Shown: piece by piece, positions 1-54,354 of the stretch
Position numbering within the stretch: the stretch's first letter is position 1
Layout of the letters: the number at the start of each line of letters is the position of its first letter
IMG/VR virus record: IMGVR_UViG_2541047692_000008
Coordinates: 1 to 54,354 of that record
Strand: one strand, 5' to 3'
DNA length: 54,354 nt
From: a virus
Taxonomy: Duplodnaviria > Heunggongvirae > Uroviricota > Caudoviricetes
Notes under the pieces: generated by a model
What the model saw: only the letters and a program-made list of their open reading frames with translations
Database searches by the model: none
What the model was told of the DNA's origin: nothing
Translations under genes and position numbers: made by a program

Positions 1-1215
1 ATGCTTACGGATACCAGGTTAAGGGCCATCGCCAACAAGCCATACGACGGTCCAAGCGAGATAGCTGATCGTGATGGCCTGTCAGCCAGGATAAGCCCAA
101 AAGGGAAAATTACTTTCCAGTACCGTTACAGATTCAACGGTAAGCCAGTGCGAATGAAGATCGGTGAATACGGGAAAATGAGTCTGAAAGACGCCCGCTA
201 TGCGGTGTCTGAATACAGGGAGTTGCTTACGAAAGGGAAGAATCCGGCACTGTGCGTAAAGCAGGCCATAGCCTTTGAGCAGGGCAAGCGATCTATATCC
301 GACGTAGTGGAAGACTATCTATCCCTGCCGAACGTCATTAAGCTGGTGGCATATAAAGAAGTCAAAAGCGCATTGATGCGCCACGTAGTCAACAAGTACG
401 GCGACTACATAGCTGACGACGTAACGACAAAACAGTGGATGGATATATTTGGCGAGATCACTGCGGCGGGTCACGCGGTTACGGCTGGTTTGATATTGAA
501 GCGAATGAAAATCATCGTTAACAGCGCAATCAGGCGTGGGCTAATGACTAACACGGCGATAAACAATATCCGTGTAGCTGACGTTGGCGAGCATTATGCG
601 GTGGGGGAGCGTTACCTTTCATGTGAGGAGATAGGCCACTTCTGGCGCACGGTAGACAGTTCGCAGATCTATCCGCAGAACAAAATAGCCTTAAAGCTAT
701 TATTGCTAACCGGGTGCAGGGTTGGTGAATTGCAGAAAATGAGAAGGGAACACCTAGATCTGGACAACGGTGTATGGACCGTTCCGGCGGCGGTGGCGAA
801 GACAAGAAGTGAAATCAGGCGGGGATTATCTGACTTGTCGATAAAAATGCTCAGGGAGGTTTTAACCTCCCATGAGTATGATTATGTATTCCCGCCAGTG
901 ATTAACGGCGGCAACAGGCCAGTAAACGTATCAGTGATAAAAGTAGCTGCAATATTCGTGCGTAAAAGGATGGGCGGTAAATCATGGTCCTGTCACGACC
1001 TCCGCAGGACGTGCCGGACACACCTTTCAGCTATAGGTGTTCCGGTACATATTGCAGAAAAGATCTTAGGCCATTCATTAAGGGGAATACTGGCGGTGTA
1101 CGACAAATATGATTATCTTGATGAACAAAAGGAGGCACTAAATAAGTTTGCTGATTATGTGTTATCTTTGGCTGACGTTAAACCAATCCGATCAAAGAAC
1201 TGCATTACGTCCTGA
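1..1215 (+). CDS. int: Tyrosine integrase, P4-type
   Basis: 404 aa; N-terminal LTDTRLRA...FQYRYRFNGK typical of P4-like integrase arm-binding domain; C-terminal HDLRRT...GH...Y catalytic region. ATG is at window position 1, so the upstream att region is not visible. Confidence 0.85.
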   Translation: MLTDTRLRAIANKPYDGPSEIADRDGLSARISPKGKITFQYRYRFNGKPVRMKIGEYGKMSLKDARYAVSEYRELLTKGKNPALCVKQAIAFEQGKRSISDVVEDYLSLPNVIKLVAYKEVKSALMRHVVNKYGDYIADDVTTKQWMDIFGEITAAGHAVTAGLILKRMKIIVNSAIRRGLMTNTAINNIRVADVGEHYAVGERYLSCEEIGHFWRTVDSSQIYPQNKIALKLLLLTGCRVGELQKMRREHLDLDNGVWTVPAAVAKTRSEIRRGLSDLSIKMLREVLTSHEYDYVFPPVINGGNRPVNVSVIKVAAIFVRKRMGGKSWSCHDLRRTCRTHLSAIGVPVHIAEKILGHSLRGILAVYDKYDYLDEQKEALNKFADYVLSLADVKPIRSKNCITS

Positions 1216-1385
1216 TAGCGGTACATAACGCCACGCCCGGTCCCAAGTACGTCAACCGGGTCGGGGAACGGAGTTCCGTTCCGTTCCCATTTTTTACGCC
1301 ATAAGTAAAACGTTCCCCTGCTAATTCCCCCAAGCATCCGGCAGATGGCAGGGCGACTAAGAAGGATTGTCCCGGTTTTATCCAT
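1155..1385 (-). CDS. AlpA/Xis-like excisionase or regulator
   Basis: 76 aa with HTH ...LLSRPAICRMLGGISRGTFYLWRKK...GRGVMYRYQDVMQF matching AlpA-family pattern; last gene of the minus-strand operon; 3' end overlaps int 3' end convergently. Confidence 0.7.
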   Translation of the reverse strand: MDKTGTILLSRPAICRMLGGISRGTFYLWRKKWERNGTPFPDPVDVLGTGRGVMYRYQDVMQFFDRIGLTSAKDNT

Positions 1386-2044
1386 TATTTATCCCCCGTG
1401 TATTCAACGTGTCCGATACATCCGTCAATAATAGCTTGCGCCATGTTGCGATAATCGCACGAAAATTCGTTGTCGCGGTTAAAGTTAATCTCTTTCGCCG
1501 CATCTTCACCGATAACCTTAGTAGCCAGTGCGAAAGCAATTTCAGCAAGTGCCTTTTCTTTCTGGTCAATGTGAATGCGATAAGAGTATTGTTTCCATGT
1601 AATTACCGTTTCCACATCTGATATTAATTTACTGTGAGCGATAGCCCAATTATCACCGAGATATAAAAACTTGACGACATCAAGAACCGTTCCGCTGGTC
1701 ATACCTACACAATCAAGCCACACATTAACAGGAGGTTTATCACCTACGGCCCATTCCGTTTTTTCTGGTTGCGTTTCGCAATCATGCCGCTCATCTTCGA
1801 TTAATTCATCAATGATCTCACTTTCTTTATTCATGCCGTCATCATCCTTATTAGATAAATTAGCGTATTTATCAAATTTCCAGCTTGCAGCCATAACCGA
1901 ATAAGTGCCGCCATCCGCGCGAACACCCAATAAATAGTATGATCCAAAATTATATTCTGTGCGGCATGTTGTTACCTCAAACGATGGGTAACACTCAGGG
2001 TTAGTGCGATGGCTAATCACGCCAATTGCTTTAAGTTTATTCAT
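1385..2044 (-). CDS. Hypothetical protein (219 aa), cargo next to xis/int
   Basis: Long ORF with RBS-like gagga upstream of ATG; acidic central region; no family recognised. Confidence 0.5.
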   Translation of the reverse strand: MNKLKAIGVISHRTNPECYPSFEVTTCRTEYNFGSYYLLGVRADGGTYSVMAASWKFDKYANLSNKDDDGMNKESEIIDELIEDERHDCETQPEKTEWAVGDKPPVNVWLDCVGMTSGTVLDVVKFLYLGDNWAIAHSKLISDVETVITWKQYSYRIHIDQKEKALAEIAFALATKVIGEDAAKEINFNRDNEFSCDYRNMAQAIIDGCIGHVEYTGDK

Positions 2045-2058
2045 TTGCTTATCCTCAA

Positions 2059-2235
2059 TTACGCCACAGTTACATTGTCAACTTTGATAAAATATTCAGG
2101 GTGATTTTCTATTTCGTGCTTAAAGTGCGCGTGACACAATCGCCAATCACGCACCTGGTTGTGAAAGTAATAAACGTATTCGCCATCAATCTTATACAAA
2201 ATGCCTGTAGGTTTAGCCATGTAATAACGAGCCAT
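2059..2235 (-). CDS. Small hypothetical protein (58 aa)
   Basis: ORF below the 60 aa track threshold found by hand; ATG overlaps the NinB stop (TAATG), suggesting translational coupling. Confidence 0.4.
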   Translation of the reverse strand: MARYYMAKPTGILYKIDGEYVYYFHNQVRDWRLCHAHFKHEIENHPEYFIKVDNVTVA

Positions 2236-2666
2236 TATTGCCCCCAGCGTTTTATGAATTCCTCGTTTAATTTCGTATCACCCGACCATTGAACATCATG
2301 TTCAGCACCGAACGAGTAAATTAATTCGATTAGTTCACTGAATTCTGATTTACTCATTCGACTTGTAGATGTTCCCAATACAACGAAGCCGGATTTATCC
2401 AGATTAGGCACGACGCCATATTTTTTAAGCCCGGCAGTGAATACCGCTTTCCAGTCTTCCGGCGACAGCTTCTTACCGTACCAATTAACCTGATCACTAA
2501 TGTCGGTTAGCAACGCCCATAGAAGGCTATTTTGGCTTAGCGAGCGGGTTTTCTCCTGGATGGTAATTATCAGCGGGCTTTTGCTATCAGGCTGGATCTC
2601 TCTTATCTGCCTGATAGCGTTTTCTTTTACGGCGTCGTTTACTATTTCAAATCTAATTTGCCTCAT
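2235..2666 (-). CDS. ninB: NinB-family recombination protein
   Basis: 143 aa; ...ITIQEKTRSLSQNSLLWALLTDIS...GVVPNLDKSGFVVLGTSTSRM... closely parallels lambda NinB as recalled. Confidence 0.85.
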   Translation of the reverse strand: MRQIRFEIVNDAVKENAIRQIREIQPDSKSPLIITIQEKTRSLSQNSLLWALLTDISDQVNWYGKKLSPEDWKAVFTAGLKKYGVVPNLDKSGFVVLGTSTSRMSKSEFSELIELIYSFGAEHDVQWSGDTKLNEEFIKRWGQ

Positions 2667-2860
2667 AATACACCGTTACTGTTTTTCCACTGCGCCCGCG
2701 CATACATGATCGCCTGCAAAGAAATTAGACGTGAGCTTGTCATGAAAGCGCTTTTTAAGTATCTCATATCAACCACAACAGGTTTATCAGGATCGTCACC
2801 GTGCATGTATTCCGCAATAGTGCTAAAGTCTTCAATGGTTAAATCTAACTCCTTATTCAT
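2663..2860 (-). CDS. Hypothetical protein (65 aa)
   Basis: ORF in operon context with overlapping stop/start to neighbours. Confidence 0.45.
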   Translation of the reverse strand: MNKELDLTIEDFSTIAEYMHGDDPDKPVVVDMRYLKSAFMTSSRLISLQAIMYARAQWKNSNGVL

Positions 2861-2869
2861 GATCGCCCC

Positions 2870-3076
2870 TCACACAATACGCATTGTGTTTCGTAATTCA
2901 CCGCGCAGCACCCGCAGTGCATCACGCATTGGTACAAAAACCCGGTTAAATTTTACGTGTTTATATTTCCGCATCAGTGGCGGTGTATACACCTTTGCGT
3001 CGTATACTTCCCACGGATAATAAACGCGCGTATCGTCAACAAACGTTTCAACTGAATAAAAGATTACCCGTATCAT
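2870..3076 (-). CDS. Hypothetical protein (68 aa)
   Basis: ORF in operon context. Confidence 0.45.
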   Translation of the reverse strand: MIRVIFYSVETFVDDTRVYYPWEVYDAKVYTPPLMRKYKHVKFNRVFVPMRDALRVLRGELRNTMRIV

Positions 3077-3630
3077 AATTCCAACCCCGTTTCACCGTTA
3101 AGTTTTTCGACCTCAAATACTGGTTTATCCGGCAGCAGGCCGTTATTTTTCCGGTATTCATTCAGGCGGCTGTCAAAATCAAACGCGAGATCATTAGCGT
3201 GACCGAAGCGCCCAGGTTTAAACAGTGAGTAAAAATTAAGGCCGTGTTTATTGGTATCTATGCAAAGCGTTTCATCCAGCACCATTAAACGCAGCGTGCG
3301 CGAAAGGTAATTCCACGGAATACCAGTTTCCGCGCTAATATCTCTCATTCGCTTTCTAACGTTGTAGTCAGTAAATAACGCGGCTACACGCTCGCGTCGT
3401 TGTTCGTATAAATATTTAATTCGATAGCCCAGCAAGCGGCGGCGCGGGCCAAAATATGTATACACCCGCTCAACCAGATTAGTGTCGATCAGGTGTTTAA
3501 CTGTTTCCGGCAAGCATCCGGCCTCGTCGTATTCCGCTGATAATCCGGTTTTCTGGCGTAGCTGGTGCATTGTTGCGATGCCATCAAGTTCAAGGATATT
3601 GATAATTTTTGCTTCAAGTTCAATGCTCAT
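3073..3630 (-). CDS. Hypothetical protein with possible N-terminal winged helix (185 aa from internal ATG)
   Basis: Track ORF 3073..3666; internal ATG at 3630 (MSIELEAK...) has a gagg RBS; immediately downstream of helicase gene. Confidence 0.5.
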   Translation of the reverse strand: MSIELEAKIINILELDGIATMHQLRQKTGLSAEYDEAGCLPETVKHLIDTNLVERVYTYFGPRRRLLGYRIKYLYEQRRERVAALFTDYNVRKRMRDISAETGIPWNYLSRTLRLMVLDETLCIDTNKHGLNFYSLFKPGRFGHANDLAFDFDSRLNEYRKNNGLLPDKPVFEVEKLNGETGLEL

Positions 3631-3709
3631 TGTTTTTCGCCTCGTTTTAAGCGCGAAAACAGCCACCAGAAAGCGGTCAACTTTCCGGTAAGCCGTTTGC
3701 TCAAGTTAA

Positions 3710-5131
3710 TTAAAAAGATGCGTTGTTCTGGCTGTTTCGTGGGGAGAATCGACTTGCCGCCGGACGTTGTTGCATTGACTGAATGCAAGCGGACGCCGCG
3801 CGGGCCTGGTCGCATGGGATGATGTTGCCGTTATCGTCAAACCGCTGGTAAACAGTCCCCGTTTTCCCGTGACGGTTTTTTGAAACGATGATCTCCATAT
3901 ATTCGCGGGCAACCGATTGTTCGTTGTAGTAGCCGTCGCGGTAGACCATGATGATCCGGTCTGCGTCCTGCTCAAGATTACCGGAATCACGCAGATCAGA
4001 ATTGTTCGGGCGCTTGTTCGGTCGTTCCTCAACGCGGCGGGATAATTGCGCCAGCGCCGCCACTGGCACGCGCAACTCTTTCGCCATCATTTTCAATGAC
4101 CACGACAATTGCCCTACGGCGAGATCATGACGTTCGGCCTTAGCCAGCTTCATTAACCCGATGTAGTCAATCATTACCATCCCCAGGTTAGGATGGTCCT
4201 GTTTCATCCGTTCGACGGTGGCGCGTATTTCCTCGATCGTTAACTGCGATGCGTCAACAATCCACACATCGAGATCGGCAAGGGCACTCATTCCCTGGGC
4301 GACGTGCGCCCAACCTTCGTCATCCAGTTTTACCGGATTACGTAGGCAATCCGTTGATAAGTTCCCAGCGCCAGCGATAGCACGTTCAGTCATCTGATCG
4401 AGCGACATTTCAAGCGTGAACAGCAAAACGCCGACCCGCTGACCTTCGCCGCCAGGGTATGGACGTTCAGCCGCCGCGCGGGCAATTGCCAACGCCAACG
4501 CCGATTTACCAGACCCTGGGCGTCCGGCGATAAGCACCAGATCAGTAGCATTAATGCCGCCTAACATTTCGTCGAGTGGGTCAATCCCTGTTTTGATGTT
4601 GTCAGAGTTCACGCCACACTCCATGCGTTTACTTAGCACTTCCGTGTATTCCTGGACCGCATCGCGCAACAGCACCGGGATAATTTGATCTTTTGTTACC
4701 TTTAATTTTGAATACCGGGAATCAAAATCTTTCATCGTCTCTTTGACGACTTCAAGCGTCCCTGTTTCCAGCTTGTAGCGAATGTCTTCCATTAGTTCCA
4801 GCATTTGCCGCCGCTGGTGTTCTTCCTGTAGTAGTTGAGCATATCCTTTCAGGTTGGCAGCAGAAGGACACGATCGCGCCGTTTGCATCAGCGGTACAAA
4901 ATTTTCGTTGCCAATCTCATCACCAACCAGCAAGGCGTCGATAAGATTTCTGTTTCTGGCTTGCGCCCGGATAATTTCAAAAGCCCGCTTATATAGCGGA
5001 ATAGTGAACACTTCAGGATCAAGCGTAGCGAGAACATCTTGCGCGTTAGGAGTAAGCCCACCTAACAGCAGGCCACCGATAACCGCCGATTCTCTTTCTT
5101 GCCGCAATGAGTTTACTTGTTCGGTTACCAT
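3710..5131 (-). CDS. DnaB-family replicative DNA helicase
   Basis: 473 aa; Walker A GRPGSGKS, Walker B-like VMIDYIGLM, C-terminal RecA-like region; ggagg RBS upstream of ATG. Confidence 0.85.
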   Translation of the reverse strand: MVTEQVNSLRQERESAVIGGLLLGGLTPNAQDVLATLDPEVFTIPLYKRAFEIIRAQARNRNLIDALLVGDEIGNENFVPLMQTARSCPSAANLKGYAQLLQEEHQRRQMLELMEDIRYKLETGTLEVVKETMKDFDSRYSKLKVTKDQIIPVLLRDAVQEYTEVLSKRMECGVNSDNIKTGIDPLDEMLGGINATDLVLIAGRPGSGKSALALAIARAAAERPYPGGEGQRVGVLLFTLEMSLDQMTERAIAGAGNLSTDCLRNPVKLDDEGWAHVAQGMSALADLDVWIVDASQLTIEEIRATVERMKQDHPNLGMVMIDYIGLMKLAKAERHDLAVGQLSWSLKMMAKELRVPVAALAQLSRRVEERPNKRPNNSDLRDSGNLEQDADRIIMVYRDGYYNEQSVAREYMEIIVSKNRHGKTGTVYQRFDDNGNIIPCDQARAASACIQSMQQRPAASRFSPRNSQNNASF

Positions 5132-5149
5132 TATGGCATCGCCTCCGGT

Positions 5150-6181
5150 TTACAAAATGGAATATTCAGGGTAATAAACAAAGCGCCCGATTTCCCCATG
5201 ATCCTGGCTATAAATAATCACCGCAGCCAGCCGCCGCGACCGCCAGCCGCCATTAGTCGAATAAGCGTCTTTACCCGCTAACGTGCCGTGATACTCAACA
5301 ACGCCTAACGATGATTCAATCAGCCGTTGATGATGCCAGTGCCCGCAATGAGCGTAAACCGCCGACGACTTGCCGAAATCTTCCCGCCAGTCAGAGACGC
5401 AGGCAGCCAGCAAATTTTCTGGTTTTTTGATAGTGTGACCGTGATGATAGGCAAGGAATGTTTTGCCGTACTGTGTGTGGTGTACGATAGCAGGGGACAC
5501 GTCAACCGTTACGCGCGGTTCATCTTCGTAAAAAGCAGCCAGCGCCGCACGTAGCCAGATCATTCCTGATTGGTCGTGGTTGCCGGATAATACCTGGATT
5601 TCGATTTCTTTGTGGTTTAACAACATCTTTCCTACCGCCCGCCGGACAGACCGGATCGCCACATAAACAAGTTTTGCGTAGCGTGAATCGCAATCAAGTA
5701 CGTGATTGCTTGATGGCGTCACTGGCAACAGCCCATCAGTGTGAAGAACATCCCCACCGAGAAGCAATACAGCTTTTTCAGACATCGGCGCTGCTCCTAC
5801 CGCGTAGTCAAAGAAATCATTTATCACGCGCTCAGCGATCCCAGTGTCGTAGCTTTCTCCGCATTCAGCTTTATGAGCAAGCGCCCCGATATGCAGATCA
5901 AATACTGGATAAAGGGCCAGGCTTTTTTGAAAATCAATTTCCGGCACTGGCACGGCCTCCGCGCGGGGCATTTCTTCCGTGAAAGCATCACAAGCCGATT
6001 GAATCAGCCTTTCCATTTCATCGCGATCACGGGCTGTTTTAATCCAGCGCATAATCACATTGCCATCTTTATCAACGAGCAATGATTCACCGTCAACACC
6101 GAAGCCAGGAGCGCGGCGAGTGGATATTAAACCGCGCTTCGCCAACCTTGCGCCCAGTCGTTCGACATTGCGTTTTGACAT
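5150..6181 (-). CDS. Calcineurin-like metallophosphoesterase with N-terminal HTH (N-terminus appears split by a frameshift)
   Basis: Motifs DLHIG, GGDVLHTD, GNHD, HHGH, GHWH; HTH ...YKQIAEKYGMSKRNVERL continues upstream of the annotated ATG in frame, while a well-placed RBS+ATG at 6249 is in another frame. Confidence 0.6.
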   Translation of the reverse strand: MSKRNVERLGARLAKRGLISTRRAPGFGVDGESLLVDKDGNVIMRWIKTARDRDEMERLIQSACDAFTEEMPRAEAVPVPEIDFQKSLALYPVFDLHIGALAHKAECGESYDTGIAERVINDFFDYAVGAAPMSEKAVLLLGGDVLHTDGLLPVTPSSNHVLDCDSRYAKLVYVAIRSVRRAVGKMLLNHKEIEIQVLSGNHDQSGMIWLRAALAAFYEDEPRVTVDVSPAIVHHTQYGKTFLAYHHGHTIKKPENLLAACVSDWREDFGKSSAVYAHCGHWHHQRLIESSLGVVEYHGTLAGKDAYSTNGGWRSRRLAAVIIYSQDHGEIGRFVYYPEYSIL

Positions 6182-6282
6182 GCCGTATTTTTCAGCGATC
6201 TGTTTATACGTTAAACCGTTTGTTCATCGCTGATCTTTCTTTGTGACATAGTGTTATTTCCTAAGGTTTACATTTTGTATAC

Positions 6283-7227
6283 TCATTGGCAGCAAACAAT
6301 CTCTTTGTATGCTTCTTCTACCATGTAGAATACTTCCGGACTGTAATAGAAAAACTCATTACTACCATTAAATTTTACAGGAAAGTTAATTTTATAATTG
6401 CTAAAAGCCTTATGCATCGTTCTTTCTAATTCATATATATTTTCGGTTGGTCCATATAGCGTTTTCACGATATGCAAATCAGGAATTATAACGCCTGCTT
6501 TATGTGCGCTTCTTAATACCTGATTTCTTCGCTCGTTCTCCTTAACACTTACACCTATTTTCATTTGTGTAGGTACTTCCAGATCATCAACCATGATGTA
6601 AAGTTTTCCGTGATCGTGGGATAAAAACCCGTATTTCGCGCATTTCTGGCAACCGCGCCCGTGTTTAATGTTGCAAGGTCTAGCCGACCACTCATGATCA
6701 CAGACCTTGCAGCGGCATAATACTTTTGTTTTGTCATTAACAATTTCACCTATCACTTCGATATTGGGATTAACCTTTGCAATAGCTGCAACTTGTTCTT
6801 CATGCGTCAATCTTTTTTGTCCTTGCTTTAATCTTGCGCATTTCGGGCAACCCATCCCGCGCTTAAGGTCGCCAGGAATAGGCGACCATTTATGATCGCA
6901 AACTTTGCAGCGGCATAATACTTTTGTTTTGTCGCCAGTAATTTCCCCCAATACTTCAACATCAGGGTTAACTTTCGCAATAGCTGCAACTTGTTCTTCG
7001 TGTGATAATATTCGTTTTTGCGCGCGTTTTAATACCCCGCATTTCTGGCAACCGTTACCTCGTTTAATGCTGGCAGGCTTAGTCATCCACTCATAATCAC
7101 AAACTTTGCAGCGGCATAATACTTTTGTCCCGCTGTTTACTATTCTCCCTAACACTTCAATATCAGGATTAACTTTCGCAATAGCTGCAATTTGCTCTTC
7201 ATGCGTCATCTTGCGCGGCATAATCAC
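6283..7227 (-). CDS. Zinc-ribbon triple-repeat protein with C-terminal T5orf172-like domain
   Basis: 314 aa; three about 66 aa repeats HEEQ(V/I)AAIAKVNP..KVLCRCKVCDH.W....K.G.GC.KC (two CxxC pairs each); C-terminal ...YIMVDD...KIGVSVKENERR...ELE..MHKAF...EFFYY resembles T5orf172/GIY-YIG-related pattern (recalled, not searched). Confidence 0.6.
   Translation of the reverse strand: MIMPRKMTHEEQIAAIAKVNPDIEVLGRIVNSGTKVLCRCKVCDYEWMTKPASIKRGNGCQKCGVLKRAQKRILSHEEQVAAIAKVNPDVEVLGEITGDKTKVLCRCKVCDHKWSPIPGDLKRGMGCPKCARLKQGQKRLTHEEQVAAIAKVNPNIEVIGEIVNDKTKVLCRCKVCDHEWSARPCNIKHGRGCQKCAKYGFLSHDHGKLYIMVDDLEVPTQMKIGVSVKENERRNQVLRSAHKAGVIIPDLHIVKTLYGPTENIYELERTMHKAFSNYKINFPVKFNGSNEFFYYSPEVFYMVEEAYKEIVCCQ
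6625..7206. repeat. Intragenic tandem repeat, about 198 bp x 3
   Basis: gcagcggcataatacttttg recurs at 6709, 6907 and 7109; corresponds to the three zinc-ribbon protein repeats. Confidence 0.8.
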
Positions 7228-7373
7228 TTCTCCTTGCTAAATCCAACAAAACGCCTCAGACGCGCTACAACGCAAAATTCCACCGCGTAACCCATTTGCA
7301 CAGGTTGCAGTGTCTTATTGCGTCAGAGGCGCTATCAGGTGTCTAATTTTTGATTTACAGAATGGTAGGTAGG

Positions 7374-7475
7374 TTATGGATTGACTAGAAGGAACAAACC
7401 GCCGAACAAAGCGACGTTAACAGCGATTGCGGCAGCGATGGCAAAAGCCAGGGCGAAAACGTGTTTACCGTCCAT
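7374..7475 (-). CDS. Small hydrophobic peptide (33 aa)
   Basis: Hand-found: MDGKHVFALAFAIAAAIAVNVALFGGLFLLVNP, preceded by gagagga RBS; lies in the 380 bp intergenic region upstream of the zinc-ribbon gene. Confidence 0.35.
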   Translation of the reverse strand: MDGKHVFALAFAIAAAIAVNVALFGGLFLLVNP

Positions 7476-7608
7476 TTTAAAATCCTCTCTGTAACGCTCT
7501 ATAACGAGCTAATCGCAAAAAGGTAAGCAAGTGTAGCACCACATGCGATTTAGCTCGCTGGTGAGGTTGTTTTGTGGGTAATTTTGGATTTTTGCGGATC
7601 GTGATTGG

Positions 7609-8655
7609 TCAAAGAGCGCCAGCGCGCGTATCACGTAGCGTTTTTGGTTTAAGCAGGAAATCAAGTGTCGCGGTGAAGCCATCGCCGAAGTAAAAATCTG
7701 AAGCCGTGTTTTTGAACGTTTCGAAGTAGGCGACAAAGCCGTTAATGCTTTTGTCTTTCAGGTAGTCAGTGAACGCATAGATCTTGCGTTCAAGATCCCG
7801 ATCCAGTTCGGCAGGTGGTAACAGGCCGTCAAACGTGCTGTTAAATGCTTCCACCACGTCGGCAGCGTTTACAGTGGCTGACAGTTTGCGCCATTGTTCA
7901 GCATCAGTCAGATACCCATCAAATTTAGTTACCCGGCAAATATTGATAGGCTTAGGTGTTCCACCACGGCTACGCCATTGCGTTAAAGCCCACTCAATCA
8001 CTAATGTGATCTCATCCTCCGTATACGCTTTACGTGTTTTTGTTTCTGTCAGTAGTTCGATGAATGGCTTCGCATCACGACATTTGCATCCTGCCTTGTC
8101 GTTGTAGAAGGCCAGGCAACGCAACGCCGCTTCGTTTACGCCATCCTGATTGACTATTTTTTGTTCATTTTCGACAATACACGAAGTGTATATATCTTTT
8201 TCTCTTTCTTCTTCTACTTCTAATTCATGACCCTTTCCTGACCCGGTCATGACCCTATCATGACCTTTTTGTGTTGGATTGATTAACTTTTCTAATTTTA
8301 ATTGCTCCTTAGCTGTGTTTATGGCGGCCCTGTAAGCGCTTTTAGAAGTCATTGATTGGTCCAGCCTTTTTAATAACTTTAGGCAAGTTATGTGGCCTTG
8401 AGAACATTCGAACAAACCGATTTCGATGAAGTATTTCATCATTTCTTCTATACGTTTTTCAGTCGATCCGACGTTTCGAGCAATGATTCTCGCGTCATGT
8501 CGTAGGTCAAAAGTCAGATTGTGCTGATCTACGTCATAAGTTATTAGTTCGAGGCAATACCAATAAAGCCCGTACCCTTCCAGGCCATAATCTAACAAAA
8601 CGTTTTGAAGTTTTTCATCGCGGTTCGCATCGCTGTCATGCTTAAACCACTTCAT
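7609..8655 (-). CDS. Phage replication initiation protein (DUF4373-like N-terminal domain)
   Basis: 348 aa; N-terminus MKWFKHDSDANRDEKL...YGLEGYGLYWYCLELI matches the Lin1244/Lin1753-type N-terminal pattern of phage replisome organisers; position upstream of helicase. Confidence 0.65.
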   Translation of the reverse strand: MKWFKHDSDANRDEKLQNVLLDYGLEGYGLYWYCLELITYDVDQHNLTFDLRHDARIIARNVGSTEKRIEEMMKYFIEIGLFECSQGHITCLKLLKRLDQSMTSKSAYRAAINTAKEQLKLEKLINPTQKGHDRVMTGSGKGHELEVEEEREKDIYTSCIVENEQKIVNQDGVNEAALRCLAFYNDKAGCKCRDAKPFIELLTETKTRKAYTEDEITLVIEWALTQWRSRGGTPKPINICRVTKFDGYLTDAEQWRKLSATVNAADVVEAFNSTFDGLLPPAELDRDLERKIYAFTDYLKDKSINGFVAYFETFKNTASDFYFGDGFTATLDFLLKPKTLRDTRAGAL

Positions 8656-8658
8656 AGA

Positions 8659-8926
8659 TCATCCCTCCGGCAACATCACTACATAGACATCACTGAATGC
8701 ATCAAGACGACAAACAAATCCTTTATCCATTAACGCGGCGAAGGCATCATGTACCGTATGAACAGGAAGTTCACACGTTGCGGCTACTTCTTTGCGTGAT
8801 GCATCATGTACCCGTCCTTTGTTATCTGCCTTTTCAGCCAGAGCCATTAAGACAAGTTTTTGAATCGGGCTATTAAGTTTTACGTTCCATGCTTTACTAA
8901 TCATGTTTATACTCATCGCATTTTCT
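8659..8926 (-). CDS. HTH DNA-binding protein at Cro position (early regulator or replication-associated)
   Basis: Track ORF starts TTG at 8994; ATG at 8926 (MSINMISKAW...) has aggagaaaa RBS; motif KLVLMALAEKADNKG typical of HTH_36-type winged helix; first gene of operon divergent from the repressor. Confidence 0.55.
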
Positions 8927-8994
8927 CCTATGGTTAGAGTGAACGCGCGGGCGGGCATCCCATTAGCATTAGATAGCAGTGACTGACCGCTCAA

Positions 8995-9221
8995 CAGATC
9001 CCGCCGTTGCGTGATATTTGTTTTTCGCTTCGCAGCGACACCGGATTTTTAAAGAGCATAAGGTAAGTGCCTTTTTGTGCCTTCCGTTATCTTTTTCCTT
9101 GCGTCTTTGCAAGTATGGCCTTACCTTGTCTGCAAGTTTACAAAATGGAATTTTAAGATCAAGGCTTAAAATACACGTTTTGTGACTTGCATCAAACTTT
9201 TTGAGGTTATAGGGTAGCGAC
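8995..9221. promoter_or_regulatory. Divergent immunity-region control region with candidate operators
   Basis: CTTGC/GCAAG inverted half-sites at 9097-9114 and 9124-9137, ACTTGCA at 9185-9192, plus GTTTACAAAATGGAAT at 9136-9151. Confidence 0.45.
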
Positions 9222-9869
9222 ATGAAAACAAAATGGTATGACTTAGCAAAGCAGCTCATGCGGGCGCAGGGCATGAGCCAGGATTCGCTCGCGGATCGTA
9301 TGGGGATAACTAAAGGCGGCCTGTCACACTGGCTGAACGGTCGCCGAGAGCCAAATCTTGAAGATATTGCGCGGATTATGCGCGAGCTTGGTCGTCGGCA
9401 GTTTACTGTTACACATGATGGCATGGTCATTGATGATTCTGTTTCTAATACACTTCAGGCCGTGCCGCCGCGTGATTTAGGTAGTTACCCGGTTATTGAC
9501 TGGAAGGACACAGTAAACAATATGGATGACGCAAGGCGTTCAGCATTACGACACGTTACGACTAGCGTTATTTGTTCAGATGACAGTTACTGGCTGGTTG
9601 CCAAAGGTGAATCAATGAACGCGCCGCAGGGGTTGAGCATCCCGGCGGGGACGATGATACTTGTGGACCCGCACGCGCCAGCTATTGACGGCAAACTGGT
9701 TATAGCCCAGCTTGAGGAAGGGCAGATACCGACGTTTAAACAGTTGATTATTGATGGAGGTCAAAGGCTTTTACGTTCGCTCAATCCGCTGTATCCGCCA
9801 ATCCCTATGAATCCAGAATCAAAAATTATAGGCGTGGTGGTTGATGCGAAGATCGTAAACCTGCCATAA
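9222..9869 (+). CDS. cI-like repressor (HTH-XRE + S24 LexA-type peptidase)
   Basis: 215 aa; N-terminal HTH (MSQDSLADRMGITKGGLSHWLNGRR), C-terminal S24 signature ...VAKGESMNAPQG...GTMILVDP...GKLVIAQL. Confidence 0.85.
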   Translation: MKTKWYDLAKQLMRAQGMSQDSLADRMGITKGGLSHWLNGRREPNLEDIARIMRELGRRQFTVTHDGMVIDDSVSNTLQAVPPRDLGSYPVIDWKDTVNNMDDARRSALRHVTTSVICSDDSYWLVAKGESMNAPQGLSIPAGTMILVDPHAPAIDGKLVIAQLEEGQIPTFKQLIIDGGQRLLRSLNPLYPPIPMNPESKIIGVVVDAKIVNLP

Positions 9870-9875
9870 ACATTA

Positions 9876-9899
9876 GCCGCCGAATGGCGGCTTTTCTTT
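9876..9899 (+). terminator. Rho-independent terminator after repressor gene
   Basis: gccgcc-gaat-ggcggc stem-loop followed by ttttctttg. Confidence 0.6.
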
Positions 9900-10274
9900 G
9901 CCTGGAAAACACCAAAACGTAAACAGAAAACGTTATTTATTATTTAAATATCAATGGCATATAAAATATTTTAAAAAAGTATACAAAATGGATTGACTCG
10001 ATGTTTTACGGGGCGTATATTGCGAGTCAAAGGAAGGGCGCAGGTAACAAAAGCAACTTCCTGGCACTTTAAAAATCAGGCTTAACACCTTGTCAACCGT
10101 GGAGTAACTCCCCGATGGGGGACCGAAAGCGGCACTGATAACAAGGCGCATGGGGTGTTTAAAGCGTTACATCCCCCACGAAACCGCACGCAAGGCGACG
10201 AGTCAGCTTGCTTGGAGTGAGCAAGGTCACGCCGGGAACGGCGATGATTGCGGGATTAGTTGAAAGATGTTAAG

Positions 10275-10313
10275 CCGCTCATTAACAATCTGGTCAGCCG
10301 CTGGAAGTGCGGC
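10275..10313 (+). promoter_or_regulatory. Candidate nut site (boxA-like CGCTCATTAA + boxB-like hairpin)
   Basis: cgctcattaa resembles boxA consensus CGCTCTT(T)A; 11 nt later gccgc-tggaagt-gcggc hairpin with purine-rich loop; about 60-95 nt upstream of the N-like ORF. Confidence 0.45.
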
Positions 10314-10408
10314 AATTAACGAAGATGATTTTTTATTAAGTATCATCAAGGATATACGGAGATCAGATTATGAGCGTTACAATTATATATGGTAAATGTG
10401 ATAGCAAA

Positions 10409-10660
10409 ATGAATGCCAGGGAACGCAGAAGGATAAAAAGAGAAAACGAAAGAAAATCATCACCTGCAATCAATAAAACAGACAATGTGGATAAAGCTAT
10501 TCGATTTGCAAACGAGGAAAGATGCAAACCAAATAGCATTAAAGAACGTCGCAAAGGATCAGTAAAATGGTATACGGAAAATGAAAGCGGCAGCTACTAC
10601 CACGCAACGCAACCACGCCATTTAGGGGAAAAACCCCTGGATAAAGTCCGCTACCATTAA
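10409..10660 (+). CDS. N-like antitermination protein candidate (arginine-rich motif)
   Basis: Track ORF 10370..10660; internal ATG gives N-terminal MNARERRRIKRENERK arginine-rich motif like lambdoid N proteins; small basic protein at start of operon. Confidence 0.45.
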   Translation: MNARERRRIKRENERKSSPAINKTDNVDKAIRFANEERCKPNSIKERRKGSVKWYTENESGSYYHATQPRHLGEKPLDKVRYH

Positions 10661-10806
10661 TACAAAATGTAAACATCCGGAGATGACATTATGGTTATTC
10701 AGGCGCTTCAATTCAAACTGGCAGTAGCGGAAATGCTTCACGATGCCGAAATGTGGAGCGCCGCGAATAAAGCCTTATACATAGTGTTAACAGCACGGGA
10801 GATTAA

Positions 10807-11451
10807 ATGGTGAAAACAGAGTTACATAAAAAGCTATGGACGGTTCAGCAAACGCTGAACGCGCCGAAAAATCAGCGTAATAATTTTGGTGGATATAATT
10901 ACAGGTCGGCGGAGGATATTTTAGAGGCGGTTAAACCACTGCTTCAAAGTATTACGCTGACTGTAAGCGATGAAATTGTCCTGATCGGCAATCGCTATTA
11001 TGTGAAAGCTACGGCGACGCTAAGCGACGGTGAAGACGAAATAGCGGTAACGGCTTACGCCAGGGAAGAAGAAAGCAAGAAGGGAATGGACGCAAGCCAG
11101 CTAACAGGTGCGACATCAAGTTACGCGCGAAAATATGCTTTGAACGGTTTATTCTGCATTGATGATGCGCGAGATCCTGATACTGACGCATACGCTAAGC
11201 AGACAGGCCAGCAGCCTCGCCAGCAGAAAAACCCACCAAAACAACAACCACAGCAGCAGAAAGCGCCGCCAAATCCTGATGAAGTATTAGCACGTTTCTG
11301 TGATGCAGCAGCGAAAGCGCAGGACGCTAACAAGCTGCGTGAAATATTTGGCAAATGCTGGAAATTACTACCGGAAGGATCGGAACATCGAATCAAGGCA
11401 AAAGATGTTTATGACATCCGGGTAGCAGAGCTTAACGGGGAGATGGGTTAA
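10807..11451 (+). CDS. erf: Erf-family single-strand annealing protein
   Basis: 214 aa; LNAPKNQ..NFGGYNYRSAEDILEAVKPLL...IGNRYYVKATATLSDGE...GMDASQLTGATSSYARKYALNGLF closely parallels P22 Erf as recalled. Confidence 0.85.
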   Translation: MVKTELHKKLWTVQQTLNAPKNQRNNFGGYNYRSAEDILEAVKPLLQSITLTVSDEIVLIGNRYYVKATATLSDGEDEIAVTAYAREEESKKGMDASQLTGATSSYARKYALNGLFCIDDARDPDTDAYAKQTGQQPRQQKNPPKQQPQQQKAPPNPDEVLARFCDAAAKAQDANKLREIFGKCWKLLPEGSEHRIKAKDVYDIRVAELNGEMG

Positions 11452-11867
11452 TGAGTTTAAATTCAATCACGCTGGGCGGGAATATCGGTAATGATATGGA
11501 GGTTCGCTACACACAAAACGGGAAAGCGATTGGTAGTTTTCCGTTAGCTGTAACGAATGGCTACGGCGATAATAAGCGGACAATGTGGGTCACTTGCCTG
11601 GTATTTGGTGAGCGTGCGGAAAAATTAGCGCCACATATCCGCAAGGGTGGAAAAATAGTGGTAAGCGGTCGCCTGGATGTTCGGCAATATGACCGGAACG
11701 ACGGCACGAAGGGAACGGCGGTAGAAGTGGCGGTTAACGAATTTGAATTCATGAACGTTAACCAACAAGGCCAGCAGCAAGGCCAGCAGCAGAAAGCGCC
11801 ACCGCCTCAAAATAATAACGGGAATAATCCGCCGCCGATGGACTTCGACGATGATATTCCGTTCTGA
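11451..11867 (+). CDS. ssb: Single-stranded DNA-binding protein
   Basis: 138 aa; OB-fold region, Gln/Gly-rich linker and C-terminal DDDIPF tail. Confidence 0.85.
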   Translation: MSLNSITLGGNIGNDMEVRYTQNGKAIGSFPLAVTNGYGDNKRTMWVTCLVFGERAEKLAPHIRKGGKIVVSGRLDVRQYDRNDGTKGTAVEVAVNEFEFMNVNQQGQQQGQQQKAPPPQNNNGNNPPPMDFDDDIPF

Positions 11868-11882
11868 TTCAATAGGTTAGCG

Positions 11883-12161
11883 ATGGGTGATTATTTAAAA
11901 GCACCGCCGCCGCCGCGAACAAAAGAGCAAGTTTTAAGAGAAGCCCGTGATCAAATCGATCGCGGGCTTTTTTTATGCGGCACGGCAGCGGATCGAATGG
12001 CGAAAAGATTTAGTGACCTGTACGCAAAGCAAATATGGTTCGACAACTGGCAGGCAAGTTTTTACCCACTACAGAAAGCTGATGATATGCATTGGCCTGA
12101 ATATGTCGATCCACGTATGCGCAAATATCGCGGGCGTATGGGCCAGGTTATTAACGATTAA
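11883..12161 (+). CDS. Hypothetical protein (92 aa)
   Basis: ORF in operon context. Confidence 0.5.
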   Translation: MGDYLKAPPPPRTKEQVLREARDQIDRGLFLCGTAADRMAKRFSDLYAKQIWFDNWQASFYPLQKADDMHWPEYVDPRMRKYRGRMGQVIND

Positions 12162-12175
12162 TGAGGTATTAAATC

Positions 12176-12400
12176 ATGATCGAAGATAAAGAAGTTGACG
12201 GAGAAATTCCTGACGGCGCTGATGAGCTTATCACTTTCGGCGGCGGGCTGTACGAATTCGAGACGTCTGCGGGCTGGGTTGATAAATGGCCTTTCCCTAC
12301 TCGACAGGAATTAAGCGAACGTAAATCATTTGGCGAAGATGCCGAACGCCTGGCGAATAATAAATGGTTGGATAAATTTATTGCGGAGGCTGATAAATGA
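12176..12400 (+). CDS. Hypothetical protein (74 aa)
   Basis: ORF in operon context. Confidence 0.5.
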   Translation: MIEDKEVDGEIPDGADELITFGGGLYEFETSAGWVDKWPFPTRQELSERKSFGEDAERLANNKWLDKFIAEADK

Positions 12401-12516
12401 GCATGGTAAAAATTGCGGCATTAGCCGCCGCCTTCGTTATTGGGGTGATTTATATCACAGCTTCTTTTTATGTCGCCGTTTTTATTGCTGAATTAATTGT
12501 TGCATTGTTGGGGTGA
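12397..12516 (+). CDS. Small single-helix membrane peptide (39 aa)
   Basis: Hand-found: MSMVKIAALAAAFVIGVIYITASFYVAVFIAELIVALLG; ATG overlaps previous stop (ATGA). Confidence 0.35.
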   Translation: MSMVKIAALAAAFVIGVIYITASFYVAVFIAELIVALLG

Positions 12517-12519
12517 GTT

Positions 12520-12639
12520 ATGAAGGTTTGCAAGAATATTGTGAGGGTCGCTTTTTGCGTTATTTGTTTCCTGTTTACGATTGTGTTTTGCGGCGCACTT
12601 GCGGCGGTGATTAGCTTTATTTGTAAAGGGGCGATGTGA
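12520..12639 (+). CDS. Small single-helix membrane peptide (39 aa)
   Basis: Hand-found: MKVCKNIVRVAFCVICFLFTIVFCGALAAVISFICKGAM; stop overlaps next start (TGATG). Confidence 0.35.
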   Translation: MKVCKNIVRVAFCVICFLFTIVFCGALAAVISFICKGAM

Positions 12640-12911
12640 TGGTTACTTGGAATGTAAAAGAGGGCGATCTTGTTGTTTTGCCAGAATATCGTAGCGACCC
12701 TGGTCTGGTTGTGCTGAACAAGACATATAACGATCTTGAACGCCCGATCCTGGTTAAATATCTGGATGGAACAATTATAGAGCCGCGTTTCTTCGACAAG
12801 ATTGAACTGAAGGCCCGCAATGTTCGCGTTAAGCCGTTCCGGGCTTATGTTGAAAACCACTGGCGGAAATTGTTCGCCGGACTGAATGGGATGTTCGGCG
12901 TATGGCTATAA
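12639..12911 (+). CDS. Hypothetical protein (90 aa)
   Basis: Track ORF 12636..12911 (GTG); ATG at 12639. Confidence 0.5.
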   Translation: MVTWNVKEGDLVVLPEYRSDPGLVVLNKTYNDLERPILVKYLDGTIIEPRFFDKIELKARNVRVKPFRAYVENHWRKLFAGLNGMFGVWL

Positions 12912-13093
12912 AAGAAGTAAAGGTTAAACACCTGAAAGGTGGGGAGCGCTTAAAGGCGTGGTGGGGCCGTGAATTTACAGCTACTGCTTTCAGATTCAGG
13001 CAAGGCGGAGAGGTCATTATATACGACGAAAACATGGATGAAGTTGGTAAATGGCATCTTGAGCAATATGTCGAGGTGTTAAATGAAAATTAA
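12902..13093 (+). CDS. Hypothetical protein (63 aa)
   Basis: ORF in operon context. Confidence 0.45.
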   Translation: MAIKEVKVKHLKGGERLKAWWGREFTATAFRFRQGGEVIIYDENMDEVGKWHLEQYVEVLNEN

Positions 13094-13415
13094 ATTCCAC
13101 AAAGCGTATGACGCTAACACAAACAAGCTATCACTATTTATCGAATTCGAACGCCGGATCGTGGTAGCGCCTTGGTCGCGGCGCTTTAATGACGCCGCCG
13201 GACGTAGACAATTCGCGGTCGATATGCTGTTACGCGGCTGCGGCCTTATGCGTCCGCTATCTGATTTAAAACGAATGATGCCGGGATCGTTCGGTCAGAT
13301 TGATGAAATAGAAATAAGCCCGGAAGAACTGAAACGTGAGCGTGATTTATTCCTTTCAAGCGAAGGAAACCCGTTTAATTCAGAAACTGAAATGAAATGG
13401 CATCATCCACTATAA
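13083..13415 (+). CDS. Hypothetical protein (110 aa)
   Basis: ORF in operon context. Confidence 0.5.
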   Translation: MKIKFHKAYDANTNKLSLFIEFERRIVVAPWSRRFNDAAGRRQFAVDMLLRGCGLMRPLSDLKRMMPGSFGQIDEIEISPEELKRERDLFLSSEGNPFNSETEMKWHHPL

Positions 13416-14047
13416 GGGTAAATATTATGAACAATATCAAAACGGCTTATTCACTCGGCAGCGAAGGCATGTTAATTACTCGCGACACAGAGGACGCGAG
13501 CTTTCACGAAGTGGTAACTAAGGATTATCACGAAGTTTTAAAAGATATGGAAGCAGGAGTGTATGACAGTGACTTAAATCTGGCGCTACAGATTGTTGAT
13601 ATTATGATGGATGCATCAATCCGCGATTACGTGTCTTTAAGCATGGAAGAAAAAACATCGGTAGCGCGTTATGTGTTCTGCCTCACTTTCGTAAGACGCA
13701 TGGAGGAGGAATTCGGACGCGCACCAGTGCCGGAAGATGTTGATCCGCTCGCGTTCGGAAGTGCTGTTATTTTCCCGTTGAACAAGGATCGGCTTGGCAG
13801 TGTTTCACTGCATTCTATGCGCGCCCTGATGAAAAAGGTCTTTGAGGTTAAGATGTTGCAGAAATTTATTGAGGAAGGACACGAAGAAGTGAACGTTAAG
13901 GCGTTTATTCCGGTGCTTTACGGAAATTTTGTTGGCGATGATATGCGCGCTAATGAATTAGGCGTACAGGCGGCTATAGCTACGCTTAACGAAGCAATGA
14001 AAAGTGCACAGCCTATTCATGAACAGGAAAAACGTGTACTGCATTAA
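13397..14047 (+). CDS. Hypothetical protein (216 aa)
   Basis: ORF in operon context; no family recognised. Confidence 0.5.
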   Translation: MASSTIRVNIMNNIKTAYSLGSEGMLITRDTEDASFHEVVTKDYHEVLKDMEAGVYDSDLNLALQIVDIMMDASIRDYVSLSMEEKTSVARYVFCLTFVRRMEEEFGRAPVPEDVDPLAFGSAVIFPLNKDRLGSVSLHSMRALMKKVFEVKMLQKFIEEGHEEVNVKAFIPVLYGNFVGDDMRANELGVQAAIATLNEAMKSAQPIHEQEKRVLH

Positions 14048-14050
14048 CAG

Positions 14051-14066
14051 CGTGATTGCGATCACA
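14051..14066. promoter_or_regulatory. GTGA-N6-TCACA palindrome with GATC (CRP-like site)
   Basis: cgtgattgcgatcaca; followed by atacattttgtat motif; intergenic upstream of gene 14147. Confidence 0.4.
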
Positions 14067-14146
14067 TAAATATACATTTTGTATTGTGATTGCATATCCG
14101 TTTTGTAAGCCGAAATCAAAAGGTTTACGGTGCGGAGGAAAACAAG

Positions 14147-14365
14147 ATGGCCCGCGAATTAATGCTTTATTGTGTTGAGGGTGGCGTAGGTAGTAATGCC
14201 TATGTCGCCGGGAAAGGCTATCCAGCCGATGAAGTGCTTTCTAATATGCACTTCCGGGAAAATGAAAGCCGGGTGTCTGTGTGGAAACGGTGCATTGATG
14301 GTATTGAGGTTGTAAGTATCGAACGGTATTTAGGCACGTTTGATTACGGTGTTATTGAGGCTTAA
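14147..14365 (+). CDS. Hypothetical protein (72 aa)
   Basis: Track ORF 14090..14365; internal ATG preceded by ggaggaaaacaag RBS. Confidence 0.45.
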   Translation: MARELMLYCVEGGVGSNAYVAGKGYPADEVLSNMHFRENESRVSVWKRCIDGIEVVSIERYLGTFDYGVIEA

Positions 14366-14463
14366 TTATGGACGACACATTGTTTTATATGTGCTGTTGC
14401 TGGGGTTTTATTGCCTTATGTCTGTTTATCAGGTGGTTTATTGAATACCATATGAGGTGAGGC

Positions 14464-14658
14464 ATGGAACAGAAAACTGATTATAGAATACCTGATGGCC
14501 TAAAATTAGTTGGCATTGGTTTCGGGTGTAGATTTGTATCTGACGCAAAAGGAGCGATTTATTTAATACGTCTTATTGATGGCGTTCAACATATAAGGAG
14601 ATTAGGAATTTACATCAAAGCATTCAGAAGAGGTTATTTAAAAACTCATGAAATTTAA
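14464..14658 (+). CDS. Hypothetical protein (64 aa)
   Basis: ORF only; weak support. Confidence 0.35.
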   Translation: MEQKTDYRIPDGLKLVGIGFGCRFVSDAKGAIYLIRLIDGVQHIRRLGIYIKAFRRGYLKTHEI

Positions 14659-14851
14659 ACATTACATGGAATGGAAAATTCCAGAAGCAGCAACAAAGGC
14701 AGCGCCAGGAAATGTTTCTGGCGTTTATTTTTATATGGATGGCAAATGGTATTTCGGCAGCAGGCCGGATCGCTACTATCAAGAAATATGCAAGCCTCAC
14801 GTATGGGATATTAAAGAGCGCGTGAAAGGCGGGGTAATTGAGGACGTTTAA
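14648..14851 (+). CDS. Hypothetical protein (67 aa)
   Basis: ORF in operon context. Confidence 0.45.
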   Translation: MKFKHYMEWKIPEAATKAAPGNVSGVYFYMDGKWYFGSRPDRYYQEICKPHVWDIKERVKGGVIEDV

Positions 14852-14852
14852 A

Positions 14853-15080
14853 ATGATGCGTGCAATTATTGACTTCATTATTGGATGGTTATTTTGTTCT
14901 TTTTTCGTATTCTCATGTATAGCTACGGTTTTTATTGGAATTTTATGTGGTGTGTCGTTTGTTACATGGGAGCTACCAGAAATTCCATCACCTGATGATG
15001 CGCTTTATATATTAAGGGTTATTATTGCTGTTAGTGTATTTGTTGGGTTCTTTTTCGCTGATTCTACTGATGATTTATAA
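14853..15080 (+). CDS. Small integral membrane protein (75 aa)
   Basis: Two or three hydrophobic segments (IIGWLFCSFFVFSCIATVFIGILCGVSFV..., VIIAVSVFVGFFF). Confidence 0.45.
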   Translation: MMRAIIDFIIGWLFCSFFVFSCIATVFIGILCGVSFVTWELPEIPSPDDALYILRVIIAVSVFVGFFFADSTDDL

Positions 15081-15081
15081 A

Positions 15082-15315
15082 ATGGCTTTATTTAACCTGT
15101 CAGAGCCGCAATTTAACGCCGTAAAGACTGCCGCCCGCGCCGCGCTTTCGGCCTGCAAGGCGGAGGTAGAAAAGAACGGATACAGCGATAAAGCCACGCG
15201 GCTGATATTAGATAAGCATTATCGCAAGGTCGCCCCGCTAATCAGTATTGAGCGTTTTGTGTGGTTGGTGGGGTATCTGAATAACCGCTGGGGAACGGAA
15301 CAGGATTATTTCTAG
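15082..15315 (+). CDS. Hypothetical protein (77 aa)
   Basis: ATG at 15082 right after previous stop; track ORF 15025..15315 starts earlier. Confidence 0.45.
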   Translation: MALFNLSEPQFNAVKTAARAALSACKAEVEKNGYSDKATRLILDKHYRKVAPLISIERFVWLVGYLNNRWGTEQDYF

Positions 15316-15324
15316 GTGGACGTA

Positions 15325-15864
15325 ATGAAAAATGATTACGGCGGCAGCCATACGCCGAAAGAAATAAAAGACTTATGGCAAACGCCAAAACCCGTTTTTA
15401 GAGGAATGGATCGGGAATTCGAGTTCGTCGCGGATGTGGCGGCAAACAAGGAAAACGCATTAATCCCGCGATATATAACCGAAGAAATGGACACGCTCCA
15501 TTATCCGTGGGGAGCGGTGGCGATGCCTGGTGAGTATGTCTGGATGAATCCGCCATATTCTAATCCGGGACCATTCGTTGATAAGGCGGCGCTTGAACAT
15601 CAACGAAATCACATTGGCTGTGTAATGCTATTGCCCGCTGACATTTCTGTTAGCTGGTTTATGAACGGCGTGGAGACGGCAAACGAATGCCGATTAATCA
15701 CGCGCGGGCGGCTGGCGTTTATCAATGCTGCAACAGGGAAACCAGTAAGCGGGAACAATAAGGGGAGCTTGTTCTTGATCTGGCATCCACGATGCAGACA
15801 TGAATGTATTTTCACGCAGATAACACGTAAAGAGCTATACGCGAGAGGCGCAAATAATGACTAA
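15325..15864 (+). CDS. dam: Phage N6-adenine DNA methyltransferase (Dam-like)
   Basis: Contains MNPPYS (NPPY catalytic motif) and surrounding pattern typical of phage Dam methylases; aggtgga RBS before ATG 15325. Confidence 0.75.
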   Translation: MKNDYGGSHTPKEIKDLWQTPKPVFRGMDREFEFVADVAANKENALIPRYITEEMDTLHYPWGAVAMPGEYVWMNPPYSNPGPFVDKAALEHQRNHIGCVMLLPADISVSWFMNGVETANECRLITRGRLAFINAATGKPVSGNNKGSLFLIWHPRCRHECIFTQITRKELYARGANND

Positions 15865-16265
15865 GGCAGCAGATTTATTAAGACTTGCAGCAGAAACCAT
15901 AGAGCAAAGAGGTAAGCAAAACGGCTACGACAAAAAAGAGGAAAAATCAGCGCCAAAAATAGCCACTATTTACAACGCTAAGAAGGGGGGCAGATTTAAC
16001 CACGCTTGATGTATGGGATCTGCTAATTTGTCTCAAGGAGGCGCGTTTAGAGGCTATTTTGAGCAATAACAGCGATCCGACAGACACACTAATTGATTTA
16101 ATTAGCTATAACGCGCTAAAAGCTGAGCAAATATTAACGGAGCGGGAGGAAGAGCAAAAGAAAAAACAGGGCGTTTTTGATCTCCCTATCGGTGGATTGA
16201 AGAAAACTTTTGCTGACCTTGCCGGACCAGAACCATCTATTGTACCGGGGCAATCCCACCTGTGA
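15857..16265 (+). pseudogene. Possible single gene split at a G6 homopolymer (15985-15990)
   Basis: ORF 15857..16009 (50 aa) and ORF 16059..16265 (TTG-initiated in the track) join into one ~136 aa reading frame if the G6 run is one G shorter. Confidence 0.3.
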
Positions 16266-16349
16266 TGTTTAACGGTGGTGAGATTACTAATTGGCTTGAT
16301 GTGAAGTTTGACAACGAATCGCTATTACGCGCGGCGGGGTATCATAAAA

Positions 16350-16853
16350 ATGGAAAGGGTGACAATTGACAGGTTATTAGCCTGCGTTTATGTCGCCGTT
16401 TTTGTGATCATCAATCTTATTGTTAATCATTGCGGCCCGTGGGTAATTCCGATCACCACGGTAGCCGCCGTGTGTGTCAATATGATGATCCGTGACCTCC
16501 TGTTATATGACGGCGGCCTGAAATGGTCGGCTACAACATGCGCCGCCGCTGGCGCAATCACGGTGCTGATAAATTACGACGCCGGAATGGTGGCGATCGC
16601 GTCATTCGTTGCGGTTGTTTCCGGTGCACTTATTTCTGGCGGCGTTTACCGGGTTTTGCCTGGTGGCTTTGATTCTAAACGTTGGCCTGCAAATATAGCG
16701 TCCGCCATTGGTGATGCGTTAATTTTTCCTACGCTATCGTTTATGGCGTTTATGCCGGAAATATCAGCTATGCAATTCATCTCAAAAATGGCAGCGGTAA
16801 CGGTGATCACCATCATTATGCGCCGCTATTTCACGTTTGAGGGTAGAAAATGA
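16350..16853 (+). CDS. VUT/DUF165-family membrane protein (YhhQ-like, queuosine-precursor transporter family)
   Basis: Multi-pass membrane protein; ...ASAIGDALIFPTLSFMAF... resembles the conserved GN.SDT.AFF region of YhhQ as recalled; track ORF starts TTG at 16308. Confidence 0.55.
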   Translation: MERVTIDRLLACVYVAVFVIINLIVNHCGPWVIPITTVAAVCVNMMIRDLLLYDGGLKWSATTCAAAGAITVLINYDAGMVAIASFVAVVSGALISGGVYRVLPGGFDSKRWPANIASAIGDALIFPTLSFMAFMPEISAMQFISKMAAVTVITIIMRRYFTFEGRK

Positions 16854-17608
16854 GCAGGGCTAAACATTGGTTAAATAATTGGCTTAGAAGTTGGGTGGTG
16901 TGGTCGCTGTACGACGGCAGCGGGTACGCCGTTAAAGATTGGGCGGAAGCTGGATATAAGTGCTATTGCTTCAACTATGACGGCGCAAATCACGGAGATT
17001 ATGAAGGCGTTAAAATCATTCATCCAAATATTGAATACGTTAACGTCTGGATTGATAGCCATTTCCTGGTAATGTTCTCCCCTGAATTGTCTGTTTATCC
17101 AGAGCCTGACATTATCCTGGGCTTTCCTCCATGCGACGATCTCGCTGTGTCAGGCGCTCGCTGGTTCGTTGATAAATACAGGAAAGATCCTTGTTTTCAG
17201 AATAGGGCGGCAAGAAACGCAATGTTGGTTGAATCTCTGGCTAACATGTATAACGTGCCGTGGATGGTGGAGAATCCTGTTGGTGTGCTGTCAACGCTAT
17301 GGCGTAAACCGGATTTTATCTTCAATCCTTGCGCTTACGGTGGCTACCTGCCGGAAGATGACAAGCATCCTGCTTTCCCTGATGTTTACCCACCGCGCGA
17401 CGCGTACACGAAGAAAACTTGCATATGGTGCGGCAACGGATTCAGGCAGCCGCTTTTTAGACCTGTAGATCTTAACTCTGGTGATAACCCTGGGTGGGCG
17501 AAAACCGGAGGCAGGACGAAACGAACAAAGATGATCCGCTCACTAACACCGCGTGGCTTTGCCCGTGCTGTATTCCTGGCTAACCATGACCGCGTTTTAT
17601 CGGACTGA
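16850..17608 (+). CDS. Divergent DNA C5-cytosine methyltransferase-like protein
   Basis: Motif I-like LYDGSGYA, motif IV-like GFPPCDD (PC followed by D instead of Q), motif VI-like VENPVG; translationally coupled to the VUT gene. Confidence 0.5.
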   Translation: MSRAKHWLNNWLRSWVVWSLYDGSGYAVKDWAEAGYKCYCFNYDGANHGDYEGVKIIHPNIEYVNVWIDSHFLVMFSPELSVYPEPDIILGFPPCDDLAVSGARWFVDKYRKDPCFQNRAARNAMLVESLANMYNVPWMVENPVGVLSTLWRKPDFIFNPCAYGGYLPEDDKHPAFPDVYPPRDAYTKKTCIWCGNGFRQPLFRPVDLNSGDNPGWAKTGGRTKRTKMIRSLTPRGFARAVFLANHDRVLSD

Positions 17609-17630
17609 AGTTTACAAAATGGCGTCATTG

Positions 17631-17646
17631 CGTGATATGGATCACA
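17631..17646. promoter_or_regulatory. GTGA-N6-TCACA palindrome with GATC (CRP-like site)
   Basis: cgtgatatggatcaca flanked by inverted tttacaaaatgg (17611-17622) and ccattttgtata (17678-17689). Confidence 0.4.
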
Positions 17647-17767
17647 TAATGGCGCTTTTCGCCTTGTTCTGGTGCATCCATTTTGTATACTTCAAGCAAA
17701 CAAAATGCTCTTTAAAAATCCGGCAGCGCTGAAATGCGTAGAAATCACCTGAAAAGGAGAGAGCATT

Positions 17768-17944
17768 ATGTCTTTTGATGATTACCAATGGCATGACGAC
17801 TATGAACGAGAAAGCGTTATGCGTGCAATGTGCAATGTATGCAGCACGAAGAAAGGAGGCTGTAACGAGTGCAACGAATGCTTAGAACATTGGCTAAGGG
17901 CCGGACACGCCGAAAGGCTGAACGAAACAGAGAATCAAAAATAA
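17768..17944 (+). CDS. ninF: NinF-like small cysteine-rich protein (58 aa)
   Basis: Hand-found; aaggagag RBS; ...ERESVMRAMCNVCSTKKGGCNECNEC... parallels lambda NinF pattern; precedes ninG as in lambda. Confidence 0.5.
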   Translation: MSFDDYQWHDDYERESVMRAMCNVCSTKKGGCNECNECLEHWLRAGHAERLNETENQK

Positions 17945-17958
17945 TCGGGGTGGTTTTT

Positions 17959-18564
17959 ATGCAAAACCCTAAAAAACCCATAAGACGCCGTTGCAAATGC
18001 TGCGGCGTTTTTTTTGAGCCTAAATATCACAATCAAACGTGGTGCAGCGATGAATGTCTGGAAGAACTGAAGTTTGACCAGCTATGCCGCGACCGTGAGA
18101 AGGCTATGAAGGCTATGGAGCGGAAGAAACGCCGTGATAGCCAGAGGGAAGAACGCAACCGGAAGCGTAAACAGTTAAATCCGCGTAGTTATTGGATCAA
18201 ACAAGTTCAAAATGTATTTAACGCCTATATTCGCGAACGTGACGCGCGCTTGCCGTGTATATCTTGCGGGACTTACTACGGTGAGCAATGCGGGTGGGAT
18301 GCAGGTCATTACAGGACGGTAGCCGCCGCCGGACACCTTCGCTTCAACGAGGATAATTGCCATAAGCAATGTAGGCACTGCAACCAGACACTAGACGGCA
18401 ACATCGGAGGGTATCGCCCGGCGCTGATTCGAAAAATTGGCCTCGCCAGGGTGGTAGCTCTGGAGAACAACAACGATACGCATAAATGGACGATTGCAGA
18501 ATGTAAGGAGCTAATAAACATCTATCAGGCGAAATTGGACGCCTTAAGGAGAAAGGCAGCATGA
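17959..18564 (+). CDS. ninG: NinG/Rap recombination protein
   Basis: Track ORF starts GTG at 17869; ATG at 17959; RRRCKCCGVFFEP...PRSYWIKQVQNVFNAYIRERDARLPCISCG...WDAGHYRTVAAAGHLRFNEDNCHKQC... closely parallels lambda NinG as recalled. Confidence 0.85.
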   Translation: MQNPKKPIRRRCKCCGVFFEPKYHNQTWCSDECLEELKFDQLCRDREKAMKAMERKKRRDSQREERNRKRKQLNPRSYWIKQVQNVFNAYIRERDARLPCISCGTYYGEQCGWDAGHYRTVAAAGHLRFNEDNCHKQCRHCNQTLDGNIGGYRPALIRKIGLARVVALENNNDTHKWTIAECKELINIYQAKLDALRRKAA

Positions 18565-18968
18565 ATGAATATTCTTTTAGCCTGCCTTACCCGCCATCGA
18601 ATAATCGCTATTACCGACATTCGCGCGGTTTTCACTATATCAGCAAAGTGGGGAAGGAATACAGGGAACAAGTAAGAGACATCATCGAGCTATTAAATTT
18701 AAATATTAACCTACCTTGCCGACTGGCAATTGCCATTTACGCCGCGCCGCCGGATAACCGGATCAGAGATCTGGATAATATCCCTAAATGCCTTTTTGAC
18801 AGCCTTACTTATGCCGGATTCTGGAGGGATGACGGGCAAATTGACTCAATAAAAATTGTCCGCTGCCGGAAGGTAAAAGGCGGACGCTTGTTTATTAAGA
18901 TCCGCGAACGCGGCGACCTACTACCGGATATTGACGAATACGCGACTAATATGTGGGGTGAGCAATGA
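18561..18968 (+). CDS. rusA: RusA Holliday-junction resolvase
   Basis: 135 aa; LPYPPSNNRYYRHSRG...RDLDNIPKCLFDSLTYAGFWRDDGQI...KGGRLFIKI matches RusA family. Confidence 0.85.
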   Translation: MNEYSFSLPYPPSNNRYYRHSRGFHYISKVGKEYREQVRDIIELLNLNINLPCRLAIAIYAAPPDNRIRDLDNIPKCLFDSLTYAGFWRDDGQIDSIKIVRCRKVKGGRLFIKIRERGDLLPDIDEYATNMWGEQ

Positions 18969-19147
18969 AAAACGAAGTTAAAGATCTGCAAATAGATATT
19001 CAGCGCGACGAGCGTGATTTAGAGACGGTCCGACAAATCCAGGCTTTCCACATGCGCGAATTACTTGCGCTGAAAGAGTTCGAAAGAAAGCTGGTGCAAT
19101 CCATTTCTGATCGTAAACGGCTGGCGGCGCGTTATGAGGGCAAATAA
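18965..19147 (+). CDS. Hypothetical coiled-coil protein (60 aa)
   Basis: ORF coupled between rusA and Q-like gene. Confidence 0.45.
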   Translation: MKNEVKDLQIDIQRDERDLETVRQIQAFHMRELLALKEFERKLVQSISDRKRLAARYEGK

Positions 19148-19875
19148 TGAATTTAGAATCCATTCTAAAATTCCACTTTCCTAAATCACCGCGATTATCT
19201 GACGAAAGCCGGGGCACGTCCCCGGACGCTCTTAATACGACGGATGCGCTAACCGCTGCGGGTATGGCGCAATCGCGCGTAGAGCTTGGATATGGCGCTT
19301 TTTTAGGGAAGATGGAACTATCACAAGCCGAAAAACATAGGGCCGTAGTTTTGCTTACAGAGCGTTTAAGGGCTATGGCGAAAGATTACGAATACGTGAT
19401 GGAGTTAAACGAGGATCAGCGCAATGGACTTATTATTCTTGTTGCCGTTTTCGCGTTTCGGGATTATTGCCAGAGTGCGGCGACCGAAAAAGTTTGCCCT
19501 AAGTGCGGCGGCCACGGGCATTTACCAAATCCATATTGCAAATACACATCGACAATTTGTTCGCGGTGCAACGGCAAAGGCTACGTTAAAAACCATTGCC
19601 AACGTTGCAAGGGGCGCGGAGAAGTACCGGATAAAGCAGCCAGTGAAGCGGCGGAAATGCCAGTATTCAAAACGTGCCAGCATTGCGGCGGGCGCGGGTA
19701 CTCGCGTTTCCCGGTAGATCTCGTCCGGCAGGCCGTTAACCAGCTTGTTTTCCCGGTAAGCAGATCAACATGGTGGAAGAAATACCGGGTTTTCTATGAA
19801 GACGCCATAGCGGAGCTATTCAAAGAAGAGGCCCGCGCGGAAAGCGAAATTAAACGAGTGACACGGGGTGAATAA
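19147..19875 (+). CDS. Q-like late antitermination protein candidate with four CxxCxGxG zinc motifs
   Basis: 242 aa; N-terminus MNLESILKFHFPKSPRLSDE resembles Qin/82-type Q as recalled; position after ninG-rusA; CPKCGGHG, CSRCNGKG, CQRCKGRG, CQHCGGRG repeats (DnaJ-like zinc finger pattern). Confidence 0.55.
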   Translation: MNLESILKFHFPKSPRLSDESRGTSPDALNTTDALTAAGMAQSRVELGYGAFLGKMELSQAEKHRAVVLLTERLRAMAKDYEYVMELNEDQRNGLIILVAVFAFRDYCQSAATEKVCPKCGGHGHLPNPYCKYTSTICSRCNGKGYVKNHCQRCKGRGEVPDKAASEAAEMPVFKTCQHCGGRGYSRFPVDLVRQAVNQLVFPVSRSTWWKKYRVFYEDAIAELFKEEARAESEIKRVTRGE

Positions 19876-20078
19876 TGGACAAGTTAGAAATAAACGATCA
19901 GTTTGCCGTTATCTTGTTCGAAGATAAAACGGGCGGCGCGTGGTGTAAGAAAGTAACTGGTGCAGAAGCGCGATTGATATTGGGTATGGCAAGCGCATTA
20001 AACGAAGGCGAATTGCCAGCCGTACCTATTGAGCCTGTTCACATTTACGGGAGGAATAGAGAAGATGAAAATAATTAA
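19875..20078 (+). CDS. Hypothetical small protein (67 aa)
   Basis: First ORF of dense small-gene block; ATG overlaps the Q-like gene stop. Confidence 0.45.
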   Translation: MDKLEINDQFAVILFEDKTGGAWCKKVTGAEARLILGMASALNEGELPAVPIEPVHIYGRNREDENN

Positions 20079-20412
20079 TATCGGGTGGTTATATTGCGAA
20101 AACTGCGACGACGACGGCATGGTTGTTAAGACTGAAAAAGGTTGCGGCTTCTTTTTGTATCAAGGCGATAAGTTTGTTTGTCCGCGATGCGGTGGTCATG
20201 GTGAGATAGAAATTATTGAAGATAGTGCTACAGCACCAGAGCCGGAGCGCATTGTTCTTGACGAAAAAATAAAAATTCATCCTGATTTATTGCAGCAAAT
20301 TATCGATCACATATCGGCAGCAGCAATCTATGCAGATAATAATTATCATCGTAAAATGAACGTAAAACGTGTTCTTGAGCAGTATTTCGAGGGTGGTGAT
20401 AATGAAGCCTAA
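20065..20412 (+). CDS. Hypothetical zinc-ribbon protein (115 aa)
   Basis: ATG at 20065 with gggagg RBS; CENC...CPRCGGHGE motif. Confidence 0.5.
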   Translation: MKIINIGWLYCENCDDDGMVVKTEKGCGFFLYQGDKFVCPRCGGHGEIEIIEDSATAPEPERIVLDEKIKIHPDLLQQIIDHISAAAIYADNNYHRKMNVKRVLEQYFEGGDNEA

Positions 20413-20671
20413 ATTAAAAGAACATGAATTCATGGATCTTGTAAACGGAATAACTGATAAGTCCAGGACTTATTCAAATACACAACAATTAAGGGCTGTG
20501 ATAGTTACTGAATTAAGGAAATATATAGACCTAAGAGATCCGGTCGATGTTATGACGATGGACGAGGCCATCAAGCGCCGTTCGGCTGAATGGTCAGTGA
20601 GTAATACCGGATTAACCGGATATATTGAAGGCTATAACGACTGTTTACAGGATCATAGCGATGGCAAGTAA
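20402..20671 (+). CDS. Hypothetical protein (89 aa)
   Basis: ATG at 20402 (MKPKLKEHEF) with gagggtgg RBS. Confidence 0.45.
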   Translation: MKPKLKEHEFMDLVNGITDKSRTYSNTQQLRAVIVTELRKYIDLRDPVDVMTMDEAIKRRSAEWSVSNTGLTGYIEGYNDCLQDHSDGK

Positions 20672-20969
20672 AGACCTGCATTTGAATCTGAAAGGGGAAT
20701 ACTTCCACGCCATCCGGGCGGGAAAGAAGGTGGAAGAATACAGGCTTTACAATGACTATTGGCGTAAACGCCTGGAGGGGCGGGAATATGAACGCCTGAT
20801 CATTAAGCTGGGGTATCCAGCCAGCCACGAAGCGCACCGGATCATAAACCTGCCTTATTTCGGGTACGAAGTAAAAACTATCACGCATCCATTATTCGGC
20901 CCTGATCCTGTTAAGGTATTCGCAATTAAATGTGATGTGAATTGGATGTTAAGGTGGGGTGAGCAATGA
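20661..20969 (+). CDS. Hypothetical protein (102 aa), possible PUA/ASCH-like fold
   Basis: ATG at 20661 (MASKDLHLNLKGEYFHAIRAGKKVEEYR); fold guess is weak. Confidence 0.45.
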   Translation: MASKDLHLNLKGEYFHAIRAGKKVEEYRLYNDYWRKRLEGREYERLIIKLGYPASHEAHRIINLPYFGYEVKTITHPLFGPDPVKVFAIKCDVNWMLRWGEQ

Positions 20970-21181
20970 AAAAAGCTGGCCTGTCAATCAGTCGTGTGTT
21001 GTGCGGCGACGAAAGCGAGATCCGCATAGAAATTAAATTTAGCACGGGTAAAGAGATAATTCTCTATACGACACCTGAAAACCTGACGCTGGCGCTTACT
21101 GGTAAATCTGAAACGCCGTGCGACGTCCGGTTGCGCAATATTGAGATTAAGGAAATAGGAAGGGTGAGAAATGAAAAGTAA
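20966..21181 (+). CDS. Hypothetical protein (71 aa)
   Basis: Operon context. Confidence 0.45.
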   Translation: MKKAGLSISRVLCGDESEIRIEIKFSTGKEIILYTTPENLTLALTGKSETPCDVRLRNIEIKEIGRVRNEK

Positions 21182-21383
21182 CCGTAAACGCCTGGTAAGG
21201 TCATATGACAAAGCGTTAAAGGTTTTTGATGATCTGCGACACAATAAACGCCAGCGCCGCAAATGGGCGCGAATGCTTGTTGGTGAATGGCATAACGAAG
21301 ATTTCTTTCTGGAAGCGCGGCACATGACGCAAGAAGACGCGGACCAATTAGCTTACGATAACGTTTATTATATGATGTGGTGA
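21171..21383 (+). CDS. Hypothetical basic protein (70 aa)
   Basis: Operon context. Confidence 0.45.
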   Translation: MKSNRKRLVRSYDKALKVFDDLRHNKRQRRKWARMLVGEWHNEDFFLEARHMTQEDADQLAYDNVYYMMW

Positions 21384-21387
21384 CAAT

Positions 21388-21753
21388 ATGCAAATAATCC
21401 TTGATTACCTTTGCCACGCTGCAAATACAATTTTTGGCATGTATCAGCAACAATTCCTCAAAGAATGGGACGACATGCTGAATGATATCCTCGATAAAGG
21501 ATTAATAATGGAGGTTGACGAGCTTACAATCAAATTTAATTATGAGGGTGAAATTTATCTAATTTGGGTCGGGAATAGATGGTATTCATACGGTCATATT
21601 TATTCAATTGGCGATAAATACATTAAACGAAGCCAGGAATTCAGACCGCGCTTCCGAACAATGCGCCGCCTGCATGATCTGCATATGAAGTTATTCGAAG
21701 ATCAGGAAGCACGGGAATTATTCAAAATTTACGGGGATAAATCATGGAGCTAA
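21388..21753 (+). CDS. Hypothetical protein (121 aa)
   Basis: Operon context. Confidence 0.45.
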   Translation: MQIILDYLCHAANTIFGMYQQQFLKEWDDMLNDILDKGLIMEVDELTIKFNYEGEIYLIWVGNRWYSYGHIYSIGDKYIKRSQEFRPRFRTMRRLHDLHMKLFEDQEARELFKIYGDKSWS

Positions 21754-21974
21754 AAATCTGGCAGGCTATCGACGTGGTTGATAACGAATTATCTATGTTT
21801 GTCACTGACGGAAAGCGCGTGGTGATCGCCACATGGACGCGCAACCATGATGATATTACTTTTCGTCGCAAGGCTGCGGAGTGGCTTTTCTCTGATGAAG
21901 GCTACACGATGAATATCTCCCAGCTTGCCAGAATGAAGGATGAAAAGCTGGTAGATAGTTACACGACTGCATAG
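21744..21974 (+). CDS. Hypothetical protein (76 aa)
   Basis: Operon context. Confidence 0.45.
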   Translation: MELKIWQAIDVVDNELSMFVTDGKRVVIATWTRNHDDITFRRKAAEWLFSDEGYTMNISQLARMKDEKLVDSYTTA

Positions 21975-21984
21975 TGGGGCAAAT

Positions 21985-22218
21985 ATGCGTATCTATGAAC
22001 ACAAGCGGGATAAAACCCGCTTTTTTGTTCGTGCTGGCGTGGCGTACCAGTATCACGAATGTGGATATATTGAGGTGCTTGCTTACAACCTGGATTTCGA
22101 ACAAGAAAAAGAATGGTTTGACTTTAAGATTTACCGTAAGCGCAAGCCAACGCGCGACGAACGACACGCTATCCGGGACTTTTTAATCAGCATAGACCAC
22201 TGGGAGGCAGACGAATGA
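21985..22218 (+). CDS. Hypothetical protein (77 aa)
   Basis: Operon context. Confidence 0.45.
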   Translation: MRIYEHKRDKTRFFVRAGVAYQYHECGYIEVLAYNLDFEQEKEWFDFKIYRKRKPTRDERHAIRDFLISIDHWEADE

Positions 22219-22502
22219 GAGCGAAGAAAACAGCAGATCAGAAAGCGTTAGTTATCACTACAACTGATGTGTCGTTATTCACGAAGGGTGAAGAAATAGA
22301 TCTTAAATTACTTTTCGGCATGTTTGAGCCACACGAAAAGCCGTGGTTCGTGCATGAAGACAAACAGGGAAATATGCGCGTAGTAGTGCCGGACAAAAAC
22401 AGCGACATATTTTTTGCTATTCCAGACCCGTTACATGACGGTGAATTGCTGGCGGTATTGTTGATCGCTGATGCTGTTACTTATAAAGGGAAAGAAATAT
22501 GA
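22215..22502 (+). CDS. Hypothetical protein (95 aa)
   Basis: Operon context; overlapping stop/start. Confidence 0.45.
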   Translation: MRAKKTADQKALVITTTDVSLFTKGEEIDLKLLFGMFEPHEKPWFVHEDKQGNMRVVVPDKNSDIFFAIPDPLHDGELLAVLLIADAVTYKGKEI

Positions 22503-22726
22503 AAGTTAAATTCTTGCACGATCACGGCTACCCATCATTAAAACGCGTGGTAGGGGAAACGGTAGACGTTGTTCATTCTGATGATGTGACCTGCGTCATT
22601 TTGGGTAAAGACCTTATCGCTCACGGTGCTGATGATTACTACATTAACCCGGCGTGGTCATATACGTTTAGCCTGGGCGACTTCGTAGGCGATAAGGGGC
22701 GCGGCTTGCAAGTAGTCGAGGGTTAA
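22499..22726 (+). CDS. Hypothetical protein (75 aa)
   Basis: Operon context. Confidence 0.45.
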   Translation: MKVKFLHDHGYPSLKRVVGETVDVVHSDDVTCVILGKDLIAHGADDYYINPAWSYTFSLGDFVGDKGRGLQVVEG

Positions 22727-22730
22727 TATC

Positions 22731-22946
22731 ATGGACGTTTACGAAGATTTATACCTTCAAACAAATACCAGCACTTTTTATTTTTTGAAAAACGGCGTCG
22801 TATATCGCAGCGATGACGGGGTAATAATGAAAGAGTGGCTATTTAAACGCAAAGACCTACTTGATGACCTGGTTTTTGCCGGGATATTCCGTAAACGTCC
22901 GGCTAACCTGGAAGAAGAAATGCTGATCGACGAGGTATTAAAATGA
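22731..22946 (+). CDS. Hypothetical protein (71 aa)
   Basis: Operon context. Confidence 0.45.
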   Translation: MDVYEDLYLQTNTSTFYFLKNGVVYRSDDGVIMKEWLFKRKDLLDDLVFAGIFRKRPANLEEEMLIDEVLK

Positions 22947-23194
22947 AAATCAAGGTAAGTTATTTCAGGGCGAAAGATAAGGCCACTGGACGGATGATGG
23001 CTATTCTGGTTAACGAAGCGAATTATATGTTCTTCCTTCAACCGTGGTGCATTGCCGATCTTAATGACGATTATCGCCGCCACGCTGCGCGTAGTGCTGT
23101 AGGCATGAAAGGCTGGCAGCCGCGCGACATGGAAAACTATAGCGAGTGGAAATTGGTGGTAAAATACACGGTCGATTATAAAGGGGTTTTCTGA
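22943..23194 (+). CDS. Hypothetical protein (83 aa)
   Basis: Operon context. Confidence 0.45.
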   Translation: MKIKVSYFRAKDKATGRMMAILVNEANYMFFLQPWCIADLNDDYRRHAARSAVGMKGWQPRDMENYSEWKLVVKYTVDYKGVF

Positions 23195-23418
23195 TGTTTG
23201 TAAAATGTATAAAGTCTCGTTTCCCTAATCTTTTTGTGGTTGATGAGATTTACGACATAGAAACGCTAATAAGCAGAACTAACGATATTCAGTACATTTA
23301 TGATGAAGATGGCGATCCGTGGTTTTTTTATAACGATCTCAATGGTAGCGGATTCGTTGATGGCGTTGGCGGTAATGGTGTGCCAGTTGCGCTATTTATA
23401 AATGCAAATAAGGAATGA
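23194..23418 (+). CDS. Small protein, tandem paralog 1 of 4
   Basis: Shares pattern [KR]C..S....F..G.IY.V....D..YI..D..G..W.[FY] with the next three ORFs. Confidence 0.5.
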   Translation: MFVKCIKSRFPNLFVVDEIYDIETLISRTNDIQYIYDEDGDPWFFYNDLNGSGFVDGVGGNGVPVALFINANKE

Positions 23419-23630
23419 ATATCATGTATGTTAGATGCACTGAATCAAAATCATCATGCTTTGAGGTTGGCGGAATATATACCGTAGCTCACCTGACTGG
23501 TGATGAACTTAACACCCAATACATTAAAGACGACCACGGAGACGCGTGGCGCTATTGGGATTGTTACGCGCGTGGACACGTTGCCAGCCAGTTCAGTACG
23601 GAACCGATCGCGCGTTTTGTTAAGTGGTGA
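23415..23630 (+). CDS. Small protein, tandem paralog 2 of 4
   Basis: MYVRCTESKSSCFEVGGIYTVAHL...QYIKDDHGDAWRYW; alternative ATG at 23424. Confidence 0.5.
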   Translation: MNIMYVRCTESKSSCFEVGGIYTVAHLTGDELNTQYIKDDHGDAWRYWDCYARGHVASQFSTEPIARFVKW

Positions 23631-23639
23631 GGTAGTGTT

Positions 23640-23879
23640 ATGAGACAGAATCAGAGATACCAGTGCACATACTCACGATGCAGCGCGTTTTTTAAGAATG
23701 GCAAGATCTACGAAGTCGGAGCGGCATTGTTTGACGCAAAGGATCAGGAATATATTCACGCCATTACTGACGACCAGGGCCAGTTATGGCGATTTTATAA
23801 GATGGGATGTGGAACTGCGCTTGTTTATGCGCGGGCTTGTGGTGGTGCTTTTGCTGCGTTTTCGTATGTAGGTGCATAA
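23640..23879 (+). CDS. Small protein, tandem paralog 3 of 4
   Basis: YQCTYSRCSAFFKNGKIYEVGAAL...EYIHAITDDQGQLWRFY. Confidence 0.5.
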   Translation: MRQNQRYQCTYSRCSAFFKNGKIYEVGAALFDAKDQEYIHAITDDQGQLWRFYKMGCGTALVYARACGGAFAAFSYVGA

Positions 23880-24099
23880 AATGATTTTAACGTGTAACGA
23901 ATCGGGATTAGGTTGTTTTGAGGAAGGAGCACAGTACACGGCTGAAAAACCGATGGGATTGTCTCCTAAATTTCCGTTTATCGTCGTGACTGACACTTAC
24001 GGTCACTTATGGTATGCAGGGCCGCTAGGCGGTATTGGTCGTTATGTTGTCCGTAGTTCGGATGGGGCGATGAAGGTTACTTTTACGGAAGAAACGTAA
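23872..24099 (+). CDS. Small protein, tandem paralog 4 of 4
   Basis: MILTCNESGLGCFEEGAQYTAEK...FIVVTDTYGHLWYAG; alternative ATG at 23881. Confidence 0.5.
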   Translation: MHKMILTCNESGLGCFEEGAQYTAEKPMGLSPKFPFIVVTDTYGHLWYAGPLGGIGRYVVRSSDGAMKVTFTEET

Positions 24100-24100
24100 A

Positions 24101-24116
24101 TGTGATCTGTATCACA
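24101..24116. promoter_or_regulatory. TGTGA-N6-TCACA palindrome with GATC (CRP consensus-like)
   Basis: tgtgatctgtatcaca; followed by inverted tacgaaatggca / tgccattttgtta pair (24119-24160). Confidence 0.45.
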
Positions 24117-24197
24117 AGGTTTACGAAATGGCATTGTTTCGACAGTGCCATTTTGTTATAAAGAAGCTGAAGAGAGAACGATGCGGAGGGTAGAAAA

Positions 24198-24476
24198 ATG
24201 AAACGCTGGATTAACAAAGAAGTCGAATCTCGCTTAAACGCATTTTGGGAGATGGTGGAGAAAGAAGACCCAGCACACGCTGCAAGCCCTTACCTGAACA
24301 ACATCGAATATCACTACATTGCAGCAAACAACGCGGAGTTCGAAGAAGAAGGTGGAGCCGACAAGTTCGCACAAAGCAACGCATTCAACAACGCAAACGA
24401 AATGATGATGGCAGTCATCGAACAGGCAGAGGAAGACTACGAATGCAAATCACTTGAATTTGCACGCATGGCATAA
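24198..24476 (+). CDS. Hypothetical acidic protein (92 aa)
   Basis: ggaggg RBS; follows an intergenic regulatory region. Confidence 0.5.
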   Translation: MKRWINKEVESRLNAFWEMVEKEDPAHAASPYLNNIEYHYIAANNAEFEEEGGADKFAQSNAFNNANEMMMAVIEQAEEDYECKSLEFARMA

Positions 24477-24485
24477 GGGGGAACC

Positions 24486-24623
24486 ATGAACGCTAACGCT
24501 AAATATCCGGCCTGGGTTTTCGAACTATACGCCCGCTACTTTGAAGTATTGGCACCAGGTGAAGAAGCATTAAGCATTGACGAATACGCGGAGTGCTTAG
24601 GATTTAGAGGAGGAGAAGAATAA
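24486..24623 (+). CDS. Small hypothetical protein (45 aa)
   Basis: Hand-found; aaggggga RBS; fills gap between flanking ORFs. Confidence 0.35.
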   Translation: MNANAKYPAWVFELYARYFEVLAPGEEALSIDEYAECLGFRGGEE

Positions 24624-24635
24624 ACACGGGGCAGA

Positions 24636-24917
24636 ATGGCCCCATCAAACGGAGTAGAAATTATGGTTGTGATCAGACTATGGCGCGGAGTTAGTAGGCT
24701 TGATGGCACATACAGCCGTGTAATTGAGGTTGTTAACAATAGTCGGTTTTATGAACTGGAATACAGCGAAAAAAGGGAGAATGAATATTTGAGCGAATCG
24801 ACCCCTATGTGGTGCAAAGTGGCTGGCCTTTCTTCACTTATGCGTTGCGGGTTTTATACAGATTATAACACGCTAACAGATGCCGAACTGGTGGCAACTC
24901 TTTACGAAGGAGAATAA
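24636..24917 (+). CDS. Hypothetical protein (93 aa)
   Basis: Operon context; alternative ATG at 24663. Confidence 0.45.
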   Translation: MAPSNGVEIMVVIRLWRGVSRLDGTYSRVIEVVNNSRFYELEYSEKRENEYLSESTPMWCKVAGLSSLMRCGFYTDYNTLTDAELVATLYEGE

Positions 24918-24920
24918 ACA

Positions 24921-25244
24921 ATGACTAAATTTATCAGCGTTAAAGTTTTCCGTGGTACTTTACCGAACGAAGAAAGATTGGGGGAATTCGCCGGGCAACC
25001 TGGCGCATGTTTCCGTGTAGCCACTGAAGACGATGCGCATGTTAAATGCTTCCACGTATCGGAACCGCCTTTTAATGCAGACCATCTTGAAGACCCGGAT
25101 AGAATTAAAAGCCTAGTTTTTGCCTATCTGATGTTCCAGGGTATCGCTAATATGGAAGTGGAATTGCTTGGCGCTGAACTGGCGGCAGAATACAAAATCA
25201 CTAAAGCAGAAAGTGGAGGGTCGGAAATTGAGCGCATCAAATAA
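24921..25244 (+). CDS. Hypothetical protein (107 aa)
   Basis: Operon context. Confidence 0.45.
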   Translation: MTKFISVKVFRGTLPNEERLGEFAGQPGACFRVATEDDAHVKCFHVSEPPFNADHLEDPDRIKSLVFAYLMFQGIANMEVELLGAELAAEYKITKAESGGSEIERIK

Positions 25245-25479
25245 ACCTTACAAAATCCGGTGTAAAGGCGAATACCCTGGGTTTACGATTGGTTGCGAAT
25301 ACCTGGGCCACATTGGGTACGGCCCTTTCGGTGAATTAGGGATGAATACGCTGGACGACGACGGCGACAGCCGGACGCTCGATCTTGATACGGATGACTT
25401 CGAATATATCCCTCCAGTTACTTACCGTGCCGTAGATGATTTCCTGGCTGAACAAGAAGATGATGAAGAGGATGATTAA
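25228..25479 (+). CDS. Hypothetical protein with strongly acidic C-terminus (about 83 aa, TTG start)
   Basis: ggaggg RBS 7 nt before TTG 25228; track ORF begins at ATG 25168 inside the previous gene; C-terminus ...DDDGDSRTLDLDTDDFEY...EQEDDEEDD. Confidence 0.4.
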   Translation: MSASNKPYKIRCKGEYPGFTIGCEYLGHIGYGPFGELGMNTLDDDGDSRTLDLDTDDFEYIPPVTYRAVDDFLAEQEDDEEDD

Positions 25480-25481
25480 CT

Positions 25482-25622
25482 ATGGATGACGAATACGTTA
25501 ACAATTTTATTGTTATGTTTCTTAGTGAAAATTGGCGCATGTTTGAACATTATTGTTTTGAGCGCGGGGAAAATGCTGAAGAAATATATCAATATTTAGG
25601 CGGGGAGAAAGAGGATGATTGA
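25482..25622 (+). CDS. Small hypothetical protein (46 aa)
   Basis: Hand-found; gaggatga RBS. Confidence 0.35.
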   Translation: MDDEYVNNFIVMFLSENWRMFEHYCFERGENAEEIYQYLGGEKEDD

Positions 25623-25809
25623 ATGTCTTATCATTGCTGTGTTTCTCCTTTATATTGCTGGCGCTATCCTGATGTCTTGTTTTATCAAATCTAATGATCT
25701 CGATCGTGGTGGTCTTGAGATTCCTTTCTGGCCTGTAGCGGTGTTTATTGCTCTCGTAGATGCCGCGCGCGCGCAGATCAAAAGGGTTATTAAGGAGCGC
25801 AAGAAATGA
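25615..25809 (+). CDS. Small membrane protein (64 aa)
   Basis: Two hydrophobic helices (IIAVFLLYIAGAILMSCFI; FWPVAVFIALV). Confidence 0.45.
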   Translation: MIECLIIAVFLLYIAGAILMSCFIKSNDLDRGGLEIPFWPVAVFIALVDAARAQIKRVIKERKK

Positions 25810-25988
25810 TTGAAGATGGTATATACGCCGTAACACTAATCGACAAGATGTTTTATCGCATAGAGGGTGGTGATATTCGCGTTTGCGTTAGCGATGGTGA
25901 GTGGGTAGCGCCAATCATCAAGACGACGCGAGAAACAATTAAAATCTGGCTTGATAATGGCGATTTGGTGAAAGTTAGTGATTTGTAG
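25806..25988 (+). CDS. Hypothetical protein (60 aa)
   Basis: Last ORF of the block before the terminator and holin. Confidence 0.45.
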   Translation: MIEDGIYAVTLIDKMFYRIEGGDIRVCVSDGEWVAPIIKTTRETIKIWLDNGDLVKVSDL

Positions 25989-26051
25989 CCATAATCGCGC
26001 ATAAAAAACAAATAGATTAAAATATTTCCTAACAATGCGAAATTGTAATTA

Positions 26052-26075
26052 CCCGGCCACGAGCCGGGTTTTTGC
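26052..26075 (+). terminator. Rho-independent terminator upstream of holin (candidate tR')
   Basis: cccggc-cacga-gccggg followed by tttttgctttgtt; about 20 nt before the holin RBS. Confidence 0.6.
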
Positions 26076-26093
26076 TTTGTTGGAGGAAAATCT

Positions 26094-34978: not shown

Positions 34979-36031
34979 ATGTTGTTTAATAAACACAACC
35001 TTGCTACCAACAGCCGCATTCGTGCCCAGTGGGATCACCTTTGGGCGCAGCGCAACATGTTCAATGATCAGGACGGCGCTCTTATTGCCGCAAATATGGC
35101 AAACATGACCGCTGACATCCTGGCATGTAATGCCGTTGGCGGCTTCGATCAGGAGTTCTGGAAAACTGTCGATAACCAGATTATCGAAATGAGCACCGAA
35201 GAGACTGGTATTGAAATCGTAAACGATTTGATGGCTGTGCAAACCGTATTGCCAATCGGTAAAACCGAGAAAATGTACAGCGTATCCGGTGATATTAACG
35301 ATGAAGTTGTCGTTAGTATCGATGGTCAAGCCCCGCATGGCTTCGATCACACTGAATATGGCAGCGATGGCGACCCGATCCCGATGTTCGCAGCGGGTTA
35401 CGGTGTCAGCTGGCGTCATTCCGAAGGTCTGAAAACTGTTGGTATTGACCTTGCACTGGATAGCCAGCGCCTGAAACTGCAAAAATTCAACAAGGCCCGC
35501 GTTGATTATTACCTTAACGGTAACGCAAAAATCAACGTCAACGGTAAACCTGGCCAGGGTATTAAAAATCACCGCAATACCCAGCAACTAGTCATGACCT
35601 CCGAAGATCTCACCACTGACGGATTCGATGCTCTCATCAAATTCTTCACCACTGGTGCATTCGGTGTTATGGCCCGCAACAACCGCGTTGACCAGTATGA
35701 TCTCATGTGGGTGTCACCTGAAATTATGGCTAACCTGGCAGCGCCGCACATTGCAAACGGGACTGTCGTAGGCAGTGTTCTGAATATCGTTAAACCGTTC
35801 ATTCCGGTTAAAGAAATCCGTCAGACCTATGCACTGAAAGGCAACGAGTTCATTGCCTATCAACGCCGCCGCAACGTCATTACCCCGCTGGTTGGTATGA
35901 CTACTGGCGTAGTGCCTCTGCCGCGCACCATGCCTACCGATAACTACAACTTCAAAATCATGTCTGCCGAAGGCTTACAAATCACCTGCGACATGCTGGG
36001 CCGTTCCGGTGTTGTTTACGGTCACAAATAA
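34979..36031 (+). CDS. Major capsid protein candidate
   Basis: 350 aa; strong RBS aagaggtga; followed by strong terminator; position and size fit. Confidence 0.6.
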   Translation: MLFNKHNLATNSRIRAQWDHLWAQRNMFNDQDGALIAANMANMTADILACNAVGGFDQEFWKTVDNQIIEMSTEETGIEIVNDLMAVQTVLPIGKTEKMYSVSGDINDEVVVSIDGQAPHGFDHTEYGSDGDPIPMFAAGYGVSWRHSEGLKTVGIDLALDSQRLKLQKFNKARVDYYLNGNAKINVNGKPGQGIKNHRNTQQLVMTSEDLTTDGFDALIKFFTTGAFGVMARNNRVDQYDLMWVSPEIMANLAAPHIANGTVVGSVLNIVKPFIPVKEIRQTYALKGNEFIAYQRRRNVITPLVGMTTGVVPLPRTMPTDNYNFKIMSAEGLQITCDMLGRSGVVYGHK

Positions 36032-36050
36032 TTTCGTATTTCCTGTAACT

Positions 36051-36079
36051 CCCCGGCGCGATGCCGGGGATTTTTTTTT
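36051..36079 (+). terminator. Rho-independent terminator after capsid gene
   Basis: ccccggc-gcgat-gccgggg followed by T9. Confidence 0.65.
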
Positions 36080-36097
36080 GTATGTGGAGCAAACAAA

Positions 36098-36484
36098 ATG
36101 GTCACTACAGAACAGGCGCGGGAATATCTTGAAAGCCAGGGTATTGACCTGCCAGACATTATCTTATCTTTGCTGGTGGAGCAGGCAAATAGCGTTAATG
36201 AATGCCTTGATGCCAACTATCCGGCCTCCACTGCAACATTGATTCAGCTTTATCTGATTGGCCTGTTAGGACTAAGCCAGGCTGATAAATACGTTTCCTC
36301 GCAGACTGGGCCGAACGGTGCGAGTCAGTCATACCGCTATGTCGATTTCAACAAACGATGGAAGGCGGCCTATTCGTTGCTTTACTCCATTGATAAACAT
36401 CACTGTACAGCCGAACTGATTCCAGCAGATCCAGAAAACACCGCGCACGCAGGGCTTTGGATAGGTAAAAGTGGGAGGATGTAA
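36098..36484 (+). CDS. Head-tail connector/completion protein candidate (128 aa)
   Basis: Position after capsid gene; no motif recognised. Confidence 0.4.
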   Translation: MVTTEQAREYLESQGIDLPDIILSLLVEQANSVNECLDANYPASTATLIQLYLIGLLGLSQADKYVSSQTGPNGASQSYRYVDFNKRWKAAYSLLYSIDKHHCTAELIPADPENTAHAGLWIGKSGRM

Positions 36485-36486
36485 CA

Positions 36487-36672
36487 ATGTGGAACGACCT
36501 GACATTACCGGATCCGTTATTGCCGAAACTGTTTACCCGCGTATGGGTGAAGACAGACACCGGGCGACAGGTAGCCGCCTACCTCAATGATGCTGGCGAA
36601 TGGGTAATTCTTTGCCCGCGCGTGGCGAAAACCCATCCGAAAATTGTTAAATGGAGCTATGGCTATGAGTAA
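36487..36672 (+). CDS. Hypothetical protein (61 aa)
   Basis: Operon context. Confidence 0.4.
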   Translation: MWNDLTLPDPLLPKLFTRVWVKTDTGRQVAAYLNDAGEWVILCPRVAKTHPKIVKWSYGYE

Positions 36673-37033
36673 GATCGCGAGATTCAGTTACAAGGCATTA
36701 GCCACCATTTACCCCGTAACGCGTGACGACTGGACAAACTCCGACGTATACGGTGCGCCATACCTGGTAGATTGTGCATGGGAGCGTACTGACGGAACCG
36801 CAACAGACGCAAACGGGAATGAGGTTAGCAACACGATAACCGTATATACCGAACTGCTTCACAAGATGCAGCCAGTGCAGCTCCCTGAAAAAGGATGGAT
36901 GCTTGCCACTGGTGACACTACTGCTATTTCCGACCCGCTGGCGGCTGGGGCCAACTTTATAACCGGAATCGTTGAATGGGACATGAGCATGTTTAACGAC
37001 ACGCCGGATTATAAGATCGTAACAGGGGGTTAA
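36665..37033 (+). CDS. Head-tail joining protein candidate (122 aa)
   Basis: Track ORF 36644..37033; ATG 36665 overlaps previous stop. Confidence 0.4.
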   Translation: MSKIARFSYKALATIYPVTRDDWTNSDVYGAPYLVDCAWERTDGTATDANGNEVSNTITVYTELLHKMQPVQLPEKGWMLATGDTTAISDPLAAGANFITGIVEWDMSMFNDTPDYKIVTGG

Positions 37034-37035
37034 TT

Positions 37036-37476
37036 ATGCCTATTAAGGGCGTTAAACGCGTCAGGGAGCGATTGAAGCAGGAGCTAAAGGAAATTACAGA
37101 CAGAAAAACGCACGATGTATTATGGCGAGTGGGGCTTGTTGCTGGTGGATTTGCTGCAAATATGACGCCGATCGATACTGGTTTTTTAATTAACAGTCAA
37201 TTCCAGTATATAGGTGACACTCCTGAGGGTATGCAATTACGTCTGGGTTATACCGCCCGCTACGCTGAATGGGTGCATGACATGCCGGGCACATTAAAAG
37301 GCCAGCCGCGCGAACATTTCGGTAAAACCAGAGAAGGCGTCGAATTTGGCGGCGGTACTGGTAAGGGTAATTACTGGGATCCGAACGCGGAGCCTGAATT
37401 TTTGCGCAAAGCATTCGAGGAACCAGATAATGCAGACGATATTTATAAAACGATTATAGAAGGTTACAAGACATGA
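37036..37476 (+). CDS. Tail completion/neck protein candidate (146 aa)
   Basis: Operon context. Confidence 0.4.
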   Translation: MPIKGVKRVRERLKQELKEITDRKTHDVLWRVGLVAGGFAANMTPIDTGFLINSQFQYIGDTPEGMQLRLGYTARYAEWVHDMPGTLKGQPREHFGKTREGVEFGGGTGKGNYWDPNAEPEFLRKAFEEPDNADDIYKTIIEGYKT

Positions 37477-37859
37477 AACGCAGCGAGGTTTACGACGAAA
37501 TAAGGGATTGGATTAAATCCCACGGGTACGACGAAGGTTATATTTTGCAGGCCCGTTTCTGGAATGAGCGATCCAATTCGAATAACAGCAGATATATTGT
37601 CATACAGCAAAACGGCGGCGCGGCGGGAGAAGAGGCGATAACCCGTGACTATTTTCGCATCCTGGTTATTTCAGCGCGTAACGATGCAAATATTAGTGAA
37701 GTGGAAGACCTCGCCGACGCAATACGTCAAAGTATGATAACCGAGTATAAAACTGATAAAATTACACACATGAAGCCAGTTGGCGCTATTCCCGCAATGC
37801 AGACGAGAGAAGGGCGCTTTATTTTTACCGTAGCTTTTCAAACCATAATATCCAGATAA
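37473..37859 (+). CDS. Tail terminator/neck protein candidate (128 aa)
   Basis: Operon context; precedes major tail gene. Confidence 0.4.
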   Translation: MKRSEVYDEIRDWIKSHGYDEGYILQARFWNERSNSNNSRYIVIQQNGGAAGEEAITRDYFRILVISARNDANISEVEDLADAIRQSMITEYKTDKITHMKPVGAIPAMQTREGRFIFTVAFQTIISR

Positions 37860-37872
37860 GAGGTAACTAAAC

Positions 37873-38349
37873 ATGTCTCAGACTTGCGAAAAAGGCACGT
37901 TTACAGGCCGTGACGTTGCTGTATTCTTCGCTATCGCTTGTCCAAATGCGAAGCCGGAAGCTGAAGCGTACAAAGCGTTAGGCATGATGCGTGGTAAAAC
38001 ACTTTCCGTTGAATGGGAAACCGCTGACGCCACCGCCGATAAATCAGCCGATTACACGAAAGAATCAATGGTTACTTACAAATCCGTTTCTTTCTCCGGC
38101 GACGGTGTGTCCCGCACTGAAGAAATCCATAATCAGAAAGCGCTGAAACGCCACGTAATTACGCCAGGTGAAACCACCGGATCACAACCTTATGTATGGC
38201 TGAAGATCGTTTCTCCTGTAGACGTAACTGAAGGCCCATTCCTTTGCACTTCCTTTAAAGAAGAAGATCCGCATGATGATGTTTCCACCTGGTCTATTGA
38301 GTGCGAAAGCGCTGGCAAGGTAACGGTAGGCGACGTTCCGCCAGCATAA
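37873..38349 (+). CDS. Major tail tube protein candidate
   Basis: 158 aa; strong RBS aagaggtaacta; followed by terminator; upstream of chaperone-position gene and tape measure. Confidence 0.6.
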   Translation: MSQTCEKGTFTGRDVAVFFAIACPNAKPEAEAYKALGMMRGKTLSVEWETADATADKSADYTKESMVTYKSVSFSGDGVSRTEEIHNQKALKRHVITPGETTGSQPYVWLKIVSPVDVTEGPFLCTSFKEEDPHDDVSTWSIECESAGKVTVGDVPPA

Positions 38350-38366
38350 CAGCCAATATTAACAAT

Positions 38367-38392
38367 CGGGGCCATTTGGCCCCTTTTCTTTT
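38367..38392 (+). terminator. Rho-independent terminator after major tail gene
   Basis: ggggcc-attt-ggcccc followed by ttttctttt. Confidence 0.55.
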
Positions 38393-38404
38393 AAGGTGAA
38401 TACT

Positions 38405-39103
38405 ATGATCCATGTTCGTACAGGACAATTTGCTGCCGTGGTGAACGGTAAGCGCTATGAGTTTAATCCTTGCTTTGCTGCGATGGCTAAAATCGGCAAC
38501 GATAGTGAGCTTGTCGAATATTTCGCACTTATCCACGGCGGCAAATATCCATCACGATTGCCAGCAGATCCAGACCTACGCAATCGCATTCTGGCGCGGT
38601 GTTATGGTGAAATAGTTCAGACATCAATGCACATCCTGAAATGTTGCTCAGACGACGAAATAGGCCCGTTATTGGGCGAATGCTGGTTTACTCCTTCGGG
38701 TAAGTTAAAGTTAAAGCCCGGATTAATGCCGATCGAGGATATCATCACGCTTGCGCAGCACTGCATGTACCACGGTCTTATTGGTGATGGCCCGGAAGAA
38801 GAGTCCGGGGAAATCCCGGAAGGGGAATATAAGCCGACTTTTAACGTCCTTGAATTCGTCTATTCTGCCGTTGCTCACCTGGGCTTGTCAGAATCGGAAG
38901 CATGGAATATGACAATGACCGGATATAGGGCCGCTGTACGCGCTAAAACGCCGCCAGACGAAAGAAACGAGAAAAGCAAGCCAAACATTCACATAAATAA
39001 ACGTGCTTATGACGAGCAAATGGAGGCCGCTAAAAAGGCACTAGAAAGAATGAAAAATCGTGAGCAAGAAAAGCCCGGTAGATCCGGGCGTTTTGCTAAT
39101 TGA
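38405..39103 (+). CDS. Tail assembly chaperone candidate (232 aa)
   Basis: Track ORF 38396..39103 (GTG); ATG 38405 after aaggtga RBS; position between tail tube and tape measure; no frameshift site identified. Confidence 0.4.
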   Translation: MIHVRTGQFAAVVNGKRYEFNPCFAAMAKIGNDSELVEYFALIHGGKYPSRLPADPDLRNRILARCYGEIVQTSMHILKCCSDDEIGPLLGECWFTPSGKLKLKPGLMPIEDIITLAQHCMYHGLIGDGPEEESGEIPEGEYKPTFNVLEFVYSAVAHLGLSESEAWNMTMTGYRAAVRAKTPPDERNEKSKPNIHINKRAYDEQMEAAKKALERMKNREQEKPGRSGRFAN

Positions 39104-39470
39104 AATCTTTAATTGCTGTACCTGGTGAACTGTGTGTGATTGTATTGTATACAGACTTTGCCTTACTGCGATCTTTCCATTCTTTTAGGATGCAGTTATC
39201 AAACTTTGCGATAACCCTTGAAGGGGATAATTCTTCAACATCCATGTAAGTAAATCCTATCGTGCTGGTTACTGAATACCATACGTGATAACTATAATTA
39301 CCGTCATGCTCGATTCTTTGTGGTTCCCCCATTATTTTATTCACTTGCTCACAAGTCATTCCAACTTGCAAATTTTTATCAGCTAACTTAACGAAATCAG
39401 TTGATCTTGCGCACCCTGTAAGAGCTAAAGCCATAACACCAATGAGAACCGCTTTGATTATTTTTTTCAT
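39096..39470 (-). CDS. Lipoprotein (moron, opposite strand to late operon)
   Basis: 124 aa; signal peptide MKKIIKAVLIGVMALALTGC with lipobox LTGC. Confidence 0.65.
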   Translation of the reverse strand: MKKIIKAVLIGVMALALTGCARSTDFVKLADKNLQVGMTCEQVNKIMGEPQRIEHDGNYSYHVWYSVTSTIGFTYMDVEELSPSRVIAKFDNCILKEWKDRSKAKSVYNTITHSSPGTAIKDFN

Positions 39471-39480
39471 GATTTACCCC

Positions 39481-40140
39481 TTAATTCCAGTTGCAAGCGT
39501 TTTTCACTTTGTCGATGTGGTTATAAAGACCATCAATGTTAAACACTGCTTTCTCAATGTCGCCAGCTTCCGGCACTACTTCAATGATGAATTGTTTTTC
39601 GTTAACCAGTTTTTTAATCATTGGGATGGCTTTTTTGCCGTCCCATAATCCAAGAGCTTTATAATTAGTTGACCGCCACCACTCAGTAGCTACAGCTTTG
39701 TGAACGCCGATCCGGTAGTTAATATAAGTAGTGTCCCCGGCGTCAGTTACATGGTGTGACCATGCTACGAACATTTTTGTTTTATTACCCTGGCAAGCGA
39801 TTGTTAATACCGGTTTATTCTTATCCTGTGCCTTCAGTGTCGGGAAAGCATCAAGACTTCCGCTGAATTGTTCTGCTTTCACAAAAAGGAATACGTTTTT
39901 TGCGTCCTGCATATCATCTTTTCTTTCAACTACAAGCCACTGTTTACCAGCATTTTCTTTTTCTAACTGTGCATCGTATGCGGCTTGTTTTGCTTGTTGT
40001 TCTGCAAGCCATTTAGCATTTTTCTCTGCTAATGCTTGTTGCTCTTGATTGGTCACTATAGGCGCTTTTTCATTATCCTCATTGCAACCAACCAGACCCA
40101 ATACCGCCGCAATCATTGCCACTTTTGCTAACCGTTTCAT
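39481..40140 (-). CDS. Lipoprotein (moron, opposite strand to late operon)
   Basis: 219 aa; signal peptide MKRLAKVAMIAAVLGLVGC with lipobox LVGC; Q/A/K-rich linker. Confidence 0.65.
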   Translation of the reverse strand: MKRLAKVAMIAAVLGLVGCNEDNEKAPIVTNQEQQALAEKNAKWLAEQQAKQAAYDAQLEKENAGKQWLVVERKDDMQDAKNVFLFVKAEQFSGSLDAFPTLKAQDKNKPVLTIACQGNKTKMFVAWSHHVTDAGDTTYINYRIGVHKAVATEWWRSTNYKALGLWDGKKAIPMIKKLVNEKQFIIEVVPEAGDIEKAVFNIDGLYNHIDKVKNACNWN

Positions 40141-40187
40141 AACCCACCACGCTAACTTGATTTACTGACCATTCCCTTTAGCTTCCT

Positions 40188-40227
40188 TATACAAAATGGA
40201 GTCGTTGAAGTAAAGCCATTTTGTATA
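40188..40227. promoter_or_regulatory. Perfect 12-bp inverted repeat of dispersed motif (TATACAAAATGG / CCATTTTGTATA)
   Basis: tatacaaaatgg-N16-ccattttgtata immediately upstream of tape measure gene, followed by cagatcaca. Confidence 0.5.
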
Positions 40228-40267
40228 AAATAGATACACAGATCACATTTTTGCATGAGGTTAAATC

Positions 40268-42610
40268 ATGGCTACCAGTGTAGGTACAATTTATTACGAA
40301 GTTGATGCGAAAACTGGTCAACTTCTCGTTGCACAACGACAGGCAGACCAGGCCTTTGATCGTATAGAGCGCGGCGCAAAACAGGCTGACCGCCAGGTAA
40401 ACACCCTGAAAACATCCATCAAGGCACTGACCAGGGTTATCCATCTGCTAATTGCTGCGGAGGCTGTGCGCCAATTTATGGATATGGCGGAGCAAGCAAA
40501 AATGCTTCGCGTAAAAATCAAAATGCTTACGGGCGATACGGAGTCCGCCGGACGGGTTTTCGACGGCCTGAAAGCAATATCCAGGGAGACGGGGCAGAGC
40601 CTGAAAGATACTGGCGAATTATGGCAAGGCCTGGCTATCTCACTAAAAAACACCTCCGCTACGGAAGGGCAATTGCTTAACCTGGTTGGCACTATTCAGA
40701 AAATGGGTGCATTAGGCGGCGCGTCAGCGGAACAGATGTCTAACTCAATGCGTCAATTCCGTCAGTCTATCGACGGCGGTGTTCTTCGTGCCGAAGAATT
40801 TAACAGCCTGCTTGAAAATACGCCGACCATCGTACAAACAATGGCCCGCCATATGGGATTATCAATGGGCCAGTTCCGCGCCGAAATGCTGGACGGCAAG
40901 ATCACGGCTGAAAGGATGGTTAACGCAATACAGGCGGCTACGCAGGAAACAAACGATAAGTTTGCTCAGTTGCCGCGCACATCCGGCATGGCTATCAATG
41001 AGCTTAAAGTAGAAATTATGGGCCTTGTTGAGCAGTTGGATGATCTTTTTGGCGTGTCAGATGGCGTTGTTTCAGCTATCGACTTGATCACGAAAGGCGT
41101 TAAAGGGCTTGGCGATGGCGCTAAATTCGCTAAAACCTGCTTCGACACACTCAAAACGGCTGGTAGCGAATTTATCGACATGTTTGATGATGTGGCTGTT
41201 AAGGCTGGAGAGGTGGCAGAGAAGATCATCGCAATGGTGACGCCAATCAAGGCGCTAATGGATGGCTATAAATGGATGAAGGAGGTAGTAGGAGAGCAAA
41301 CCGACGAATATAACAGCAACTACGAGAAGAAATACGGGAAGACCGTTGGCAAGGTCATGCAACTACAGGATGATCTGACCGCAGCAATCCAGGCTACAGA
41401 AGAAGCAAGGAAAAATGAACAGAATGCTGCCAATGACGGAGCGATTACCGGATTCGACAAGCCAGTAGACAAGCCGAAAAAACAGAAAAAAGAGAAGAAA
41501 TCGGAAGCTGATCGGCTTGGTGACAAAGGTATAAGCGTTTCTGATCAGTACAACAAAGACGCCGCCGCCATGCGCAAAGCGTTGGAGAACGGCAAGGCCA
41601 TTGATGCTGCATTTGCCCAGGGTAAAATCACGCTCCTTGAGTACCGCGCCGCGCAAAAAGGGATCGGCAAGGAACTGAAAGAAGAATTAGCACAAATTCC
41701 GGTAGATGAATTGCGTGATAAATGGTCACAAATAGTAAGCCCGATGGATCAGCTAAAAGGCGAAGTTGACCCCATCCAGCAGGCGCAAAATGAATGGGCC
41801 ATCCGTAAGCAAATGCTTATAGACCTGGGCGCTACTGAAGCGCAACAGAAACAGGAATTGTTAGCCTATGAGCAACAGATCCGCGATCTGAAATGGGAAC
41901 AATGGCAGGCGCAAAGCGACACAAACGGCCTTATCGGTGATTGTGTTAATGGCCTTAAAGGCGGAATGAGTAATGCGCTTGTTGGCCTGTTAAACGGCAC
42001 TCAATCATTGAGTGATGTTTTTGCTAACTTAGGAAGCAATATACTCGGCAATATCGGTAACAGACTCTCAGACATAGCTGCAAACTGGATAGCAGATCAG
42101 ATCATGATGGAGACACAAAGCAAGGCCACGCAAACAAGTACAACAGCAAGCGCGGTAGCAGCTCAGGGAAGCATTGCTGCGGCGGCGGCCCCAGCAGCGG
42201 CGGCAACTGCGGCGTCAACTGGCGGTAGCTGGGCGGCGGCTGGTTCGGCGGCGCTCACTGCGATCATGTCGCTGGCTACGTCAATTTTCGGCGGCGGTCG
42301 CTTTAATGGTGGTAGCGTCATTGGTGGTAATATGTACCGCGTAGGGGAACACAACAGGCCGGAGCTATTCCAGACATCTAACGGCAATCAATATATGATC
42401 CCTGGCGAGAACGGCAGAGTTATTCCGGGCCGTGATATTGGCGGCGGTGGCGGTATTAGTATGCCTGTCAGTATCAGCATTCAGACCACGAACGGATTCA
42501 GCGACGAAGACAGCCGCAGACTTGAATTAACAATGGAACGTGTAGCCATGAAAATGATAACAAGGGAATCTCAAAGACCAGGCGGAATGTTGCAACCTCG
42601 CCGCAAATAA
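40268..42610 (+). CDS. Tail tape measure protein
   Basis: 780 aa; long alpha-helical protein with Gly/Ala-rich C-terminal segment; position upstream of lambda-like M, L, K, I, J. Confidence 0.85.
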   Translation: MATSVGTIYYEVDAKTGQLLVAQRQADQAFDRIERGAKQADRQVNTLKTSIKALTRVIHLLIAAEAVRQFMDMAEQAKMLRVKIKMLTGDTESAGRVFDGLKAISRETGQSLKDTGELWQGLAISLKNTSATEGQLLNLVGTIQKMGALGGASAEQMSNSMRQFRQSIDGGVLRAEEFNSLLENTPTIVQTMARHMGLSMGQFRAEMLDGKITAERMVNAIQAATQETNDKFAQLPRTSGMAINELKVEIMGLVEQLDDLFGVSDGVVSAIDLITKGVKGLGDGAKFAKTCFDTLKTAGSEFIDMFDDVAVKAGEVAEKIIAMVTPIKALMDGYKWMKEVVGEQTDEYNSNYEKKYGKTVGKVMQLQDDLTAAIQATEEARKNEQNAANDGAITGFDKPVDKPKKQKKEKKSEADRLGDKGISVSDQYNKDAAAMRKALENGKAIDAAFAQGKITLLEYRAAQKGIGKELKEELAQIPVDELRDKWSQIVSPMDQLKGEVDPIQQAQNEWAIRKQMLIDLGATEAQQKQELLAYEQQIRDLKWEQWQAQSDTNGLIGDCVNGLKGGMSNALVGLLNGTQSLSDVFANLGSNILGNIGNRLSDIAANWIADQIMMETQSKATQTSTTASAVAAQGSIAAAAAPAAAATAASTGGSWAAAGSAALTAIMSLATSIFGGGRFNGGSVIGGNMYRVGEHNRPELFQTSNGNQYMIPGENGRVIPGRDIGGGGGISMPVSISIQTTNGFSDEDSRRLELTMERVAMKMITRESQRPGGMLQPRRK

Positions 42611-42614
42611 ACTA

Positions 42615-42642
42615 AACCCCGGTGCAATGCCGGGGTTATTTT
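42615..42642. terminator. Stem-loop terminator after tape measure gene
   Basis: ccccgg-tgcaat-gccgggg followed by ttatttttcg. Confidence 0.55.
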
Positions 42643-42696
42643 TCGTATTTATAAACGACCATTCCGCGCGATATATCCCCTTTCGAATATCTCGAC

Positions 42697-42951
42697 TCAC
42701 TTATGAGTGCCTTTCACGCCACATAACTTGTTATAGGCATGGTGCTCAACAATTAACCAAACCTTCAAATCTTCGCTAAACAGCCTCCAATCAAGATTGA
42801 TATCCATTTTGTATCCGTAACCGTCGCGTAACTTTTTGGGGTAAACTTCTTTTCTCAGAAAGGCTTTAAGTAATTCCTTACCTTTCTTGATGATCCGGTC
42901 CTGTGCGTTTTTCTGTGCTTTCAGATTTCTGTCAATCGCTACCAGTTTCAT
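42697..42951 (-). CDS. Hypothetical protein (84 aa), possible RelE/YafQ-like toxin
   Basis: C-terminus ...DWRLFSEDLKVWLIVEHHAYNKLCGVKGTHK loosely resembles YafQ/RelE C-terminal pattern; second gene of a two-gene minus-strand cassette. Confidence 0.4.
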   Translation of the reverse strand: MKLVAIDRNLKAQKNAQDRIIKKGKELLKAFLRKEVYPKKLRDGYGYKMDINLDWRLFSEDLKVWLIVEHHAYNKLCGVKGTHK

Positions 42952-42968
42952 AACTCACCCCATCATCC

Positions 42969-43124
42969 TTAGTTAAGTGCCTTCAGGAAGAAGTCCCGGT
43001 ATTCATCTTCTTTCGCATTCATCATGAATTGACCGTATTTGAATGCGTCGTCGAAACCCTTAACGATTGCTATTTCCACTTGTTCGAATGCGTTATTTAG
43101 CATTACTACTACATAGCGTTTCAT
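42969..43124 (-). CDS. Small protein (51 aa), upstream partner of 42697..42951
   Basis: Hand-found; strong RBS aaggagg; MKRYVVVMLNNAFEQVEIAIVKGFDDAFKYGQFMMNAKEDEYRDFFLKALN. Confidence 0.4.
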   Translation of the reverse strand: MKRYVVVMLNNAFEQVEIAIVKGFDDAFKYGQFMMNAKEDEYRDFFLKALN

Positions 43125-43231
43125 TTTGGGCCTCCTTCGTTGGTACTACTTTCTTCTTGCTTTCTATATACATCTTGTTGCGTGCTATGTGAAGCCATTT
43201 TGTAAACTAGCTATAATCATTGTGACAATGA

Positions 43232-43261
43232 TCTTATTTTTCGCGTAGAAGCGCGTAAAGA
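43232..43261. promoter_or_regulatory. Conserved 30-mer (copy 2) upstream of tail gene M, with TATAAT nearby
   Basis: tcttatttttcgcgtagaagcgcgtaaaga; TATAAT at 43212-43217; flanked by ccattttgtaaac and tatacaaaatgtaac. Confidence 0.5.
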
Positions 43262-43291
43262 TATATACAAAATGTAACTTGTGGGGGTTTT

Positions 43292-43645
43292 ATGCCGGAA
43301 GTGTTCAGATGGACGCCGCAAAGAAGCTACAGCGTGACCAGGAAGCCAGACGTATCTGTTGTTAAGCTGGGCGATGGTTATGAGCAAAGACAGGTAAAAG
43401 GTATCAATCCATTGCTTGATAGCTACACCCTGGTGTTTAAAGGCAGTAGCGCCGGATGTGGTGATGGTGGAAACGTAGCAATCCAGGCGGAAGCATTCTT
43501 GAGGGCGCGCGGCGCGGTCGAGGCTTTTTACTGGTCGCCGTCAATGGATAACGTGCAAAGGCTTTTTGTCTGTCGGCAATGGAGCATGACTAAAGACGGG
43601 CCTTTGTACACGCTAAACGCAACGTTTGAGCAAGTTGTTGGCTAA
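43292..43645 (+). CDS. Minor tail protein M (lambda gpM-like)
   Basis: 117 aa; FRWTPQ..., GDGYEQRQ, C-terminal FEQVVG parallel lambda M as recalled. Confidence 0.8.
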   Translation: MPEVFRWTPQRSYSVTRKPDVSVVKLGDGYEQRQVKGINPLLDSYTLVFKGSSAGCGDGGNVAIQAEAFLRARGAVEAFYWSPSMDNVQRLFVCRQWSMTKDGPLYTLNATFEQVVG

Positions 43646-43842
43646 TGGGGGTTGTTATGTACGGGACTTGTGTAGTTGACAAAACTTACGCTTTTACATT
43701 GTTTGACGACTATGAGATCAACGACCTTACTGTAAAAGCTGACAACGGCGATATATGGTATCTTCACGACGTTGGTGATGGGTACGTTGGGTGTAGATCC
43801 CGGGAAGGGAAGGAGGTTTTATTTTTGGTTGATGGCGTATAA
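43645..43842 (+). CDS. Hypothetical small protein (65 aa)
   Basis: ORF inserted between M and L genes. Confidence 0.4.
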   Translation: MGVVMYGTCVVDKTYAFTLFDDYEINDLTVKADNGDIWYLHDVGDGYVGCRSREGKEVLFLVDGV

Positions 43843-43847
43843 ACACG

Positions 43848-43875
43848 ACCCCGCGCGAAGCGGGGTTATTTTTAT
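43848..43875 (+). terminator. Rho-independent terminator
   Basis: accccgcgc-gaa-gcggggt followed by tatttttatt. Confidence 0.55.
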
Positions 43876-43998
43876 TCTATTTCCATTAATGCTATATTTT
43901 CTGCTATCGTTTTCCAGTCCAGATCTACAGCATGAACGCCAAATACTATCAACCCCATTATTATTAGCGCCAAAACTTCTATTTTTATAATCAGTCAC

Positions 43999-44247
43999 CT
44001 ATAAGTTATCACGCAGATAATTAACGCCCTTATCAGTGACGAATGAATGGTTAACCTGGTTTTCATCCGTCATGATGATGAATAACTTTTCATGTAGGTA
44101 TTTCGCTTTCGGGTACAGCGTTAAACAGACCTGGTACAGTATCCCGCGCTCAATCAGCAAATCAATAAATTCGTGTTCATGATAACCGATGAGGCGGGCG
44201 GCCTGTTTCAACGTGTACACATAATCACCGTGATTGCGCCGCCCCAT
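43999..44247 (-). CDS. Putative HTH DNA-binding protein (82 aa)
   Basis: YTLKQAARLIGYHEHEFIDLLIERG helix-turn-helix-like segment; last gene of three-gene minus-strand cassette. Confidence 0.5.
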   Translation of the reverse strand: MGRRNHGDYVYTLKQAARLIGYHEHEFIDLLIERGILYQVCLTLYPKAKYLHEKLFIIMTDENQVNHSFVTDKGVNYLRDNL

Positions 44248-44256
44248 GTTGCCGCC

Positions 44257-44604
44257 TTATTTATCGAATGCTGAAAGGTTATCGATACAGAAATCTTTCG
44301 CCGCTTTTTCGTATTCGCGTTTTGCTTCTGGATCGTCAGCCGGGAAACCTTTTGCGTGTATTTCACCAGGGCAAGACTGGTCCATAGAATCTGCATAATA
44401 AGCAGTGAAGCTACCATTAATATCTTTCGGGTTCATATCTTCCACCTCATCAACTATCTGTACCGGATTAGCAGCATATTTCACTGGATGGCCTAAACTA
44501 CATTCAAGAATCCTGCCTTCTTCCAGGGCTACTTCTTCGCTATCAAATAATCCGAAACACTCCTTGCTACCACTTAACCACACATCAAGACTGTATTTTT
44601 TCAT
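44257..44604 (-). CDS. Hypothetical acidic protein (115 aa)
   Basis: Track ORF 44257..44706; ATG 44604 (MKKYSLDVW...) overlaps upstream gene end by 20 nt. Confidence 0.45.
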   Translation of the reverse strand: MKKYSLDVWLSGSKECFGLFDSEEVALEEGRILECSLGHPVKYAANPVQIVDEVEDMNPKDINGSFTAYYADSMDQSCPGEIHAKGFPADDPEAKREYEKAAKDFCIDNLSAFDK

Positions 44605-44773
44605 TTTTGTTAGCCTCATATTTGACAGGTTCGATCTGGTATCCCAAAAGGCGGTCATCCTCAGCAAGTAAAAGCGCGTCAACCAATGCTTCACCCTCGT
44701 CGTCATACAGGGCGATAACCTTTTCCCTACCGTCTGTCATGAATACCGTCAACTTCCATAGCTTTTCAGTCAT
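44585..44773 (-). CDS. Hypothetical small acidic protein (62 aa)
   Basis: Track ORF 44585..44893; ATG 44773 preceded by ggaggtg RBS; MTEKLWKLTVFMTDGREKVIALYDDEGEALVDALLLAEDDRLLGYQIEP... Confidence 0.5.
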   Translation of the reverse strand: MTEKLWKLTVFMTDGREKVIALYDDEGEALVDALLLAEDDRLLGYQIEPVKYEANKNEKIQS

Positions 44774-44868
44774 AACGCACCTCCGCGCCATTTTGTTAAC
44801 TATGCTTCCGTTTGAGTAAAATATACATATTGTAAAAACCGCGATCAATCCATTTTGGTATGATTTAG

Positions 44869-44884
44869 CGTGACGCAGATCACA
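44869..44884. promoter_or_regulatory. GTGA-N6-TCACA palindrome with GATC
   Basis: cgtgacgcagatcaca in the intergenic region between the minus-strand cassette and gene L. Confidence 0.35.
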
Positions 44885-44902
44885 GAATGACAAGGTGAGA
44901 AA

Positions 44903-45607
44903 ATGCGCAATATTCCGAGAGAAATGATTATTGATTCCGTCGATGCCGGAGTCGGCGCGGTAATTGACTTGTTTGAATTAGACCTCACGCCCCTGGGTGG
45001 CGAGGTTATCCGCTTCCATTCCGGCGTGAATGGCTATTACGGCCCGGTTATCTGGAAGGGGGTGGCTTACAACAGCTACCCTATCGAGGCCACTGGCTTC
45101 GAAATGAAAAACGAGGGTGTCTATTCACGCCCGCAAATGGTTGTAGCCAACATTGGCGGCCTAATCACCGGGATGAATAACGATTTCAACGACCTGCGAG
45201 GAATGAAAGTTACACGCCGCCAGGTGGAAGTAAAATACCTGGACGCCATCAACTTCCCCAACGGCAACCCGGATGCAGATCCGTCTATCGAGGCGGTGTC
45301 TTTTTACGTCGTTGAGGCGATGAGCGAAGAAACAGCCGACCAGGTGCAATATGAGCTGTCAACGCCAATTGATGCTGACAAGGCGGTTATCCCAGGGCGC
45401 ACAATCCTTGCTGACGTTTGCCAATGGCAATATCGCGGCGACGGTTGCGGATACAGTGGCGGCCCTGTAGCTACTGATAAAGACGAATCGACCAGCGATC
45501 CAAAGCTGGATAAATGCAGCCACCGCCTGAGCGGTTGCCGTTTACGTTTCCCGCGCCCGAATCCGTTACCAATTTCATGTTTCCCAGGATCGAGCAAGGT
45601 GGGTTGA
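44903..45607 (+). CDS. Minor tail protein L (lambda gpL-like)
   Basis: 234 aa; C-terminal Cys cluster ...CQWQYRGDGCGY...CSHRLSGC as in lambda L. Confidence 0.85.
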   Translation: MRNIPREMIIDSVDAGVGAVIDLFELDLTPLGGEVIRFHSGVNGYYGPVIWKGVAYNSYPIEATGFEMKNEGVYSRPQMVVANIGGLITGMNNDFNDLRGMKVTRRQVEVKYLDAINFPNGNPDADPSIEAVSFYVVEAMSEETADQVQYELSTPIDADKAVIPGRTILADVCQWQYRGDGCGYSGGPVATDKDESTSDPKLDKCSHRLSGCRLRFPRPNPLPISCFPGSSKVG

Positions 45608-45609
45608 TT

Positions 45610-46341
45610 ATGGCACTTGAAGATAAAATGATTCGCTATGCAGCAGCCCACCCGCGCGAGGAAGTGTGCGGGCTGGTGATAGATAACGATTATTTTTACC
45701 CGTGCGCTAACGTGTCTGAAACGCCGCACAACAGCTTTAAAATCTCGCCTGACGATTATATCAAAGCTGACGAATTGGGCGTTATAACAGCCGTTTTCCA
45801 CTCTCACGTTGAAGATATTCCGGTATTGTCGGCACGGGATCGACAACAGCAGGTTATTTCCGGCCTGCCGTGGTTTTTATGTTCCGGTGGCATGGTGAGG
45901 AAATTCCGCCCGGTGGCGCACCTGTTAGGCCGTAAATTTGAACACGGGAAAACAGATTGCTACTCGCTTTTTCGTGACGCCTATCACCTTTGCGGCGTGG
46001 ATCTGCCTGACTTTGAACGCCACGATGGGTGGTGGCTGCGTGGGGAAAACCTGTACATAAAAAACCTGCCATTGAACGGGTTTTTCATGGTTGATGCGCA
46101 AAGCATTCAGCCTGGTGACGTGATTATTCGCCAGCCGTTCAAGGGTGCTGACCCATGTCACGCGATGATTTACCTGGGCGATAACACTGTTTTGCATCAT
46201 GACAATGCCGGACTGCTAAGCCGCCGCGAGCAAATGCGGCCCGCGTATGTTCGACAAACGCATTCAATATGGAGATCTGACAAATGCTCAAATTTAGATT
46301 TACGGGCAATCTTCGAAGATATTACGGCAAAGTGTGTTTAA
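45610..46341 (+). CDS. Tail assembly protein K (lambda gpK-like, JAB/MPN + NlpC/P60)
   Basis: Track ORF 45514..46341; ATG 45610; HSH..D metal-binding pattern and C...H cysteine peptidase-like C-terminal domain. Confidence 0.8.
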   Translation: MALEDKMIRYAAAHPREEVCGLVIDNDYFYPCANVSETPHNSFKISPDDYIKADELGVITAVFHSHVEDIPVLSARDRQQQVISGLPWFLCSGGMVRKFRPVAHLLGRKFEHGKTDCYSLFRDAYHLCGVDLPDFERHDGWWLRGENLYIKNLPLNGFFMVDAQSIQPGDVIIRQPFKGADPCHAMIYLGDNTVLHHDNAGLLSRREQMRPAYVRQTHSIWRSDKCSNLDLRAIFEDITAKCV

Positions 46342-46814
46342 ACGTTGATACGCCAGCACAAGGACTTAGCCTATTGACCGCGCAGAATCAGGAGTTCAAG
46401 AAGGCTTTTTTAAATACACCTTTGCGGTTACGGATTGCCGGGAAAGATTATAACGAAAAGACGGCCCCGGCAGCGGTTAATAGTAAATACCCTGACGGAA
46501 CTACCGTCATTATTGCGCCAGTAGTTGAAGGCGGTATTGCTGGGATTGGTGTTGTAGGCTGGATCCTGATTGGTGTTTCGGTGGTTAGCGTTGCGTTCTC
46601 AATCTTTATGTCCCGCAACATGAAGATAAAAACATCGGCAGAAAGCGCACAAGATAACACCATAACGAACAACACCTACACCAGCATTGAAAACAAGGTG
46701 GGCCAGGGTAGACCAGTGCCAATACTATTAGGTGAAATGAAAATAGGTTCAAACGTCGGATCGTTAGGCATAGACACAAGCAACAATAGAGACGCCTTAG
46801 ACGTTGTAAGTTAA
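46284..46814 (+). CDS. Tail assembly protein I (lambda gpI-like)
   Basis: 176 aa; ubiquitin-like N-terminal region and hydrophobic segment; position between K and J. Confidence 0.75.
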   Translation: MLKFRFTGNLRRYYGKVCLNVDTPAQGLSLLTAQNQEFKKAFLNTPLRLRIAGKDYNEKTAPAAVNSKYPDGTTVIIAPVVEGGIAGIGVVGWILIGVSVVSVAFSIFMSRNMKIKTSAESAQDNTITNNTYTSIENKVGQGRPVPILLGEMKIGSNVGSLGIDTSNNRDALDVVS

Positions 46815-46827
46815 CAGGAGAAAAACC

Positions 46828-49800
46828 ATGAGTAGCGGCGGCGGCAAAGCCAAAACACCAACATTATTGAACGATAACCTGTATCACAAACAGTTTTATC
46901 GTGTTTTAGATATTCTCAGCGAAGGGCCGATATACGGTCCGGTAAACCAGAAAGCGCCATTGAATGACGTGATGCTTAATGACACTCCTGTTACTGACGC
47001 AAACGGGAATACATCAATTCCGGGGATTAGTATAGCCTGGCGCAACGGCACGGCTGACCAATCGCCGATTAATGGTTTTAACGCCATTGAGTCAACCGTT
47101 ATTGTCAACGCAAAGGTAACTCACGACACACCAATAATCAGGACTGTTTCAGATCCAAACGTTACCCGCGTCAGGTTGAATCTTGGTGTTGATGCTCTCG
47201 TTCAGTCAGATGAAAAGGGCAATCAATATAATACATCCGTCATGTTGATGGTTGATGTTAAACCGTCATCATCTTCTACGTGGTCGCTGATTAAAGACAT
47301 ACACATTGGCCCTGGTAAACAAAGCGGTGAATACCTGGAAGCTCACATCATTAAAGCGCCGGATGAAAAACCGTTTGATATTCGCGTTCGTCGCATAACA
47401 CCAGACAGCAACGGCGATCTATTGCGGAATGATACGCGGTGGAGTAGTTACAGCGAAATAATAGATGATAATCTGTCTTATCCTCATACCGCTGTAGCTG
47501 GCGCCGTAATTGACCATGATCAGTATACTGATACGCCTACCCGCACCTATCACCTTCGCGGCCTGATTGTTGATGTGCCTGACAACTACAACCCTGAAAC
47601 GCGCACATATTCAGGTTTATGGCTTGGTGGATTTAAAAAGGCGTATACCAATAACCCTGCATGGCTTTTCCGGTATCTGGTTAAAAACGAGCGCTTTGGA
47701 CTTGCTCGACATGCTGGTTACATTGATGTTGATGATGGCGCTTTGTACGTGCTTTCTCAATACTGCGATCAGTTGGTTGATGATGGCTATGGTGGCCTTG
47801 AACCTCGCATGACGCTTAACGCTTACATTACGGAGCAAATGAGCGCCCGCGACCTACTGGATAACATCGCAGGTATGTTCCGTGGTATCGCGTTATGGGA
47901 CGGACAACGTCTTACCGTGATGATTGATGCGCCACAAGATCCAATCGCCACCATCACAAATGCAAACGTCGTTGATGGCGCGTTTACTCGTTCAAGTATC
48001 GCACGCGCAGAATGCTACAACGCCGTGATCGTATCCTGGACTGACCCTGAAAACGGCTGGGAGCAATCAAAAGAATATGTCGCAGATGATAAACTAATCG
48101 CCCGTGATGGTTATAACGAAACCACGTTGGAGGCGTTCGGTTGCACTTCACGCGGGCAAGCGCACCGCGCTGGTAAATGGCTGATCGAAACAGCGAAACG
48201 CGAGCCGTCAAAATTCACATTTAAAATGGCCCGTGACGCCATTCACTTTACGCCGGGGGATATAATCGAGATCCTCGATAATAATCGCGCAGGCGCTCGT
48301 TTAGGCGGTCGCATCGTGGCGAACAATGGCAGAGCGATCACGGTCGACAAGGTTGATTCTGAATATATCGCGGCTGGCGACACCATCAGCTTACTTGATA
48401 GCGATGGTAAATTTAAAAAACACCAGATCATCGGAGTTAACGGGAACATTATCACCCTTGCAGCCGCCCCGGCGTGGATTCGTAACGGCACTGTTTTTGC
48501 TGTATCAACCAACGCAGCAAAACCCGTTTTATGTCGAATCACCAGTGTAGCAGAAACAGAAAATAACAGCGTATACACCATCGAGGCCGCACAGCATGAT
48601 CCACATAAGCAGGCCGTAGTCGATAATGGCGCAATCTTCGAGATCAATAACGACACGCTTAATCACTTCCGCGTGCCGAACATTGAAAATCTGAAGGTGT
48701 TAAACGTTGGATCTGAAACGGTTCAATGTCGCGCAACATGGGAAACACAGACGACAACGCGTCGCCTGACCTTTGAGATTCGCGTGTATAACGCCGAAGG
48801 CGCTGTAGTTAAAAGCTACGAAACCACGAATTACAGTTATGATTTTTATGGCATTGATGCTGGCAACTACTCATTAGGCATTCGTGGCAGAAATGACACG
48901 GGCATGAAGGGTGCGGAAAGCATTGTCGATCTGGTTATTGGCGCACCAGCGGCCCCAGTTGGCGTTAATTGGGTTCCCGGTGTATTCCAGGCTACAGTTT
49001 ACCCGATCAGCAGAACAACGCTCACCACTGATACCAGTTACGAGTTTTATTACTCAGGTGAAACGCAGATCACTGATCCGGCATCAATAACCACTAAAGC
49101 ACAATATACCGGGCGTGGTCATCAGTGGACGTTTGGCGGCATGAATACAGGTCACACATATTACGTTTATGTGCGCGCGCGTAACGCTTTTGGTGTGTCT
49201 GACTTTGTGGAAGCGTCAGGTAAGCCAACAGAAAACTTTGATGAAATTACCGATTACGTCACCAAAGACGTAATGAATTCCAAACAATTTAAAGAAATGG
49301 TTGGTGACATTAAAGATCTAGGCGACCGCACTGATCTTATCGAAAGCGCTACGAATGACCTTAAAACTGCTACTGACAACCTCAAAACTGCAACTGATAA
49401 TCTGACCAACATAACTGACGATTTAAGGACTGAAACTGACAACCTAACCATAGAAACAGGATCAATAAAAGCTGATACTGATACGCTCAAAAAAGAAACG
49501 GAAGATCTTTATAAAAAAGTTAAGGAAAACGCCGATGATATTGGACAGCATGAGTCGAGAATCGACTCGCTGGAGGTGTCTAGCGAAAAAGTTGGCAGCG
49601 AACTGGCGCAAGCAAAAGCAAGTCTGCAAAACGCCTCACTTGCTCTTATTAATAACTCGCTTGCACAGACTAACACTCGCGTAACTCTTACCGCTCAGTA
49701 CAAGAAAGGCAGGACAGAGACGAAAGCGGAAATTGACCGCATTGACAACGTTATCGCTGAAGAGAAAAAAGCGACAGCGGAATCACTGGAAACCATCACG

Positions 49801-51798
49801 GCAGAAATGAATGTGATGGACACAAACCTTAAAGGTCAGATCTCTAATGTGCAACGCGCAGTAGCTGACGAGGCCAGCGCCCGCGCTGAAGCTATTAACG
49901 GTGTAAATGCCTCAATAAGCAATCTTGACAAGAAAACTGACGCCAGCGTAAACCGTCTTGATCAGGCAATTGCAGACGAAACAAGTGCGCGTACTCAGGC
50001 TATCAGCGACGTGAACGCAAGTATCTCAACACTTGACAAGAAAACTGACGCCAGCGTTAAGCGCCTCGATAATGCAATATCAGATGAAACGCAGGCAAGA
50101 AGCGACGCAATAACAGTGGTTAAAGCTGATTTAACAACGCTTGAAAATAACACAAATGCCAGTGTTAGCCGTCTTGATCAAGCTATCGCTGATGAATCAA
50201 GCGCACGTGCTCAGGCGATATCAGGTATCAGCGCGACGCTTGGCGGCGTTAAAAGTGAGGTTGATAAAAACAGCGACGAGATAGATCAGGCGAAAGCAAG
50301 TCTGCAAAACGCATCTCTGGCGCTTATTAATAACTCAATGGCGCAAAGCAAGATGAGCACTGTTATTGAGGCGAAATACAGGAAAGGACAAACAAAAACA
50401 AAAGCGGAAATAGCAAGGGTAGACACAGCAATCGCAGATGAGGCGAGCGCACGCGCAGAAGCTATTAGCAACGTTAACGCCAGCGTCAGTAGTCTTGAAA
50501 GCAAAACCGACGCGAGCGTTTCCCGTCTTGATAAAGCAATCGCAGATGAGGCGAGCGCACGCGCAGAAGCTATTAGCGGGGTTAATGCGTCAATTTCCAC
50601 GCTCGATAGCAAGGTGACAAGCAACGTAACCAGGATGGATAAAGCGATCGCAGATGAGAAGAATGCACGCACTGACGCAATCAGCAGCCTTAACTCATCG
50701 CTTACCAGTACGATTAATTCGAAAGTATCCGAAGTGTCAACTGCACTTTCTACGCATGAAACATCAAGCGCGGAAAAATTTGGCCAGATCTCGGCATCTT
50801 TCGACGATGTAAACTCAAGCATCACGGAATGGTCACAGGCTATGGCAACGGCAGACGAGGCATTGTCAACCAGAATCGACCAGTTGAAAGTAACTATTAA
50901 CGGAAACACAACGGCGATAGAAACGACATCAAAAGCACTGACTGACTTCAAAGGTAACGTTGATGCGTCATATTCAATTAAGATTGCCACTGATAAAAAC
51001 GGTATGAAATACGCTACAGGAATGTCGCTCGGCCTTACTGGTAGCGGGACTAACGTTCAATCGCAGTGTATTTTCCTCGTTGACCGTTTCGTGCTTATGA
51101 CTGCGGCAGGTGGCTCCTATCAGACCCCGTTCTATGTTACTAACGGTGCTTGCTACATCCGTGATGCGTGGATCAGAGACGCATCAATCACTACCGCGAA
51201 GATTGCGCAGCAAATTCAGTCAACCAACTATAAAGCTGGTTCGGCTGGCTGGATGCTAAATAAAAACGGCAATGCGGAGTTCAACAACGTCACTGTACGC
51301 GGTACGGTGTACGCAACATCTGGTAAATTCACTGGTGAGATTCAGGCCACAAGCGGGAAGTTTAAAGGTACAGTAGAGGCAAAGTCATTTGTCGGTGACG
51401 TTGCTAACATGGGGGTTGGTCCAGATCGAGTGCTTGGGCATAACGGAAGTTATAGCGCAACCATCACATATAAAGACAGCACGGATAATGCATTGACGAA
51501 ATCAGTTATGCTTATGGCGACTATTTCATTAATGTCTGGTGAATATAGATCCACTTATAACGTAACGTTTAGTTGCGGAGATAAAAACAAAACAATTTCA
51601 TATTACGTGCCTTATGGTGGATGCACATTAACAGTGCAATGCGCTTTTTCTGGTTTAAAAGCATCAGATATTATCGGGAAAATATATTGTCCTCAAACAT
51701 CATCATCTGAAGGATACGCATATTGTACCGCGTTGTATTCTCCAACAATGATAGTAGCAAGAGGCACCGGATCATTTAGAACATCAACGACAGCATAA
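46828..51798 (+). CDS. Tail tip host-specificity protein J (lambda gpJ-like) with inserted coiled-coil repeat region
   Basis: 1656 aa; N-terminal 900 aa closely parallel lambda J as recalled (ISEGPIYGPV, WSSYSEIIDD, YHLRGLIVDVPDNYNPETRTYSG, FGCTSRGQAHRAG); residues about 930-1300 are 40-aa tandem repeats. Confidence 0.9.
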   Translation: MSSGGGKAKTPTLLNDNLYHKQFYRVLDILSEGPIYGPVNQKAPLNDVMLNDTPVTDANGNTSIPGISIAWRNGTADQSPINGFNAIESTVIVNAKVTHDTPIIRTVSDPNVTRVRLNLGVDALVQSDEKGNQYNTSVMLMVDVKPSSSSTWSLIKDIHIGPGKQSGEYLEAHIIKAPDEKPFDIRVRRITPDSNGDLLRNDTRWSSYSEIIDDNLSYPHTAVAGAVIDHDQYTDTPTRTYHLRGLIVDVPDNYNPETRTYSGLWLGGFKKAYTNNPAWLFRYLVKNERFGLARHAGYIDVDDGALYVLSQYCDQLVDDGYGGLEPRMTLNAYITEQMSARDLLDNIAGMFRGIALWDGQRLTVMIDAPQDPIATITNANVVDGAFTRSSIARAECYNAVIVSWTDPENGWEQSKEYVADDKLIARDGYNETTLEAFGCTSRGQAHRAGKWLIETAKREPSKFTFKMARDAIHFTPGDIIEILDNNRAGARLGGRIVANNGRAITVDKVDSEYIAAGDTISLLDSDGKFKKHQIIGVNGNIITLAAAPAWIRNGTVFAVSTNAAKPVLCRITSVAETENNSVYTIEAAQHDPHKQAVVDNGAIFEINNDTLNHFRVPNIENLKVLNVGSETVQCRATWETQTTTRRLTFEIRVYNAEGAVVKSYETTNYSYDFYGIDAGNYSLGIRGRNDTGMKGAESIVDLVIGAPAAPVGVNWVPGVFQATVYPISRTTLTTDTSYEFYYSGETQITDPASITTKAQYTGRGHQWTFGGMNTGHTYYVYVRARNAFGVSDFVEASGKPTENFDEITDYVTKDVMNSKQFKEMVGDIKDLGDRTDLIESATNDLKTATDNLKTATDNLTNITDDLRTETDNLTIETGSIKADTDTLKKETEDLYKKVKENADDIGQHESRIDSLEVSSEKVGSELAQAKASLQNASLALINNSLAQTNTRVTLTAQYKKGRTETKAEIDRIDNVIAEEKKATAESLETITAEMNVMDTNLKGQISNVQRAVADEASARAEAINGVNASISNLDKKTDASVNRLDQAIADETSARTQAISDVNASISTLDKKTDASVKRLDNAISDETQARSDAITVVKADLTTLENNTNASVSRLDQAIADESSARAQAISGISATLGGVKSEVDKNSDEIDQAKASLQNASLALINNSMAQSKMSTVIEAKYRKGQTKTKAEIARVDTAIADEASARAEAISNVNASVSSLESKTDASVSRLDKAIADEASARAEAISGVNASISTLDSKVTSNVTRMDKAIADEKNARTDAISSLNSSLTSTINSKVSEVSTALSTHETSSAEKFGQISASFDDVNSSITEWSQAMATADEALSTRIDQLKVTINGNTTAIETTSKALTDFKGNVDASYSIKIATDKNGMKYATGMSLGLTGSGTNVQSQCIFLVDRFVLMTAAGGSYQTPFYVTNGACYIRDAWIRDASITTAKIAQQIQSTNYKAGSAGWMLNKNGNAEFNNVTVRGTVYATSGKFTGEIQATSGKFKGTVEAKSFVGDVANMGVGPDRVLGHNGSYSATITYKDSTDNALTKSVMLMATISLMSGEYRSTYNVTFSCGDKNKTISYYVPYGGCTLTVQCAFSGLKASDIIGKIYCPQTSSSEGYAYCTALYSPTMIVARGTGSFRTSTTA
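49600..50730. repeat. Intragenic tandem and duplicated repeats within J
   Basis: gcgaaagcaagtctgcaaaacgc at 49606 and 50290 (681 bp apart); about 120-bp periodic units encoding TDASV.RLD.AIADE.SAR..AI..VNAS. Confidence 0.75.
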
Positions 51799-51800
51799 AA

Positions 51801-51826
51801 AACGGGGCATAAGCCCCGTTTTTTTT
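51801..51826. terminator. Terminator after J
   Basis: aacggggc-ataa-gccccgtt followed by T8. Confidence 0.65.
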
Positions 51827-51837
51827 ATGCATTGTTT

Positions 51838-52083
51838 TTATTTTTTACACCCATCATTTACACCAGAAAAATGGATAGGTAAATTACATTCACTGTCAAT
51901 AATTTTACCTTGTAGTTGTTTTTCTTTCCATGAGTCAGTATTGAAATAACTCGAACGTTGGTTATCAAGGCCAGTATCACCATATTGAGCAGTGCCAGCA
52001 TCACTCTTATCTGTCGAATTTACAGAAGCAAAAGCACCAAAAGACAGAGCTGATAAGATGCAAGCAACAATTAGTTTTTTCAT
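51838..52083 (-). CDS. Small secreted protein with signal peptide (81 aa)
   Basis: Track ORF 51838..52140; ATG 52083 after aaggtga RBS; MKKLIVACILSALSFGAFASVNS signal peptide; two Cys in mature part. Confidence 0.55.
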   Translation of the reverse strand: MKKLIVACILSALSFGAFASVNSTDKSDAGTAQYGDTGLDNQRSSYFNTDSWKEKQLQGKIIDSECNLPIHFSGVNDGCKK

Positions 52084-52219
52084 TGTATTCACCTTACTGT
52101 TTGTTTTACTGTCATTTGTTGTTCGTGATGATCCACCCATCCGATGAGCAAATCACCGCAGAAGCTATCATTTCGTATGTTGATATAGATCAAAAAATAC
52201 ATTATGTATAAACCAAAAG

Positions 52220-52235
52220 TGTAACACAGATCACA
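52220..52235. promoter_or_regulatory. TGTAA-N6-TCACA palindrome with GATC upstream of tail fibre gene
   Basis: tgtaacacagatcaca followed by caaaatgg motif. Confidence 0.35.
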
Positions 52236-52280
52236 AAATGGTAGAATTGTTTAGTTAATTAACAAAACGGAGTTATTGCG

Positions 52281-54354: not shown

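Follow-up and report, generated by a model that had tools for sequence, protein, structure and literature searches.

A dispersed 13-bp palindromic motif as the probable operator of the CI/C2-type repressor of an mEp021-like prophage

The short motif scattered over the intergenic regions of this prophage probably serves as operator for Rep (9222-9869), the CI/C2-type repressor that the prophage itself encodes. We read it so because the same palindrome class is found at operator positions of five phages whose repressors have a matching recognition helix. The window, i.e. the whole 54,354-nucleotide stretch of DNA analysed, is a prophage belonging to the mEpimmI (mEp021-like) family of E. coli phages, for which the published description reports no operators (PMC11893012). 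We infer Rep binding, repression, cooperativity and roadblock action from the sequence, statistics, conservation and geometry of the sites and from the cross-phage match of recognition helix and operator.

Results

The most over-represented 9-12-mer of the window is TACAAAATGG. It has 10 exact matches on both strands versus 0.22 expected, a count reached in 0 of 100 dinucleotide shuffles, and 25 copies with up to one mismatch versus 6.2 expected (shuffle maximum 12). Intergenic DNA makes up 8.7% of the window and holds 18 of the 25 copies (binomial p = 2e-14) and seven of the ten exact matches, where the gene list behind these figures, like the promoter matrix behind the promoter figures below, is a hand-made approximation. 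Copies are present in all five divergent intergenic regions and in neither of the two convergent ones of the window. The first-pass annotation had described a repeated motif dispersed across the prophage, and this motif is real: it is enriched over shuffled controls, mostly intergenic, and kept at homologous positions in relatives, with copies conserved in mEp021 and mEp010.

The coordinates reported earlier were off by a few bases at most. GTTTACAAAATGGAAT occupies 5148-5163 with an identical copy at 9136-9151, and the perfect 12-bp inverted pair at 40188-40199/40216-40227 has the 16-bp spacer claimed for it. We also recovered the sites at 6270(-), 7356, 9982, 10661, 14074(-), 14098(-), 17613/17678(-), 24122/24148(-), 43195(-)/43266, 44788(-) and 52232; the one at 44850 is present as a variant, CCATTTTGG. 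Overlooked were two exact copies within coding sequence (32196 and 42804), a one-mismatch copy at 9227 in rep codons 2-6, and related palindromes at 10006, 43168, 44823 and 52197.

At full length the motif reads as a pseudo-palindrome of 13 bp, WTAC-(A/T-rich 5 bp, usually AAAAT)-G(T/G)AW. TACAAAATGG forms its core and spans the strong half-site, the centre and one G, the first, of the weaker half-site. For the strict version, WTAC-N5(AT at least 4)-GKAW, we counted 13 matches in the window versus 2.3 expected. The second arm is degenerate in most copies (GGCT, GGCG, GGAG), so dimer occupancy may be weak. Relatives have either GG or GT in the right arm at homologous sites, as expected of an operator arm. 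At seven loci, PR among them, putative operators form tandem pairs with centres 24-25 bp apart. Five copies stand directly next to the -35 of a top-scoring sigma-70-like promoter, 1-2 nt away (each p <= 6e-4); three promoter pairs are paralogs, and hence these geometric repeats are partly non-independent. A separate CRP-like motif adjoins several copies.

Rep carries an XRE-type helix-turn-helix (Pfam HTH_3, 1.5e-12) and an S24 self-cleavage domain (Peptidase_S24, 5.8e-19), is encoded on the + strand, and is the proposed binder of the motif. Identity to Rep is 90% or higher in each of the 41 family loci found to encode it, whereas that of the gene at the Cro position ranges from 28% to 99%. 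In the N-terminal domain, Rep021 is 97% identical to Rep. The only sequence longer than 8 bases common to both control regions flanking rep is AAGT(T/A)TACAAAATGGA.

On the left side, the leftward early promoter PL is TTGATC-16-TAAACT, and its -10 (TAAACT, 9140-9135 on the minus strand) is overlapped by the putative operator TTACAAAATGGAA (9138..9150, +, arms 8/8). Among 25 unique relatives, the PL -35 (TTGAYC) and -10 are conserved amid variable bases. A weaker candidate, ACACGTTTTGTGA (9173..9185, +), with counterparts ATACGTTTTGTGA or ATACATTTTGTGA in the relatives shown, is centred at about -41 from a TATAGG -10-like hexamer (9208-9213) immediately 5' of the rep ATG. Lambda OR2 occupies this position with respect to PRM, and the site may have a role in rep autoregulation. 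The operator-like AAACAAAATGGTA (9226..9238, +, arms 6/8) lies inside rep codons 2-6 and is kept in relatives though it is coding sequence; its function is uncertain.

On the right side, PR (TTGACT-17-TATATT, 9993..10021, +) is the best sigma-70-like promoter in the window (score 14.6), with its -10 TATATT at 10016-10021 and the nutR1 boxA 43 nt downstream. An OR2-like site, ATACAAAATGGAT (9981..9993, +, 8/8), abuts the PR -35 (p = 0.0001), its last base being the first T of TTGACT. An OR1-like site with a G+C-rich centre, TTACGGGGCGTAT (10006..10018, +, arms 8/8), lies 25 bp from it and covers the PR spacer and -10; among relatives its right arm is invariant and its left arm is TTAC or TCAC. 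Across 33 unique family sequences the PR block from -61 to -29 hardly varies, with two columns at 90% or more.

Several sites sit in short gaps of the early operons. TTACAAAATGGAA recurs at 5150..5162 (+, 8/8), where an 18-nt gap precedes the helicase gene, and overlaps the stop codon of the upstream gene; it is conserved in mEp021, and mEp010 has TTACAAAATGTAT. Within the leftward early operon, the palindromic TTACATTTTGTAT (6268..6280, +, 8/8) occupies a gap between genes, and the operator-like TTACAGAATGGTA (7355..7367, +, 7/8) lies in the leftward operon in a gap of 381 nt. ATACAAAATGTAA (10660..10672, +, 8/8), conserved in mEp021 and mEp010, separates the N-like gene (10370-10660) from a Kil-like small ORF that is weak and sub-threshold. 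The promoter scan of the window gave no convincing promoter near the copies at 5150, 6268, 7355 and 10660.

Further to the right, the perfect palindrome ATACATTTTGTAT (14072..14084, +) has a tandem partner, TTACAAAACGGAT (14096..14108, -, 8/8, conserved in mEp021), 24 bp away centre to centre. Just past the methyltransferase gene there is an operator-like TTACAAAATGGCG (17612..17624, +, 6/8), conserved in mEp021 and mEp010, and another ATACAAAATGGAT (17676..17688, -, 8/8) overlaps the -10 of the promoter-like TTGTTC-16-TATACT, 16 nt upstream of the nutR2 boxA. At 24 kb, two sites make up a 25-bp tandem pair on the promoter TTGTTT-17-TATAAA: the upstream one, TTACGAAATGGCA (24121..24133, +, 7/8), abuts its -35 (p = 0.0005), and the operator-like TAACAAAATGGCA (24146..24158, -, 6/8) overlaps its spacer and -10.

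The tail-gene region holds the remaining sites. In the divergent region between an antisense cassette and the tape-measure gene, ATACAAAATGGAG (40189..40201, +, 7/8; ATACAAAATGTAT in mEp021 and mEp010) lies 25 bp from ATACAAAATGGCT (40214..40226, -, 7/8), which abuts the -35 of the leftward TTTACT-17-TATAAG (p = 0.0006). The latter site, and the pair as a whole, is invariant in 18 IMG/VR contigs, some with flanks just 71-74% identical. A further ATACAAAATGGAT (42802..42814, -, 8/8) falls inside a ParE-like ORF, its function uncertain. The leftward TTCACA-17-TATATA has the weak ATACATCTTGTTG (43168..43180, +, 6/8) over its -10 (TATATA) and TTACAAAATGGCT (43193..43205, -, 7/8) abutting its -35 (p = 0.0006). 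The latter, conserved in mEp021 and mEp010, also falls between the -35 and -10 of GTGAAG-17-TATAAT, the rightward promoter that precedes tail gene M, and a second ATACAAAATGTAA (43265..43277, +, 8/8) lies 14 nt upstream of the M start codon.

The operator-like TAACAAAATGGCG (44786..44798, -, 5/8) is found in the leader of a leftward cassette transcript, just before the Shine-Dalgarno. The leftward promoter TTGATC-17-TATATT, a PR paralog (score 12.0), has ATACATATTGTAA (44823..44835, +, 8/8) over its spacer and -10, and the variant ATACCAAAATGGAT with a 6-nt centre (44848..44861, -) abuts its -35 (p = 0.0001). In the divergent region before the tail-fibre gene (52281), the palindromic ATACATTATGTAT (52197..52209, +, 8/8) is followed by an operator-like TCACAAAATGGTA (52231..52243, +, 6/8) overlapping a TGnTAGAAT extended -10 that points toward this gene.

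A cross-phage comparison supports the assignment to Rep. Its recognition helix is common to the CI/C2 repressors of Erwinia Midgardsormr38, Enterobacter ENT1, Klebsiella KPP5665-2, Salmonella L and Vibrio H8, which are unrelated phages from other groups; most of these repressors also share the N-terminal arm of Rep, and arm plus helix are nearly identical to those of Midgardsormr38 and ENT1 CI. The segments compared are GITKGGLSHWLNGRREP in Rep, GITKGAVSHWLNARREP in Midgardsormr38 and ENT1, GITQGGLGHWLNARREP in KPP5665-2, GKTQGAIGHWLNGRREP in phage L and GMSQSAIAHWLGGNRKP in H8. In all five, xTAC-N5-GTAx palindromes flank the repressor gene in two or three copies each, these putative operators themselves being assigned from position and symmetry. 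For example, the presumed OL region of Midgardsormr38 carries ATACAAAATGTAT, and KPP5665-2 has ATACAAAATGGAA between its cro-like gene and rep. The one comparison genome scanned whole, Midgardsormr38, has perfect-armed palindromes only in two regions flanking cI, in triplets spaced 25-32 bp, and a looser pattern adds two sites outside the triplets. The phage-regulator reading, one of the two offered by the first-pass annotation, is thus supported by this palindrome class and by the copies overlying the -10 and -35 of the early promoters flanking rep.

Discussion

Alternatively, RNA polymerase or an activator encoded by phage or host, rather than the repressor, could read the motif as a promoter module, which we consider unlikely. 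The A-tract at -46 to -37 would then be a proximal UP-element-like or class II activator site, and the motif at -20 to -11 an extended -10-like element. The alpha C-terminal domain binds at -43 to -40 (UP consensus), and the five -35-abutting copies stand in fixed register with AAAA at -43 to -40. The preference for divergent over convergent regions fits as well, the motif read as CCATTTTGTA continues into TAWACT-like hexamers, and five sites of the -35-abutting type have a CRP-like site at -59.5 or -60.5. However, the -20 to -11 register retains little promoter signal once the motif's own bases are removed, the information profile has no -35 signal, copies also occupy 18-30-nt gaps without promoters, and UP elements do not need the invariant TAC...TGG. 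An OR2-like operator that touches the -35 readily accounts for the fixed register, and a promoter module leaves the palindromes of the five helix-matching phages unexplained. As Rep operators, some copies could still activate instead of repress, since a centre at about -41 is also a classic activator position.

We regard it as very unlikely that the motif is a recombination or cassette-boundary signal for gain and loss of accessory gene cassettes, similar to the promoter-stem-loop (PeSL) cassettes of T4-type phages. One relative (contig L011) lacks 43658-44790 with the deletion junction inside the copy at 44786..44798, homology to 31 relatives breaks at 6261-6298 on the copy at 6268..6280, 7 of 121 breakpoint clusters are within 40 nt of a copy, and HNH genes adjoin the helicase-upstream copy in mEp021 and mEp010. 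But the majority of breakpoints fall away from copies, the enrichment over the whole window is only about two-fold, and any conserved intergenic element would anchor homologous exchange. No dedicated recombinase was identified, and this reading explains neither the PL and PR copies nor the match to other phages' operators.

That the inverted pairs form RNA hairpins in transcripts, as processing or attenuation signals (the earlier suggestion) or as stability signals, is highly improbable. The pairs do fold with z-scores of -3.8 to -5.7, the one at 24121-24158 has a 15-bp stem with a UUCG loop, and one A-to-G change in mEp010 preserves pairing via a G-U wobble. Against this, the majority of copies are unpaired, and the arms are sequence-invariant without compensatory changes across the contigs with diverged flanks, a constraint beyond mere complementarity. 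Only one pair has a palindromic spacer, and the 16 nt between the arms of the tape-measure pair are not self-complementary. None of the hairpins is followed by a U-run or matches Rfam, and transcripts starting in divergent regions would often leave out the hairpin, as the promoters there must overlap the pair. The pairs are better taken as two adjacent operators, 25 bp centre to centre as at PR.

A host regulator was also proposed earlier, and a host factor such as CRP, IHF, Fis or OmpR is the least plausible binder: the motif is invariant across the family and CRP-like palindromes neighbour several copies, but by inspection the 13-mer misfits the consensuses of CRP, IHF, Fis, DnaA, TyrR, LexA and sigma-32/sigma-54, the inverted pair is confined to the mEp021-like family in IMG/VR (18 of 20 matches), and the related motifs in other phages always adjoin a repressor with a matching helix.

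Taking the motif as the Rep operator, we propose that each site would be bound by one Rep dimer, and pairs 24-25 bp apart cooperatively in a lambda-like manner. In the immunity region the sites would occlude the -10 of PL and both the -35 and -10 of PR, with the weaker site at about -41 from the rep promoter. Unlike in lambda-type phages, operators would also act at about ten loci outside this region, including a duplicated copy of PR, antisense-cassette promoters, restart promoters within the tail operon, a promoter-like sequence that shortly precedes the third nut site, and short gaps inside early operons. In a lysogen, Rep may silence all secondary promoters genome-wide and possibly block read-through, and its cleavage would release all sites together.

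What is novel is the dispersal, i.e. putative operators on secondary promoters, on antisense cassettes in the tail operon and in short intra-operon gaps. Lambda has operators only beside its repressor gene, whereas the present prophage has about 25 motif copies genome-wide, the tail-gene region included. Such dispersed operators would be much as in P1 C1 and in mycobacteriophage L5.

Enrichment and conservation of the motif

The word TACAAAATGG is the most over-represented 9-12-mer of the window. Its exact form occurs 10 times on both strands against 0.22 expected, and none of 100 dinucleotide-preserving shuffles reached 10 exact copies. With at most one mismatch there are 25 copies against 6.2 expected. 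The first-pass annotation had claimed such an enrichment of a dispersed motif, and the shuffle controls bear it out. Its coordinates were off by a few bases at most, and both the 16-mer that stands in identical form at 5148 and 9136 and the 40188/40216 pair, a perfect 12-bp inverted repeat around a 16-bp spacer, are present as it described them. It had also placed the copies between genes, and 18 of the 25 copies with at most one mismatch are indeed intergenic, in a fraction that makes up 8.7% of the window by our approximate, manual gene list (binomial p = 2e-14). All five divergent intergenic regions contain copies and neither of the two convergent ones does.

The prophage shares 85-91% identity with the E. 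coli temperate phages mEp021, mEp010, mEp013, mEp044, mEp515, mEp554 and MagusPhagus, and a chromosomal segment of E. coli MS 21-1 is 100% identical to the window. These phages make up the mEpimmI group, whose recent description (PMC11893012) characterises them as Nus-dependent non-lambdoid phages of one immunity type that encode the CI-like repressor Rep021 and the N-like protein Gp17 and have three nut sites. That description gives neither operators nor promoters and does not mention TACAAAATGG. When relatives were checked for loss of the motif at homologous positions, the copies proved to be kept in both mEp021 and mEp010. Searching IMG/VR for the inverted pair yielded 20 stretches, 18 of them from family members; in these 18 the pair always lies upstream of the tape-measure gene, and its arms do not vary even next to flanks with as little as 71-74% identity.

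The motif as a predicted operator of the Rep lineage

Fifteen aligned intergenic copies give a compact element of 13-14 nt that reads GTWTACAAAATGG(A/C)W with no consistent flanking signal, and the information profile extends over 13-14 bp. Four copies have the near-palindromic form TACAAAATGTA(A/T). The full predicted operator is WTAC-N5-G(T/G)AW, of which the originally noted 10-mer is the stronger half plus the centre. The strict pattern WTAC-N5-GKAW with 8/8 arm positions has 13 sites in the window against 2.3 expected, while the relaxed 7/8-arm pattern is uninformative (61 observed vs 45 expected). Many copies carry a weak second arm, and the right arm switches between GG and GT at homologous sites of relatives. 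The motif has the form of a CI-type operator, i.e. a dyad or pseudo-symmetric site in the range of 13-18 bp. Five copies, one of them at the rightward early promoter PR, abut the -35 of top-scoring sigma-70-like promoters with a gap of 1-2 nt (each p <= 6e-4, with an approximate promoter matrix and gene list, and with several of the geometric repeats being paralogous and so not all independent).

The repressor Rep (9222-9869, +) is an HTH_3 + Peptidase_S24 protein about 40% identical to P22 C2. We compared it with repressors of non-family phages that share its N-terminal domain, where the operators are inferred ones. The classical lambdoid Erwinia phage Midgardsormr38 has a CI that is 45% identical to Rep overall, but its N-terminal arm and recognition helix nearly match those of Rep (MKWYDLAK...GITKGAVSHWLNARREP vs MKTKWYDLAK...GITKGGLSHWLNGRREP). 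Its palindromes form triplets with internal spacings of 25-32 bp, i.e. ATACAATCTGTAT, ACACATTTTGTAT and ATACGAAATGTAT in the cI-cro intergenic region and ATACAAAATGTAT, ATACGTTTTGTAT and ATACGTTATGGAT in the presumed OL region. Throughout its 50-kb genome, perfect-armed palindromes occur only in these two regions; a looser pattern finds two more sites outside the triplets. We also found palindromes in Enterobacter phage ENT1 (ATACGTTTTGTAT, ATACGAATTGTGG and ATACAACTTGTAT), Klebsiella phage KPP5665-2 (ATACATAACGTAC, ATACAAAATGGAA and ATACGGAATGTAA), Salmonella phage L (three in the c2-cro interval, TTACGAGATGTAT, ACACATATTGTAT and GTACGAAATGTAT, and two, ATACAAAATGTAC and ATACTATGTGTAT, at the far side of c2) and Vibrio phage H8 (TTAC-N5-GTAA).

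All these repressors carry the helix ...T(K/Q)Gxx(S/G)HWLN..., in H8 as a close variant, and those of Midgardsormr38, ENT1, KPP5665-2 and phage L share both the N-terminal arm and the recognition helix with Rep, at only about 40-45% identity where measured over the full length. The sites of these four phages belong to the same xTAC-N5-GTAx class as those of the window, including the identical words ATACAAAATGTAT and ATACAAAATGGAA. The predicted site sequence tracks the recognition helix across phages, with the same palindrome class flanking the repressor genes of five helix-matched phages. Because helix-matched repressors go together with the same palindromes in these five phages, the window motif is predicted to be the operator class of this repressor lineage. 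The correspondence favours the first-pass suggestion that the motif serves as an operator for a phage regulator.

Predicted operators in the immunity region

In the form AAGT(T/A)TACAAAATGGA, the motif is the sole sequence of more than 8 bases common to both control regions flanking rep. A predicted operator at 9138-9150 shares bases with TAAACT, the -10 of PL (the leftward early promoter, TTGATC-16-TAAACT), whose hexamers are conserved amid otherwise variable sequence. PR (9993-10021, +, TTGACT-17-TATATT) carries two predicted operators 25 bp apart: the one at 9981-9993 touches the -35 and the one at 10006-10018 (TTACGGGGCGTAT) covers the spacer and the -10, mirroring lambda OR2 and OR1. Core elements of both early promoters are overlapped, as in CI-type systems. 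A weaker predicted operator at 9173-9185, which reads ATACGTTTTGTGA or ATACATTTTGTGA in the relatives shown, has its centre at about -41 relative to a TATAGG hexamer that immediately precedes the rep start codon, an arrangement like that of lambda OR2 and PRM. Rep has acidic residues that align by eye with lambda CI E34 and D38. We infer that Rep may activate its own promoter from 9173-9185; since activation from around -41 is also possible, some copies may be positive sites.

Several other features were noted in the region. The segment 9950-9962 (TATCAATGGCATA) differs from the IHF core WATCAANNNNTTR at one position; it is conserved across the family and sits about 55-65 bp upstream of the PR start. 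Within 9100-9138 the word TGCAAGT is repeated 23 bp apart and CTTGC-N-GCAAG-like palindromes lie just downstream of the PL start; the related TTGCGAGTCAAAGG follows the PR -10. These features are conserved and lie outside what the operator model explains. We rejected CTTGC-N-GCAAG near PL as the Rep operator since it has no counterpart at PR, where the motif does occur. A P22-like palindrome, ATTTTAAG-N7-CTTAAAAT at 9150-9172, was also rejected, being the least conserved part of the region.

The gene at the Cro position, the first of the leftward operon (8659-8994, minus), is 28-99% identical among relatives (loci L023-L064), whereas Rep identity is 90% or higher at each of the 41 family loci that yielded it. 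The motif is constant while the Cro-position protein varies, and we rejected this protein as the binder; a Pfam search with it gave no match. PHROG and Pfam scans of neighbouring small genes found no further regulator candidates. The early-operon protein at 6283-7227 (minus) has CapR, treble-clef zinc-finger (DUF4379) and T5orf172/MUG113 domains, and sits in a cassette swapped out in most relatives.

Dispersed sites, antisense cassettes and nut sites

About 25 sites lie at no fewer than 12 loci, many of them on promoter-like sequences. They are not confined to the immunity region (OL, OR): at least 20 sites, at about 10 loci, fall outside 9.1-10.0 kb. A tandem spacing of 24-25 bp between centres is found at PR and at six other loci (10666/10690, 14078/14102, 24127/24152, 40195/40220, 43174/43199 and 44829/44855), with adjacent predicted operators about two helical turns apart as for CI-type repressors, a distance at which binding could be cooperative. 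Because the inverted pairs at 24.1 and 40.2 kb share this arrangement, we read them as adjacent operators with their strong halves facing outward.

Four antisense cassettes (39096-40140, 42697-43124, 43999-44766 and 51838-52140, all minus) interrupt or follow the tail operon. They encode VasI/TagO-like, ParE-like (toxin-like) and ANT/KilAC-domain proteins and several uncharacterised ones. At every divergent junction between a cassette and the next tail gene (tape measure, M, L and tail fibre), predicted operators lie on promoter-like sequences that point one way or both ways. The four cassettes appear to have repressor-controlled promoters, and for this reason they may be early lytic rather than lysogenic-conversion genes. 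Between M and L, the segment 44820-44861 holds a paralog of PR with both operators (TTGATC-17-TATATT, 44848-44820, minus). It is about 75% identical to PR over 40 nt by eye, both operator positions included, and reads as a strong leftward promoter that drives the antisense cassette between these two tail genes.

The predicted operator at 17676-17688 overlaps TTGTTC-16-TATACT, 16 nt upstream of the nutR2 boxA. The boxA-like elements GCWCTTTAAAAATCMGG lie at the published positions of nutL (9041-9057, -), nutR1 (10064-10080, +) and nutR2 (17707-17723, +), and an operator-bearing promoter-like site precedes each of the three by less than 100 nt. This regularity offers a reason why the family would need a third nut site, and suggests a third early promoter at TATACT (17686-17691), with nutR2 starting 16 nt after it.

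The copies at 5150, 6268 and 10660 lie in gaps of 18-100 nt inside early operons with no convincing promoter nearby. By reading, eight of the nine unpaired GG-type copies have the same orientation relative to transcription.

A second enriched motif fits the CRP consensus TGTGA-N6-TCACA, with 11 matches against 1.8 expected; this dyad is absent from TACAAAATGG itself. The matches include 9181-9196, 12444-12459, 14051-14066, 17631-17646, 24101-24116 (e.g. AAATGTGATCTGTATCACA at 24098), 27894-27909, 40232-40247, 44869-44884 and 52220-52235. At PL, 14098, 17678, 24148 and 40190 the centre of the CRP-like site is at -59.5/-60.5 from a -10-like hexamer, which is the class I CRP position. The arrangement suggests that cAMP-CRP may feed into the lytic promoters of this phage.

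Other explanations for the motif

The motif might be a promoter or UP-element module, which would account for its fixed register to the -35. We explored a promoter reading first because CCATTTTGTA runs into TAWACT-like hexamers, and CCATTTTG followed by TAWACT resembled a -10 with an upstream element. A sigma-70 core promoter was rejected, as the -35/-10 signal was near background once the motif's own bases were masked, except at PL and 17678; a simple promoter scan of the window finds PR only. The promoter or UP module leaves unexplained the invariant TAC...TGG, the promoterless copies and the match to the inferred operators of other phages.

Some mosaic junctions fall on copies, as they would if the motif marked cassette boundaries, but breakpoints are only weakly enriched at copies. 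One contig (L011) lacks 43658-44790, and its junction (L011:4790-4810) falls within the copy at 44786-44798. At the 6268-6280 copy (6261-6298), homology with 31 relatives breaks off. In mEp021 and mEp010, HNH endonuclease genes adjoin the copy upstream of the helicase gene.

The first-pass annotation had also proposed RNA hairpins, to be checked by folding. The inverted pairs do fold, but most copies are single, the A/T-rich arms keep their sequence and show no compensatory change, no U-run follows the pairs and an Rfam search gave no match, so that neither a terminator nor a regulatory RNA hairpin is supported as the function of the motif. The 16-nt spacer of the pair at 24121-24158 is self-complementary, so that the whole unit can fold into a 15-bp stem closed by a UUCG loop (-19.6 kcal/mol), unlike the tape-measure pair, whose spacer is not self-complementary. 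A host factor, the other regulator named at first, is improbable since by eye the motif fits none of the consensus sequences of sigma-32, sigma-54, IHF, Fis, DnaA, TyrR, OmpR, LexA or the MarA box, and 18 of the 20 IMG/VR stretches with the inverted pair belong to the mEpimmI family. A Q-binding element was set aside as copies also lie on early promoters.

A possible repressor network and its implications

Under the Rep-operator reading, Rep dimers would occupy all sites in the lysogen, cooperatively where the sites are paired. This occupancy would shut the early promoters and every secondary promoter, and might also halt read-through as a roadblock. Self-cleavage of Rep upon SOS induction would free all sites at once. 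The targets would comprise the duplicated early promoter, the promoters of the antisense accessory cassettes, the restart promoters of the tail operon and read-through in the early operons. That an SOS-cleavable repressor of the lambda CI type uses a network of about 25 sites to silence secondary promoters, block read-through and freeze immunity specificity, all together, seems to us plausible though somewhat less than probable.

Specificity would be frozen, as a change in the repressor would call for matching changes at so many sites. Such freezing could explain why mEpimmI, about half of the non-lambdoid Nus-dependent coliphages of a Mexican collection, forms one immunity group in which Rep identity stays at 90% or above. 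The constraint set by about 25 operators is a testable reason for the uniform immunity of the family. The operators, the likely early promoters and a promoter for the third nut site, undefined in PMC11893012, are now predicted. If the reading is true, the antisense cassettes of the tail operon would be repressor-controlled early lytic genes and not lysogenic-conversion morons, and cross-immunity or operator cross-recognition might occur with the unrelated phages Midgardsormr38, ENT1, KPP5665-2 and L. If Rep occupies the dispersed sites, a CI-type repressor would serve as a genome-wide silencer, comparable to P1 C1 or L5 gp71. To our knowledge this is undescribed for an integrating E. coli siphovirus.

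Comparison with known repressor systems

The operators of lambda, P22 and 434 CI (C2), like the Rep sites, are pseudo-palindromes for a repressor with XRE-HTH and S24 domains. In both systems the sites overlap -10 and -35 elements of the two early promoters on either side of the repressor gene, neighbouring sites have OR1-OR2-type spacing (about 24-25 bp), one weaker site is placed at about -41 relative to the promoter of the repressor itself, and a consensus half is combined with a non-consensus half. Unlike the lambda type, the window site is 13 bp long with 4-bp arms and an A-tract centre, and rep is co-oriented with the rightward operon. The lambda type also confines its operators to OL and OR (checked in Midgardsormr38), whereas the window has about 20 more outside the immunity region. 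Similarly, the sites of Midgardsormr38, ENT1, KPP5665-2 and phage L flank the repressor gene, in contrast to the dispersal in the window, with the genome-wide scan covering Midgardsormr38.

Phage P1 is a plasmid prophage and a myovirus, and its repressor C1 is not known to contain an S24 domain; the antirepressor Coi, not self-cleavage, inactivates it. The C1 protein family and its site sequence are unrelated to Rep and the motif, and P1 operators are asymmetric and 17 bp long (ATTGCTCTAATAAATTT), unlike the window sites. C1 has 22 dispersed operators and, as proposed for Rep, one repressor governs many operons from sites throughout the genome, which are single or inverted pairs overlapping promoters as in the window (PMC8546580). 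The predicted Rep sites match this scattered distribution.

The gp71 repressor of mycobacteriophage L5 and cluster A has more than 20 operators or stoperators, whose 13-mers lie in promoters and in short intergenic gaps within operons, as the window copies do, and whose orientation correlates with the direction of transcription (PMC9283540), as by our reading that of most unpaired GG-type copies may. The placement in gaps and the co-orientation of the unpaired copies are reminiscent of L5 stoperators, and a block of elongation by Rep is putative. In L5 the repressor is a monomer that carries two DNA-binding domains, and its sites are truly asymmetric, whereas Rep is of the CI type (HTH_3 + Peptidase_S24) with pseudo-symmetric sites.

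P1 C1 and L5 thus resemble the window in distribution and differ from it in protein type and site symmetry. Judged from sequence features, the window element probably works like a lambda/P22-type operator, which it resembles in all testable respects except confinement to the immunity region. Dispersal beyond this region is what is new here, and is no bar to membership among the lambdoid operators.

Follow-up and report, generated by a model that had tools for sequence, protein, structure and literature searches.

An N-like antiterminator gene with its putative nutR1 site and an optional structured leader module in a coliphage of the mEpimmI group

The window analysed here, a stretch of 54,354 nucleotides taken in full, carries an early region in which a leftward operon, with an HTH gene and a Lin1244-type replication gene, lies next to a rightward array running in the order repressor gene, terminator, a 96-aa ORF (gp17), a Kil-like ORF, erf and ssb (Table 1). 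The CI-like repressor combines an HTH domain with an S24 peptidase, and its homologs are labelled repressor in mEp021 and cI repressor in other mEp phages. The small ORF directly downstream of gp17 matches phrog_34942 (3.7e-32) and, at 1.4e-3, phrog_2055 (Kil). Over 831 bases around nutR1 and gp17 the window is 99.5% identical to Escherichia phage MagusPhagus, 93–96% identical to mEp010, mEp515 and mEp021, and about 91% identical, with a gap, to mEp013, mEp554 and mEp044. Judged from its sequence, the window is therefore a temperate coliphage of the mEpimmI group, being another isolate or species of the mEp021 group; mEpimmI phages have been described as Nus-dependent, non-lambdoid temperate coliphages (Negrete-Mendez et al. 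2025, PMC11893012).

Table 1. Coordinates of features of the early region, numbered from the first base of the window.
Feature	Position	Strand	Remarks
Lin1244-type replication gene	7609-8655	-	leftward operon
HTH gene	8659-8994	-	leftward operon
nutL	9025-9058	-	boxA TGCTCTTTAAAAA (9058->9046); boxB UCGCU-GCGA-AGCGA (9038->9025)
CI-like repressor gene	9222-9869	+	homolog of mEp021 Rep021/gp15; Pfam HTH_3 1.5e-12, Peptidase_S24 5.8e-19
Intrinsic terminator of the repressor transcript	9875-9892	+	t1/TERM_1 in mEp021; 7-bp stem, 6 GC pairs, T run
Early rightward promoter	9993-10021	+	TTGACT-17-TATATT; predicted transcription start near 10028
Extra (fourth) boxA-like element	10064-10080	+	GCACTTTAAAAATCAGG; at 5' edge of module; invariant in module-bearing relatives
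Structured leader module, optional	10079-10277	+	GC-rich; closing helix GGCTTAACA/TGTTAAGCC
Annotated gp16 ORF	10150-10263	+	inside module; does not look coding
Variable hairpin in module	10207-10225	+	CTTGCTT-GGAGT-GAGCAAG
nutR1 boxA	10276-10288	+	CGCTCATTAACAA; core decamer CGCTCATTAA at 10276-10285
nutR1 boxB hairpin	10297-10313	+	GCCGC-UGGAAGU-GCGGC; folds; invariant in ARM class A phages
Shine-Dalgarno of gp17	10358-10361	+	GGAG; 8 nt 5' of ATG 10370; kept in all aligned relatives, invariant in 8/8 phages
gp17, N-like antiterminator	10370-10660	+	96 aa; PHROG 271, mEp021 homology
Arginine-rich motif (ARM) of Gp17	10409-10456	+	residues 14-29, MNARERRRIKRENERK
Kil-like small ORF	10691-10813	+	Pfam Lambda_Kil 2.2e-4, sub-threshold
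Terminator-like hairpin 3' of nutR1	12415-12431	+	at mEp021 TERM_2 position; TERM_2 follows mEp021_22 in the mEp021 record
Strong terminator-like hairpin	14701-14725		downstream
Candidate third early promoter	17664-17691	+	TTGTTC-16-TATACT; 14 nt 5' of nutR2
nutR2	17706-17739	+	boxA TGCTCTTTAAAAA (17706-17718); boxB GCGC-UGAAAU-GCGU (17726-17739)

The terminator hairpin behind the repressor gene scores on both strands and is annotated as a terminator in mEp021, mEp010 and other phages. From it to ATG 10370 there are 477 nt, and not the 370 nt of untranslated leader given in the first-pass annotation; because the early rightward promoter lies inside this gap, the real 5' UTR would be ~340 nt. 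The promoter is the best sigma-70-like site (10/12) in a scan of 13 kb, and its hexamers are invariant in alignments of 8 and of 11 sequences, with TTGACA-17-TATAGT and TTGACA-17-TATATT as the corresponding promoters in the divergent relatives L016 and L017.

Near the end of this leader, the boxA-like decamer CGCTCATTAA, a spacer of 11 nt and the hairpin that had been proposed as boxB are all found where the first-pass annotation had placed them. The hairpin folds at -10.1 kcal/mol in isolation and is also present when the whole leader is folded; it was rejected as an intrinsic terminator, since no T run directly follows the stem. Both boxA and boxB are identical in mEp021. The boxA is one base off the consensus (GCTCaTTAA), and reads TGCTCTTTAACAA in relatives without the leader module, while the 7-nt loop, UGGAAGU, is unlike the UGAAAW loop of nutR2 and of the other ARM classes and may form either a GGAA loop with a U-G closing pair and a bulged U, or a pentaloop, GGAAG, on a U-U pair. 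The decamer has no other exact copy in the window, and by itself is not beyond chance (77 matches at <=2 mismatches vs 66 expected). The composite pattern GCTCWTTAA-N8-14-CGCTG-N3-5-GCG occurs exactly three times in the window and in none of 100 shuffles, but was drawn up after the sites had been seen, so that its weight comes from the other two copies falling at the places which the literature gives for nutL and nutR2.

Those places are known from mEp021, in which nutL and nutR1 lie upstream of the repressor gene and of gp17, respectively, and nutR2 follows a gene for a cytosine methyltransferase (PMC11893012). The decamer and hairpin of the window sit where nutR1 has been reported. On the minus strand, nutL (TGCTCTTTAAAAA-TCCGGTG-TCGCTGCGAAGCGA, 9058->9025) is flanked by the leftward promoter region and the first gene of the leftward operon, folds its boxB at -6.5 kcal/mol and is kept in 14/14 aligned relatives, with loop changes limited to GCGA->GUGA, which keeps the GNRA form, plus a closing-base change. 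On the plus strand, nutR2 (TGCTCTTTAAAAA-TCCGGCA-GCGCTGAAATGCGT) lies 3' of a 252-aa homolog of the mEp021 cytosine methyltransferase and 5' of the ninF-ninG-resolvase-Q block, as in mEp021. The second nut-like site sought by the first-pass annotation on the minus-strand operon, whose absence would have told against an antitermination system, is thus present in the same architecture, and nutR2 adds another. When read as U-[GNRA]-N, the loops of nutL (U-GCGA-A), nutR2 (U-GAAA-U) and most nutR1 versions (GAAA) are tetraloop-like. All these sites are on the sense strand of early operons and have terminator-like sites downstream. A third exact copy of GCTCTTTAA, at 14820 on the minus strand, was discarded as a nut site, as it lacks a following hairpin and runs antisense to the rightward operon.

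The product of gp17 had been described as arginine-rich and like lambdoid N proteins, and profile searches agree: Gp17 falls into PHROG 271, 'anti-termination protein N-like', over residues 1–95 (E = 1.3e-13), the same family to which lambda N belongs (E = 4e-23). It is 93% identical in amino acids to Gp17 of mEp021, and its ortholog in MagusPhagus is annotated 'anti-termination protein N-like'. Counted from ATG 10370, the protein has R17, R19, R20, R21 and R24, of which R17, R19, R20 and R24 are reported as invariant across 48 genomes (PMC11893012). An alignment with N proteins, which the first-pass annotation had recommended, sets the ARM in register (NARERRRIKR in Gp17, NAKTRRHERR in P22 gp24, DAQTRRRERR in lambda N), and comparison of a profile of the Gp17 family with P22 gp24 using hhalign (E = 3.9e-4) aligns the N-terminal extension and the ARM along with a D-V-KAI motif. 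Against lambda N, the same method recovers a short RK...WY motif only (lambda residues 76–85, E = 0.013), the one candidate trace of C-terminal regions for binding NusA and RNA polymerase. Searches with Gp17 found no similarity to lambda N by BLASTP, no N protein among PDB sequences by phmmer and no match to PF11438 (N36). Gp17 aligns in register with PF25694 (N_peptide), the family of P22 gp24, at 15.9 bits, under the gathering score of 27.9; lambda N itself scores only 16.4 bits against this model, and the Pfam N models are therefore subfamily-specific. The Gp17 family is narrow, with 31 clusters at >=60% identity, no relatives among GTDB species representatives and no added diversity from a metagenome scan, which yielded 23 loci, each >=88% identical.

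Translation of gp17 had been suggested to begin at the internal ATG 10409, a proposal that comparison with relatives does not sustain. This codon is CTG or ATA, giving Leu or Ile, in mEp515, mEp021, mEp013, mEp044, mEp554 and many others, and ATG 10370 is unchanged in 8/8 aligned phages. The protein sequence of the 13 residues preceding the ARM is kept even in class B, which is 70% identical (xxxxI[IM]YG[KN]C[DE]SK), and resembles the MTVITYGKS of P22 gp24. Given the variable codon at 10409, the invariant ATG 10370 with its GGAG and the conserved extension, translation starts at ATG 10370 and Gp17, like P22 N, has an internal ARM; the P22 gp24-type N-terminal half settles the choice of start codon.

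In prophages and in contigs from IMG/VR and metagenomes, boxB of nutR1 takes six forms: that of the window (GCCGC-UGGAAGU-GCGGC), GCUAC-UGAAAU-GUAGC, UGCAC-UGAAAU-GUGCA, UCGC-UGAAAU-GCGA, GCAC-UGAAAA-GUGC and GCUC-UGAAAA-GAGC. All versions fold as drawn, compensated stems replacing the class A stem in the other ARM classes, and all three inner pairs are kept in 100% of cases, with five double-change cells and a score reached by 0/500 shuffles. Loop and protein go together: an ARM with IKRENERK accompanies UGGAAGU, MKRAAEQ accompanies UGAAAU and LKRAGKVKD accompanies UGAAAA. Among 106 locus reads, redundant ones included, there are 0 exceptions, and the rule holds even in a recombinant protein that joins a class B ARM to a class A C-terminus. 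An identical nutL is found in phages with different ARMs, however, and because one nutL serves both classes, the co-inheritance of ARM and boxB may reflect linkage rather than binding specificity.

The first-pass annotation had also suspected that the leader holds further RNA elements, and much of it proves to consist of a structured module that is optional and ~200 nt long. Around 215 nt of leader, with a core matching the module, are cleanly absent from mEp013, mEp554, mEp044, L016, L017 and L172; in such phages boxA lies ~40 nt from the predicted transcription start. GC content is 0.55–0.58 in the module vs 0.32–0.38 in its flanks, and the module is predicted to fold into a closed multi-helix domain (-79.1 kcal/mol, z = -4.0). 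One hairpin within it, at 10207-10225, differs by three compensatory pairs and one U-A/U-G change from its counterpart ATCACTT-GGATT-GAGTGGT (L008-L010, L173, L199), and varies in step with the class of ARM and boxB. At the 5' edge of the module, the extra boxA-like element GCACTTTAAAAATCAGG is identical at 15/17 positions to GCTCTTTAAAAATCCGG of nutL and nutR2, and includes the exact 11-mer CTTTAAAAATC. The boxA of nutR1 is usually degenerate in module-bearing phages (CGCTCATTAA, CATTCTTTAA, TTCTCTTTAA) and always GCTCTTTAA in phages without the module.

The module is known only from this phage group, and sister phages naturally lack it. A 15-mer of the module matches 112 IMG/VR stretches, and blastn located the module in 34 loci, in 34/34 of which sequence matching nutR1-gp17 adjoins; plasmids gave no match, and phages at E <= 1 gave the same five phages only. 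Searches against Rfam (9700-10900 and 10050-10330, E <= 10) returned no relevant match, only noise, and ARAGORN (9800-10500) called no tRNA or tmRNA. To look for paralogs and antisense targets, the leader was compared by BLAST with the remainder of the window; the only match was the boxA-like 11-mer.

Set beside known antitermination systems, the window differs from mEp021 in nothing of substance: the ARM is the same except for M14L, all four arginines are present, and the positions of nutL and nutR2 and the gene order match. P22 gp24 also has its ARM from about residue 14 after a short extension (P22 MTVITYGKSTFAGNAKTRRHERR vs MTVTIMYGKCDSKLNARERRRIKR here), shares the D-V-KAI motif, and acts in a phage whose nutL (GCTCTTTAAC, 9 nt, GCGCU-GACAA-AGCGC) has the same layout and a CGCUG...GCG stem similar to the sites here. 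In contrast, the C-terminal halves of the two proteins are unrelated, P22 has a GACAA pentaloop where U-GNRA-N tetraloop-like or 7-nt loops occur here, and our window has three nut sites and an N gene whose operon is co-directional with the repressor gene. The likeness to lambda extends from PHROG 271 to 8/22 residues in common by eye between Gp17 14–35 and N 1–22 (M, A, RRR, R, A, N), an RK...WY motif in the C-terminal third of both proteins, a nut layout of boxA, spacer and 5-bp hairpin, and a gene order that runs from the nut site directly to the N-like gene and on to a Kil-like ORF and recombination genes. Unlike lambda N, which BLASTP fails to connect with it, Gp17 has no counterpart of W18 and carries the 13-residue N-terminal extension; lambda also differs in that three nut sites are found here and that a structured insert of ~200 nt lies upstream of nutR1 in most members. 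An RNase III hairpin lies downstream of nutL in lambda.

We conclude, with a probability of about 0.9, that boxA, boxB and gp17 are the nutR1 site and N-like gene of an mEpimmI-group coliphage, forming a module for processive antitermination of the N type. The interpretation and coordinates of the first-pass annotation thereby stand, with only its internal start codon and leader length needing to be replaced. The basis for this conclusion is anatomy, homology, the conservation of three sites, covariation of the boxB stem and linkage of ARM and boxB. The Gp17/nut system itself is already known and published for mEp021: according to PMC11893012, which cites Valencia-Toxqui et al. 2023 (Arch Virol 168:92), mEp021 Gp17 is an experimentally characterised, N-lambda-like early antiterminator that acts on the three nut sites nutL, nutR1 and nutR2, and Nus-factor-dependent read-through of terminators is reported for it and for the Nus-dependent mEp phages. 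Antitermination activity, dependence on Nus factors and use of all three nut sites would, by analogy, be expected of the phage studied here.

By this analogy, loss of the CI-like repressor would allow the early rightward promoter (pR) to fire, producing a transcript whose ~340-nt 5' UTR would end in boxA and boxB of nutR1 and from which gp17 would be translated. The predicted contact is between the ARM of Gp17 and the boxB loop on the nascent RNA, with host Nus factors assembling at boxA and, together with Gp17, making RNA polymerase resistant to terminators. Polymerase modified in this way would pass downstream terminators such as the equivalent of TERM_2 and the strong hairpin beyond it, and Gp17 would act likewise at nutL, for the leftward replication operon, and at nutR2, ahead of ninF-ninG-Q. 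Antitermination at all three nut sites would then lead to expression of the early and, subsequently, the late genes. The transcription starts in this scheme, like the contact of ARM and loop, are what we infer from the features listed above.

Coincidence offers one way out of this reading, with decamer and hairpin meeting by chance beside a gene for an unrelated small basic protein that has no antitermination role. The lack of enrichment of the decamer, the sub-threshold N_peptide score and the blank BLASTP result against lambda N are what such an account would have in its favour, but we regard it as very improbable in view of three sites of the same architecture at the positions in the literature, a covarying boxB stem, membership of PHROG 271 in common with lambda N, an N-terminus in register with P22 gp24 and published experiments on a 93%-identical protein. 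Somewhat less remote, though still unlikely, is that the nutR1 hairpin serves mainly as a translational or stability operator of gp17, comparable to autoregulation in the lambda N leader, and that the antitermination sites are nutL and nutR2 only. The hairpin is only 56 nt 5' of the ATG, the spacer AAUCUGGUC (10287-10295) is predicted to pair with GAUCAGAUU (10361-10369) between the Shine-Dalgarno and the AUG, and nutR1 has the most deviant loop and boxA among the three nut sites. Yet the long-range helix is not kept in relatives of classes B, C and D, nutR1 is counted as a functional nut site in PMC11893012, and the type of boxB tracks the type of ARM, as expected for a binding site; moreover, operator and nut roles are not mutually exclusive.

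The meaning of the leader module is more evenly contested. We give an even chance that it is no functional RNA element but neutral inserted DNA, or a stretch holding a small gene, gp16: mEp013, mEp554 and mEp044 are viable without it, its two strands fold equally well, the gp16 ORF is open in 18/18 module variants, and covariation rests largely on one lineage because sequence diversity is low. Against neutrality, the module is 93–100% identical wherever it is present, even where identity in the flanks, boxB and gp17 falls to about 70%. Comparison of 18 distinct versions shows 17 variable columns at unpaired positions; of the variable paired columns, 9/12 keep their pairing, including through wobbles that work only on plus-strand RNA, and three singletons break a pair. 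These comparisons, made on variants of low diversity, give moderate support for selection on an RNA structure. As a protein gene, gp16 was rejected: it shows 5 synonymous vs 11 non-synonymous changes, including radical ones such as Q->W and G->C, and PGAP calls no gene there. We propose tentatively, as a possibility still short of probable, that the module is an undescribed, self-contained functional RNA domain inserted into the leader of the N gene, between a degenerate boxA copy and the boxA of nutR1. Such a domain might, for example, regulate gp17 expression or assembly of the nut complex in cis, be processed to a small RNA, or bind a protein or a ligand. Should the module prove functional, N-antitermination leaders would gain a new RNA element, for which the natural plus and minus variants are ready controls.

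Beyond PMC11893012, the present comparison contributes comparative support for boxB, the strict co-inheritance of ARM and boxB, the assignment of the N-terminal half of Gp17 to the P22 gp24 type and an apparent pL-like promoter at nutR2. These refinements leave the classification unchanged, and only the module might be new biology; neither it nor the promoter next to nutR2 is discussed in PMC11893012. That promoter, the candidate third early promoter of Table 1, shares a 32-nt block (GCCTTG[A/T]TCT...TCCATTTTGTA[A/T]ACTT) with the region upstream of nutL, and the block is kept in 7 relatives though neighbouring bases vary. From sequence, nutR2 thus appears to have a pL-like promoter of its own, which might explain why there is an unusual third nut site.

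A 32-nt block, GCCTTG[A/T]TCT-N9-TCCATTTTGTA[A/T]ACTT, was present both upstream of nutL and within the 45 nt directly before nutR2. Because the block can be read as a −35/−10 pair (TTGTTC-16-TATACT), its presence suggests that nutR2 has a putative promoter of its own, located after TERM_4, which would account for the occurrence of three nut sites in this phage group. The control regions of pL, pR and nutR2, as well as the late region, also contained the 13-mer GTWTACAAAATGG, which was strongly enriched in the window (22 matches with ≤2 mismatches vs 3.9 expected) and was followed by ACAGATCACATTT at two late copies. The 13-mer may be bound by a regulator of the phage, or it may belong to a phage-specific promoter. 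The promoter pR was flanked by an 8-bp inverted repeat (TTGACTCG / CGAGTCAA), and several CTTGC...GCAAG palindromes lay directly downstream of the leftward promoter region, identifying both as candidate operators. A TATAGG hexamer occurred 8 nt before the repressor ATG, and the repressor mRNA may therefore be leaderless, like that of lambda cI.

Features of the early control regions and neighbouring genes, with positions in the window
Feature	Position	Strand	Remark
32-nt block, nutR2 side	17660-17705	+	
32-nt block, nutL side	9165-9135	-	
13-mer	5148, 6270, 9136, 9979, 17610, 17678, 24119, 32193, 40187, 40216, 42804, 43195, 44788		
pR inverted repeat	9993-10000 and 10023-10030	+	
CTTGC...GCAAG palindromes	9100-9135	-	
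Optional leader module	10079-10277	+	~200 nt, GC-rich; in gp17 leader
boxA-like element	10064-10080	+	accompanies leader module
Variable hairpin	10207-10225		within leader module
boxA-boxB spacer helix	10287-10295 with 10361-10369	+	
Kil-like ORF	10691-10813	+	40 aa; directly 3' of gp17
Zinc-ribbon repeat protein	6283-7227	-	314 aa; homolog of mEp021_12 'zinc-ribbon domain protein'

Upstream of nutR1, the gp17 leader carries an optional module that appears to be non-coding, is predicted from modelling to be highly structured, and matched no Rfam family. Its sequence was almost invariant where present, and mEp013-type relatives were without it; its variable hairpin switches in step with the class of the arginine-rich motif (ARM) of Gp17 and with that of boxB. 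Further downstream, the boxA-boxB spacer AAUCUGGUC can form 9 bp with GAUCAGAUU, situated between the gp17 Shine-Dalgarno sequence and AUG. As modelled, boxB would lie in the loop that this helix closes, and the helix could block initiation of gp17 translation; other ARM classes had a weaker version of it or none.

The Gp17 variant P0020, encoded in a relative (L199, 701-991), was a clean mosaic of a class B N-terminus and ARM followed by a class A C-terminal half, which points to recombination within the gene just past the ARM region, comparable to the intragenic recombination seen in lambdoid N genes. The ORF following gp17 was weakly similar to lambda Kil (Pfam 2.2e-4; phrog_2055 1.4e-3), an arrangement resembling the N-...-kil order of the lambda pL operon. 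One relative (L010, a prophage of E. coli E21845) carries an inserted HNH endonuclease gene (2243-2710) that separates its kil-like ORF from erf, which shows that the early region tolerates small insertions. The zinc-ribbon protein comprised three tandem ~60-aa repeats (HEEQ[IV]AAIAKVNP...), each with CxxC...CxxC zinc-ribbon motifs.

Follow-up and report, generated by a model that had tools for sequence, protein, structure and literature searches.

CRP-like palindromes at a fixed distance from predicted promoters in the DNA of a coliphage lineage

Which protein, if any, would recognise the palindromes of the form TGTGA-N6-TCACA that are scattered over the viral DNA analysed here, and what would it do there? 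In this stretch of 54,354 nucleotides of E. coli prophage DNA (IMGVR_UViG_2541047692_000008:1-54354; 'the window'), the original prediction listed five palindromic 16-mers, namely CGTGATTGCGATCACA (site A, 14051..14066), CGTGATATGGATCACA (site B, 17631..17646), TGTGATCTGTATCACA (site C, 24101..24116), CGTGACGCAGATCACA (site E, 44869..44884) and TGTAACACAGATCACA (site F, 52220..52235). They were described as intergenic, GATC-containing and close to a dispersed motif, and were proposed to confer cAMP-CRP-dependent or methylation-sensitive control on internal promoters, or else to be operators for a dimeric phage regulator. All five are indeed present at these positions, lie between ORFs and contain GATC, and site C has the perfect CRP-type half-sites attributed to it (core 10/10). 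The pattern GTRA-N4-GATCACA occurs five times in the 54-kb window against 0.05 expected, and none of 100 shuffles reached five; with up to two mismatches, TGTGA-N6-TCACA itself has 35 matches against 22.0 +/- 4.6 expected. Two further sites, at 9181..9196 (TGTGACTTGCATCAAA, without GATC) and 40232..40247 (site D, AGATACACAGATCACA), extend the set to seven. Core matches amount to 9-10/10 at 9181, A, B, C and E (9/10 at 9181) and to 9/10 at F, and site D is a half-site with 7/10.

About 35 relatives from mEpimmI, a family of coliphages described only recently, have the palindromes at matching positions, so that the expected conservation in related prophages was found. Across these relatives GTGA and TCACA change little or not at all and the central 4-6 nt vary; near-invariant half-sites around a freely varying centre fit a dimeric DNA-binding protein. 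Specifically, the 30 unique relatives at site B carry 14 distinct 16-mers, all of which keep GTGAT and TCACA and differ in the central 4-5 nt. The core stays at 8-10/10 in the 32 unique relatives at site A, at 9/10 in 33 of the 34 at site E, at 8-9/10 in the 26 at site F and at 9/10 in all 21 at the 9181 site. Two sites are more asymmetric: at site C, GTGATCT is invariant but some 50% of the relatives have a degenerate opposite half, and at site D the invariant part is GATCACA only.

The resemblance to CRP sites extends beyond the core. Site C agrees with the CRP consensus AAATGTGATCTAGATCACATTT, as quoted in bioRxiv 10.1101/2021.11.11.468322, at 17 of 22 positions, the best match in the window. 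Scoring against a CRP weight matrix, a check put forward with the original prediction, ranks the five listed sites and the 9181 site as the six best positions of the window (in the order 52220, 17631, 9181, 44869, 24101, 14051). The matrix is approximate, since it was built from 16 classical E. coli sites, of which the lac sequence alone was verified, and it includes no phage data. The six sites score 13.3-17.0 bits (9181 and F, 17.0 each, tied at the top), compared with 9.3-18.5 for the training sites, and site D scores 11.7. Eight matches in the window score at least 13, against none in lambda and 0.55-1.19 per 54 kb in 1.28 Mb of unrelated enterobacterial phage DNA.

The dispersed motif (CCATTTTGTA; reversed copy TACAAAATGG) gives these sites a context. 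With at most one mismatch, TACAAAATGG has 25 matches against 6.2 +/- 2.4 expected, and no other 10-mer of the window shows a greater excess. Its claimed presence within about 20 bp of every palindrome holds at four of the five (at most one mismatch), but near site E only variants are found, CCATTTTGGTA 10 nt upstream and CACAAAATGA overlapping. The pairing is nevertheless tighter than had been claimed: at five sites the start of the palindrome is exactly 47-48 nt upstream of a copy of CCATTTTGTA, an offset at which a core match of at least 9/10 has a background probability of 2e-4. The motif appears to form the spacer plus -10 of a family-specific promoter of sigma-70 type, so the proposal that internal promoters are controlled gains support from the resemblance of the accompanying motif to a promoter element, the promoters themselves being sequence predictions. 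In being short and asymmetric, present in roughly 15-25 mostly intergenic copies that follow the direction of transcription, and common to immunity-region promoters and distant sites, the motif (though only the motif) is reminiscent of the stoperators and other dispersed promoter-associated repeats of mycobacteriophages. It differs from them in its fixed register with -35-like and -10-like hexamers, which makes it look like part of the promoters themselves.

Five predicted promoters follow this scheme. The early leftward promoter P_L (9135..9162, minus strand) would consist of TTGATC (9162->9157), a 16-nt spacer and TAAACT (9140->9135), with spacer and -10 supplied by a copy of CCATTTTGTA (9148->9139) and nutL (9062->9020) lying downstream. 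It is predicted to be a promoter because its -35 (TTGA) and -10 are conserved in relatives around a variable spacer. The 9181 site, which was absent from the list in the original prediction, lies 18 nt upstream of this -35. On the plus strand, the predicted P_A (14084..14111) has TTGTGA, 16 nt including CCGTTTTG and a weak -10, TAAGCC, which is TAAACT in many relatives; downstream of it lie 14147-14365 and the ipe-dam block. P_B (17664..17691, plus strand) is predicted from TTGTTC, 16 nt including CCATTTTG and TATACT, its TTGTT being a conserved island in a variable stretch, and it is followed by nutR2 (17706-17746), ninF, ninG, rusA and Q (19147-19875; Pfam PF03589). The predicted P_C (24134..24162, plus strand) has TTGTTT, 17 nt and TATAAA with TGn as an extended -10, and a reversed motif, TACGAAATGG (24122-24131), occupies the gap between it and site C. 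Finally, a leftward promoter (40186..40214, minus strand) predicted from TTTACT (40214->40209), 17 nt and TATAAG (40191->40186), with a -35 that is only moderately conserved (TTnAnT), would serve a VasI-like moron gene (39481-40140, minus strand; Pfam PF11319).

The distance between palindrome and -35 is exactly 17 nt at sites A, B, C and, leftward, D, and 18 nt at P_L. It is unchanged in 32/32, 30/30, 14/14 and 30/30 unique relatives, respectively, and in 20/21 at P_L. From one site to another the 17 bases in this gap are unrelated, a sign that the distance has been selected and that duplication is not the cause.

The same layout is that of the lac P1 promoter, where the CRP site TGTGAGTTAGCTCACT is followed by 17 nt and the -35 TTTACA (this lac sequence is 100% identical to that upstream of lacZ). 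What the predicted promoters have in common with lac P1 and the remaining CRP-dependent promoters of class I is a 16-bp TGTGA-N6-TCACA site that precedes, by 17 nt, a weak -35 within a promoter of imperfect hexamers, its centre about 60 bp upstream of the start, which here is a predicted one. P_L matches at 8 of 12 hexamer positions, and the -10 elements at A (in the window), C and D leftward have no T at -7. In contrast to lac, the five to seven sites are phage-borne, the promoter spacer holds the conserved CCATTTTG, often with a reversed copy, TACAAAATGG, abutting the -35, and the spacer is 16-17 nt long instead of 18; the shorter spacers place the centres at -59.5 to -60.5 relative to the predicted starts, i.e. 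1-2 bp off the canonical -61.5.

What is shown here comprises the sites, the way in which they are conserved, their resemblance to CRP sites and the constancy of the spacing. It is slightly favoured (probability about 0.55) that the palindromes are sites for a symmetric dimer with CRP specificity, most probably host cAMP-CRP, acting in class I fashion at five promoters. More specifically, we infer that CRP may bind and activate from five placements some 60 bp upstream of the predicted starts of weak promoters of sigma-70 type, namely P_L (from 9181), 14051, 17631, 24101 and 40232 (the leftward moron promoter). The order would be that of class I promoters, with CRP, then 17 nt on which the C-terminal domain of the RNA polymerase alpha subunit would dock, then the -35, and with a spacer and -10 made by the family-specific CCATTTTG-TAnnnT. 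High cAMP would then raise transcription of the early left operon and of the blocks ipe-dam and nutR2-ninFG-rusA-Q, as well as of a block of small genes ahead of the lysis cassette and of one or more morons. Several phage promoters would in that case be tied to the nutritional state of the host (sugar starvation, through CRP). The behaviour of an mEp021 lysogen is relevant here, as it shows an Ipe-dependent phenotype (PMC11893012), which implies that, even under repression, the prophage has a working promoter upstream of ipe; ipe lies downstream of site A, and a promoter that works there under repression fits dependence on a host factor.

The proposed involvement of CRP thus finds support in sequence terms, in matrix rank, in variation that spares the core and in lac-like spacing from a predicted -35 at five sites, but the geometry of an activator does not fit sites E and F. 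Site E lies 19 nt upstream of the start of tail gene L (44903) and overlaps the predicted start of CCATTTTGG-TATGAT (44850-44864); the -35 of a candidate leftward promoter, TTGATC-17-TATATT (44848->44820), is 19-20 nt from it, at a distance that varies among relatives. Site F, which precedes the tail-fibre gene (52281) by 46 nt, overlaps a reversed motif (CACAAAATGG, 52232-52241), and no convincing promoter partner was found for it. Site D, in addition to its leftward placement, overlaps the predicted start of a rightward copy of CCATTTTGTA followed by TAAAAT (40216..40231, plus strand), which lies upstream of the tape-measure gene (40268) and is 100% conserved in 30 relatives. Since 44869, 52220 and, for the rightward promoter, 40232 either overlap predicted starts or follow them closely, a protein bound there would be more likely to hinder rightward transcription than to promote it.

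Such positions are what a repressor would occupy, and they lend some weight to the idea, possible but doubtful on balance, that a dimeric regulator encoded by the phage uses the palindromes as operators or activator sites, their resemblance to CRP sites being due to coincidence or mimicry. The CI-like repressor Rep (9222-9869) would be one candidate and any of the numerous small proteins still uncharacterised another, most early proteins having no known function. All relatives with the sites have Rep at 90-100% identity, and the composite architecture is confined within IMG/VR to this phage lineage (67 stretches, all alignable to the window). With a repressor common to all relatives, covariation does not tell whether the factor comes from the host or from the phage, which weakens the argument for CRP. 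The protein in the Cro position is poorly placed as a candidate, as its identity ranges from 29 to 99% in relatives that have kept the sites. P_R and P_R' are moreover the promoters at which a CI-type repressor or late activator would be expected to act, and no site there exceeds 6/10. Operators of CI type overlap the core of P_R and P_L, usually in tandem, but the region around P_R (9930-10070) has nothing above 6/10, and P_L has a single site nearby, some 60 bp ahead of its predicted start. Five sites near -60 are not in a position of repression, and a phage protein would need to agree with CRP, by coincidence, at ten core positions, in the N6 spacing and over the flanks. No CRP/FNR-family, Ogr/Delta or sigma-like domain was found in 69 window proteins, and the model of Ipe, a protein linked to haemolysin E expression, is a bundle of three helices without a significant structural match.

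Late activators that go with upstream dyads do exist in phages, P2 Ogr being one of them, and the late promoters of P2, 186 and P4 (Ogr, B, Delta) are activated through the alpha subunit of RNA polymerase. They share with the present sites the distribution over several operons, a dyad near -55 and sigma-70 promoters (predicted ones here) with a poor -35. The dyad, however, is TGT-N12-ACA in those phages and TGT-N10-ACA here; the 69 window proteins include no Ogr_Delta match; and here an early leftward promoter is included and the late operon has its own Q-dependent P_R'. A P2-type late promoter was rejected on the dyad and on the missing protein.

The GATC in six of the seven sites raises the further question of methylation. 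A Dam-like methylase had been assigned to the phage at 15325..15864, and this is confirmed with a slightly longer gene, 15316..15864 on the plus strand (Pfam PF05869, E = 2.4e-52), whose mEp021 homologue is annotated as a DNA N-6-adenine methyltransferase. If GATC were the essential feature, the sites would be switches operated by host or phage Dam, alone or by modulating a protein bound to the palindrome, a reading that we regard as quite improbable. GATC is kept in 148 of 166 unique relative sequences at the six GATC-bearing sites (A 27/32, B 24/30, C 14/14, D 29/30, E 32/34, F 22/26), it is better conserved than the adjoining spacer bases at C and D, and its retention exceeds what the weak preference of CRP at those positions would predict. 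In E. coli, GATCs internal to CRP sites escape methylation when CRP is bound. The known Dam-interacting sites (CRP sites with a protected GATC, pap/Lrp, and agn43 and Mu mom with OxyR) likewise have GATC inside a regulator site, here a putative one, together with a Dam encoded by the genome. Nevertheless, pap, agn43 and mom have at least two GATCs and heritable on/off states, and SeqA-type binding also takes at least two, whereas each site here has one, which is dispensable in some relatives. At the 9181 site it is found in none of 21 relatives, and six of the 30 site B variants have lost it and still keep TGTGA and TCACA. These losses accompany a perfect left core (Fisher p = 0.016, uncorrected for phylogeny), as expected if total affinity and not methylation is selected. 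Genome-wide, GATC is neither enriched nor avoided (267 against 260 expected), and since it coincides with the optimal CRP half-site TGTGATC, a separate explanation for it is unneeded. The proposed methylation-sensitive control, a conjecture at this stage, retains the conservation of GATC above the adjoining spacer at most sites, but not a genome-wide excess or a presence at every site.

CRP itself has been called methylation-sensitive (bioRxiv 10.1101/2021.11.11.468322). An unlikely combination is that, in this gut-prevalent family of temperate coliphages, P_L, the promoter feeding Q and the moron promoters are wired to cAMP-CRP and perhaps to GATC methylation as well. Near-consensus class I sites would be joined to a family-specific promoter element, and methylation of the GATC in the strong half-site, by the Dam of host or phage, would make CRP binding differ between freshly injected or replicating DNA and the resident prophage, giving the lysis-lysogeny programme a combined nutritional and epigenetic input.

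The palindromes might instead act in RNA, as terminators, 5'-end stabilisers or processing sites, but this is highly improbable for the set as a whole. Strong folding is seen for the inverted motif pairs of sites C and D (z about -5.5), but both sites lose half of the palindrome in many relatives, so no hairpin is conserved there. With z scores of 0.08, -1.8 and -0.5, sites A, E and F show no advantage in folding over shuffled sequence. A stem of 4-5 bp is marginal, and the stems are conserved in sequence without compensatory change. A role as RNA hairpins is largely refuted as a general explanation, and the mark of an intrinsic terminator, a stable hairpin containing G+C with a U tract behind it, is found only at site B. 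There the palindrome caps a hairpin of 15 bp (17621-17655; -23 kcal/mol, z = -3.1) that has UUUUCGCCUUGUU after it and uncompensated changes in its lower stem, and this hairpin is the predicted terminator t4 of mEp021 (PMC11893012); site B is thus explicable on its own as the tip of a putative terminator hairpin.

The stretch covers nearly the whole genome of a temperate mEpimmI-group coliphage. Over the 12 kb tested, its identity to MagusPhagus, mEp010, mEp013, mEp021, mEp044, mEp515 and mEp554 is 86-90%, and over the 1 kb tested its identity to prophages of E. coli M1/5, GF66.2 and MS 21-1 is 99.7%; related prophages are present in 35 of 5,426 complete E. coli genomes. The mEpimmI phages have been recognised as a family of their own only since 2025, with a prevalence in human faeces reported equal to that of lambdoid phages and with three regulators, namely a lambda-CI-like repressor, an N-like antiterminator (Gp17) with three nut sites, and Q (PMC11893012). 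The family paper does not mention the palindromes and the dispersed motif treated here, nor does it define promoters or operators (PMC11893012). Our literature search found no description of the sites or of control of mEpimmI phages by the host cAMP receptor protein (CRP), and transcriptional control in this family is otherwise unmapped.

The gene map is based on comparison with the annotation of the relative mEp021 and on Pfam. After the integrase (1-1215) come the leftward early genes, an operon that includes replication functions (about 1400-8994, minus strand), and then the repressor gene (9222-9869). The rightward early region contains the N-like gene (10370-10660), erf, ssb, ipe (15085-15315), dam (15316-15864), ninG, rusA and then Q (19147-19875); the Dam gene claimed by the original prediction is real by Pfam. 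About 30 small genes come after Q, with lysis genes from 26094, and the head and tail genes, which extend to 54 kb, are interrupted by leftward morons: a VasI-like gene (PF11319; 39096-40140), a ParE-like toxin (PF24732; 42697-43124), an antirepressor-like KilAC-type fragment (PF03374; 43999-44706) and a gene at 51838-52140. Other moron products have no known function. Moron content differs between relatives, while the junctions that bear the motif and palindromes are conserved. The nut sites, with a GCTCTTTAAAAA-type boxA and a boxB hairpin, are counterparts of those in mEp021: nutL (9020-9062, minus strand), nutR1 (10058-10100, plus strand) and nutR2 (17706-17746, plus strand). The gene at 16850-17608 was considered as Q and rejected, since mEp021 annotation and Pfam place Q at 19147-19875. 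Its 252-aa product has no Pfam match, bears the annotation DNA cytosine methyltransferase in relatives, and is common to many unrelated phages of about 45-50 kb (50-60% identity; loci L038-L079), in which the gene is followed by a conserved element made of TAGCACTTTTTGTTAAAA, a hairpin and CATAAT.

The five 16-bp palindromes of the TGTGA-N6-TCACA type that had been proposed at 14051 (site A), 17631 (B), 24101 (C), 44869 (E) and 52220 (F) were confirmed, and all five are intergenic as claimed. The pattern GTRA-N4-GATCACA occurs five times in the window against 0.05 expected. Conservation in related prophages had been put forward as a check, and when this was run the palindromes were found at the same positions in nearly all true relatives. 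More specifically, about 160 IMG/VR loci were retrieved around two marker genes, of which about 40 per side are true relatives, and the footprint was read from alignments of the unique relative sequences. Loci L038-L079 and L123-L159 share only the 252-aa protein or tail protein L; they belong to unrelated phages, served as controls only, and lack both the motif and the sites. A one-genome-per-species scan with the 216-aa protein adjoining site A gave no match.

Site B occurs as 14 different 16-mers in 30 unique sequences, with GTGAT and TCACA retained in 30/30 and the central four to five bases varying freely. Site A keeps 8-10 of the 10 core bases in 32/32 sequences and site E nine of ten in 33 of 34. 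At site C the GTGATCT half is invariant and the other half is degenerate in about half of the genomes, and at a half-site at 40232-40247 (D) GATCACA alone is invariant. An additional site at 9181-9196, found through the CRP-matrix scan together with geometry, is 100% conserved in relatives as TGTGACTTG..TCAAA. Such a pattern is the one expected if a dimeric protein reads two 5-bp half-sites and leaves the six bases between them unread, and the half-sites, taken as sequences, are those of CRP. Indeed, the strong side of every site is WWWTGTGATC, the full consensus half-site, and the core position that varies most in relatives is the first T of TGTGA (C/A/G/T at A and B), which is the least constrained core position of CRP sites.

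Scoring against a CRP weight matrix, another of the proposed checks, pointed the same way: 52220, 17631, 9181, 44869, 24101 and 14051 are the six best sites of the window. The matrix was built from 16 classical sites, of which lac alone was verified, and its scores are therefore approximate; on this scale the six reach 13.3-17.0 bits (training sites 9.3-18.5), with the half-site at 40232 eleventh at 11.7. Scores of at least 13 occur eight times in the window, never in lambda, and 0.55-1.19 times per 54 kb in unrelated enterobacterial phage DNA (1.28 Mb). Site C matches the published consensus AAATGTGATCTAGATCACATTT at 17 of 22 positions (consensus as quoted in bioRxiv 10.1101/2021.11.11.468322).

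The dispersed motif accompanying the palindromes is best read as part of a predicted promoter. With at most one mismatch, TACAAAATGG has 25 copies against 6.2 expected and is the most over-represented 10-mer in the window. Gene-directed copies in the orientation CCATTTTGTA have TTGnnn 8-9 nt upstream, and the TA of the motif opens a TAnnnT-like hexamer (TAAACT, TATACT, TATAAA), giving TTGnnn-N16/17-TAnnnT. The clearest case is predicted P_L (9162-9135, minus strand; TTGATC-16-TAAACT), 70 nt upstream of nutL, with no other plausible candidate for the early leftward promoter; relatives retain its -35 (TTGAYC), -10 and CCATTYTG block, while the remaining spacer varies. Predicted P_B (motif copy at 17678, plus strand; TTGTTC-16-TATACT) has its TTGTT as a conserved island in a variable stretch and lies within 20 nt of nutR2, followed by ninF, ninG, rusA and Q; nutR2 begins about 10 nt past the predicted start. 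P_R (9993-10021, TTGACT-17-TATATT) is strong and canonical. A reversed copy TACAAAATGG abuts the -35 at P_R, at 24122 and, for the leftward promoters of the two divergent regions, at 40216 and 44850, so that at 40.2 and 44.8 kb one copy would be the -10 region in one direction and an upstream element in the other; an abutting copy, at about -46 to -37, would sit where the proximal subsite of an UP element lies. Compared by eye with the consensus sequences, the motif does not fit a sigma-32, sigma-54, sigma-S, IHF, Fis or DnaA-box site. The conserved CCATTTTG may be purely a promoter feature or may double as an operator, perhaps one for the repressor.

Some further features surround the repressor gene. 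A leftward motif copy CCATTTTGTATACT (9991 to 9978) stands back-to-back with P_R and would give a transcript of about 90 nt that is complementary to the 3' end of the repressor mRNA and would stop at a bidirectional terminator (9875-9892). A candidate promoter for the repressor gene itself (9187-9224, TTGCAT-17-TAGGGT), whose -35 is overlapped by the CRP-like site at 9181-9196, would start at the A of the ATG at 9222 and thus yield a leaderless mRNA, as does lambda cI transcribed from P_RM.

Palindromes and predicted promoters are held in a fixed arrangement. At A, B and C the motif begins 47 nt downstream of the first base of the palindrome (14051/14098, 17631/17678, 24101/24148), and at D and P_L, on the minus strand, the offset is 48 nt (40247/40199, 9196/9148); at random positions, matches to at least 9/10 of the core turn up at such offsets with a frequency of 2e-4. 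From the end of the 16-mer to the -35 there are exactly 17 nt at four promoters and 18 nt at P_L, a distance constant in unique relatives (A 32/32, B 30/30, C 14/14, D 30/30; P_L 20/21). Since the 17-nt stretches (TAAATATACATTTTGTA, TAATGGCGCTTTTCGCC, AGGTTTACGAAATGGCA and ATTTTATACAAAATGGC) are mutually unrelated, the spacing appears to be held by selection rather than being a legacy of duplication. The lac promoter has the same layout, with TGTGAGTTAGCTCACT, 17 nt (CATTAGGCACCCCAGGC) and TTTACA, an element assignment that is well established; the lac sequence used is 100% identical to the stretch upstream of lacZ in K-12 derivatives. The predicted centres of the phage sites are at -59.5 to -60.5 (16-17-nt spacers), as against -61.5 at lac (18-nt spacer). 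A further composite on the minus strand inside the portal gene (31176-31240), an 8/10 CRP-like AGTGATGATCTTCTCA exactly 47 nt upstream of motif-like ACAGTTTGTATAAA, is probably a chance occurrence, having ACCACC at the -35 position and so no -35.

The palindromes are thus real and functionally meaningful, and are best classed as putative CRP-type sites, mostly in class I activator geometry, before a family-specific promoter type, which would be a new instance of a well-known mechanism and not a new mechanism. We infer all mechanistic steps that go past sequence, conservation and spacing. Sites E and F fall outside the simple geometry: on either strand no convincing partner promoter in class I or class II register was found for them, and for F no partner promoter at all. 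Both border leftward morons on the right-hand side, with a tail-gene start codon 19 nt (E) or 46 nt (F) downstream, and overlap the starts of predicted rightward motif promoters (CCATTTTGG-TATGAT and ACATTATG-TATAAA), whose -10 elements are poorly conserved in relatives. A good leftward promoter (TTGATC-17-TATATT, independently returned by the promoter scan) has its -35 at 19-20 nt from site E, which puts the site at a predicted -62.5 to -63.5; the distance varies among relatives. Half-site D has exactly the class I spacing to the predicted leftward promoter of the VasI-like moron and also overlaps a rightward promoter start. It may be conjectured that E, F and D, when occupied, would hamper initiation in the rightward direction and might favour leftward moron expression. 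At 52180-52193, 27 nt upstream of site F, TTGATATAGATCAA is a perfect FNR consensus (TTGAT-N4-ATCAA), with half-sites TTGA and ATCAA retained in most relatives and a CRP-matrix score of 12.2.

Methylation by Dam could conceivably modulate the sites through their GATC. GATC is retained in 148 of 166 unique sequences of the six sites that bear it, and at C and D it varies less than the spacer bases beside it; genome-wide it is at expectation (267 vs 260). The P_L site has no GATC, and site B has lost it in 6 of 30 variants (TGTCACA, GGTCACA, CATCACA or CGTCACA in place of GATCACA). The B variants without GATC tend to have a perfect left half-site (Fisher p = 0.016, uncorrected for shared ancestry), as selection on total affinity would produce, and since GATC is already part of TGTGATC, the optimal CRP half-site, nothing further is needed to account for it. 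GATC also occurs within predicted -35 elements, namely TTGATC at P_L (9157-9162) and at 44843-44848 and, in most relatives, TTGTGATC at P_A, the predicted promoter at site A (about 14084-14091), so Dam methylation could touch core promoters as well.

The palindromes might instead act as RNA structures. Site B forms the apex of a 15-bp hairpin that has a U-rich tail (-23 kcal/mol, z = -3.1). This hairpin is the predicted terminator t4 of mEp021 (PMC11893012); it may well terminate the upstream block while site B is still a protein site in DNA. Folding is significant only for B and for the motif pairs at C and D. Shuffled sequence folds as well as A, E and F do, and C and D lack one arm in many relatives, so that RNA structure is not what the sites have in common. 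The motif pairs (24119-24160 and 40187-40228) are inverted with an equal 16-nt gap (TACAAAATGG-N16-CCATTTTGTA) and form strong hairpins (-19.6 and -13.4 kcal/mol, respectively; z about -5.5); the one at 24.1 kb, with its A tract, GC stem and U tract, is shaped like a bidirectional terminator.

As to the protein that binds, host cAMP-CRP would be the most economical candidate, with a probability of roughly 0.55. Binding by some phage-encoded protein, which the original prediction had also envisaged, appears rather unlikely. Pfam detected no CRP/FNR-family, Ogr/Delta-type or sigma-like domain in the 69 window proteins, there is no regulator among the PHROGs matches listed, and the protein at the Cro position is between 29 and 99% identical across site-bearing relatives. 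In all true relatives with the sites, conservation of the repressor is 90-100%, so that covariation does not tell a host from a phage factor and the repressor stays among the candidates; against it, neither P_R nor the region of the Q-dependent late promoter was found to have a palindrome (6/10 at best), and a repressor does not act from a position near -60. Within IMG/VR the composite GTGA-N6-TCACA-N17-TTG-N11-CCRTTYTG is restricted to this phage group, a lineage-specific architecture compatible with either a host or a phage factor. Ipe was also considered as a binder and set aside; it has no PDB sequence match, and its confident AlphaFold model (a three-helix bundle, pLDDT 83) has no structural match below E = 1. 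Ipe is the reported cause of the haemolytic phenotype of mEp021 lysogens (PMC11893012), and as ipe lies downstream of site A and P_A, some upstream promoter must work in the repressed prophage.

If CRP does activate P_L and the nutR2/Q promoter, the sugar status of a gut bacterium would directly set prophage replication, lysis and the expression of morons, including the VasI-like protein, the ParE-like toxin, the antirepressor and Ipe with its haemolytic phenotype. The concrete prediction comprises seven sites and five start points, the latter expected near 9128 and 40179 on the minus strand and near 14118, 17698 and 24169 on the plus strand. It belongs to a first predicted map of mEpimmI promoters, with P_L and P_R, three internal promoters, divergent promoters at morons, and P_R'. 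Site C was considered as the Q-dependent late promoter and rejected, since P_R' and its terminator lie upstream of the holin gene (about 25990-26075) and have no palindrome. Immediately before the holin gene, the region at 25985-26080 combines the likely Q-dependent P_R' with a short leader and, at 26051-26069, a strong terminator (ACCCGGCCACGAGCCGGGT plus a T run); it is conserved in mEp021, has no CRP-like site, and resembles P_R'-tR' of lambda in its arrangement.

Follow-up and report, generated by a model that had tools for sequence, protein, structure and literature searches.

Orphan Dam and Dcm-like methylases beside a VUT/YhhQ-like transporter gene in an mEp021-type temperate coliphage

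Investigating the genome of an E. coli phage that is temperate and belongs to the mEp021 group (IMG/VR record IMGVR_UViG_2541047692_000008, analysed over its full length of 54,354 nucleotides and called the window in the following), we found that a compact block of four genes on the + strand (15325-17608) holds ordinary orphan methylases together with a mildly interesting orphan transporter, and that an exotic DNA modification is unlikely in this phage. The four genes are those of a Dam, a DUF6378-family protein, a VUT-like transporter and a Dcm-like C5-cytosine methylase. Our explanation starts from what was observed, namely which families the proteins belong to, that DpdA is missing, that the gene order is conserved and that selection has been purifying; taken as a whole, that is, orphan methylases setting ordinary marks and a VUT-like transporter standing alone in a phage with no 7-deazaguanine in its DNA, we consider it probable. 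A tempting false lead is hereby removed: the PC-D-D motif of the Dcm-like protein and the adjoining transporter do not indicate a new DNA hypermodification.

The gene block and its disrupted member

At the nucleotide level, the phage is 89-90% identical to mEp021, MagusPhagus and mEp010/013/044/515/554. In this temperate coliphage of the mEpimmI (mEp021) type, the locus would make up the distal portion of the early-right operon. A scan of 14300-18000 for promoters and terminators gave sites no more numerous than in shuffled sequence. The order of the four genes is kept in mEp021, MagusPhagus, five other mEp phages and 41 IMG/VR loci, as well as in a relative with 52-66% protein identity, and their juxtaposition is therefore not due to chance. 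In the GenBank record of mEp021 the genes are already labelled as Dam, membrane protein and cytosine MTase. An earlier note on this DNA had named three proteins, a Dam-like methylase, a VUT-like transporter and a C5-methylase-like protein, all of which were found on the + strand at the positions it gave; the fourth gene, located between those of Dam and the transporter, had been overlooked.

This fourth gene (15857-16369, +), a homolog of mEp021_31, belongs to the DUF6378 family; it has an 8-nt overlap with the Dam stop and also overlaps the start of the transporter gene. Intact homologs of 163-170 aa match PF19905 (E-value of 1e-8); the copy in the window is broken, the remaining ORF fragments being 15857-16009 and 16059-16265. 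DNA alignment traced the frame break to one additional G in a G-run: the window has six G (15984-15989, +) where relatives 99.7% identical to it have five, three of these loci (L023-L025) carrying GAAGGGGGCAG and the window GAAGGGGGGCAG. The additional G stems either from faulty sequencing or from a mutation that arose very recently. The version of the protein that ends in PGQSHL directly before the stop codon is a natural 135-aa allele, present on 91 contigs. PDB searches for a fold of the DUF6378 protein, run with the single sequence as well as with a profile, gave no significant match, and the PHROG label 'phosphofructokinase' on DUF6378-related families was not accepted as credible evidence of function.

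Two orphan methylases

The listed ORF for Dam starts at GTG 15316, whereas the 179-aa protein is read from ATG 15325 (15325-15864, +). Its classification as a Dam-type N6-adenine methylase, made in the earlier note, is borne out by direct HMM matches to Pfam PF05869 (E-value of 2.4e-52; 177.5 bits with a cutoff of 28.1; model positions 1-167 of 169) and TIGR01712 (143.3 bits, cutoff 97.05); the protein also matches phrog_111, and its translation contains WMNPPYS, i.e. the (D/N)PPY catalytic motif in the form NPPY. In comparison with mEp021 and MagusPhagus its dN/dS amounts to 0.05-0.12. Judging from the sequence, this Dam would probably give m6A at GATC; the 267 GATC sites of the genome (observed/expected about 1.0) are not avoided, which is compatible with GATC methylation, but not diagnostic.

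The Dcm-like gene (16850-17608, +), whose ATG overlaps the TGA of the transporter gene in an ATGA junction, encodes a protein of 252 aa containing GFPPCDD and MVENPVG, with YDGSG as motif I, FPPC(95)DD as motif IV and E(141)NP as motif VI. It matches phrog_757 ('DNA methyltransferase') at an E-value of 1e-86. In Pfam no match was found at E<=1, PF00145 (DNA_methylase) included, the NCBIfam scan gave nothing usable and a PDB sequence search returned zero matches; a few of the homologs carry a precomputed PF00145 match, and the family is too divergent for this model. Its fold is that of a class I MTase, nearest to the C5-MTases, and with the Pro-Cys of motif IV and the Glu of motif VI both present, the earlier assignment as C5-cytosine methylase-like can be upheld.

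The replacement of the usual PCQ by PC-D-D had further been taken to suggest an altered or lost activity, a proposal which the family as a whole does not support. Among 79 aligned members, the residue following the catalytic Cys is T in 74 and D in the other five, Q occurring in none, so that D is a clade variant and PC-D-D is a lineage form of the family motif PPC-T-D. The positions PPC95, E141-N-P, R152, K188, R230 and R235 are invariant in these 79 proteins. Motif IV aligns with 'SPCNDLS' of DNMT3B and is similar to PCND, the form found in active DNMT3. In motif II, an invariant Asn (N42) is found where DNMT3B has Glu and canonical C5-MTases have an acidic residue; since an active member of the family, the Dcm of phage K42, has the same Asn, this does not preclude activity. 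K42 Dcm (Drexlerviridae) was shown by LC-MS to produce 5mC at CCWGG and triggers retron Ec86 (bioRxiv 10.1101/2023.08.16.553469). A dN/dS of 0.09-0.20 places the gene of the window under purifying selection, and a loss of catalysis is therefore not indicated. Two histidines, His48 and His58, are likewise invariant in the family.

The Dcm-like gene thus belongs to a very common phage family with experimental support (more than 7,500 protein clusters; 1,520 phage records, mostly with no VUT neighbour). The family being a known trigger of Ec86, it is predicted that this retron senses mEp021-type prophages, which occur frequently in gut E. coli.

Within our explanation, the motifs that are methylated are inferred, and so are the points taken up further below: what the transporter carries, in which direction, and what biological benefit results. 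Dam and the Dcm-like protein would act as orphan methylases with no restriction partner, marking the phage DNA during replication with m6A, probably at GATC, and with 5mC, probably at CCWGG or a related site; CCWGG, with 126 sites in the genome and an observed/expected ratio of about 1.0, is not avoided. The predicted marks are the same as the E. coli host's own and would shield the phage DNA from restriction enzymes cutting unmethylated sites. As a side effect, the phage would, with its Dcm, produce a protein of the kind sensed by retron Ec86.

The transporter and the absence of DpdA

For the transporter, the listed ORF spans 16308-16853; the start used in relatives, ATG 16350, yields a protein of 167 aa (16350-16853, +). 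It matches phrog_4899 (E-value of 7e-47), but its direct score with Pfam Vut_1 lies below the cutoff (E-value of 0.19; 12.5 bits compared to 27.2; span 6-149 of 152 model positions), the NCBIfam scan gave nothing usable and a PDB sequence search zero matches. Several relatives lead to the family nevertheless: phage proteins annotated as VUT share 30-36% identity with the protein across 90% of its length; PEAT2 gp18, which shares phrog_4899 with it, scores 38 bits on Vut_1 and thus exceeds the cutoff; 78 out of 82 remote homologs match Vut_1 (best E-value 1.9e-16), this set coming from an exhaustive profile search, where a word-indexed search had given only 12 close relatives; and the profile of its clade matches E. 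coli YhhQ with an E-value of 1.8e-11. One of the remote homologs is fused to a QueF-like domain. An AF2 model of six long helices, with a pLDDT of only 67, was obtained, and the annotation of mEp021 gives 6 TM segments; used as a Foldseek query against viral structures, this model (pLDDT 67) had as its top match, a weak one (E-value of 0.22), a 'vitamin uptake transporter'. By its profile matches the protein is classified as a divergent member of VUT/YhhQ (COG1738, PF02592) with a predicted location in the inner membrane. The HMM searches which the earlier note had proposed as a check thus confirmed Dam directly and its VUT/YhhQ call solely in a transitive, profile-based manner, while the 252-aa protein found its match in phrog_757 and none in Pfam.

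All known systems that place 7-deazaguanine in DNA have as their signature enzyme the transglycosylase DpdA (PMC10516641). A DpdA-like gene adjoins VUT in all 9 of the distinct GenBank phages and in 28 of 30 divergent IMG/VR loci, compared to 0 of 41 mEp-type loci (within 3 kb). In the latter, the slot after VUT is taken by the Dcm-like gene, in two relatives by an HNH gene; the ATGA junction behind VUT leads to a DpdA, a Dcm-like or an HNH gene, depending on the phage. Neither tblastn with two phage DpdA proteins nor an HMM of six DpdA-like proteins run over all six frames detected DpdA in the window (best E-value 0.13 in both), and the scanned ORFs, comprising about half of those of >=150 aa and a few shorter ones, contained no match to TGT/DpdA, preQ0-synthesis, Que or FolE families. 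As the phage and its 41 relatives are devoid of DpdA, its DNA should be free of 7-deazaguanine, which we do not expect from these sequences; a modification 'beyond simple methylation', as the earlier note had envisaged, would need DpdA and is not supported.

What calls for an explanation is rather that a lineage of temperate coliphages has retained a YhhQ-like transporter, under strong selection, when its DpdA partner was lost or never present. According to our explanation, the protein would be a functional inner-membrane transporter, descended from YhhQ-like phage proteins that would normally supply an adjoining DpdA with 7-deazaguanine bases. It would act alone, and most likely it would import a base of the queuosine-precursor type (preQ0, preQ1 or queuine) and thereby affect host tRNA-Q or the pool of 7-deazapurines; its substrate may also have shifted. 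E. coli already owns YhhQ, Dam and Dcm and makes preQ0, so that a benefit of duplicating them is hard to see, which counts against our own explanation.

A further reading can be formulated on the basis of sequence comparison. The transporter of the window belongs to a DpdA-less subclade, made up of four independent lineages, whose common signature sets it apart from 34 DpdA-linked proteins: T36, T37 and N44 replace the N, A and D/E of the latter, and altogether about 10 conserved positions differ between the two clades, for which reason the substrate may not be 7-deazaguanine at all. The mEp021-type VUT might accordingly represent a DpdA-independent subclade of at least four phage lineages which does not feed DNA deazaguanylation, and might either manipulate the host 7-deazapurine/queuosine economy or carry a different substrate; we put this forward tentatively, as a possibility clearly short of probable. 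In such a case tRNA-Q may be raised in the lytic cycle, or the precursors of Dpd restriction or of type IV CBASS may be drained or supplied. A conserved partner gene common to the four DpdA-less lineages was looked for and none was found. Asn44 had also been considered as a marker of a changed mechanism, the DpdA-linked VUTs and seemingly YhhQ having Asp at this place; it was dismissed, as 27 of 82 wider members are equally devoid of an acidic residue.

The same differences would also suit a relic of a VUT-DpdA module with no role in transport, retained as neutral cargo or co-opted as a generic membrane protein, acting for instance in superinfection exclusion or in a holin-like timing of lysis. 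The slot of DpdA has indeed been overwritten by other genes, the roughly ten changed positions are otherwise conserved, and in one DpdA-less locus (L094) the VUT-like gene occupies the usual place of a holin, immediately before a lysozyme-like gene and a small ORF that is lipoprotein-like (both recognised by reading the sequence). We nevertheless judge this unlikely: purifying selection on the transporter is very strong, with a dN/dS of 0.02-0.04 within the group (0.14-0.18 towards the relative at 52% identity), lower than that of both methylases; the gene is intact in 41 of 41 mEp-type loci; the family-wide invariant residues N22, G29, P34, R48, D49, N115, D122, F131 and K146 are all kept; and the phage possesses a lysis cassette of its own at another place in the genome.

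That the phage DNA does carry 7-deazaguanine, inserted by an unrecognised phage transglycosylase or a host Dpd system from bases imported by VUT, seems very improbable. It draws on the tight VUT-DpdA linkage in other phages, on the presence in the window of several ORFs (200-220 aa) with no known function and on the fact that, to our knowledge, all characterised VUT members transport 7-deazaguanine bases (Zallot 2017, cited in PMC6884629). Against it stand the searches for DpdA and for preQ0 synthesis reported above, together with the signature status of DpdA; moreover, E. coli K-12, on which the mEp phages are grown, has no dpd cluster that we know of. No more credit can be given to a reading along the lines of the earlier note, a pair of transporter and C5-methylase-like enzyme in which an imported precursor is used to install a non-methyl group, or which creates a hypermodified base or a new kind of anti-restriction: the Dcm-like family almost always occurs in phages away from VUT, one of its members makes plain 5mC, VUT homologs elsewhere partner DpdA and not methylases, the ATGA junction is of a generic kind, and in two mEp-type relatives an HNH gene stands in place of the methylase while VUT is still intact, which argues against an obligate coupling.

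Comparison with known systems

Dam resembles the phage T1/VT2-type Dam (PF05869, TIGR01712) in its full-length model match and its catalytic motif, with no notable difference, its GATC specificity being assumed from the family. Compared to the catalytic domain of eukaryotic DNMT3A/3B, to which it is 19% identical, the Dcm-like protein has no regulatory domains, and the region equivalent to the target-recognition domain differs, being specific to prokaryotic phages.

Phage homologs of YhhQ are already known (PMC6884629), and in CAjan yhhQ is part of a dpdA cluster (PMC7544227). The transporter of the window belongs to the same superfamily as E. coli YhhQ, an importer of preQ0/preQ1, and the phage homologs in dpdA clusters, with which it has the signature region IA-AS...N...D(S/A)xxFP..(A/S)F in common; it is shorter than YhhQ (167 compared to 221 aa) and, unlike the homologs of CAjan, PEAT2 and the Drexlerviridae LHE71, Opt-719 and Phc, has no DpdA partner in its genome.

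The closest counterpart of the Dcm-like protein is the 'Dcm-like C5 cytosine methyltransferase' (BASEL annotation) of K42 and other Drexlerviridae, which falls into the same phrog_757 family and length class and has the same DNMT3-like fold, with the catalytic Cys, the Glu of ENP and the KK pair at matching positions. The copy of FritzSarasin is about 60% identical to the protein of the window, and given this degree of identity the target site may differ from CCWGG. The protein of the window further differs in having D instead of T after the catalytic Cys, in an N-terminal extension of 13 residues and in its genomic setting, the gene following directly on that of a VUT in a temperate phage of the mEp021 type.

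The four-gene block in a temperate coliphage

This DNA comes from a temperate coliphage that belongs to the mEp021 / mEpimmI group. Over window positions 15000-18000 it shares 89-90% nucleotide identity with Enterobacteria phage mEp021, Escherichia phage MagusPhagus and mEp010/013/044/515/554, and one IMG/VR contig reaches 99.7% identity across the region; an integrase lies at the window start, and a CI-like repressor, an ERF recombinase, NinG, RusA and a Q-like antiterminator are also encoded. The three reading frames claimed in the earlier note are all present where it placed them, and the GenBank labels in mEp021 are 'putative DNA N-6 adenine methyltransferase', 'putative membrane protein' (6 TM) and 'putative DNA cytosine methyltransferase', the last receiving only passing mention in the paper on this phage group (PMC11893012). 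The proposed Dam-type N6-adenine methylase (15325-15864) was recovered by HMM search, with PF05869 matching full length (E 2.4e-52), TIGR01712 above its cutoff and the NPPY motif present.

A further gene, missed in the earlier note, lies between Dam and the transporter gene: a DUF6378 (PF19905) gene at 15857-16369, homologous to mEp021_31. It is split in the window, since one extra G in the run at 15984-15989 (six G, as opposed to five in the 99.7%-identical genomes) breaks the reading frame; either the homopolymer was misread in sequencing or the gene was inactivated very recently. The early stop of this gene ('PGQSHL*') is a natural and common 135-aa allele, found on 91 contigs. The gene order Dam, DUF6378, VUT (the YhhQ-family membrane protein) and methylase is kept in every one of the seven GenBank relatives, in 39 of the 41 IMG/VR loci of the mEp type, and also in one relative with protein identities of just 52-66% and saturation at synonymous sites.

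Elsewhere in the window, a minus-strand gene downstream of the integrase gene (6283-7227) encodes DUF4379 zinc-finger, CapR and T5orf172/MUG113 domains and is adjoined by a DnaB-like helicase (3710-5131, minus strand); a role of the former in defence or anti-defence is possible.

The membrane protein and the missing DpdA

The likeliest start of the membrane protein is ATG 16350, the one used by its relatives, which gives 167 aa. Its suggested resemblance to the YhhQ/VUT family is supported by homolog and profile searches, but the direct Pfam match to Vut_1 (PF02592), although nearly full length, stays below threshold (E 0.19). Homologs with 30-36% identity and 90% coverage were found by tblastn in phages annotating them as VUT family; these and the window protein all fall in phrog_4899, and the homolog of phage PEAT2 scores above the Vut_1 gathering threshold. 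When 1.84 billion representatives were searched exhaustively with a profile, 260 relatives came up; 78 of the 82 sampled match Vut_1 (best E 1.9e-16), and one remote homolog (P0220) is a QueF-like + VUT fusion. The clade profile matches E. coli YhhQ, a queuosine-precursor transporter, over the family signature region (E 1.8e-11), and the structure model shows six helices (pLDDT 67), its best viral match being a 'putative vitamin uptake transporter'. Based on this strong indirect evidence, and despite the sub-threshold Vut_1 match, the protein is placed in the VUT/YhhQ superfamily as a short and divergent member.

Many remote bacterial VUT homologs (P0151, P0158, P0159, P0162 and others) measure 290-340 aa and consist of a short VUT domain, a hydrophobic segment and a beta-rich C-terminal domain, which looks like an outer-membrane barrel; they end most often in F/W/Y followed by one or two R/K, and two of them match DUF5020. 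These long homologs, like the QueF-like fusion, may be genuine fusions or artefacts of merged gene calling.

In each of nine distinct non-mEp GenBank phages with a VUT gene (LHE71, Lg3, the Opt-719 group, RCIP0319, Phc, PEAT2, Tbat1_6, ECO111 5-P and Acinetobacter phage AB3P2), this gene directly adjoins, often with an ATGA overlap, one for a 243-275-aa phrog_887 protein, labelled 'queuine tRNA-ribosyltransferase', i.e. DpdA-like. Our IMG/VR scan gave 71 VUT loci, and a DpdA-like gene lies immediately beside VUT in 28 of the 30 divergent loci versus none of the 41 mEp-type loci. No DpdA-like sequence was detected in any frame of the window (best E 0.13), and no TGT or preQ0-synthesis family matched among the scanned ORFs (about half of those of at least 150 aa and a few shorter ones). 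DpdA is taken as the hallmark of DNA modification with 7-deazaguanine (PMC10516641), and this modification is therefore unlikely in the DNA of the window phage. Phage YhhQ homologs with and without dpdA-type clusters have been noted earlier (PMC6884629; PMC7544227), and a lack of correlation with DpdA groups was mentioned already in 2019 (PMC6884629).

In Escherichia phage LHE71 (Tunavirus), some 2 kb upstream of the VUT-DpdA pair and on the other strand, there is a Dcm-like gene (205-884 of its locus, L011), which is recovered in two tblastn pieces and may therefore be interrupted. In two other loci (L065, L066), VUT and DpdA are followed by Dam, all inside 2 kb.

Coupling, decay or autonomy of the transporter

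The VUT, DpdA, Dcm-like and Dam genes move together in shared, variable 'DNA-modification' islands, and the neighbourhood of transporter and methylase had been read as a hint of modification beyond methylation. With no DpdA-like sequence detected, this reading is not supported, and the transporter is probably not coupled to the methylase, since what follows VUT at the shared ATGA junction varies: DpdA in LHE71, RCIP0319 and Lg3, the Dcm-like gene in the window, and an HNH-type endonuclease gene in two further loci (L036, L047). In these two, VUT is intact while the methylase is reduced to its last ~30 codons, nearly the whole gene being replaced by that for the 175-aa HNH-type enzyme (L036 3501-4028, read from sequence motifs; also in L047), and the Dcm-like family overwhelmingly occurs without VUT. 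The position downstream of VUT resembles a replaceable cargo slot.

That the transporter is a relic is likewise improbable. Its dN/dS (0.02-0.04 within the mEp group, 0.14-0.18 against a 52%-identical relative) is lower than that of either methylase, and the family-invariant residues are kept. Moreover, four independent lineages without adjacent DpdA (mEp-type, L003, L019/L063 and L094) have T36, T37, N44, G92 and other residues in common, where 34 DpdA-linked proteins have N, A, D/E and A/S; this shared set suggests a DpdA-independent VUT subclade. N44 should not be over-read as a special marker, because the wider family is variable at this position. No partner gene common to the four lineages was found.

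In the nearest non-mEp relatives (45% identical; L019, L020, L021 and L063), which lack DpdA, VUT is followed by two paralogous ~140-aa proteins and, except in L020, by an N6/N4 DNA methyltransferase. In the 128-kb phage contig L094 (4001-5226), the DpdA-less VUT-like gene is followed directly by a lysozyme-like gene and a small lipoprotein-like ORF, as read from the sequences; a holin would usually be found at this place.

The mechanism proposed for the VUT protein is that of a functional transporter working alone. It would most likely bring in a queuosine-precursor base, affecting host tRNA-Q or the 7-deazapurine pool, but a changed substrate is a real possibility. An autonomous role of this orphan transporter is what remains as a novel reading.

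The Dcm-like protein and the two methylases

The 252-aa Dcm-like C5-methylase (16850-17608), whose ATG overlaps the preceding TGA, carries the motifs YDGSG, GFPPCDD and VENPVG. It has no Pfam, NCBIfam or PDB sequence match and belongs to phrog_757 and to a very large family, for which over 7,500 clusters (E<=1e-3) and 1,520 phage records were counted, the latter including Drexlerviridae, rV5-like, Dhillonvirus-like and Klebsiella T1-like phages. One family member has been characterised: the 711-bp dcm of the KarlJaspers-like phage K42 places 5mC in a CCWGG site of the retron Ec86 msDNA and triggers Ec86, and its authors, aligning it with DNMT3A, assign the active site to C82, E128, K175 and K176 (bioRxiv 10.1101/2023.08.16.553469). 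Exactly these residues are found in the 711-bp Dcm of FritzSarasin (Drexlerviridae, related to K42), ~60% identical to the window protein, where they correspond to C95, E141, K188 and K189. Family membership and active-site equivalents thus bear out the proposed likeness to C5-cytosine methylases, and the retained residues, together with a dN/dS of 0.09-0.20 within the mEp group, speak against the altered or lost activity suspected from the PC-D-D motif. From these comparisons we conclude that the protein is probably an active Dcm-like orphan methylase, with CCWGG or a related site as its putative target.

The family further has an invariant Asn (N42 in the window protein) where the aligned DNMT3B has the motif II Glu, and two invariant His (H48 and H58) in a segment inserted between motifs II and III.

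Dam and the Dcm-like enzyme would be orphan methylases expressed from the early-right operon, which pre-emptively place host-like m6A and 5mC marks, to the presumed benefit of the phage. The presumed methylation motifs, GATC and CCWGG, occur in the genome about as often as expected (observed/expected 1.03 and 0.96), consistent with sites being protected rather than avoided. CTGCAG (PstI) is absent from the 54 kb versus ~9-11 sites expected, and GGCC is low (observed/expected 0.70, whole window); this may be restriction-site avoidance against a PstI-type system.

The YhhQ-like identity of the membrane protein and its membership of a DpdA-less subclade add a little; the methylases are of kinds already known and already annotated in relatives, and the Dcm-like family has published functional data.

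Follow-up and report, generated by a model that had tools for sequence, protein, structure and literature searches.

Lambda offers a point of comparison for the locus described here. In its canonical late cassette the Q gene is followed directly by the late promoter PR', with the Q-binding element (QBE) in the spacer between the -35 and -10 elements (PMC9388147). The loading complex of the lambda protein has been solved (7UBN). The arm of lambda Q comprises residues 114-152, and mutants at G39, at T206 and at the equivalents of I6, L58 and I235 lose antitermination (PMC9388147). Closer in sequence is the published mEpimmI group of coliphages (mEp021, mEp010, mEp013, mEp044, mEp515 and mEp554, with MagusPhagus). 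According to the available part of the paper describing it, this group needs both an N-like and a Q-like protein; that part treats the N-like system, mentions the Q-like protein, and does not discuss a late promoter or a separation of Q from its target (PMC11893012).

The stretch of viral DNA analyzed here (the window, 54,354 bp) is a new member of the mEpimmI group, whose genomes measure 53-55 kb. Its Q protein is 85-95% identical to those of the group, its Gp17 is 93% identical to mEp021 Gp17, and it has the same gene order (NinG, RusA, small ORF, Q, variable block, terminator, holin) and the same element before the holin. The DNA from Q to holin is 85-88% identical in the shared parts. None of the deposited phages is identical to the window, the best match to this region having 88% identity over 72% of the query. 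Our main reading, to which we give a probability of roughly 0.78, is that the window encodes a lambda-type Q in its long-arm form and, as an mEpimmI member, carries a mosaic block of small genes that separates the Q gene from the Q-dependent cassette. The features discussed below are collected in Table 1.

Table 1. Features of the Q-to-lysis region, in window coordinates
Feature	Position	Strand	Basis
Q-lambda-family late antiterminator, long-arm form, 242 aa	19147..19875	+	PF03589, phrog_127, 7ubm_Q, lambda Q alignment, AlphaFold2/Foldseek
Enlarged "Q arm", ~residues 114-185, four CxxCxGxG zinc knuckles	19486..19701	+	Motif spacing, lambda alignment, arm-only model
Accessory block, ~25 small, tightly packed same-strand genes	19875..25988	+	ORF map, PHROG, Pfam
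Conserved promoter-spacer segment AAAACAAATAGAT, candidate Q-binding element	26004..26017	+	Conservation
Predicted -10 hexamer TAAAAT of late promoter (PR' equivalent)	26018..26023	+	Invariant in ~50 relatives
Predicted sigma70-dependent pause element TAACAATGCG, -10-like, ~+1 to +7	26030..26039	+	Likeness to lambda AACGATGGG
Intrinsic terminator (tR' equivalent; TERM_5/t5 site of mEp021)	26051..26078	+	Terminator scan, RNA fold, conservation
Lysis cassette: holin 26094-26294, lysozyme ~26293-26787, Rz-like spanin 26775-27245	26094..27245	+	Pfam Phage_holin_2_3, Phage_lysozyme, Phage_lysis

The Q protein and its putative zinc-binding arm

The ORF map places a 242-aa product upstream of the small-gene block, and this product is a genuine full-length homologue of the lambda late-gene switch protein, with an enlarged arm predicted to bind zinc. 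It matches Pfam PF03589 at 104 bits (gathering threshold 26.7) and phrog_127 over its full length (E = 3e-77); phmmer pairs it with chain Q of PDB 7UBM (E = 8e-37), and BLASTP aligns it to lambda Q at 33% identity with one 33-aa gap (E = 6e-45). In the phmmer and BLASTP alignments residues 1-114 correspond to lambda 1-114, and 150-240 to lambda 117-207. The two proteins (PF03589; lambda structures 4MO1 and 7UBJ-7UBN) are thus collinear throughout, sharing the N-terminal stretch that makes up the RNA-exit "nozzle," the four-helix C-terminal body with its helix-turn-helix, and a zinc-ribbon arm of CxxCxGxG knuckles. The best Foldseek match of an AlphaFold2 model (pLDDT 85) was 7ubn_Q (E = 8e-15, TM 0.77), and all of its top eight matches were Q-lambda. 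At the positions of the lambda mutants (PMC9388147), G39 and T239 (lambda T206) are invariant in the alignments, and I6, L58 and I235 are identical or conservatively replaced.

The preliminary description had pointed to four evenly spaced CxxCxGxG motifs in this protein and had not associated them with lambda Q. Four motifs are indeed present, at C117 (CPKCGGHG, nt 19495-19518), C138 (CSRCNGKG, nt 19558-19581), C151 (CQRCKGRG, nt 19597-19620) and C177 (CQHCGGRG, nt 19675-19698), but they lie at uneven intervals of 21, 13 and 26 residues, and lambda Q itself has two, at C118 (CRDCHGTG) and C144 (CGRCKGVG), which build the zinc ribbon in the lambda arm. Two or more such motifs never occurred in 200,000 shuffled versions of the window protein; six-frame translation of the window gives five, four in the Q-like ORF and one in a nearby ORF (20065-20412). 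Because the 26-residue spacing of motifs 3 and 4 is the same as that from C118 to C144, and the intervening segment aligns, these motifs correspond to the lambda ribbon, C151/C154/C177/C180 matching lambda C118/C121/C144/C147 as a predicted Cys4 zinc site. Motifs 1 and 2 fall within an insertion of 33-35 residues relative to lambda Q, which supplies the second CxxCxGxG pair and with it a second Cys4 set.

This extra pair is common to nearly all Q homologues of 240-282 aa, and the long-arm form is the common phrog_127 type of Q. Long-arm proteins of P22-like and other enterobacterial phages (PHROG 127: ST104 gp23, ES18 gp73, SEN22, Erwinia Eho49, Escherichia phage Tritos) are 35-38% identical to the window protein over the full length and have the same four-Cys-pair arm, in which the spacings of 13 (motifs 2-3) and 26 (motifs 3-4) are constant and shared with the window. 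Over 41 columns, an arm-only model agrees with the Q-lambda arm to an rmsd of 1.1-2.9 Å.

Four CxxCxGxG zinc knuckles and a weak profile similarity are also what the protein shares with the DnaJ/Hsp40 cysteine-rich domain (PF00684; 1EXK), and the preliminary description had read the motifs as the signature of that domain, allowing that the protein might not be the late antiterminator at all. It would then be a DnaJ-like zinc-finger chaperone or some other non-regulatory protein, and a different activator would turn on the late genes. PF00684 matches are present for many homologues in precomputed tables, and one JGI record labels a homologue "DnaJ-class molecular chaperone." Besides the motifs and that name, a PF00684 score of 31.3 bits (E = 2.5e-7) and weak NCBIfam DnaJ matches speak for such a protein. 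In the profile search that the preliminary description had proposed for both antitermination Q and the DnaJ domain, however, PF03589 scored far better and PF00684 stayed just under its threshold of 32.7 bits; DnaJ proteins have a J domain and a C-terminal substrate-binding domain, and the Pfam and NCBIfam profiles find neither in the 242-aa protein. No other late regulator is annotated in the six annotated relatives. With a protein that is homologous to lambda Q over its full length and resembles it in structure, a chaperone is scarcely credible, and the alternative in which this gene is not the late switch finds no support.

A DnaJ fold for the arm was considered separately and, as far as the model goes, rejected: the predicted arm could not be superposed on the DnaJ cysteine-rich domains 1EXK and 2CTT (TM 0.27-0.31, rmsd 9.0-9.6 Å). 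From the motif spacing and the lambda alignment we favor two tandem zinc ribbons, probably pairing motifs 1+2 and 3+4, over the nested pairing of DnaJ (1+4, 2+3).

The element before the holin

A nearly invariant element of ~95 bp lies ahead of the holin in all ~50 relatives examined. It consists of a -10-like hexamer, 7 nt, TAACAATGCG and then a strong intrinsic terminator; in the window the string is TAAAAT-ATTTCCT-AACAATGCG, with the terminator next, and the strict cassette signature occurs only once in the 54 kb. The core GATTAAAATAyTnnCTAACAATGCGAAA plus terminator was found in 43 IMG/VR contigs and 7 isolated phages, in every case 78-89 bp 5' of the holin start. In 18 genomes retrieved by the Q protein alone, a sample therefore unbiased for the element, the core was invariant in all 18, even with a holin only 57% identical and with differing upstream genes. 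The holin module is highly conserved, and some of the invariance of the element may come from hitch-hiking with it.

The counterpart in lambda is TAAATT-N6-AACGATGGG. Both phages have a -10, 6-7 nt, a pause element of the form AAC(G/A)AT-G(G/C)G and an intrinsic terminator before the holin, and the position of the pause element relative to the -10 is the same in the window, lambda, ES18, ST104, Tritos, Proteus V3 and Eho49. Transcription is predicted to start near 26031. In related long-arm-Q cassettes very similar pause elements, TAACAGT, TAACGATGGG or TAACACT, lie 5-7 nt past the -10. The window differs from lambda in that the terminator follows the pause element by ~20 nt rather than ~190 nt, in its poor -35, and in lacking a TTGACT-like element in the interval from the -10 to the pause element. 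At the -35 position the window and about a quarter of the relatives have TCGCGC, and the remaining relatives TTGTAG or TTGTGG; the window promoter lacks the TG of an extended -10, and a consensus scan called no promoter at this site. Given the poor -35 and the missing TG, the strength of the putative promoter is uncertain. The spacer segment is listed as a candidate QBE because group-wide conservation starts there, the -35 upstream of it being variable, and because the lambda QBE also lies in the spacer; that Q binds this segment is only a guess.

The terminator scan gives a G+C-rich stem of 7 bp (26051-26069) followed by TTTTTGCTTTG, the predicted folding energy of the 52-nt RNA is -20.9 kcal/mol (z = -4.6), and among relatives the stem is conserved and the loop variable. 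The terminator ends 15 nt before the holin ATG. TERM_5 of mEp021 is annotated at the homologous site, and t5 is among the terminators listed as experimentally demonstrated in the available part of the published work (PMC11893012). The preliminary description had put a promoter and terminator at about 25990-26075. Its terminator is real as a sequence feature and a promoter-like part is present, but the -10 is better placed at the hexamer given in Table 1. The holin, lysozyme and Rz-like spanin that follow are the first late genes.

Distance between Q and its predicted target

The preliminary description was right to place the Q-like gene some 6 kb from the lysis genes: 6.2 kb separate the Q stop codon from the holin ATG. 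From the stop codon to the cassette the distance is 6.1 kb in the window and 1.9-6.7 kb in relatives, against 43 bp in lambda. The first ORF of the intervening block has an ATG that overlaps the Q stop codon. Nearly all ORFs of the block are full-length matches to PHROG families of unknown function, with no informative Pfam match among them. In all ~50 relatives examined a block of 1.9-6.7 kb lies directly 3' of Q, and that of the window is among the longest of the mEpimmI group. Other long-arm-Q phages are arranged differently. Cassettes of the lambda PR' layout (-10, 5-7 nt, (T)AAC(A/G)NT, terminator) adjoin Q in ST104, ES18, SEN22, Proteus V3, Tritos and Eho49, and 65 of 69 further long-arm-Q loci have the cassette no more than ~100 bp from Q; in the PHROG 127 phages the lysis genes come 0.4-0.8 kb on. 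In the window the cassette does not adjoin Q, and all 11 mEp-type loci lack such a cassette in the first 500 bp after Q. Since the cassette is near Q in the 65 loci, the accessory block divides Q from its target here. The earlier proposal of a large insertion between the two holds: the block is variable among relatives, and the cassette stands directly before the holin.

The late promoter and Q-loading site might instead sit just after or inside the Q gene, as in lambda and Stx phages; Q-dependent late transcription would then include the block, and the pre-holin hairpin would be one terminator among several that have no effect on Q-modified polymerase. In Stx phages the interval from Q/PR' to the lysis genes holds cargo genes, which counts for this arrangement, as do the canonical cassette and the 65 loci with a cassette close to Q. 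We nevertheless think it very unlikely. The overlap of the next ORF with the Q stop leaves no intergenic space, the 500 bp after Q hold no promoter, pause or terminator signature at any of the 11 mEp-type loci, and the post-Q sequence is unconserved in mEp021 and mEp044, whereas the pre-holin element is invariant in all relatives.

Alternatively, the pre-holin element may be no promoter, but a nut-like RNA site for Gp17 or a plain terminator with its context, in which case polymerase would come from the upstream early operon and any action of Q would be on read-through complexes. Consistent with this, the window-type element has no usable -35, its transcript could fold into a small hairpin, ACAAU-GCGAA-AUUGU, whose purine-rich loop recalls boxB, and the N-like system of the group has three nut sites in the available part of the published account (PMC11893012). 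Yet none of those three published sites is at the pre-holin element, which also lacks the boxA core (GCTCTT), unlike nutR1 and nutR2 of the window, and has no Rfam match. In most relatives a T-to-C change disrupts the small hairpin and is uncompensated, and the DNA pattern is close to the sigma-dependent pause cassettes of Q-lambda relatives. We regard this explanation as unlikely.

Proposed course of late transcription

If the phage does use a lambda-type Q at the pre-holin cassette, the N-like Gp17 (window 10370-10660) would make early rightward transcription resistant to termination, and this transcription would cross NinG, RusA and Q and carry on through the translationally coupled small-gene block. 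We infer that a transcript of this kind covers the block and that the block belongs to the early (pR, Gp17/N-dependent) operon. Q would then act in trans, binding the spacer site of the late promoter, engaging RNA polymerase paused by sigma70 at TAACAAT (26030-26036) and converting it to a termination-resistant form. The modified polymerase would pass the hairpin terminator and transcribe the holin, endolysin and spanin genes, followed by the virion genes. If this model is true, Q-dependent read-through should rely on TAACAAT and AAACAAATAGAT. The layout is unusual, and the mechanism is not new.

The mEpimmI phages and their Q protein

Comparison with isolated phages leads us to conclude that the window is a new member of a known phage group. 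Its Q is 85-95% identical to that of the Escherichia phages MagusPhagus, mEp010, mEp013, mEp515, mEp021, mEp554 and mEp044, which PMC11893012 places in the mEpimmI group, a set of gut coliphages that are non-lambdoid and Nus-dependent. No listed mEpimmI phage is identical to the window, the best Q-to-holin match having 88% identity over 72% of the query. The same Q is present in 35 of 5,426 complete E. coli genomes, annotated as 'antitermination protein'; a prophage of E. coli MS 21-1 (NZ_CP146670.1, 2517330-2518058) and IMG/VR contig 3300045988_057488 each match the gene at 100% identity. The window is as long as a whole mEpimmI genome (1-54354). We found no tRNA genes in it and no Rfam match at gathering thresholds. 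It also encodes an N-like antiterminator, Gp17 (93% identity to the mEp021 protein), and holds two nut-like sites of the Gp17 system, one upstream of gp17 and the other after a cytosine methyltransferase gene, with a terminator-like hairpin just upstream of the second.

The Q gene encodes a full-length homologue of lambda Q: a late antiterminator of the Q-lambda family, of the widespread long-arm type, in which the zinc-binding arm is enlarged by a second CxxCxGxG pair. The preliminary description had proposed an HMM check for antitermination Q families, and this gave 104 bits against Pfam PF03589 (Antiterm; threshold 26.7) and an end-to-end match to PHROG 127 ('anti-termination protein Q-like', profile length 253; E 3e-77). 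BLASTP aligned the protein with lambda Q (from NC_001416) at 33% identity (E 6e-45), with a single 33-residue gap in lambda Q opposite residues 117-149. Among PDB sequences, phmmer matched it to the Q-lambda chain of 7UBM/7UBN (E 8e-37), residues 1-114 aligning with lambda 1-114 and residues 150-240 with lambda 117-207. When an AlphaFold2 model (mean pLDDT 85, from 56 sequences) was searched against the PDB with Foldseek, the best eight matches were all Q-lambda, headed by 7UBN_Q (E 8e-15, TM 0.77), and no DnaJ structure was among the significant ones. The earlier suspicion that this protein may not be the late antiterminator is contradicted by the PF03589 score, the collinearity with lambda Q and the fold match to 7UBN_Q.

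That suspicion came partly from four CxxCxGxG motifs, which are indeed present, although their spacing is not even, as had been stated, but 21, 13 and 26 residues. In 200,000 shuffles of its sequence, two or more such motifs never arose, and the six-frame translation of the window holds only five, four in Q and one in ORF 20065-20412. Nor are they foreign to lambda Q, which has two (C118 CRDCHGTG and C144 CGRCKGVG). In lambda, the zinc-ribbon 'arm' (residues 114-152) meets the Q-binding element at positions 11-13 and also touches sigma region 4, the helix-turn-helix 'body' comprises residues 61-113 and 153-207, and the RNA-exit 'nozzle' arises by refolding of residues 1-44 (PMC9388147). Because lambda Q carries two motifs in its arm, the window protein has the lambda architecture, its arm enlarged by an extra zinc-knuckle pair; the knuckles are native to the Q-lambda arm. 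Almost all of 55 homologues of 240-282 aa have four CxxC pairs. Among these 55, the spacing from motif 2 to 3 is always 13 residues and from 3 to 4 always 26, as from C118 to C144 in lambda, while that from motif 1 to 2 varies from 19 to 63. Since the stretch separating motifs 3 and 4 aligns with the lambda inter-knuckle segment, motifs 3 and 4 are probably the ancestral ribbon and motifs 1 and 2 an added one.

Could the ORF nevertheless encode a DnaJ-like, non-regulatory protein? The Pfam family DnaJ_CXXCXGXG comes close, with 31.3 bits, but this is just below its 32.7-bit threshold, so the proposed check for a DnaJ cysteine-rich domain was negative; all of the protein evidence speaks against such a reading. 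An arm-only model (residues 108-190, pLDDT 75) matched the lambda arm over 41 columns (rmsd 1.1-2.9 A). Its superposition on two DnaJ cysteine-rich domains, 1EXK and 2CTT, failed (TM 0.27-0.31, rmsd 9-9.6 A), and Pfam found no J domain in Q. The apparent DnaJ signature is thus a shared zinc-knuckle motif rather than a DnaJ domain, and the annotation of the gene as a late antiterminator rather than a chaperone is settled. The cysteine pairing in the arm is a predicted one, read from the arm-only model and the fold search.

Some databases name homologues 'DnaJ-class' (one JGI record, for example), and public tables already pair PF03589 with PF00684 for such proteins; a literature search linking 'antitermination' with 'CXXCXGXG' returned nothing relevant. 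To our knowledge, no structural study has looked at the second knuckle pair, which is found in most Q-lambda homologues of enterobacterial origin. This pair might give long-arm Q a geometry at the Q-binding site or sigma region 4 different from that of the solved lambda Q. The fifth motif in the window, in an ORF 190 bp past Q with a weak PF00684 match (19 bits) and a match to phrog_4446, is nearly the same as Q motif 1. This ORF may encode a free-standing relative of the zinc-ribbon arm of Q.

Features of the window, with positions in nucleotides unless residues are given
Feature	Position	Sequence or detail
Nut-like site 1	10270-10320	boxA-like CGCTCATTAACAA, then hairpin GCCGC-TGGAAGT-GCGGC
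Gp17	10370-10660
Terminator-like hairpin before nut-like site 2		GGCGCTTTTCGCC, then TTGTT
Nut-like site 2	17700-17745	TGCTCTTTAAAAA, then small GAAA-loop hairpin
Q gene	19147-19875 (+)	242 aa
Q motif 1	residue C117	CPKCGGHG
Q motif 2	residue C138	CSRCNGKG
Q motif 3	residue C151	CQRCKGRG
Q motif 4	residue C177	CQHCGGRG
ORF with fifth motif	20065-20412	CENC and CPRCGGHG (motif at 20179-20202)
Intrinsic-terminator-like hairpin	22003-22032	AAGCGGG-ATAAAA-CCCGCTT, then TTTTTGTT; within ORF 21985-22218
Four consecutive paralogous ORFs	23194-24099	74, 71, 79, 75 aa
Intergenic island	24099-24197
CRP half-sites in island	24101-24116	TGTGA-N6-TCACA (perfect)
Island promoter, extended -10	24154-24162	TGtTATAAA; -35 TTGTTT
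Hairpin overlapping island promoter		AAATGGCA...TGCCATTT
ORF with candidate TTG start	25168-25479	residues 21-103 match phrog_25234
ORF overlapped by it	24921-25244
Promoter called by consensus scan	25968-25995	GTGAAA-16-CATAAT
Candidate Q-binding site	26005-26016	AAACAAATAGAT, in promoter spacer
Predicted -10	26018-26023	TAAAAT
-10 to pause and beyond		ATTTCCT, then AACAATGCG, then about 12 nt before hairpin
Predicted pause element	26030-26036	TAACAAT
Terminator	26051-26069	7-bp G+C hairpin, then T-tract

A conserved element before the holin

We aligned the 280 bp before the holin from seven phages. Unrelated or divergent upstream sequence switches abruptly to an almost invariant stretch of about 95 bp, AAAACAAAyAGATTAAAATATTnCCTAACAATGCGAAAyTGTAAyTACCCGGCC...GCCGGGTTTTTGCTTTGTTGGAGG. 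An exact-pattern search found its core in 43 IMG/VR contigs, and in 50 of 50 genomes it is found 1.9-6.7 kb past Q, with the holin starting 78-89 bp further on. A set of 18 genomes fetched by Q protein alone is free of the bias that pattern searching brings; here the core was invariant bar one base, and one of these genomes has a holin only 57% identical. The terminator keeps its stem and varies in its loop. A strict signature (TA...T, 6-7 nt, AAC[AG]AT, G[CG]G) occurs exactly once in the window, at 26018.

A promoter and terminator had been placed near 25990-26075. The terminator held, with its hairpin and T-tract; a promoter-like part is present too, but is better placed at the conserved -10 listed in the table than at 25990. 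The only promoter that a consensus scan called here was rejected as a conserved late promoter because its CATAAT is CGTATT in most relatives. At the -35 position, the window and about one relative in four have TCGCGC, and the other relatives TTGTAG or TTGTGG with a spacing of 17 bp. Neither the window nor its relatives show an extended -10 at the element, and nothing like the lambda TTGACT separates the -10 from the pause element. Rfam gave only sub-threshold noise at 25900-26150, and among relatives Q subtype did not covary with the type of upstream sequence. The homologous mEp021 hairpin is annotated TERM_5 in GenBank; PMC11893012 counts t5, putatively the same hairpin, among the experimentally demonstrated terminators.

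The element shares the grammar of known Q cassettes. Lambda PR', in the genome record, reads TTGACT-N17-TAAATT-TGACTC-AACGATGGG, with AACGAT as the sigma70-dependent pause element, and starts 43 bp past the Q stop. Where long-arm Q adjoins lysis genes, the same arrangement follows just after Q, each time with an intrinsic terminator: TATCAT-AACCC-TAACAGT in ST104, TAATAT-CGTTTC-TAACAGT in ES18 and SEN22, AAATAT-CGTTC-TAACGATGGG in Proteus V3, TAAGAT-TTTCTC-AACGATGGG in Tritos and TATAGT-CCTA-TAACACT in Eho49. Using an RNAfold-based finder together with inspection by eye, we looked at 69 further non-mEp long-arm-Q loci in IMG/VR. In 46 the automated signature was no more than about 100 bp from the Q stop, and the 19 of the remainder inspected by eye all had a cassette there too; in total, 65 of the 69 were checked, with Q and cassette adjacent in each. 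Among the 11 mEp-type loci of the set, none had the signature within 500 bp after Q.

These comparisons bear on other readings of the locus. The Stx-phage arrangement, with PR' immediately past Q, is at odds with a locus that has neither intergenic space nor a cassette at that point. A reading of the element as nut-like, or purely as a terminator, is likewise contradicted: it lacks a boxA core (GCTCTT), a hairpin-breaking change goes uncompensated in most relatives, and the match to Q cassettes is close. The poor -35, with neither an extended -10 nor TTGACT, could mean either a weak promoter or Q loading on polymerases that read in from the early operon. In the latter case Q, perhaps through its extra zinc module, would load on sigma70-polymerases paused at TAAAAT/TAACAAT, and the early transcript would become the late one directly, with no autonomous PR'. 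Such a promoter-independent site is conceivable given the lack of a recognisable -35 and the position at the end of a long early operon, but we think it very improbable.

The block between Q and its probable target

The Q stop (19875) and the start of the holin (Pfam Phage_holin_2_3; 26094) are 6.2 kb apart, in agreement with the roughly 6 kb first estimated; a lysozyme and then an Rz-like spanin follow the holin. The separation is filled by about 25 small, tightly packed ORFs on the same strand. Pfam was uninformative on them, but almost every one matched, from end to end, a PHROG family whose function is unknown, implying that they are real genes. The start codon of the first overlaps the Q stop and most of the others are stop/start-coupled, which makes it likely that Q and the block share a transcript, that of the early rightward operon. 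Its length in relatives ranges from 1.9 kb (mEp021, mEp515) to 6.7 kb, while the candidate target element stays constant before the holin, and this bears out the earlier idea of an insertion between Q and its target.

Several features of the block deserve mention. Three of its four consecutive paralogous ORFs match phrog_31142, which points to a tandem gene family. If the intrinsic-terminator-like hairpin is functional, transcription of the full block would need an antiterminated polymerase; mEp554 has a predicted terminator, T9, at an apparently corresponding place (position unaligned). The ORF with a candidate TTG start overlaps the end of its neighbour by about 17-77 nt in another frame, and MagusPhagus has a gap at the corresponding place. 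The conserved intergenic island has CRP half-sites centred about 61 bp upstream of the start predicted for an extended -10 promoter, and may serve ORFs 24198-25988 as a 'moron' promoter under host regulation. As a second Q cassette (extended -10 plus AACGATGCG) it was rejected: its -10-to-AAC distance is 14 nt, not 5-7, and no more than about 15 of 50 relatives have it, the seven isolated phages carrying a different hairpin in its place.

A model for the late switch

We propose that early rightward transcription, made termination-resistant by Gp17 at the nut sites, would yield Q and the accessory block. Q would then act in trans at the holin-proximal cassette, binding the candidate site in the promoter spacer and catching polymerase that sigma70 would hold at TAACAAT; this pause should fall near +16/+17 (about 26046). 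With NusA, Q would form the exit-channel nozzle, so that the terminator hairpin, from about +21, could not form, and the polymerase would read on through the genes for holin, endolysin and spanin to those of the virion. Of the parts of this model, homology, fold, terminator, conservation and cassette grammar are shown, and promoter activity, start site, pause, Q-binding site and the transcript that carries the block are predicted.

The finding is a useful annotation and a modest curiosity, not a new kind of system. What is unusual is organisational: a mosaic block parts Q from its target throughout the group, whereas the two are adjacent in the other long-arm-Q loci checked. A concrete candidate site for the mEpimmI late switch can now be named, at 26004-26078 in the window and 24250-24320 in mEp021. 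Overall, a prevalent group of gut coliphages departs from the textbook adjacency of Q and PR': 2-7 kb of mosaic sequence separates the two, holding about 8-28 small uncharacterised genes that are apparently expressed with Q in the early operon.
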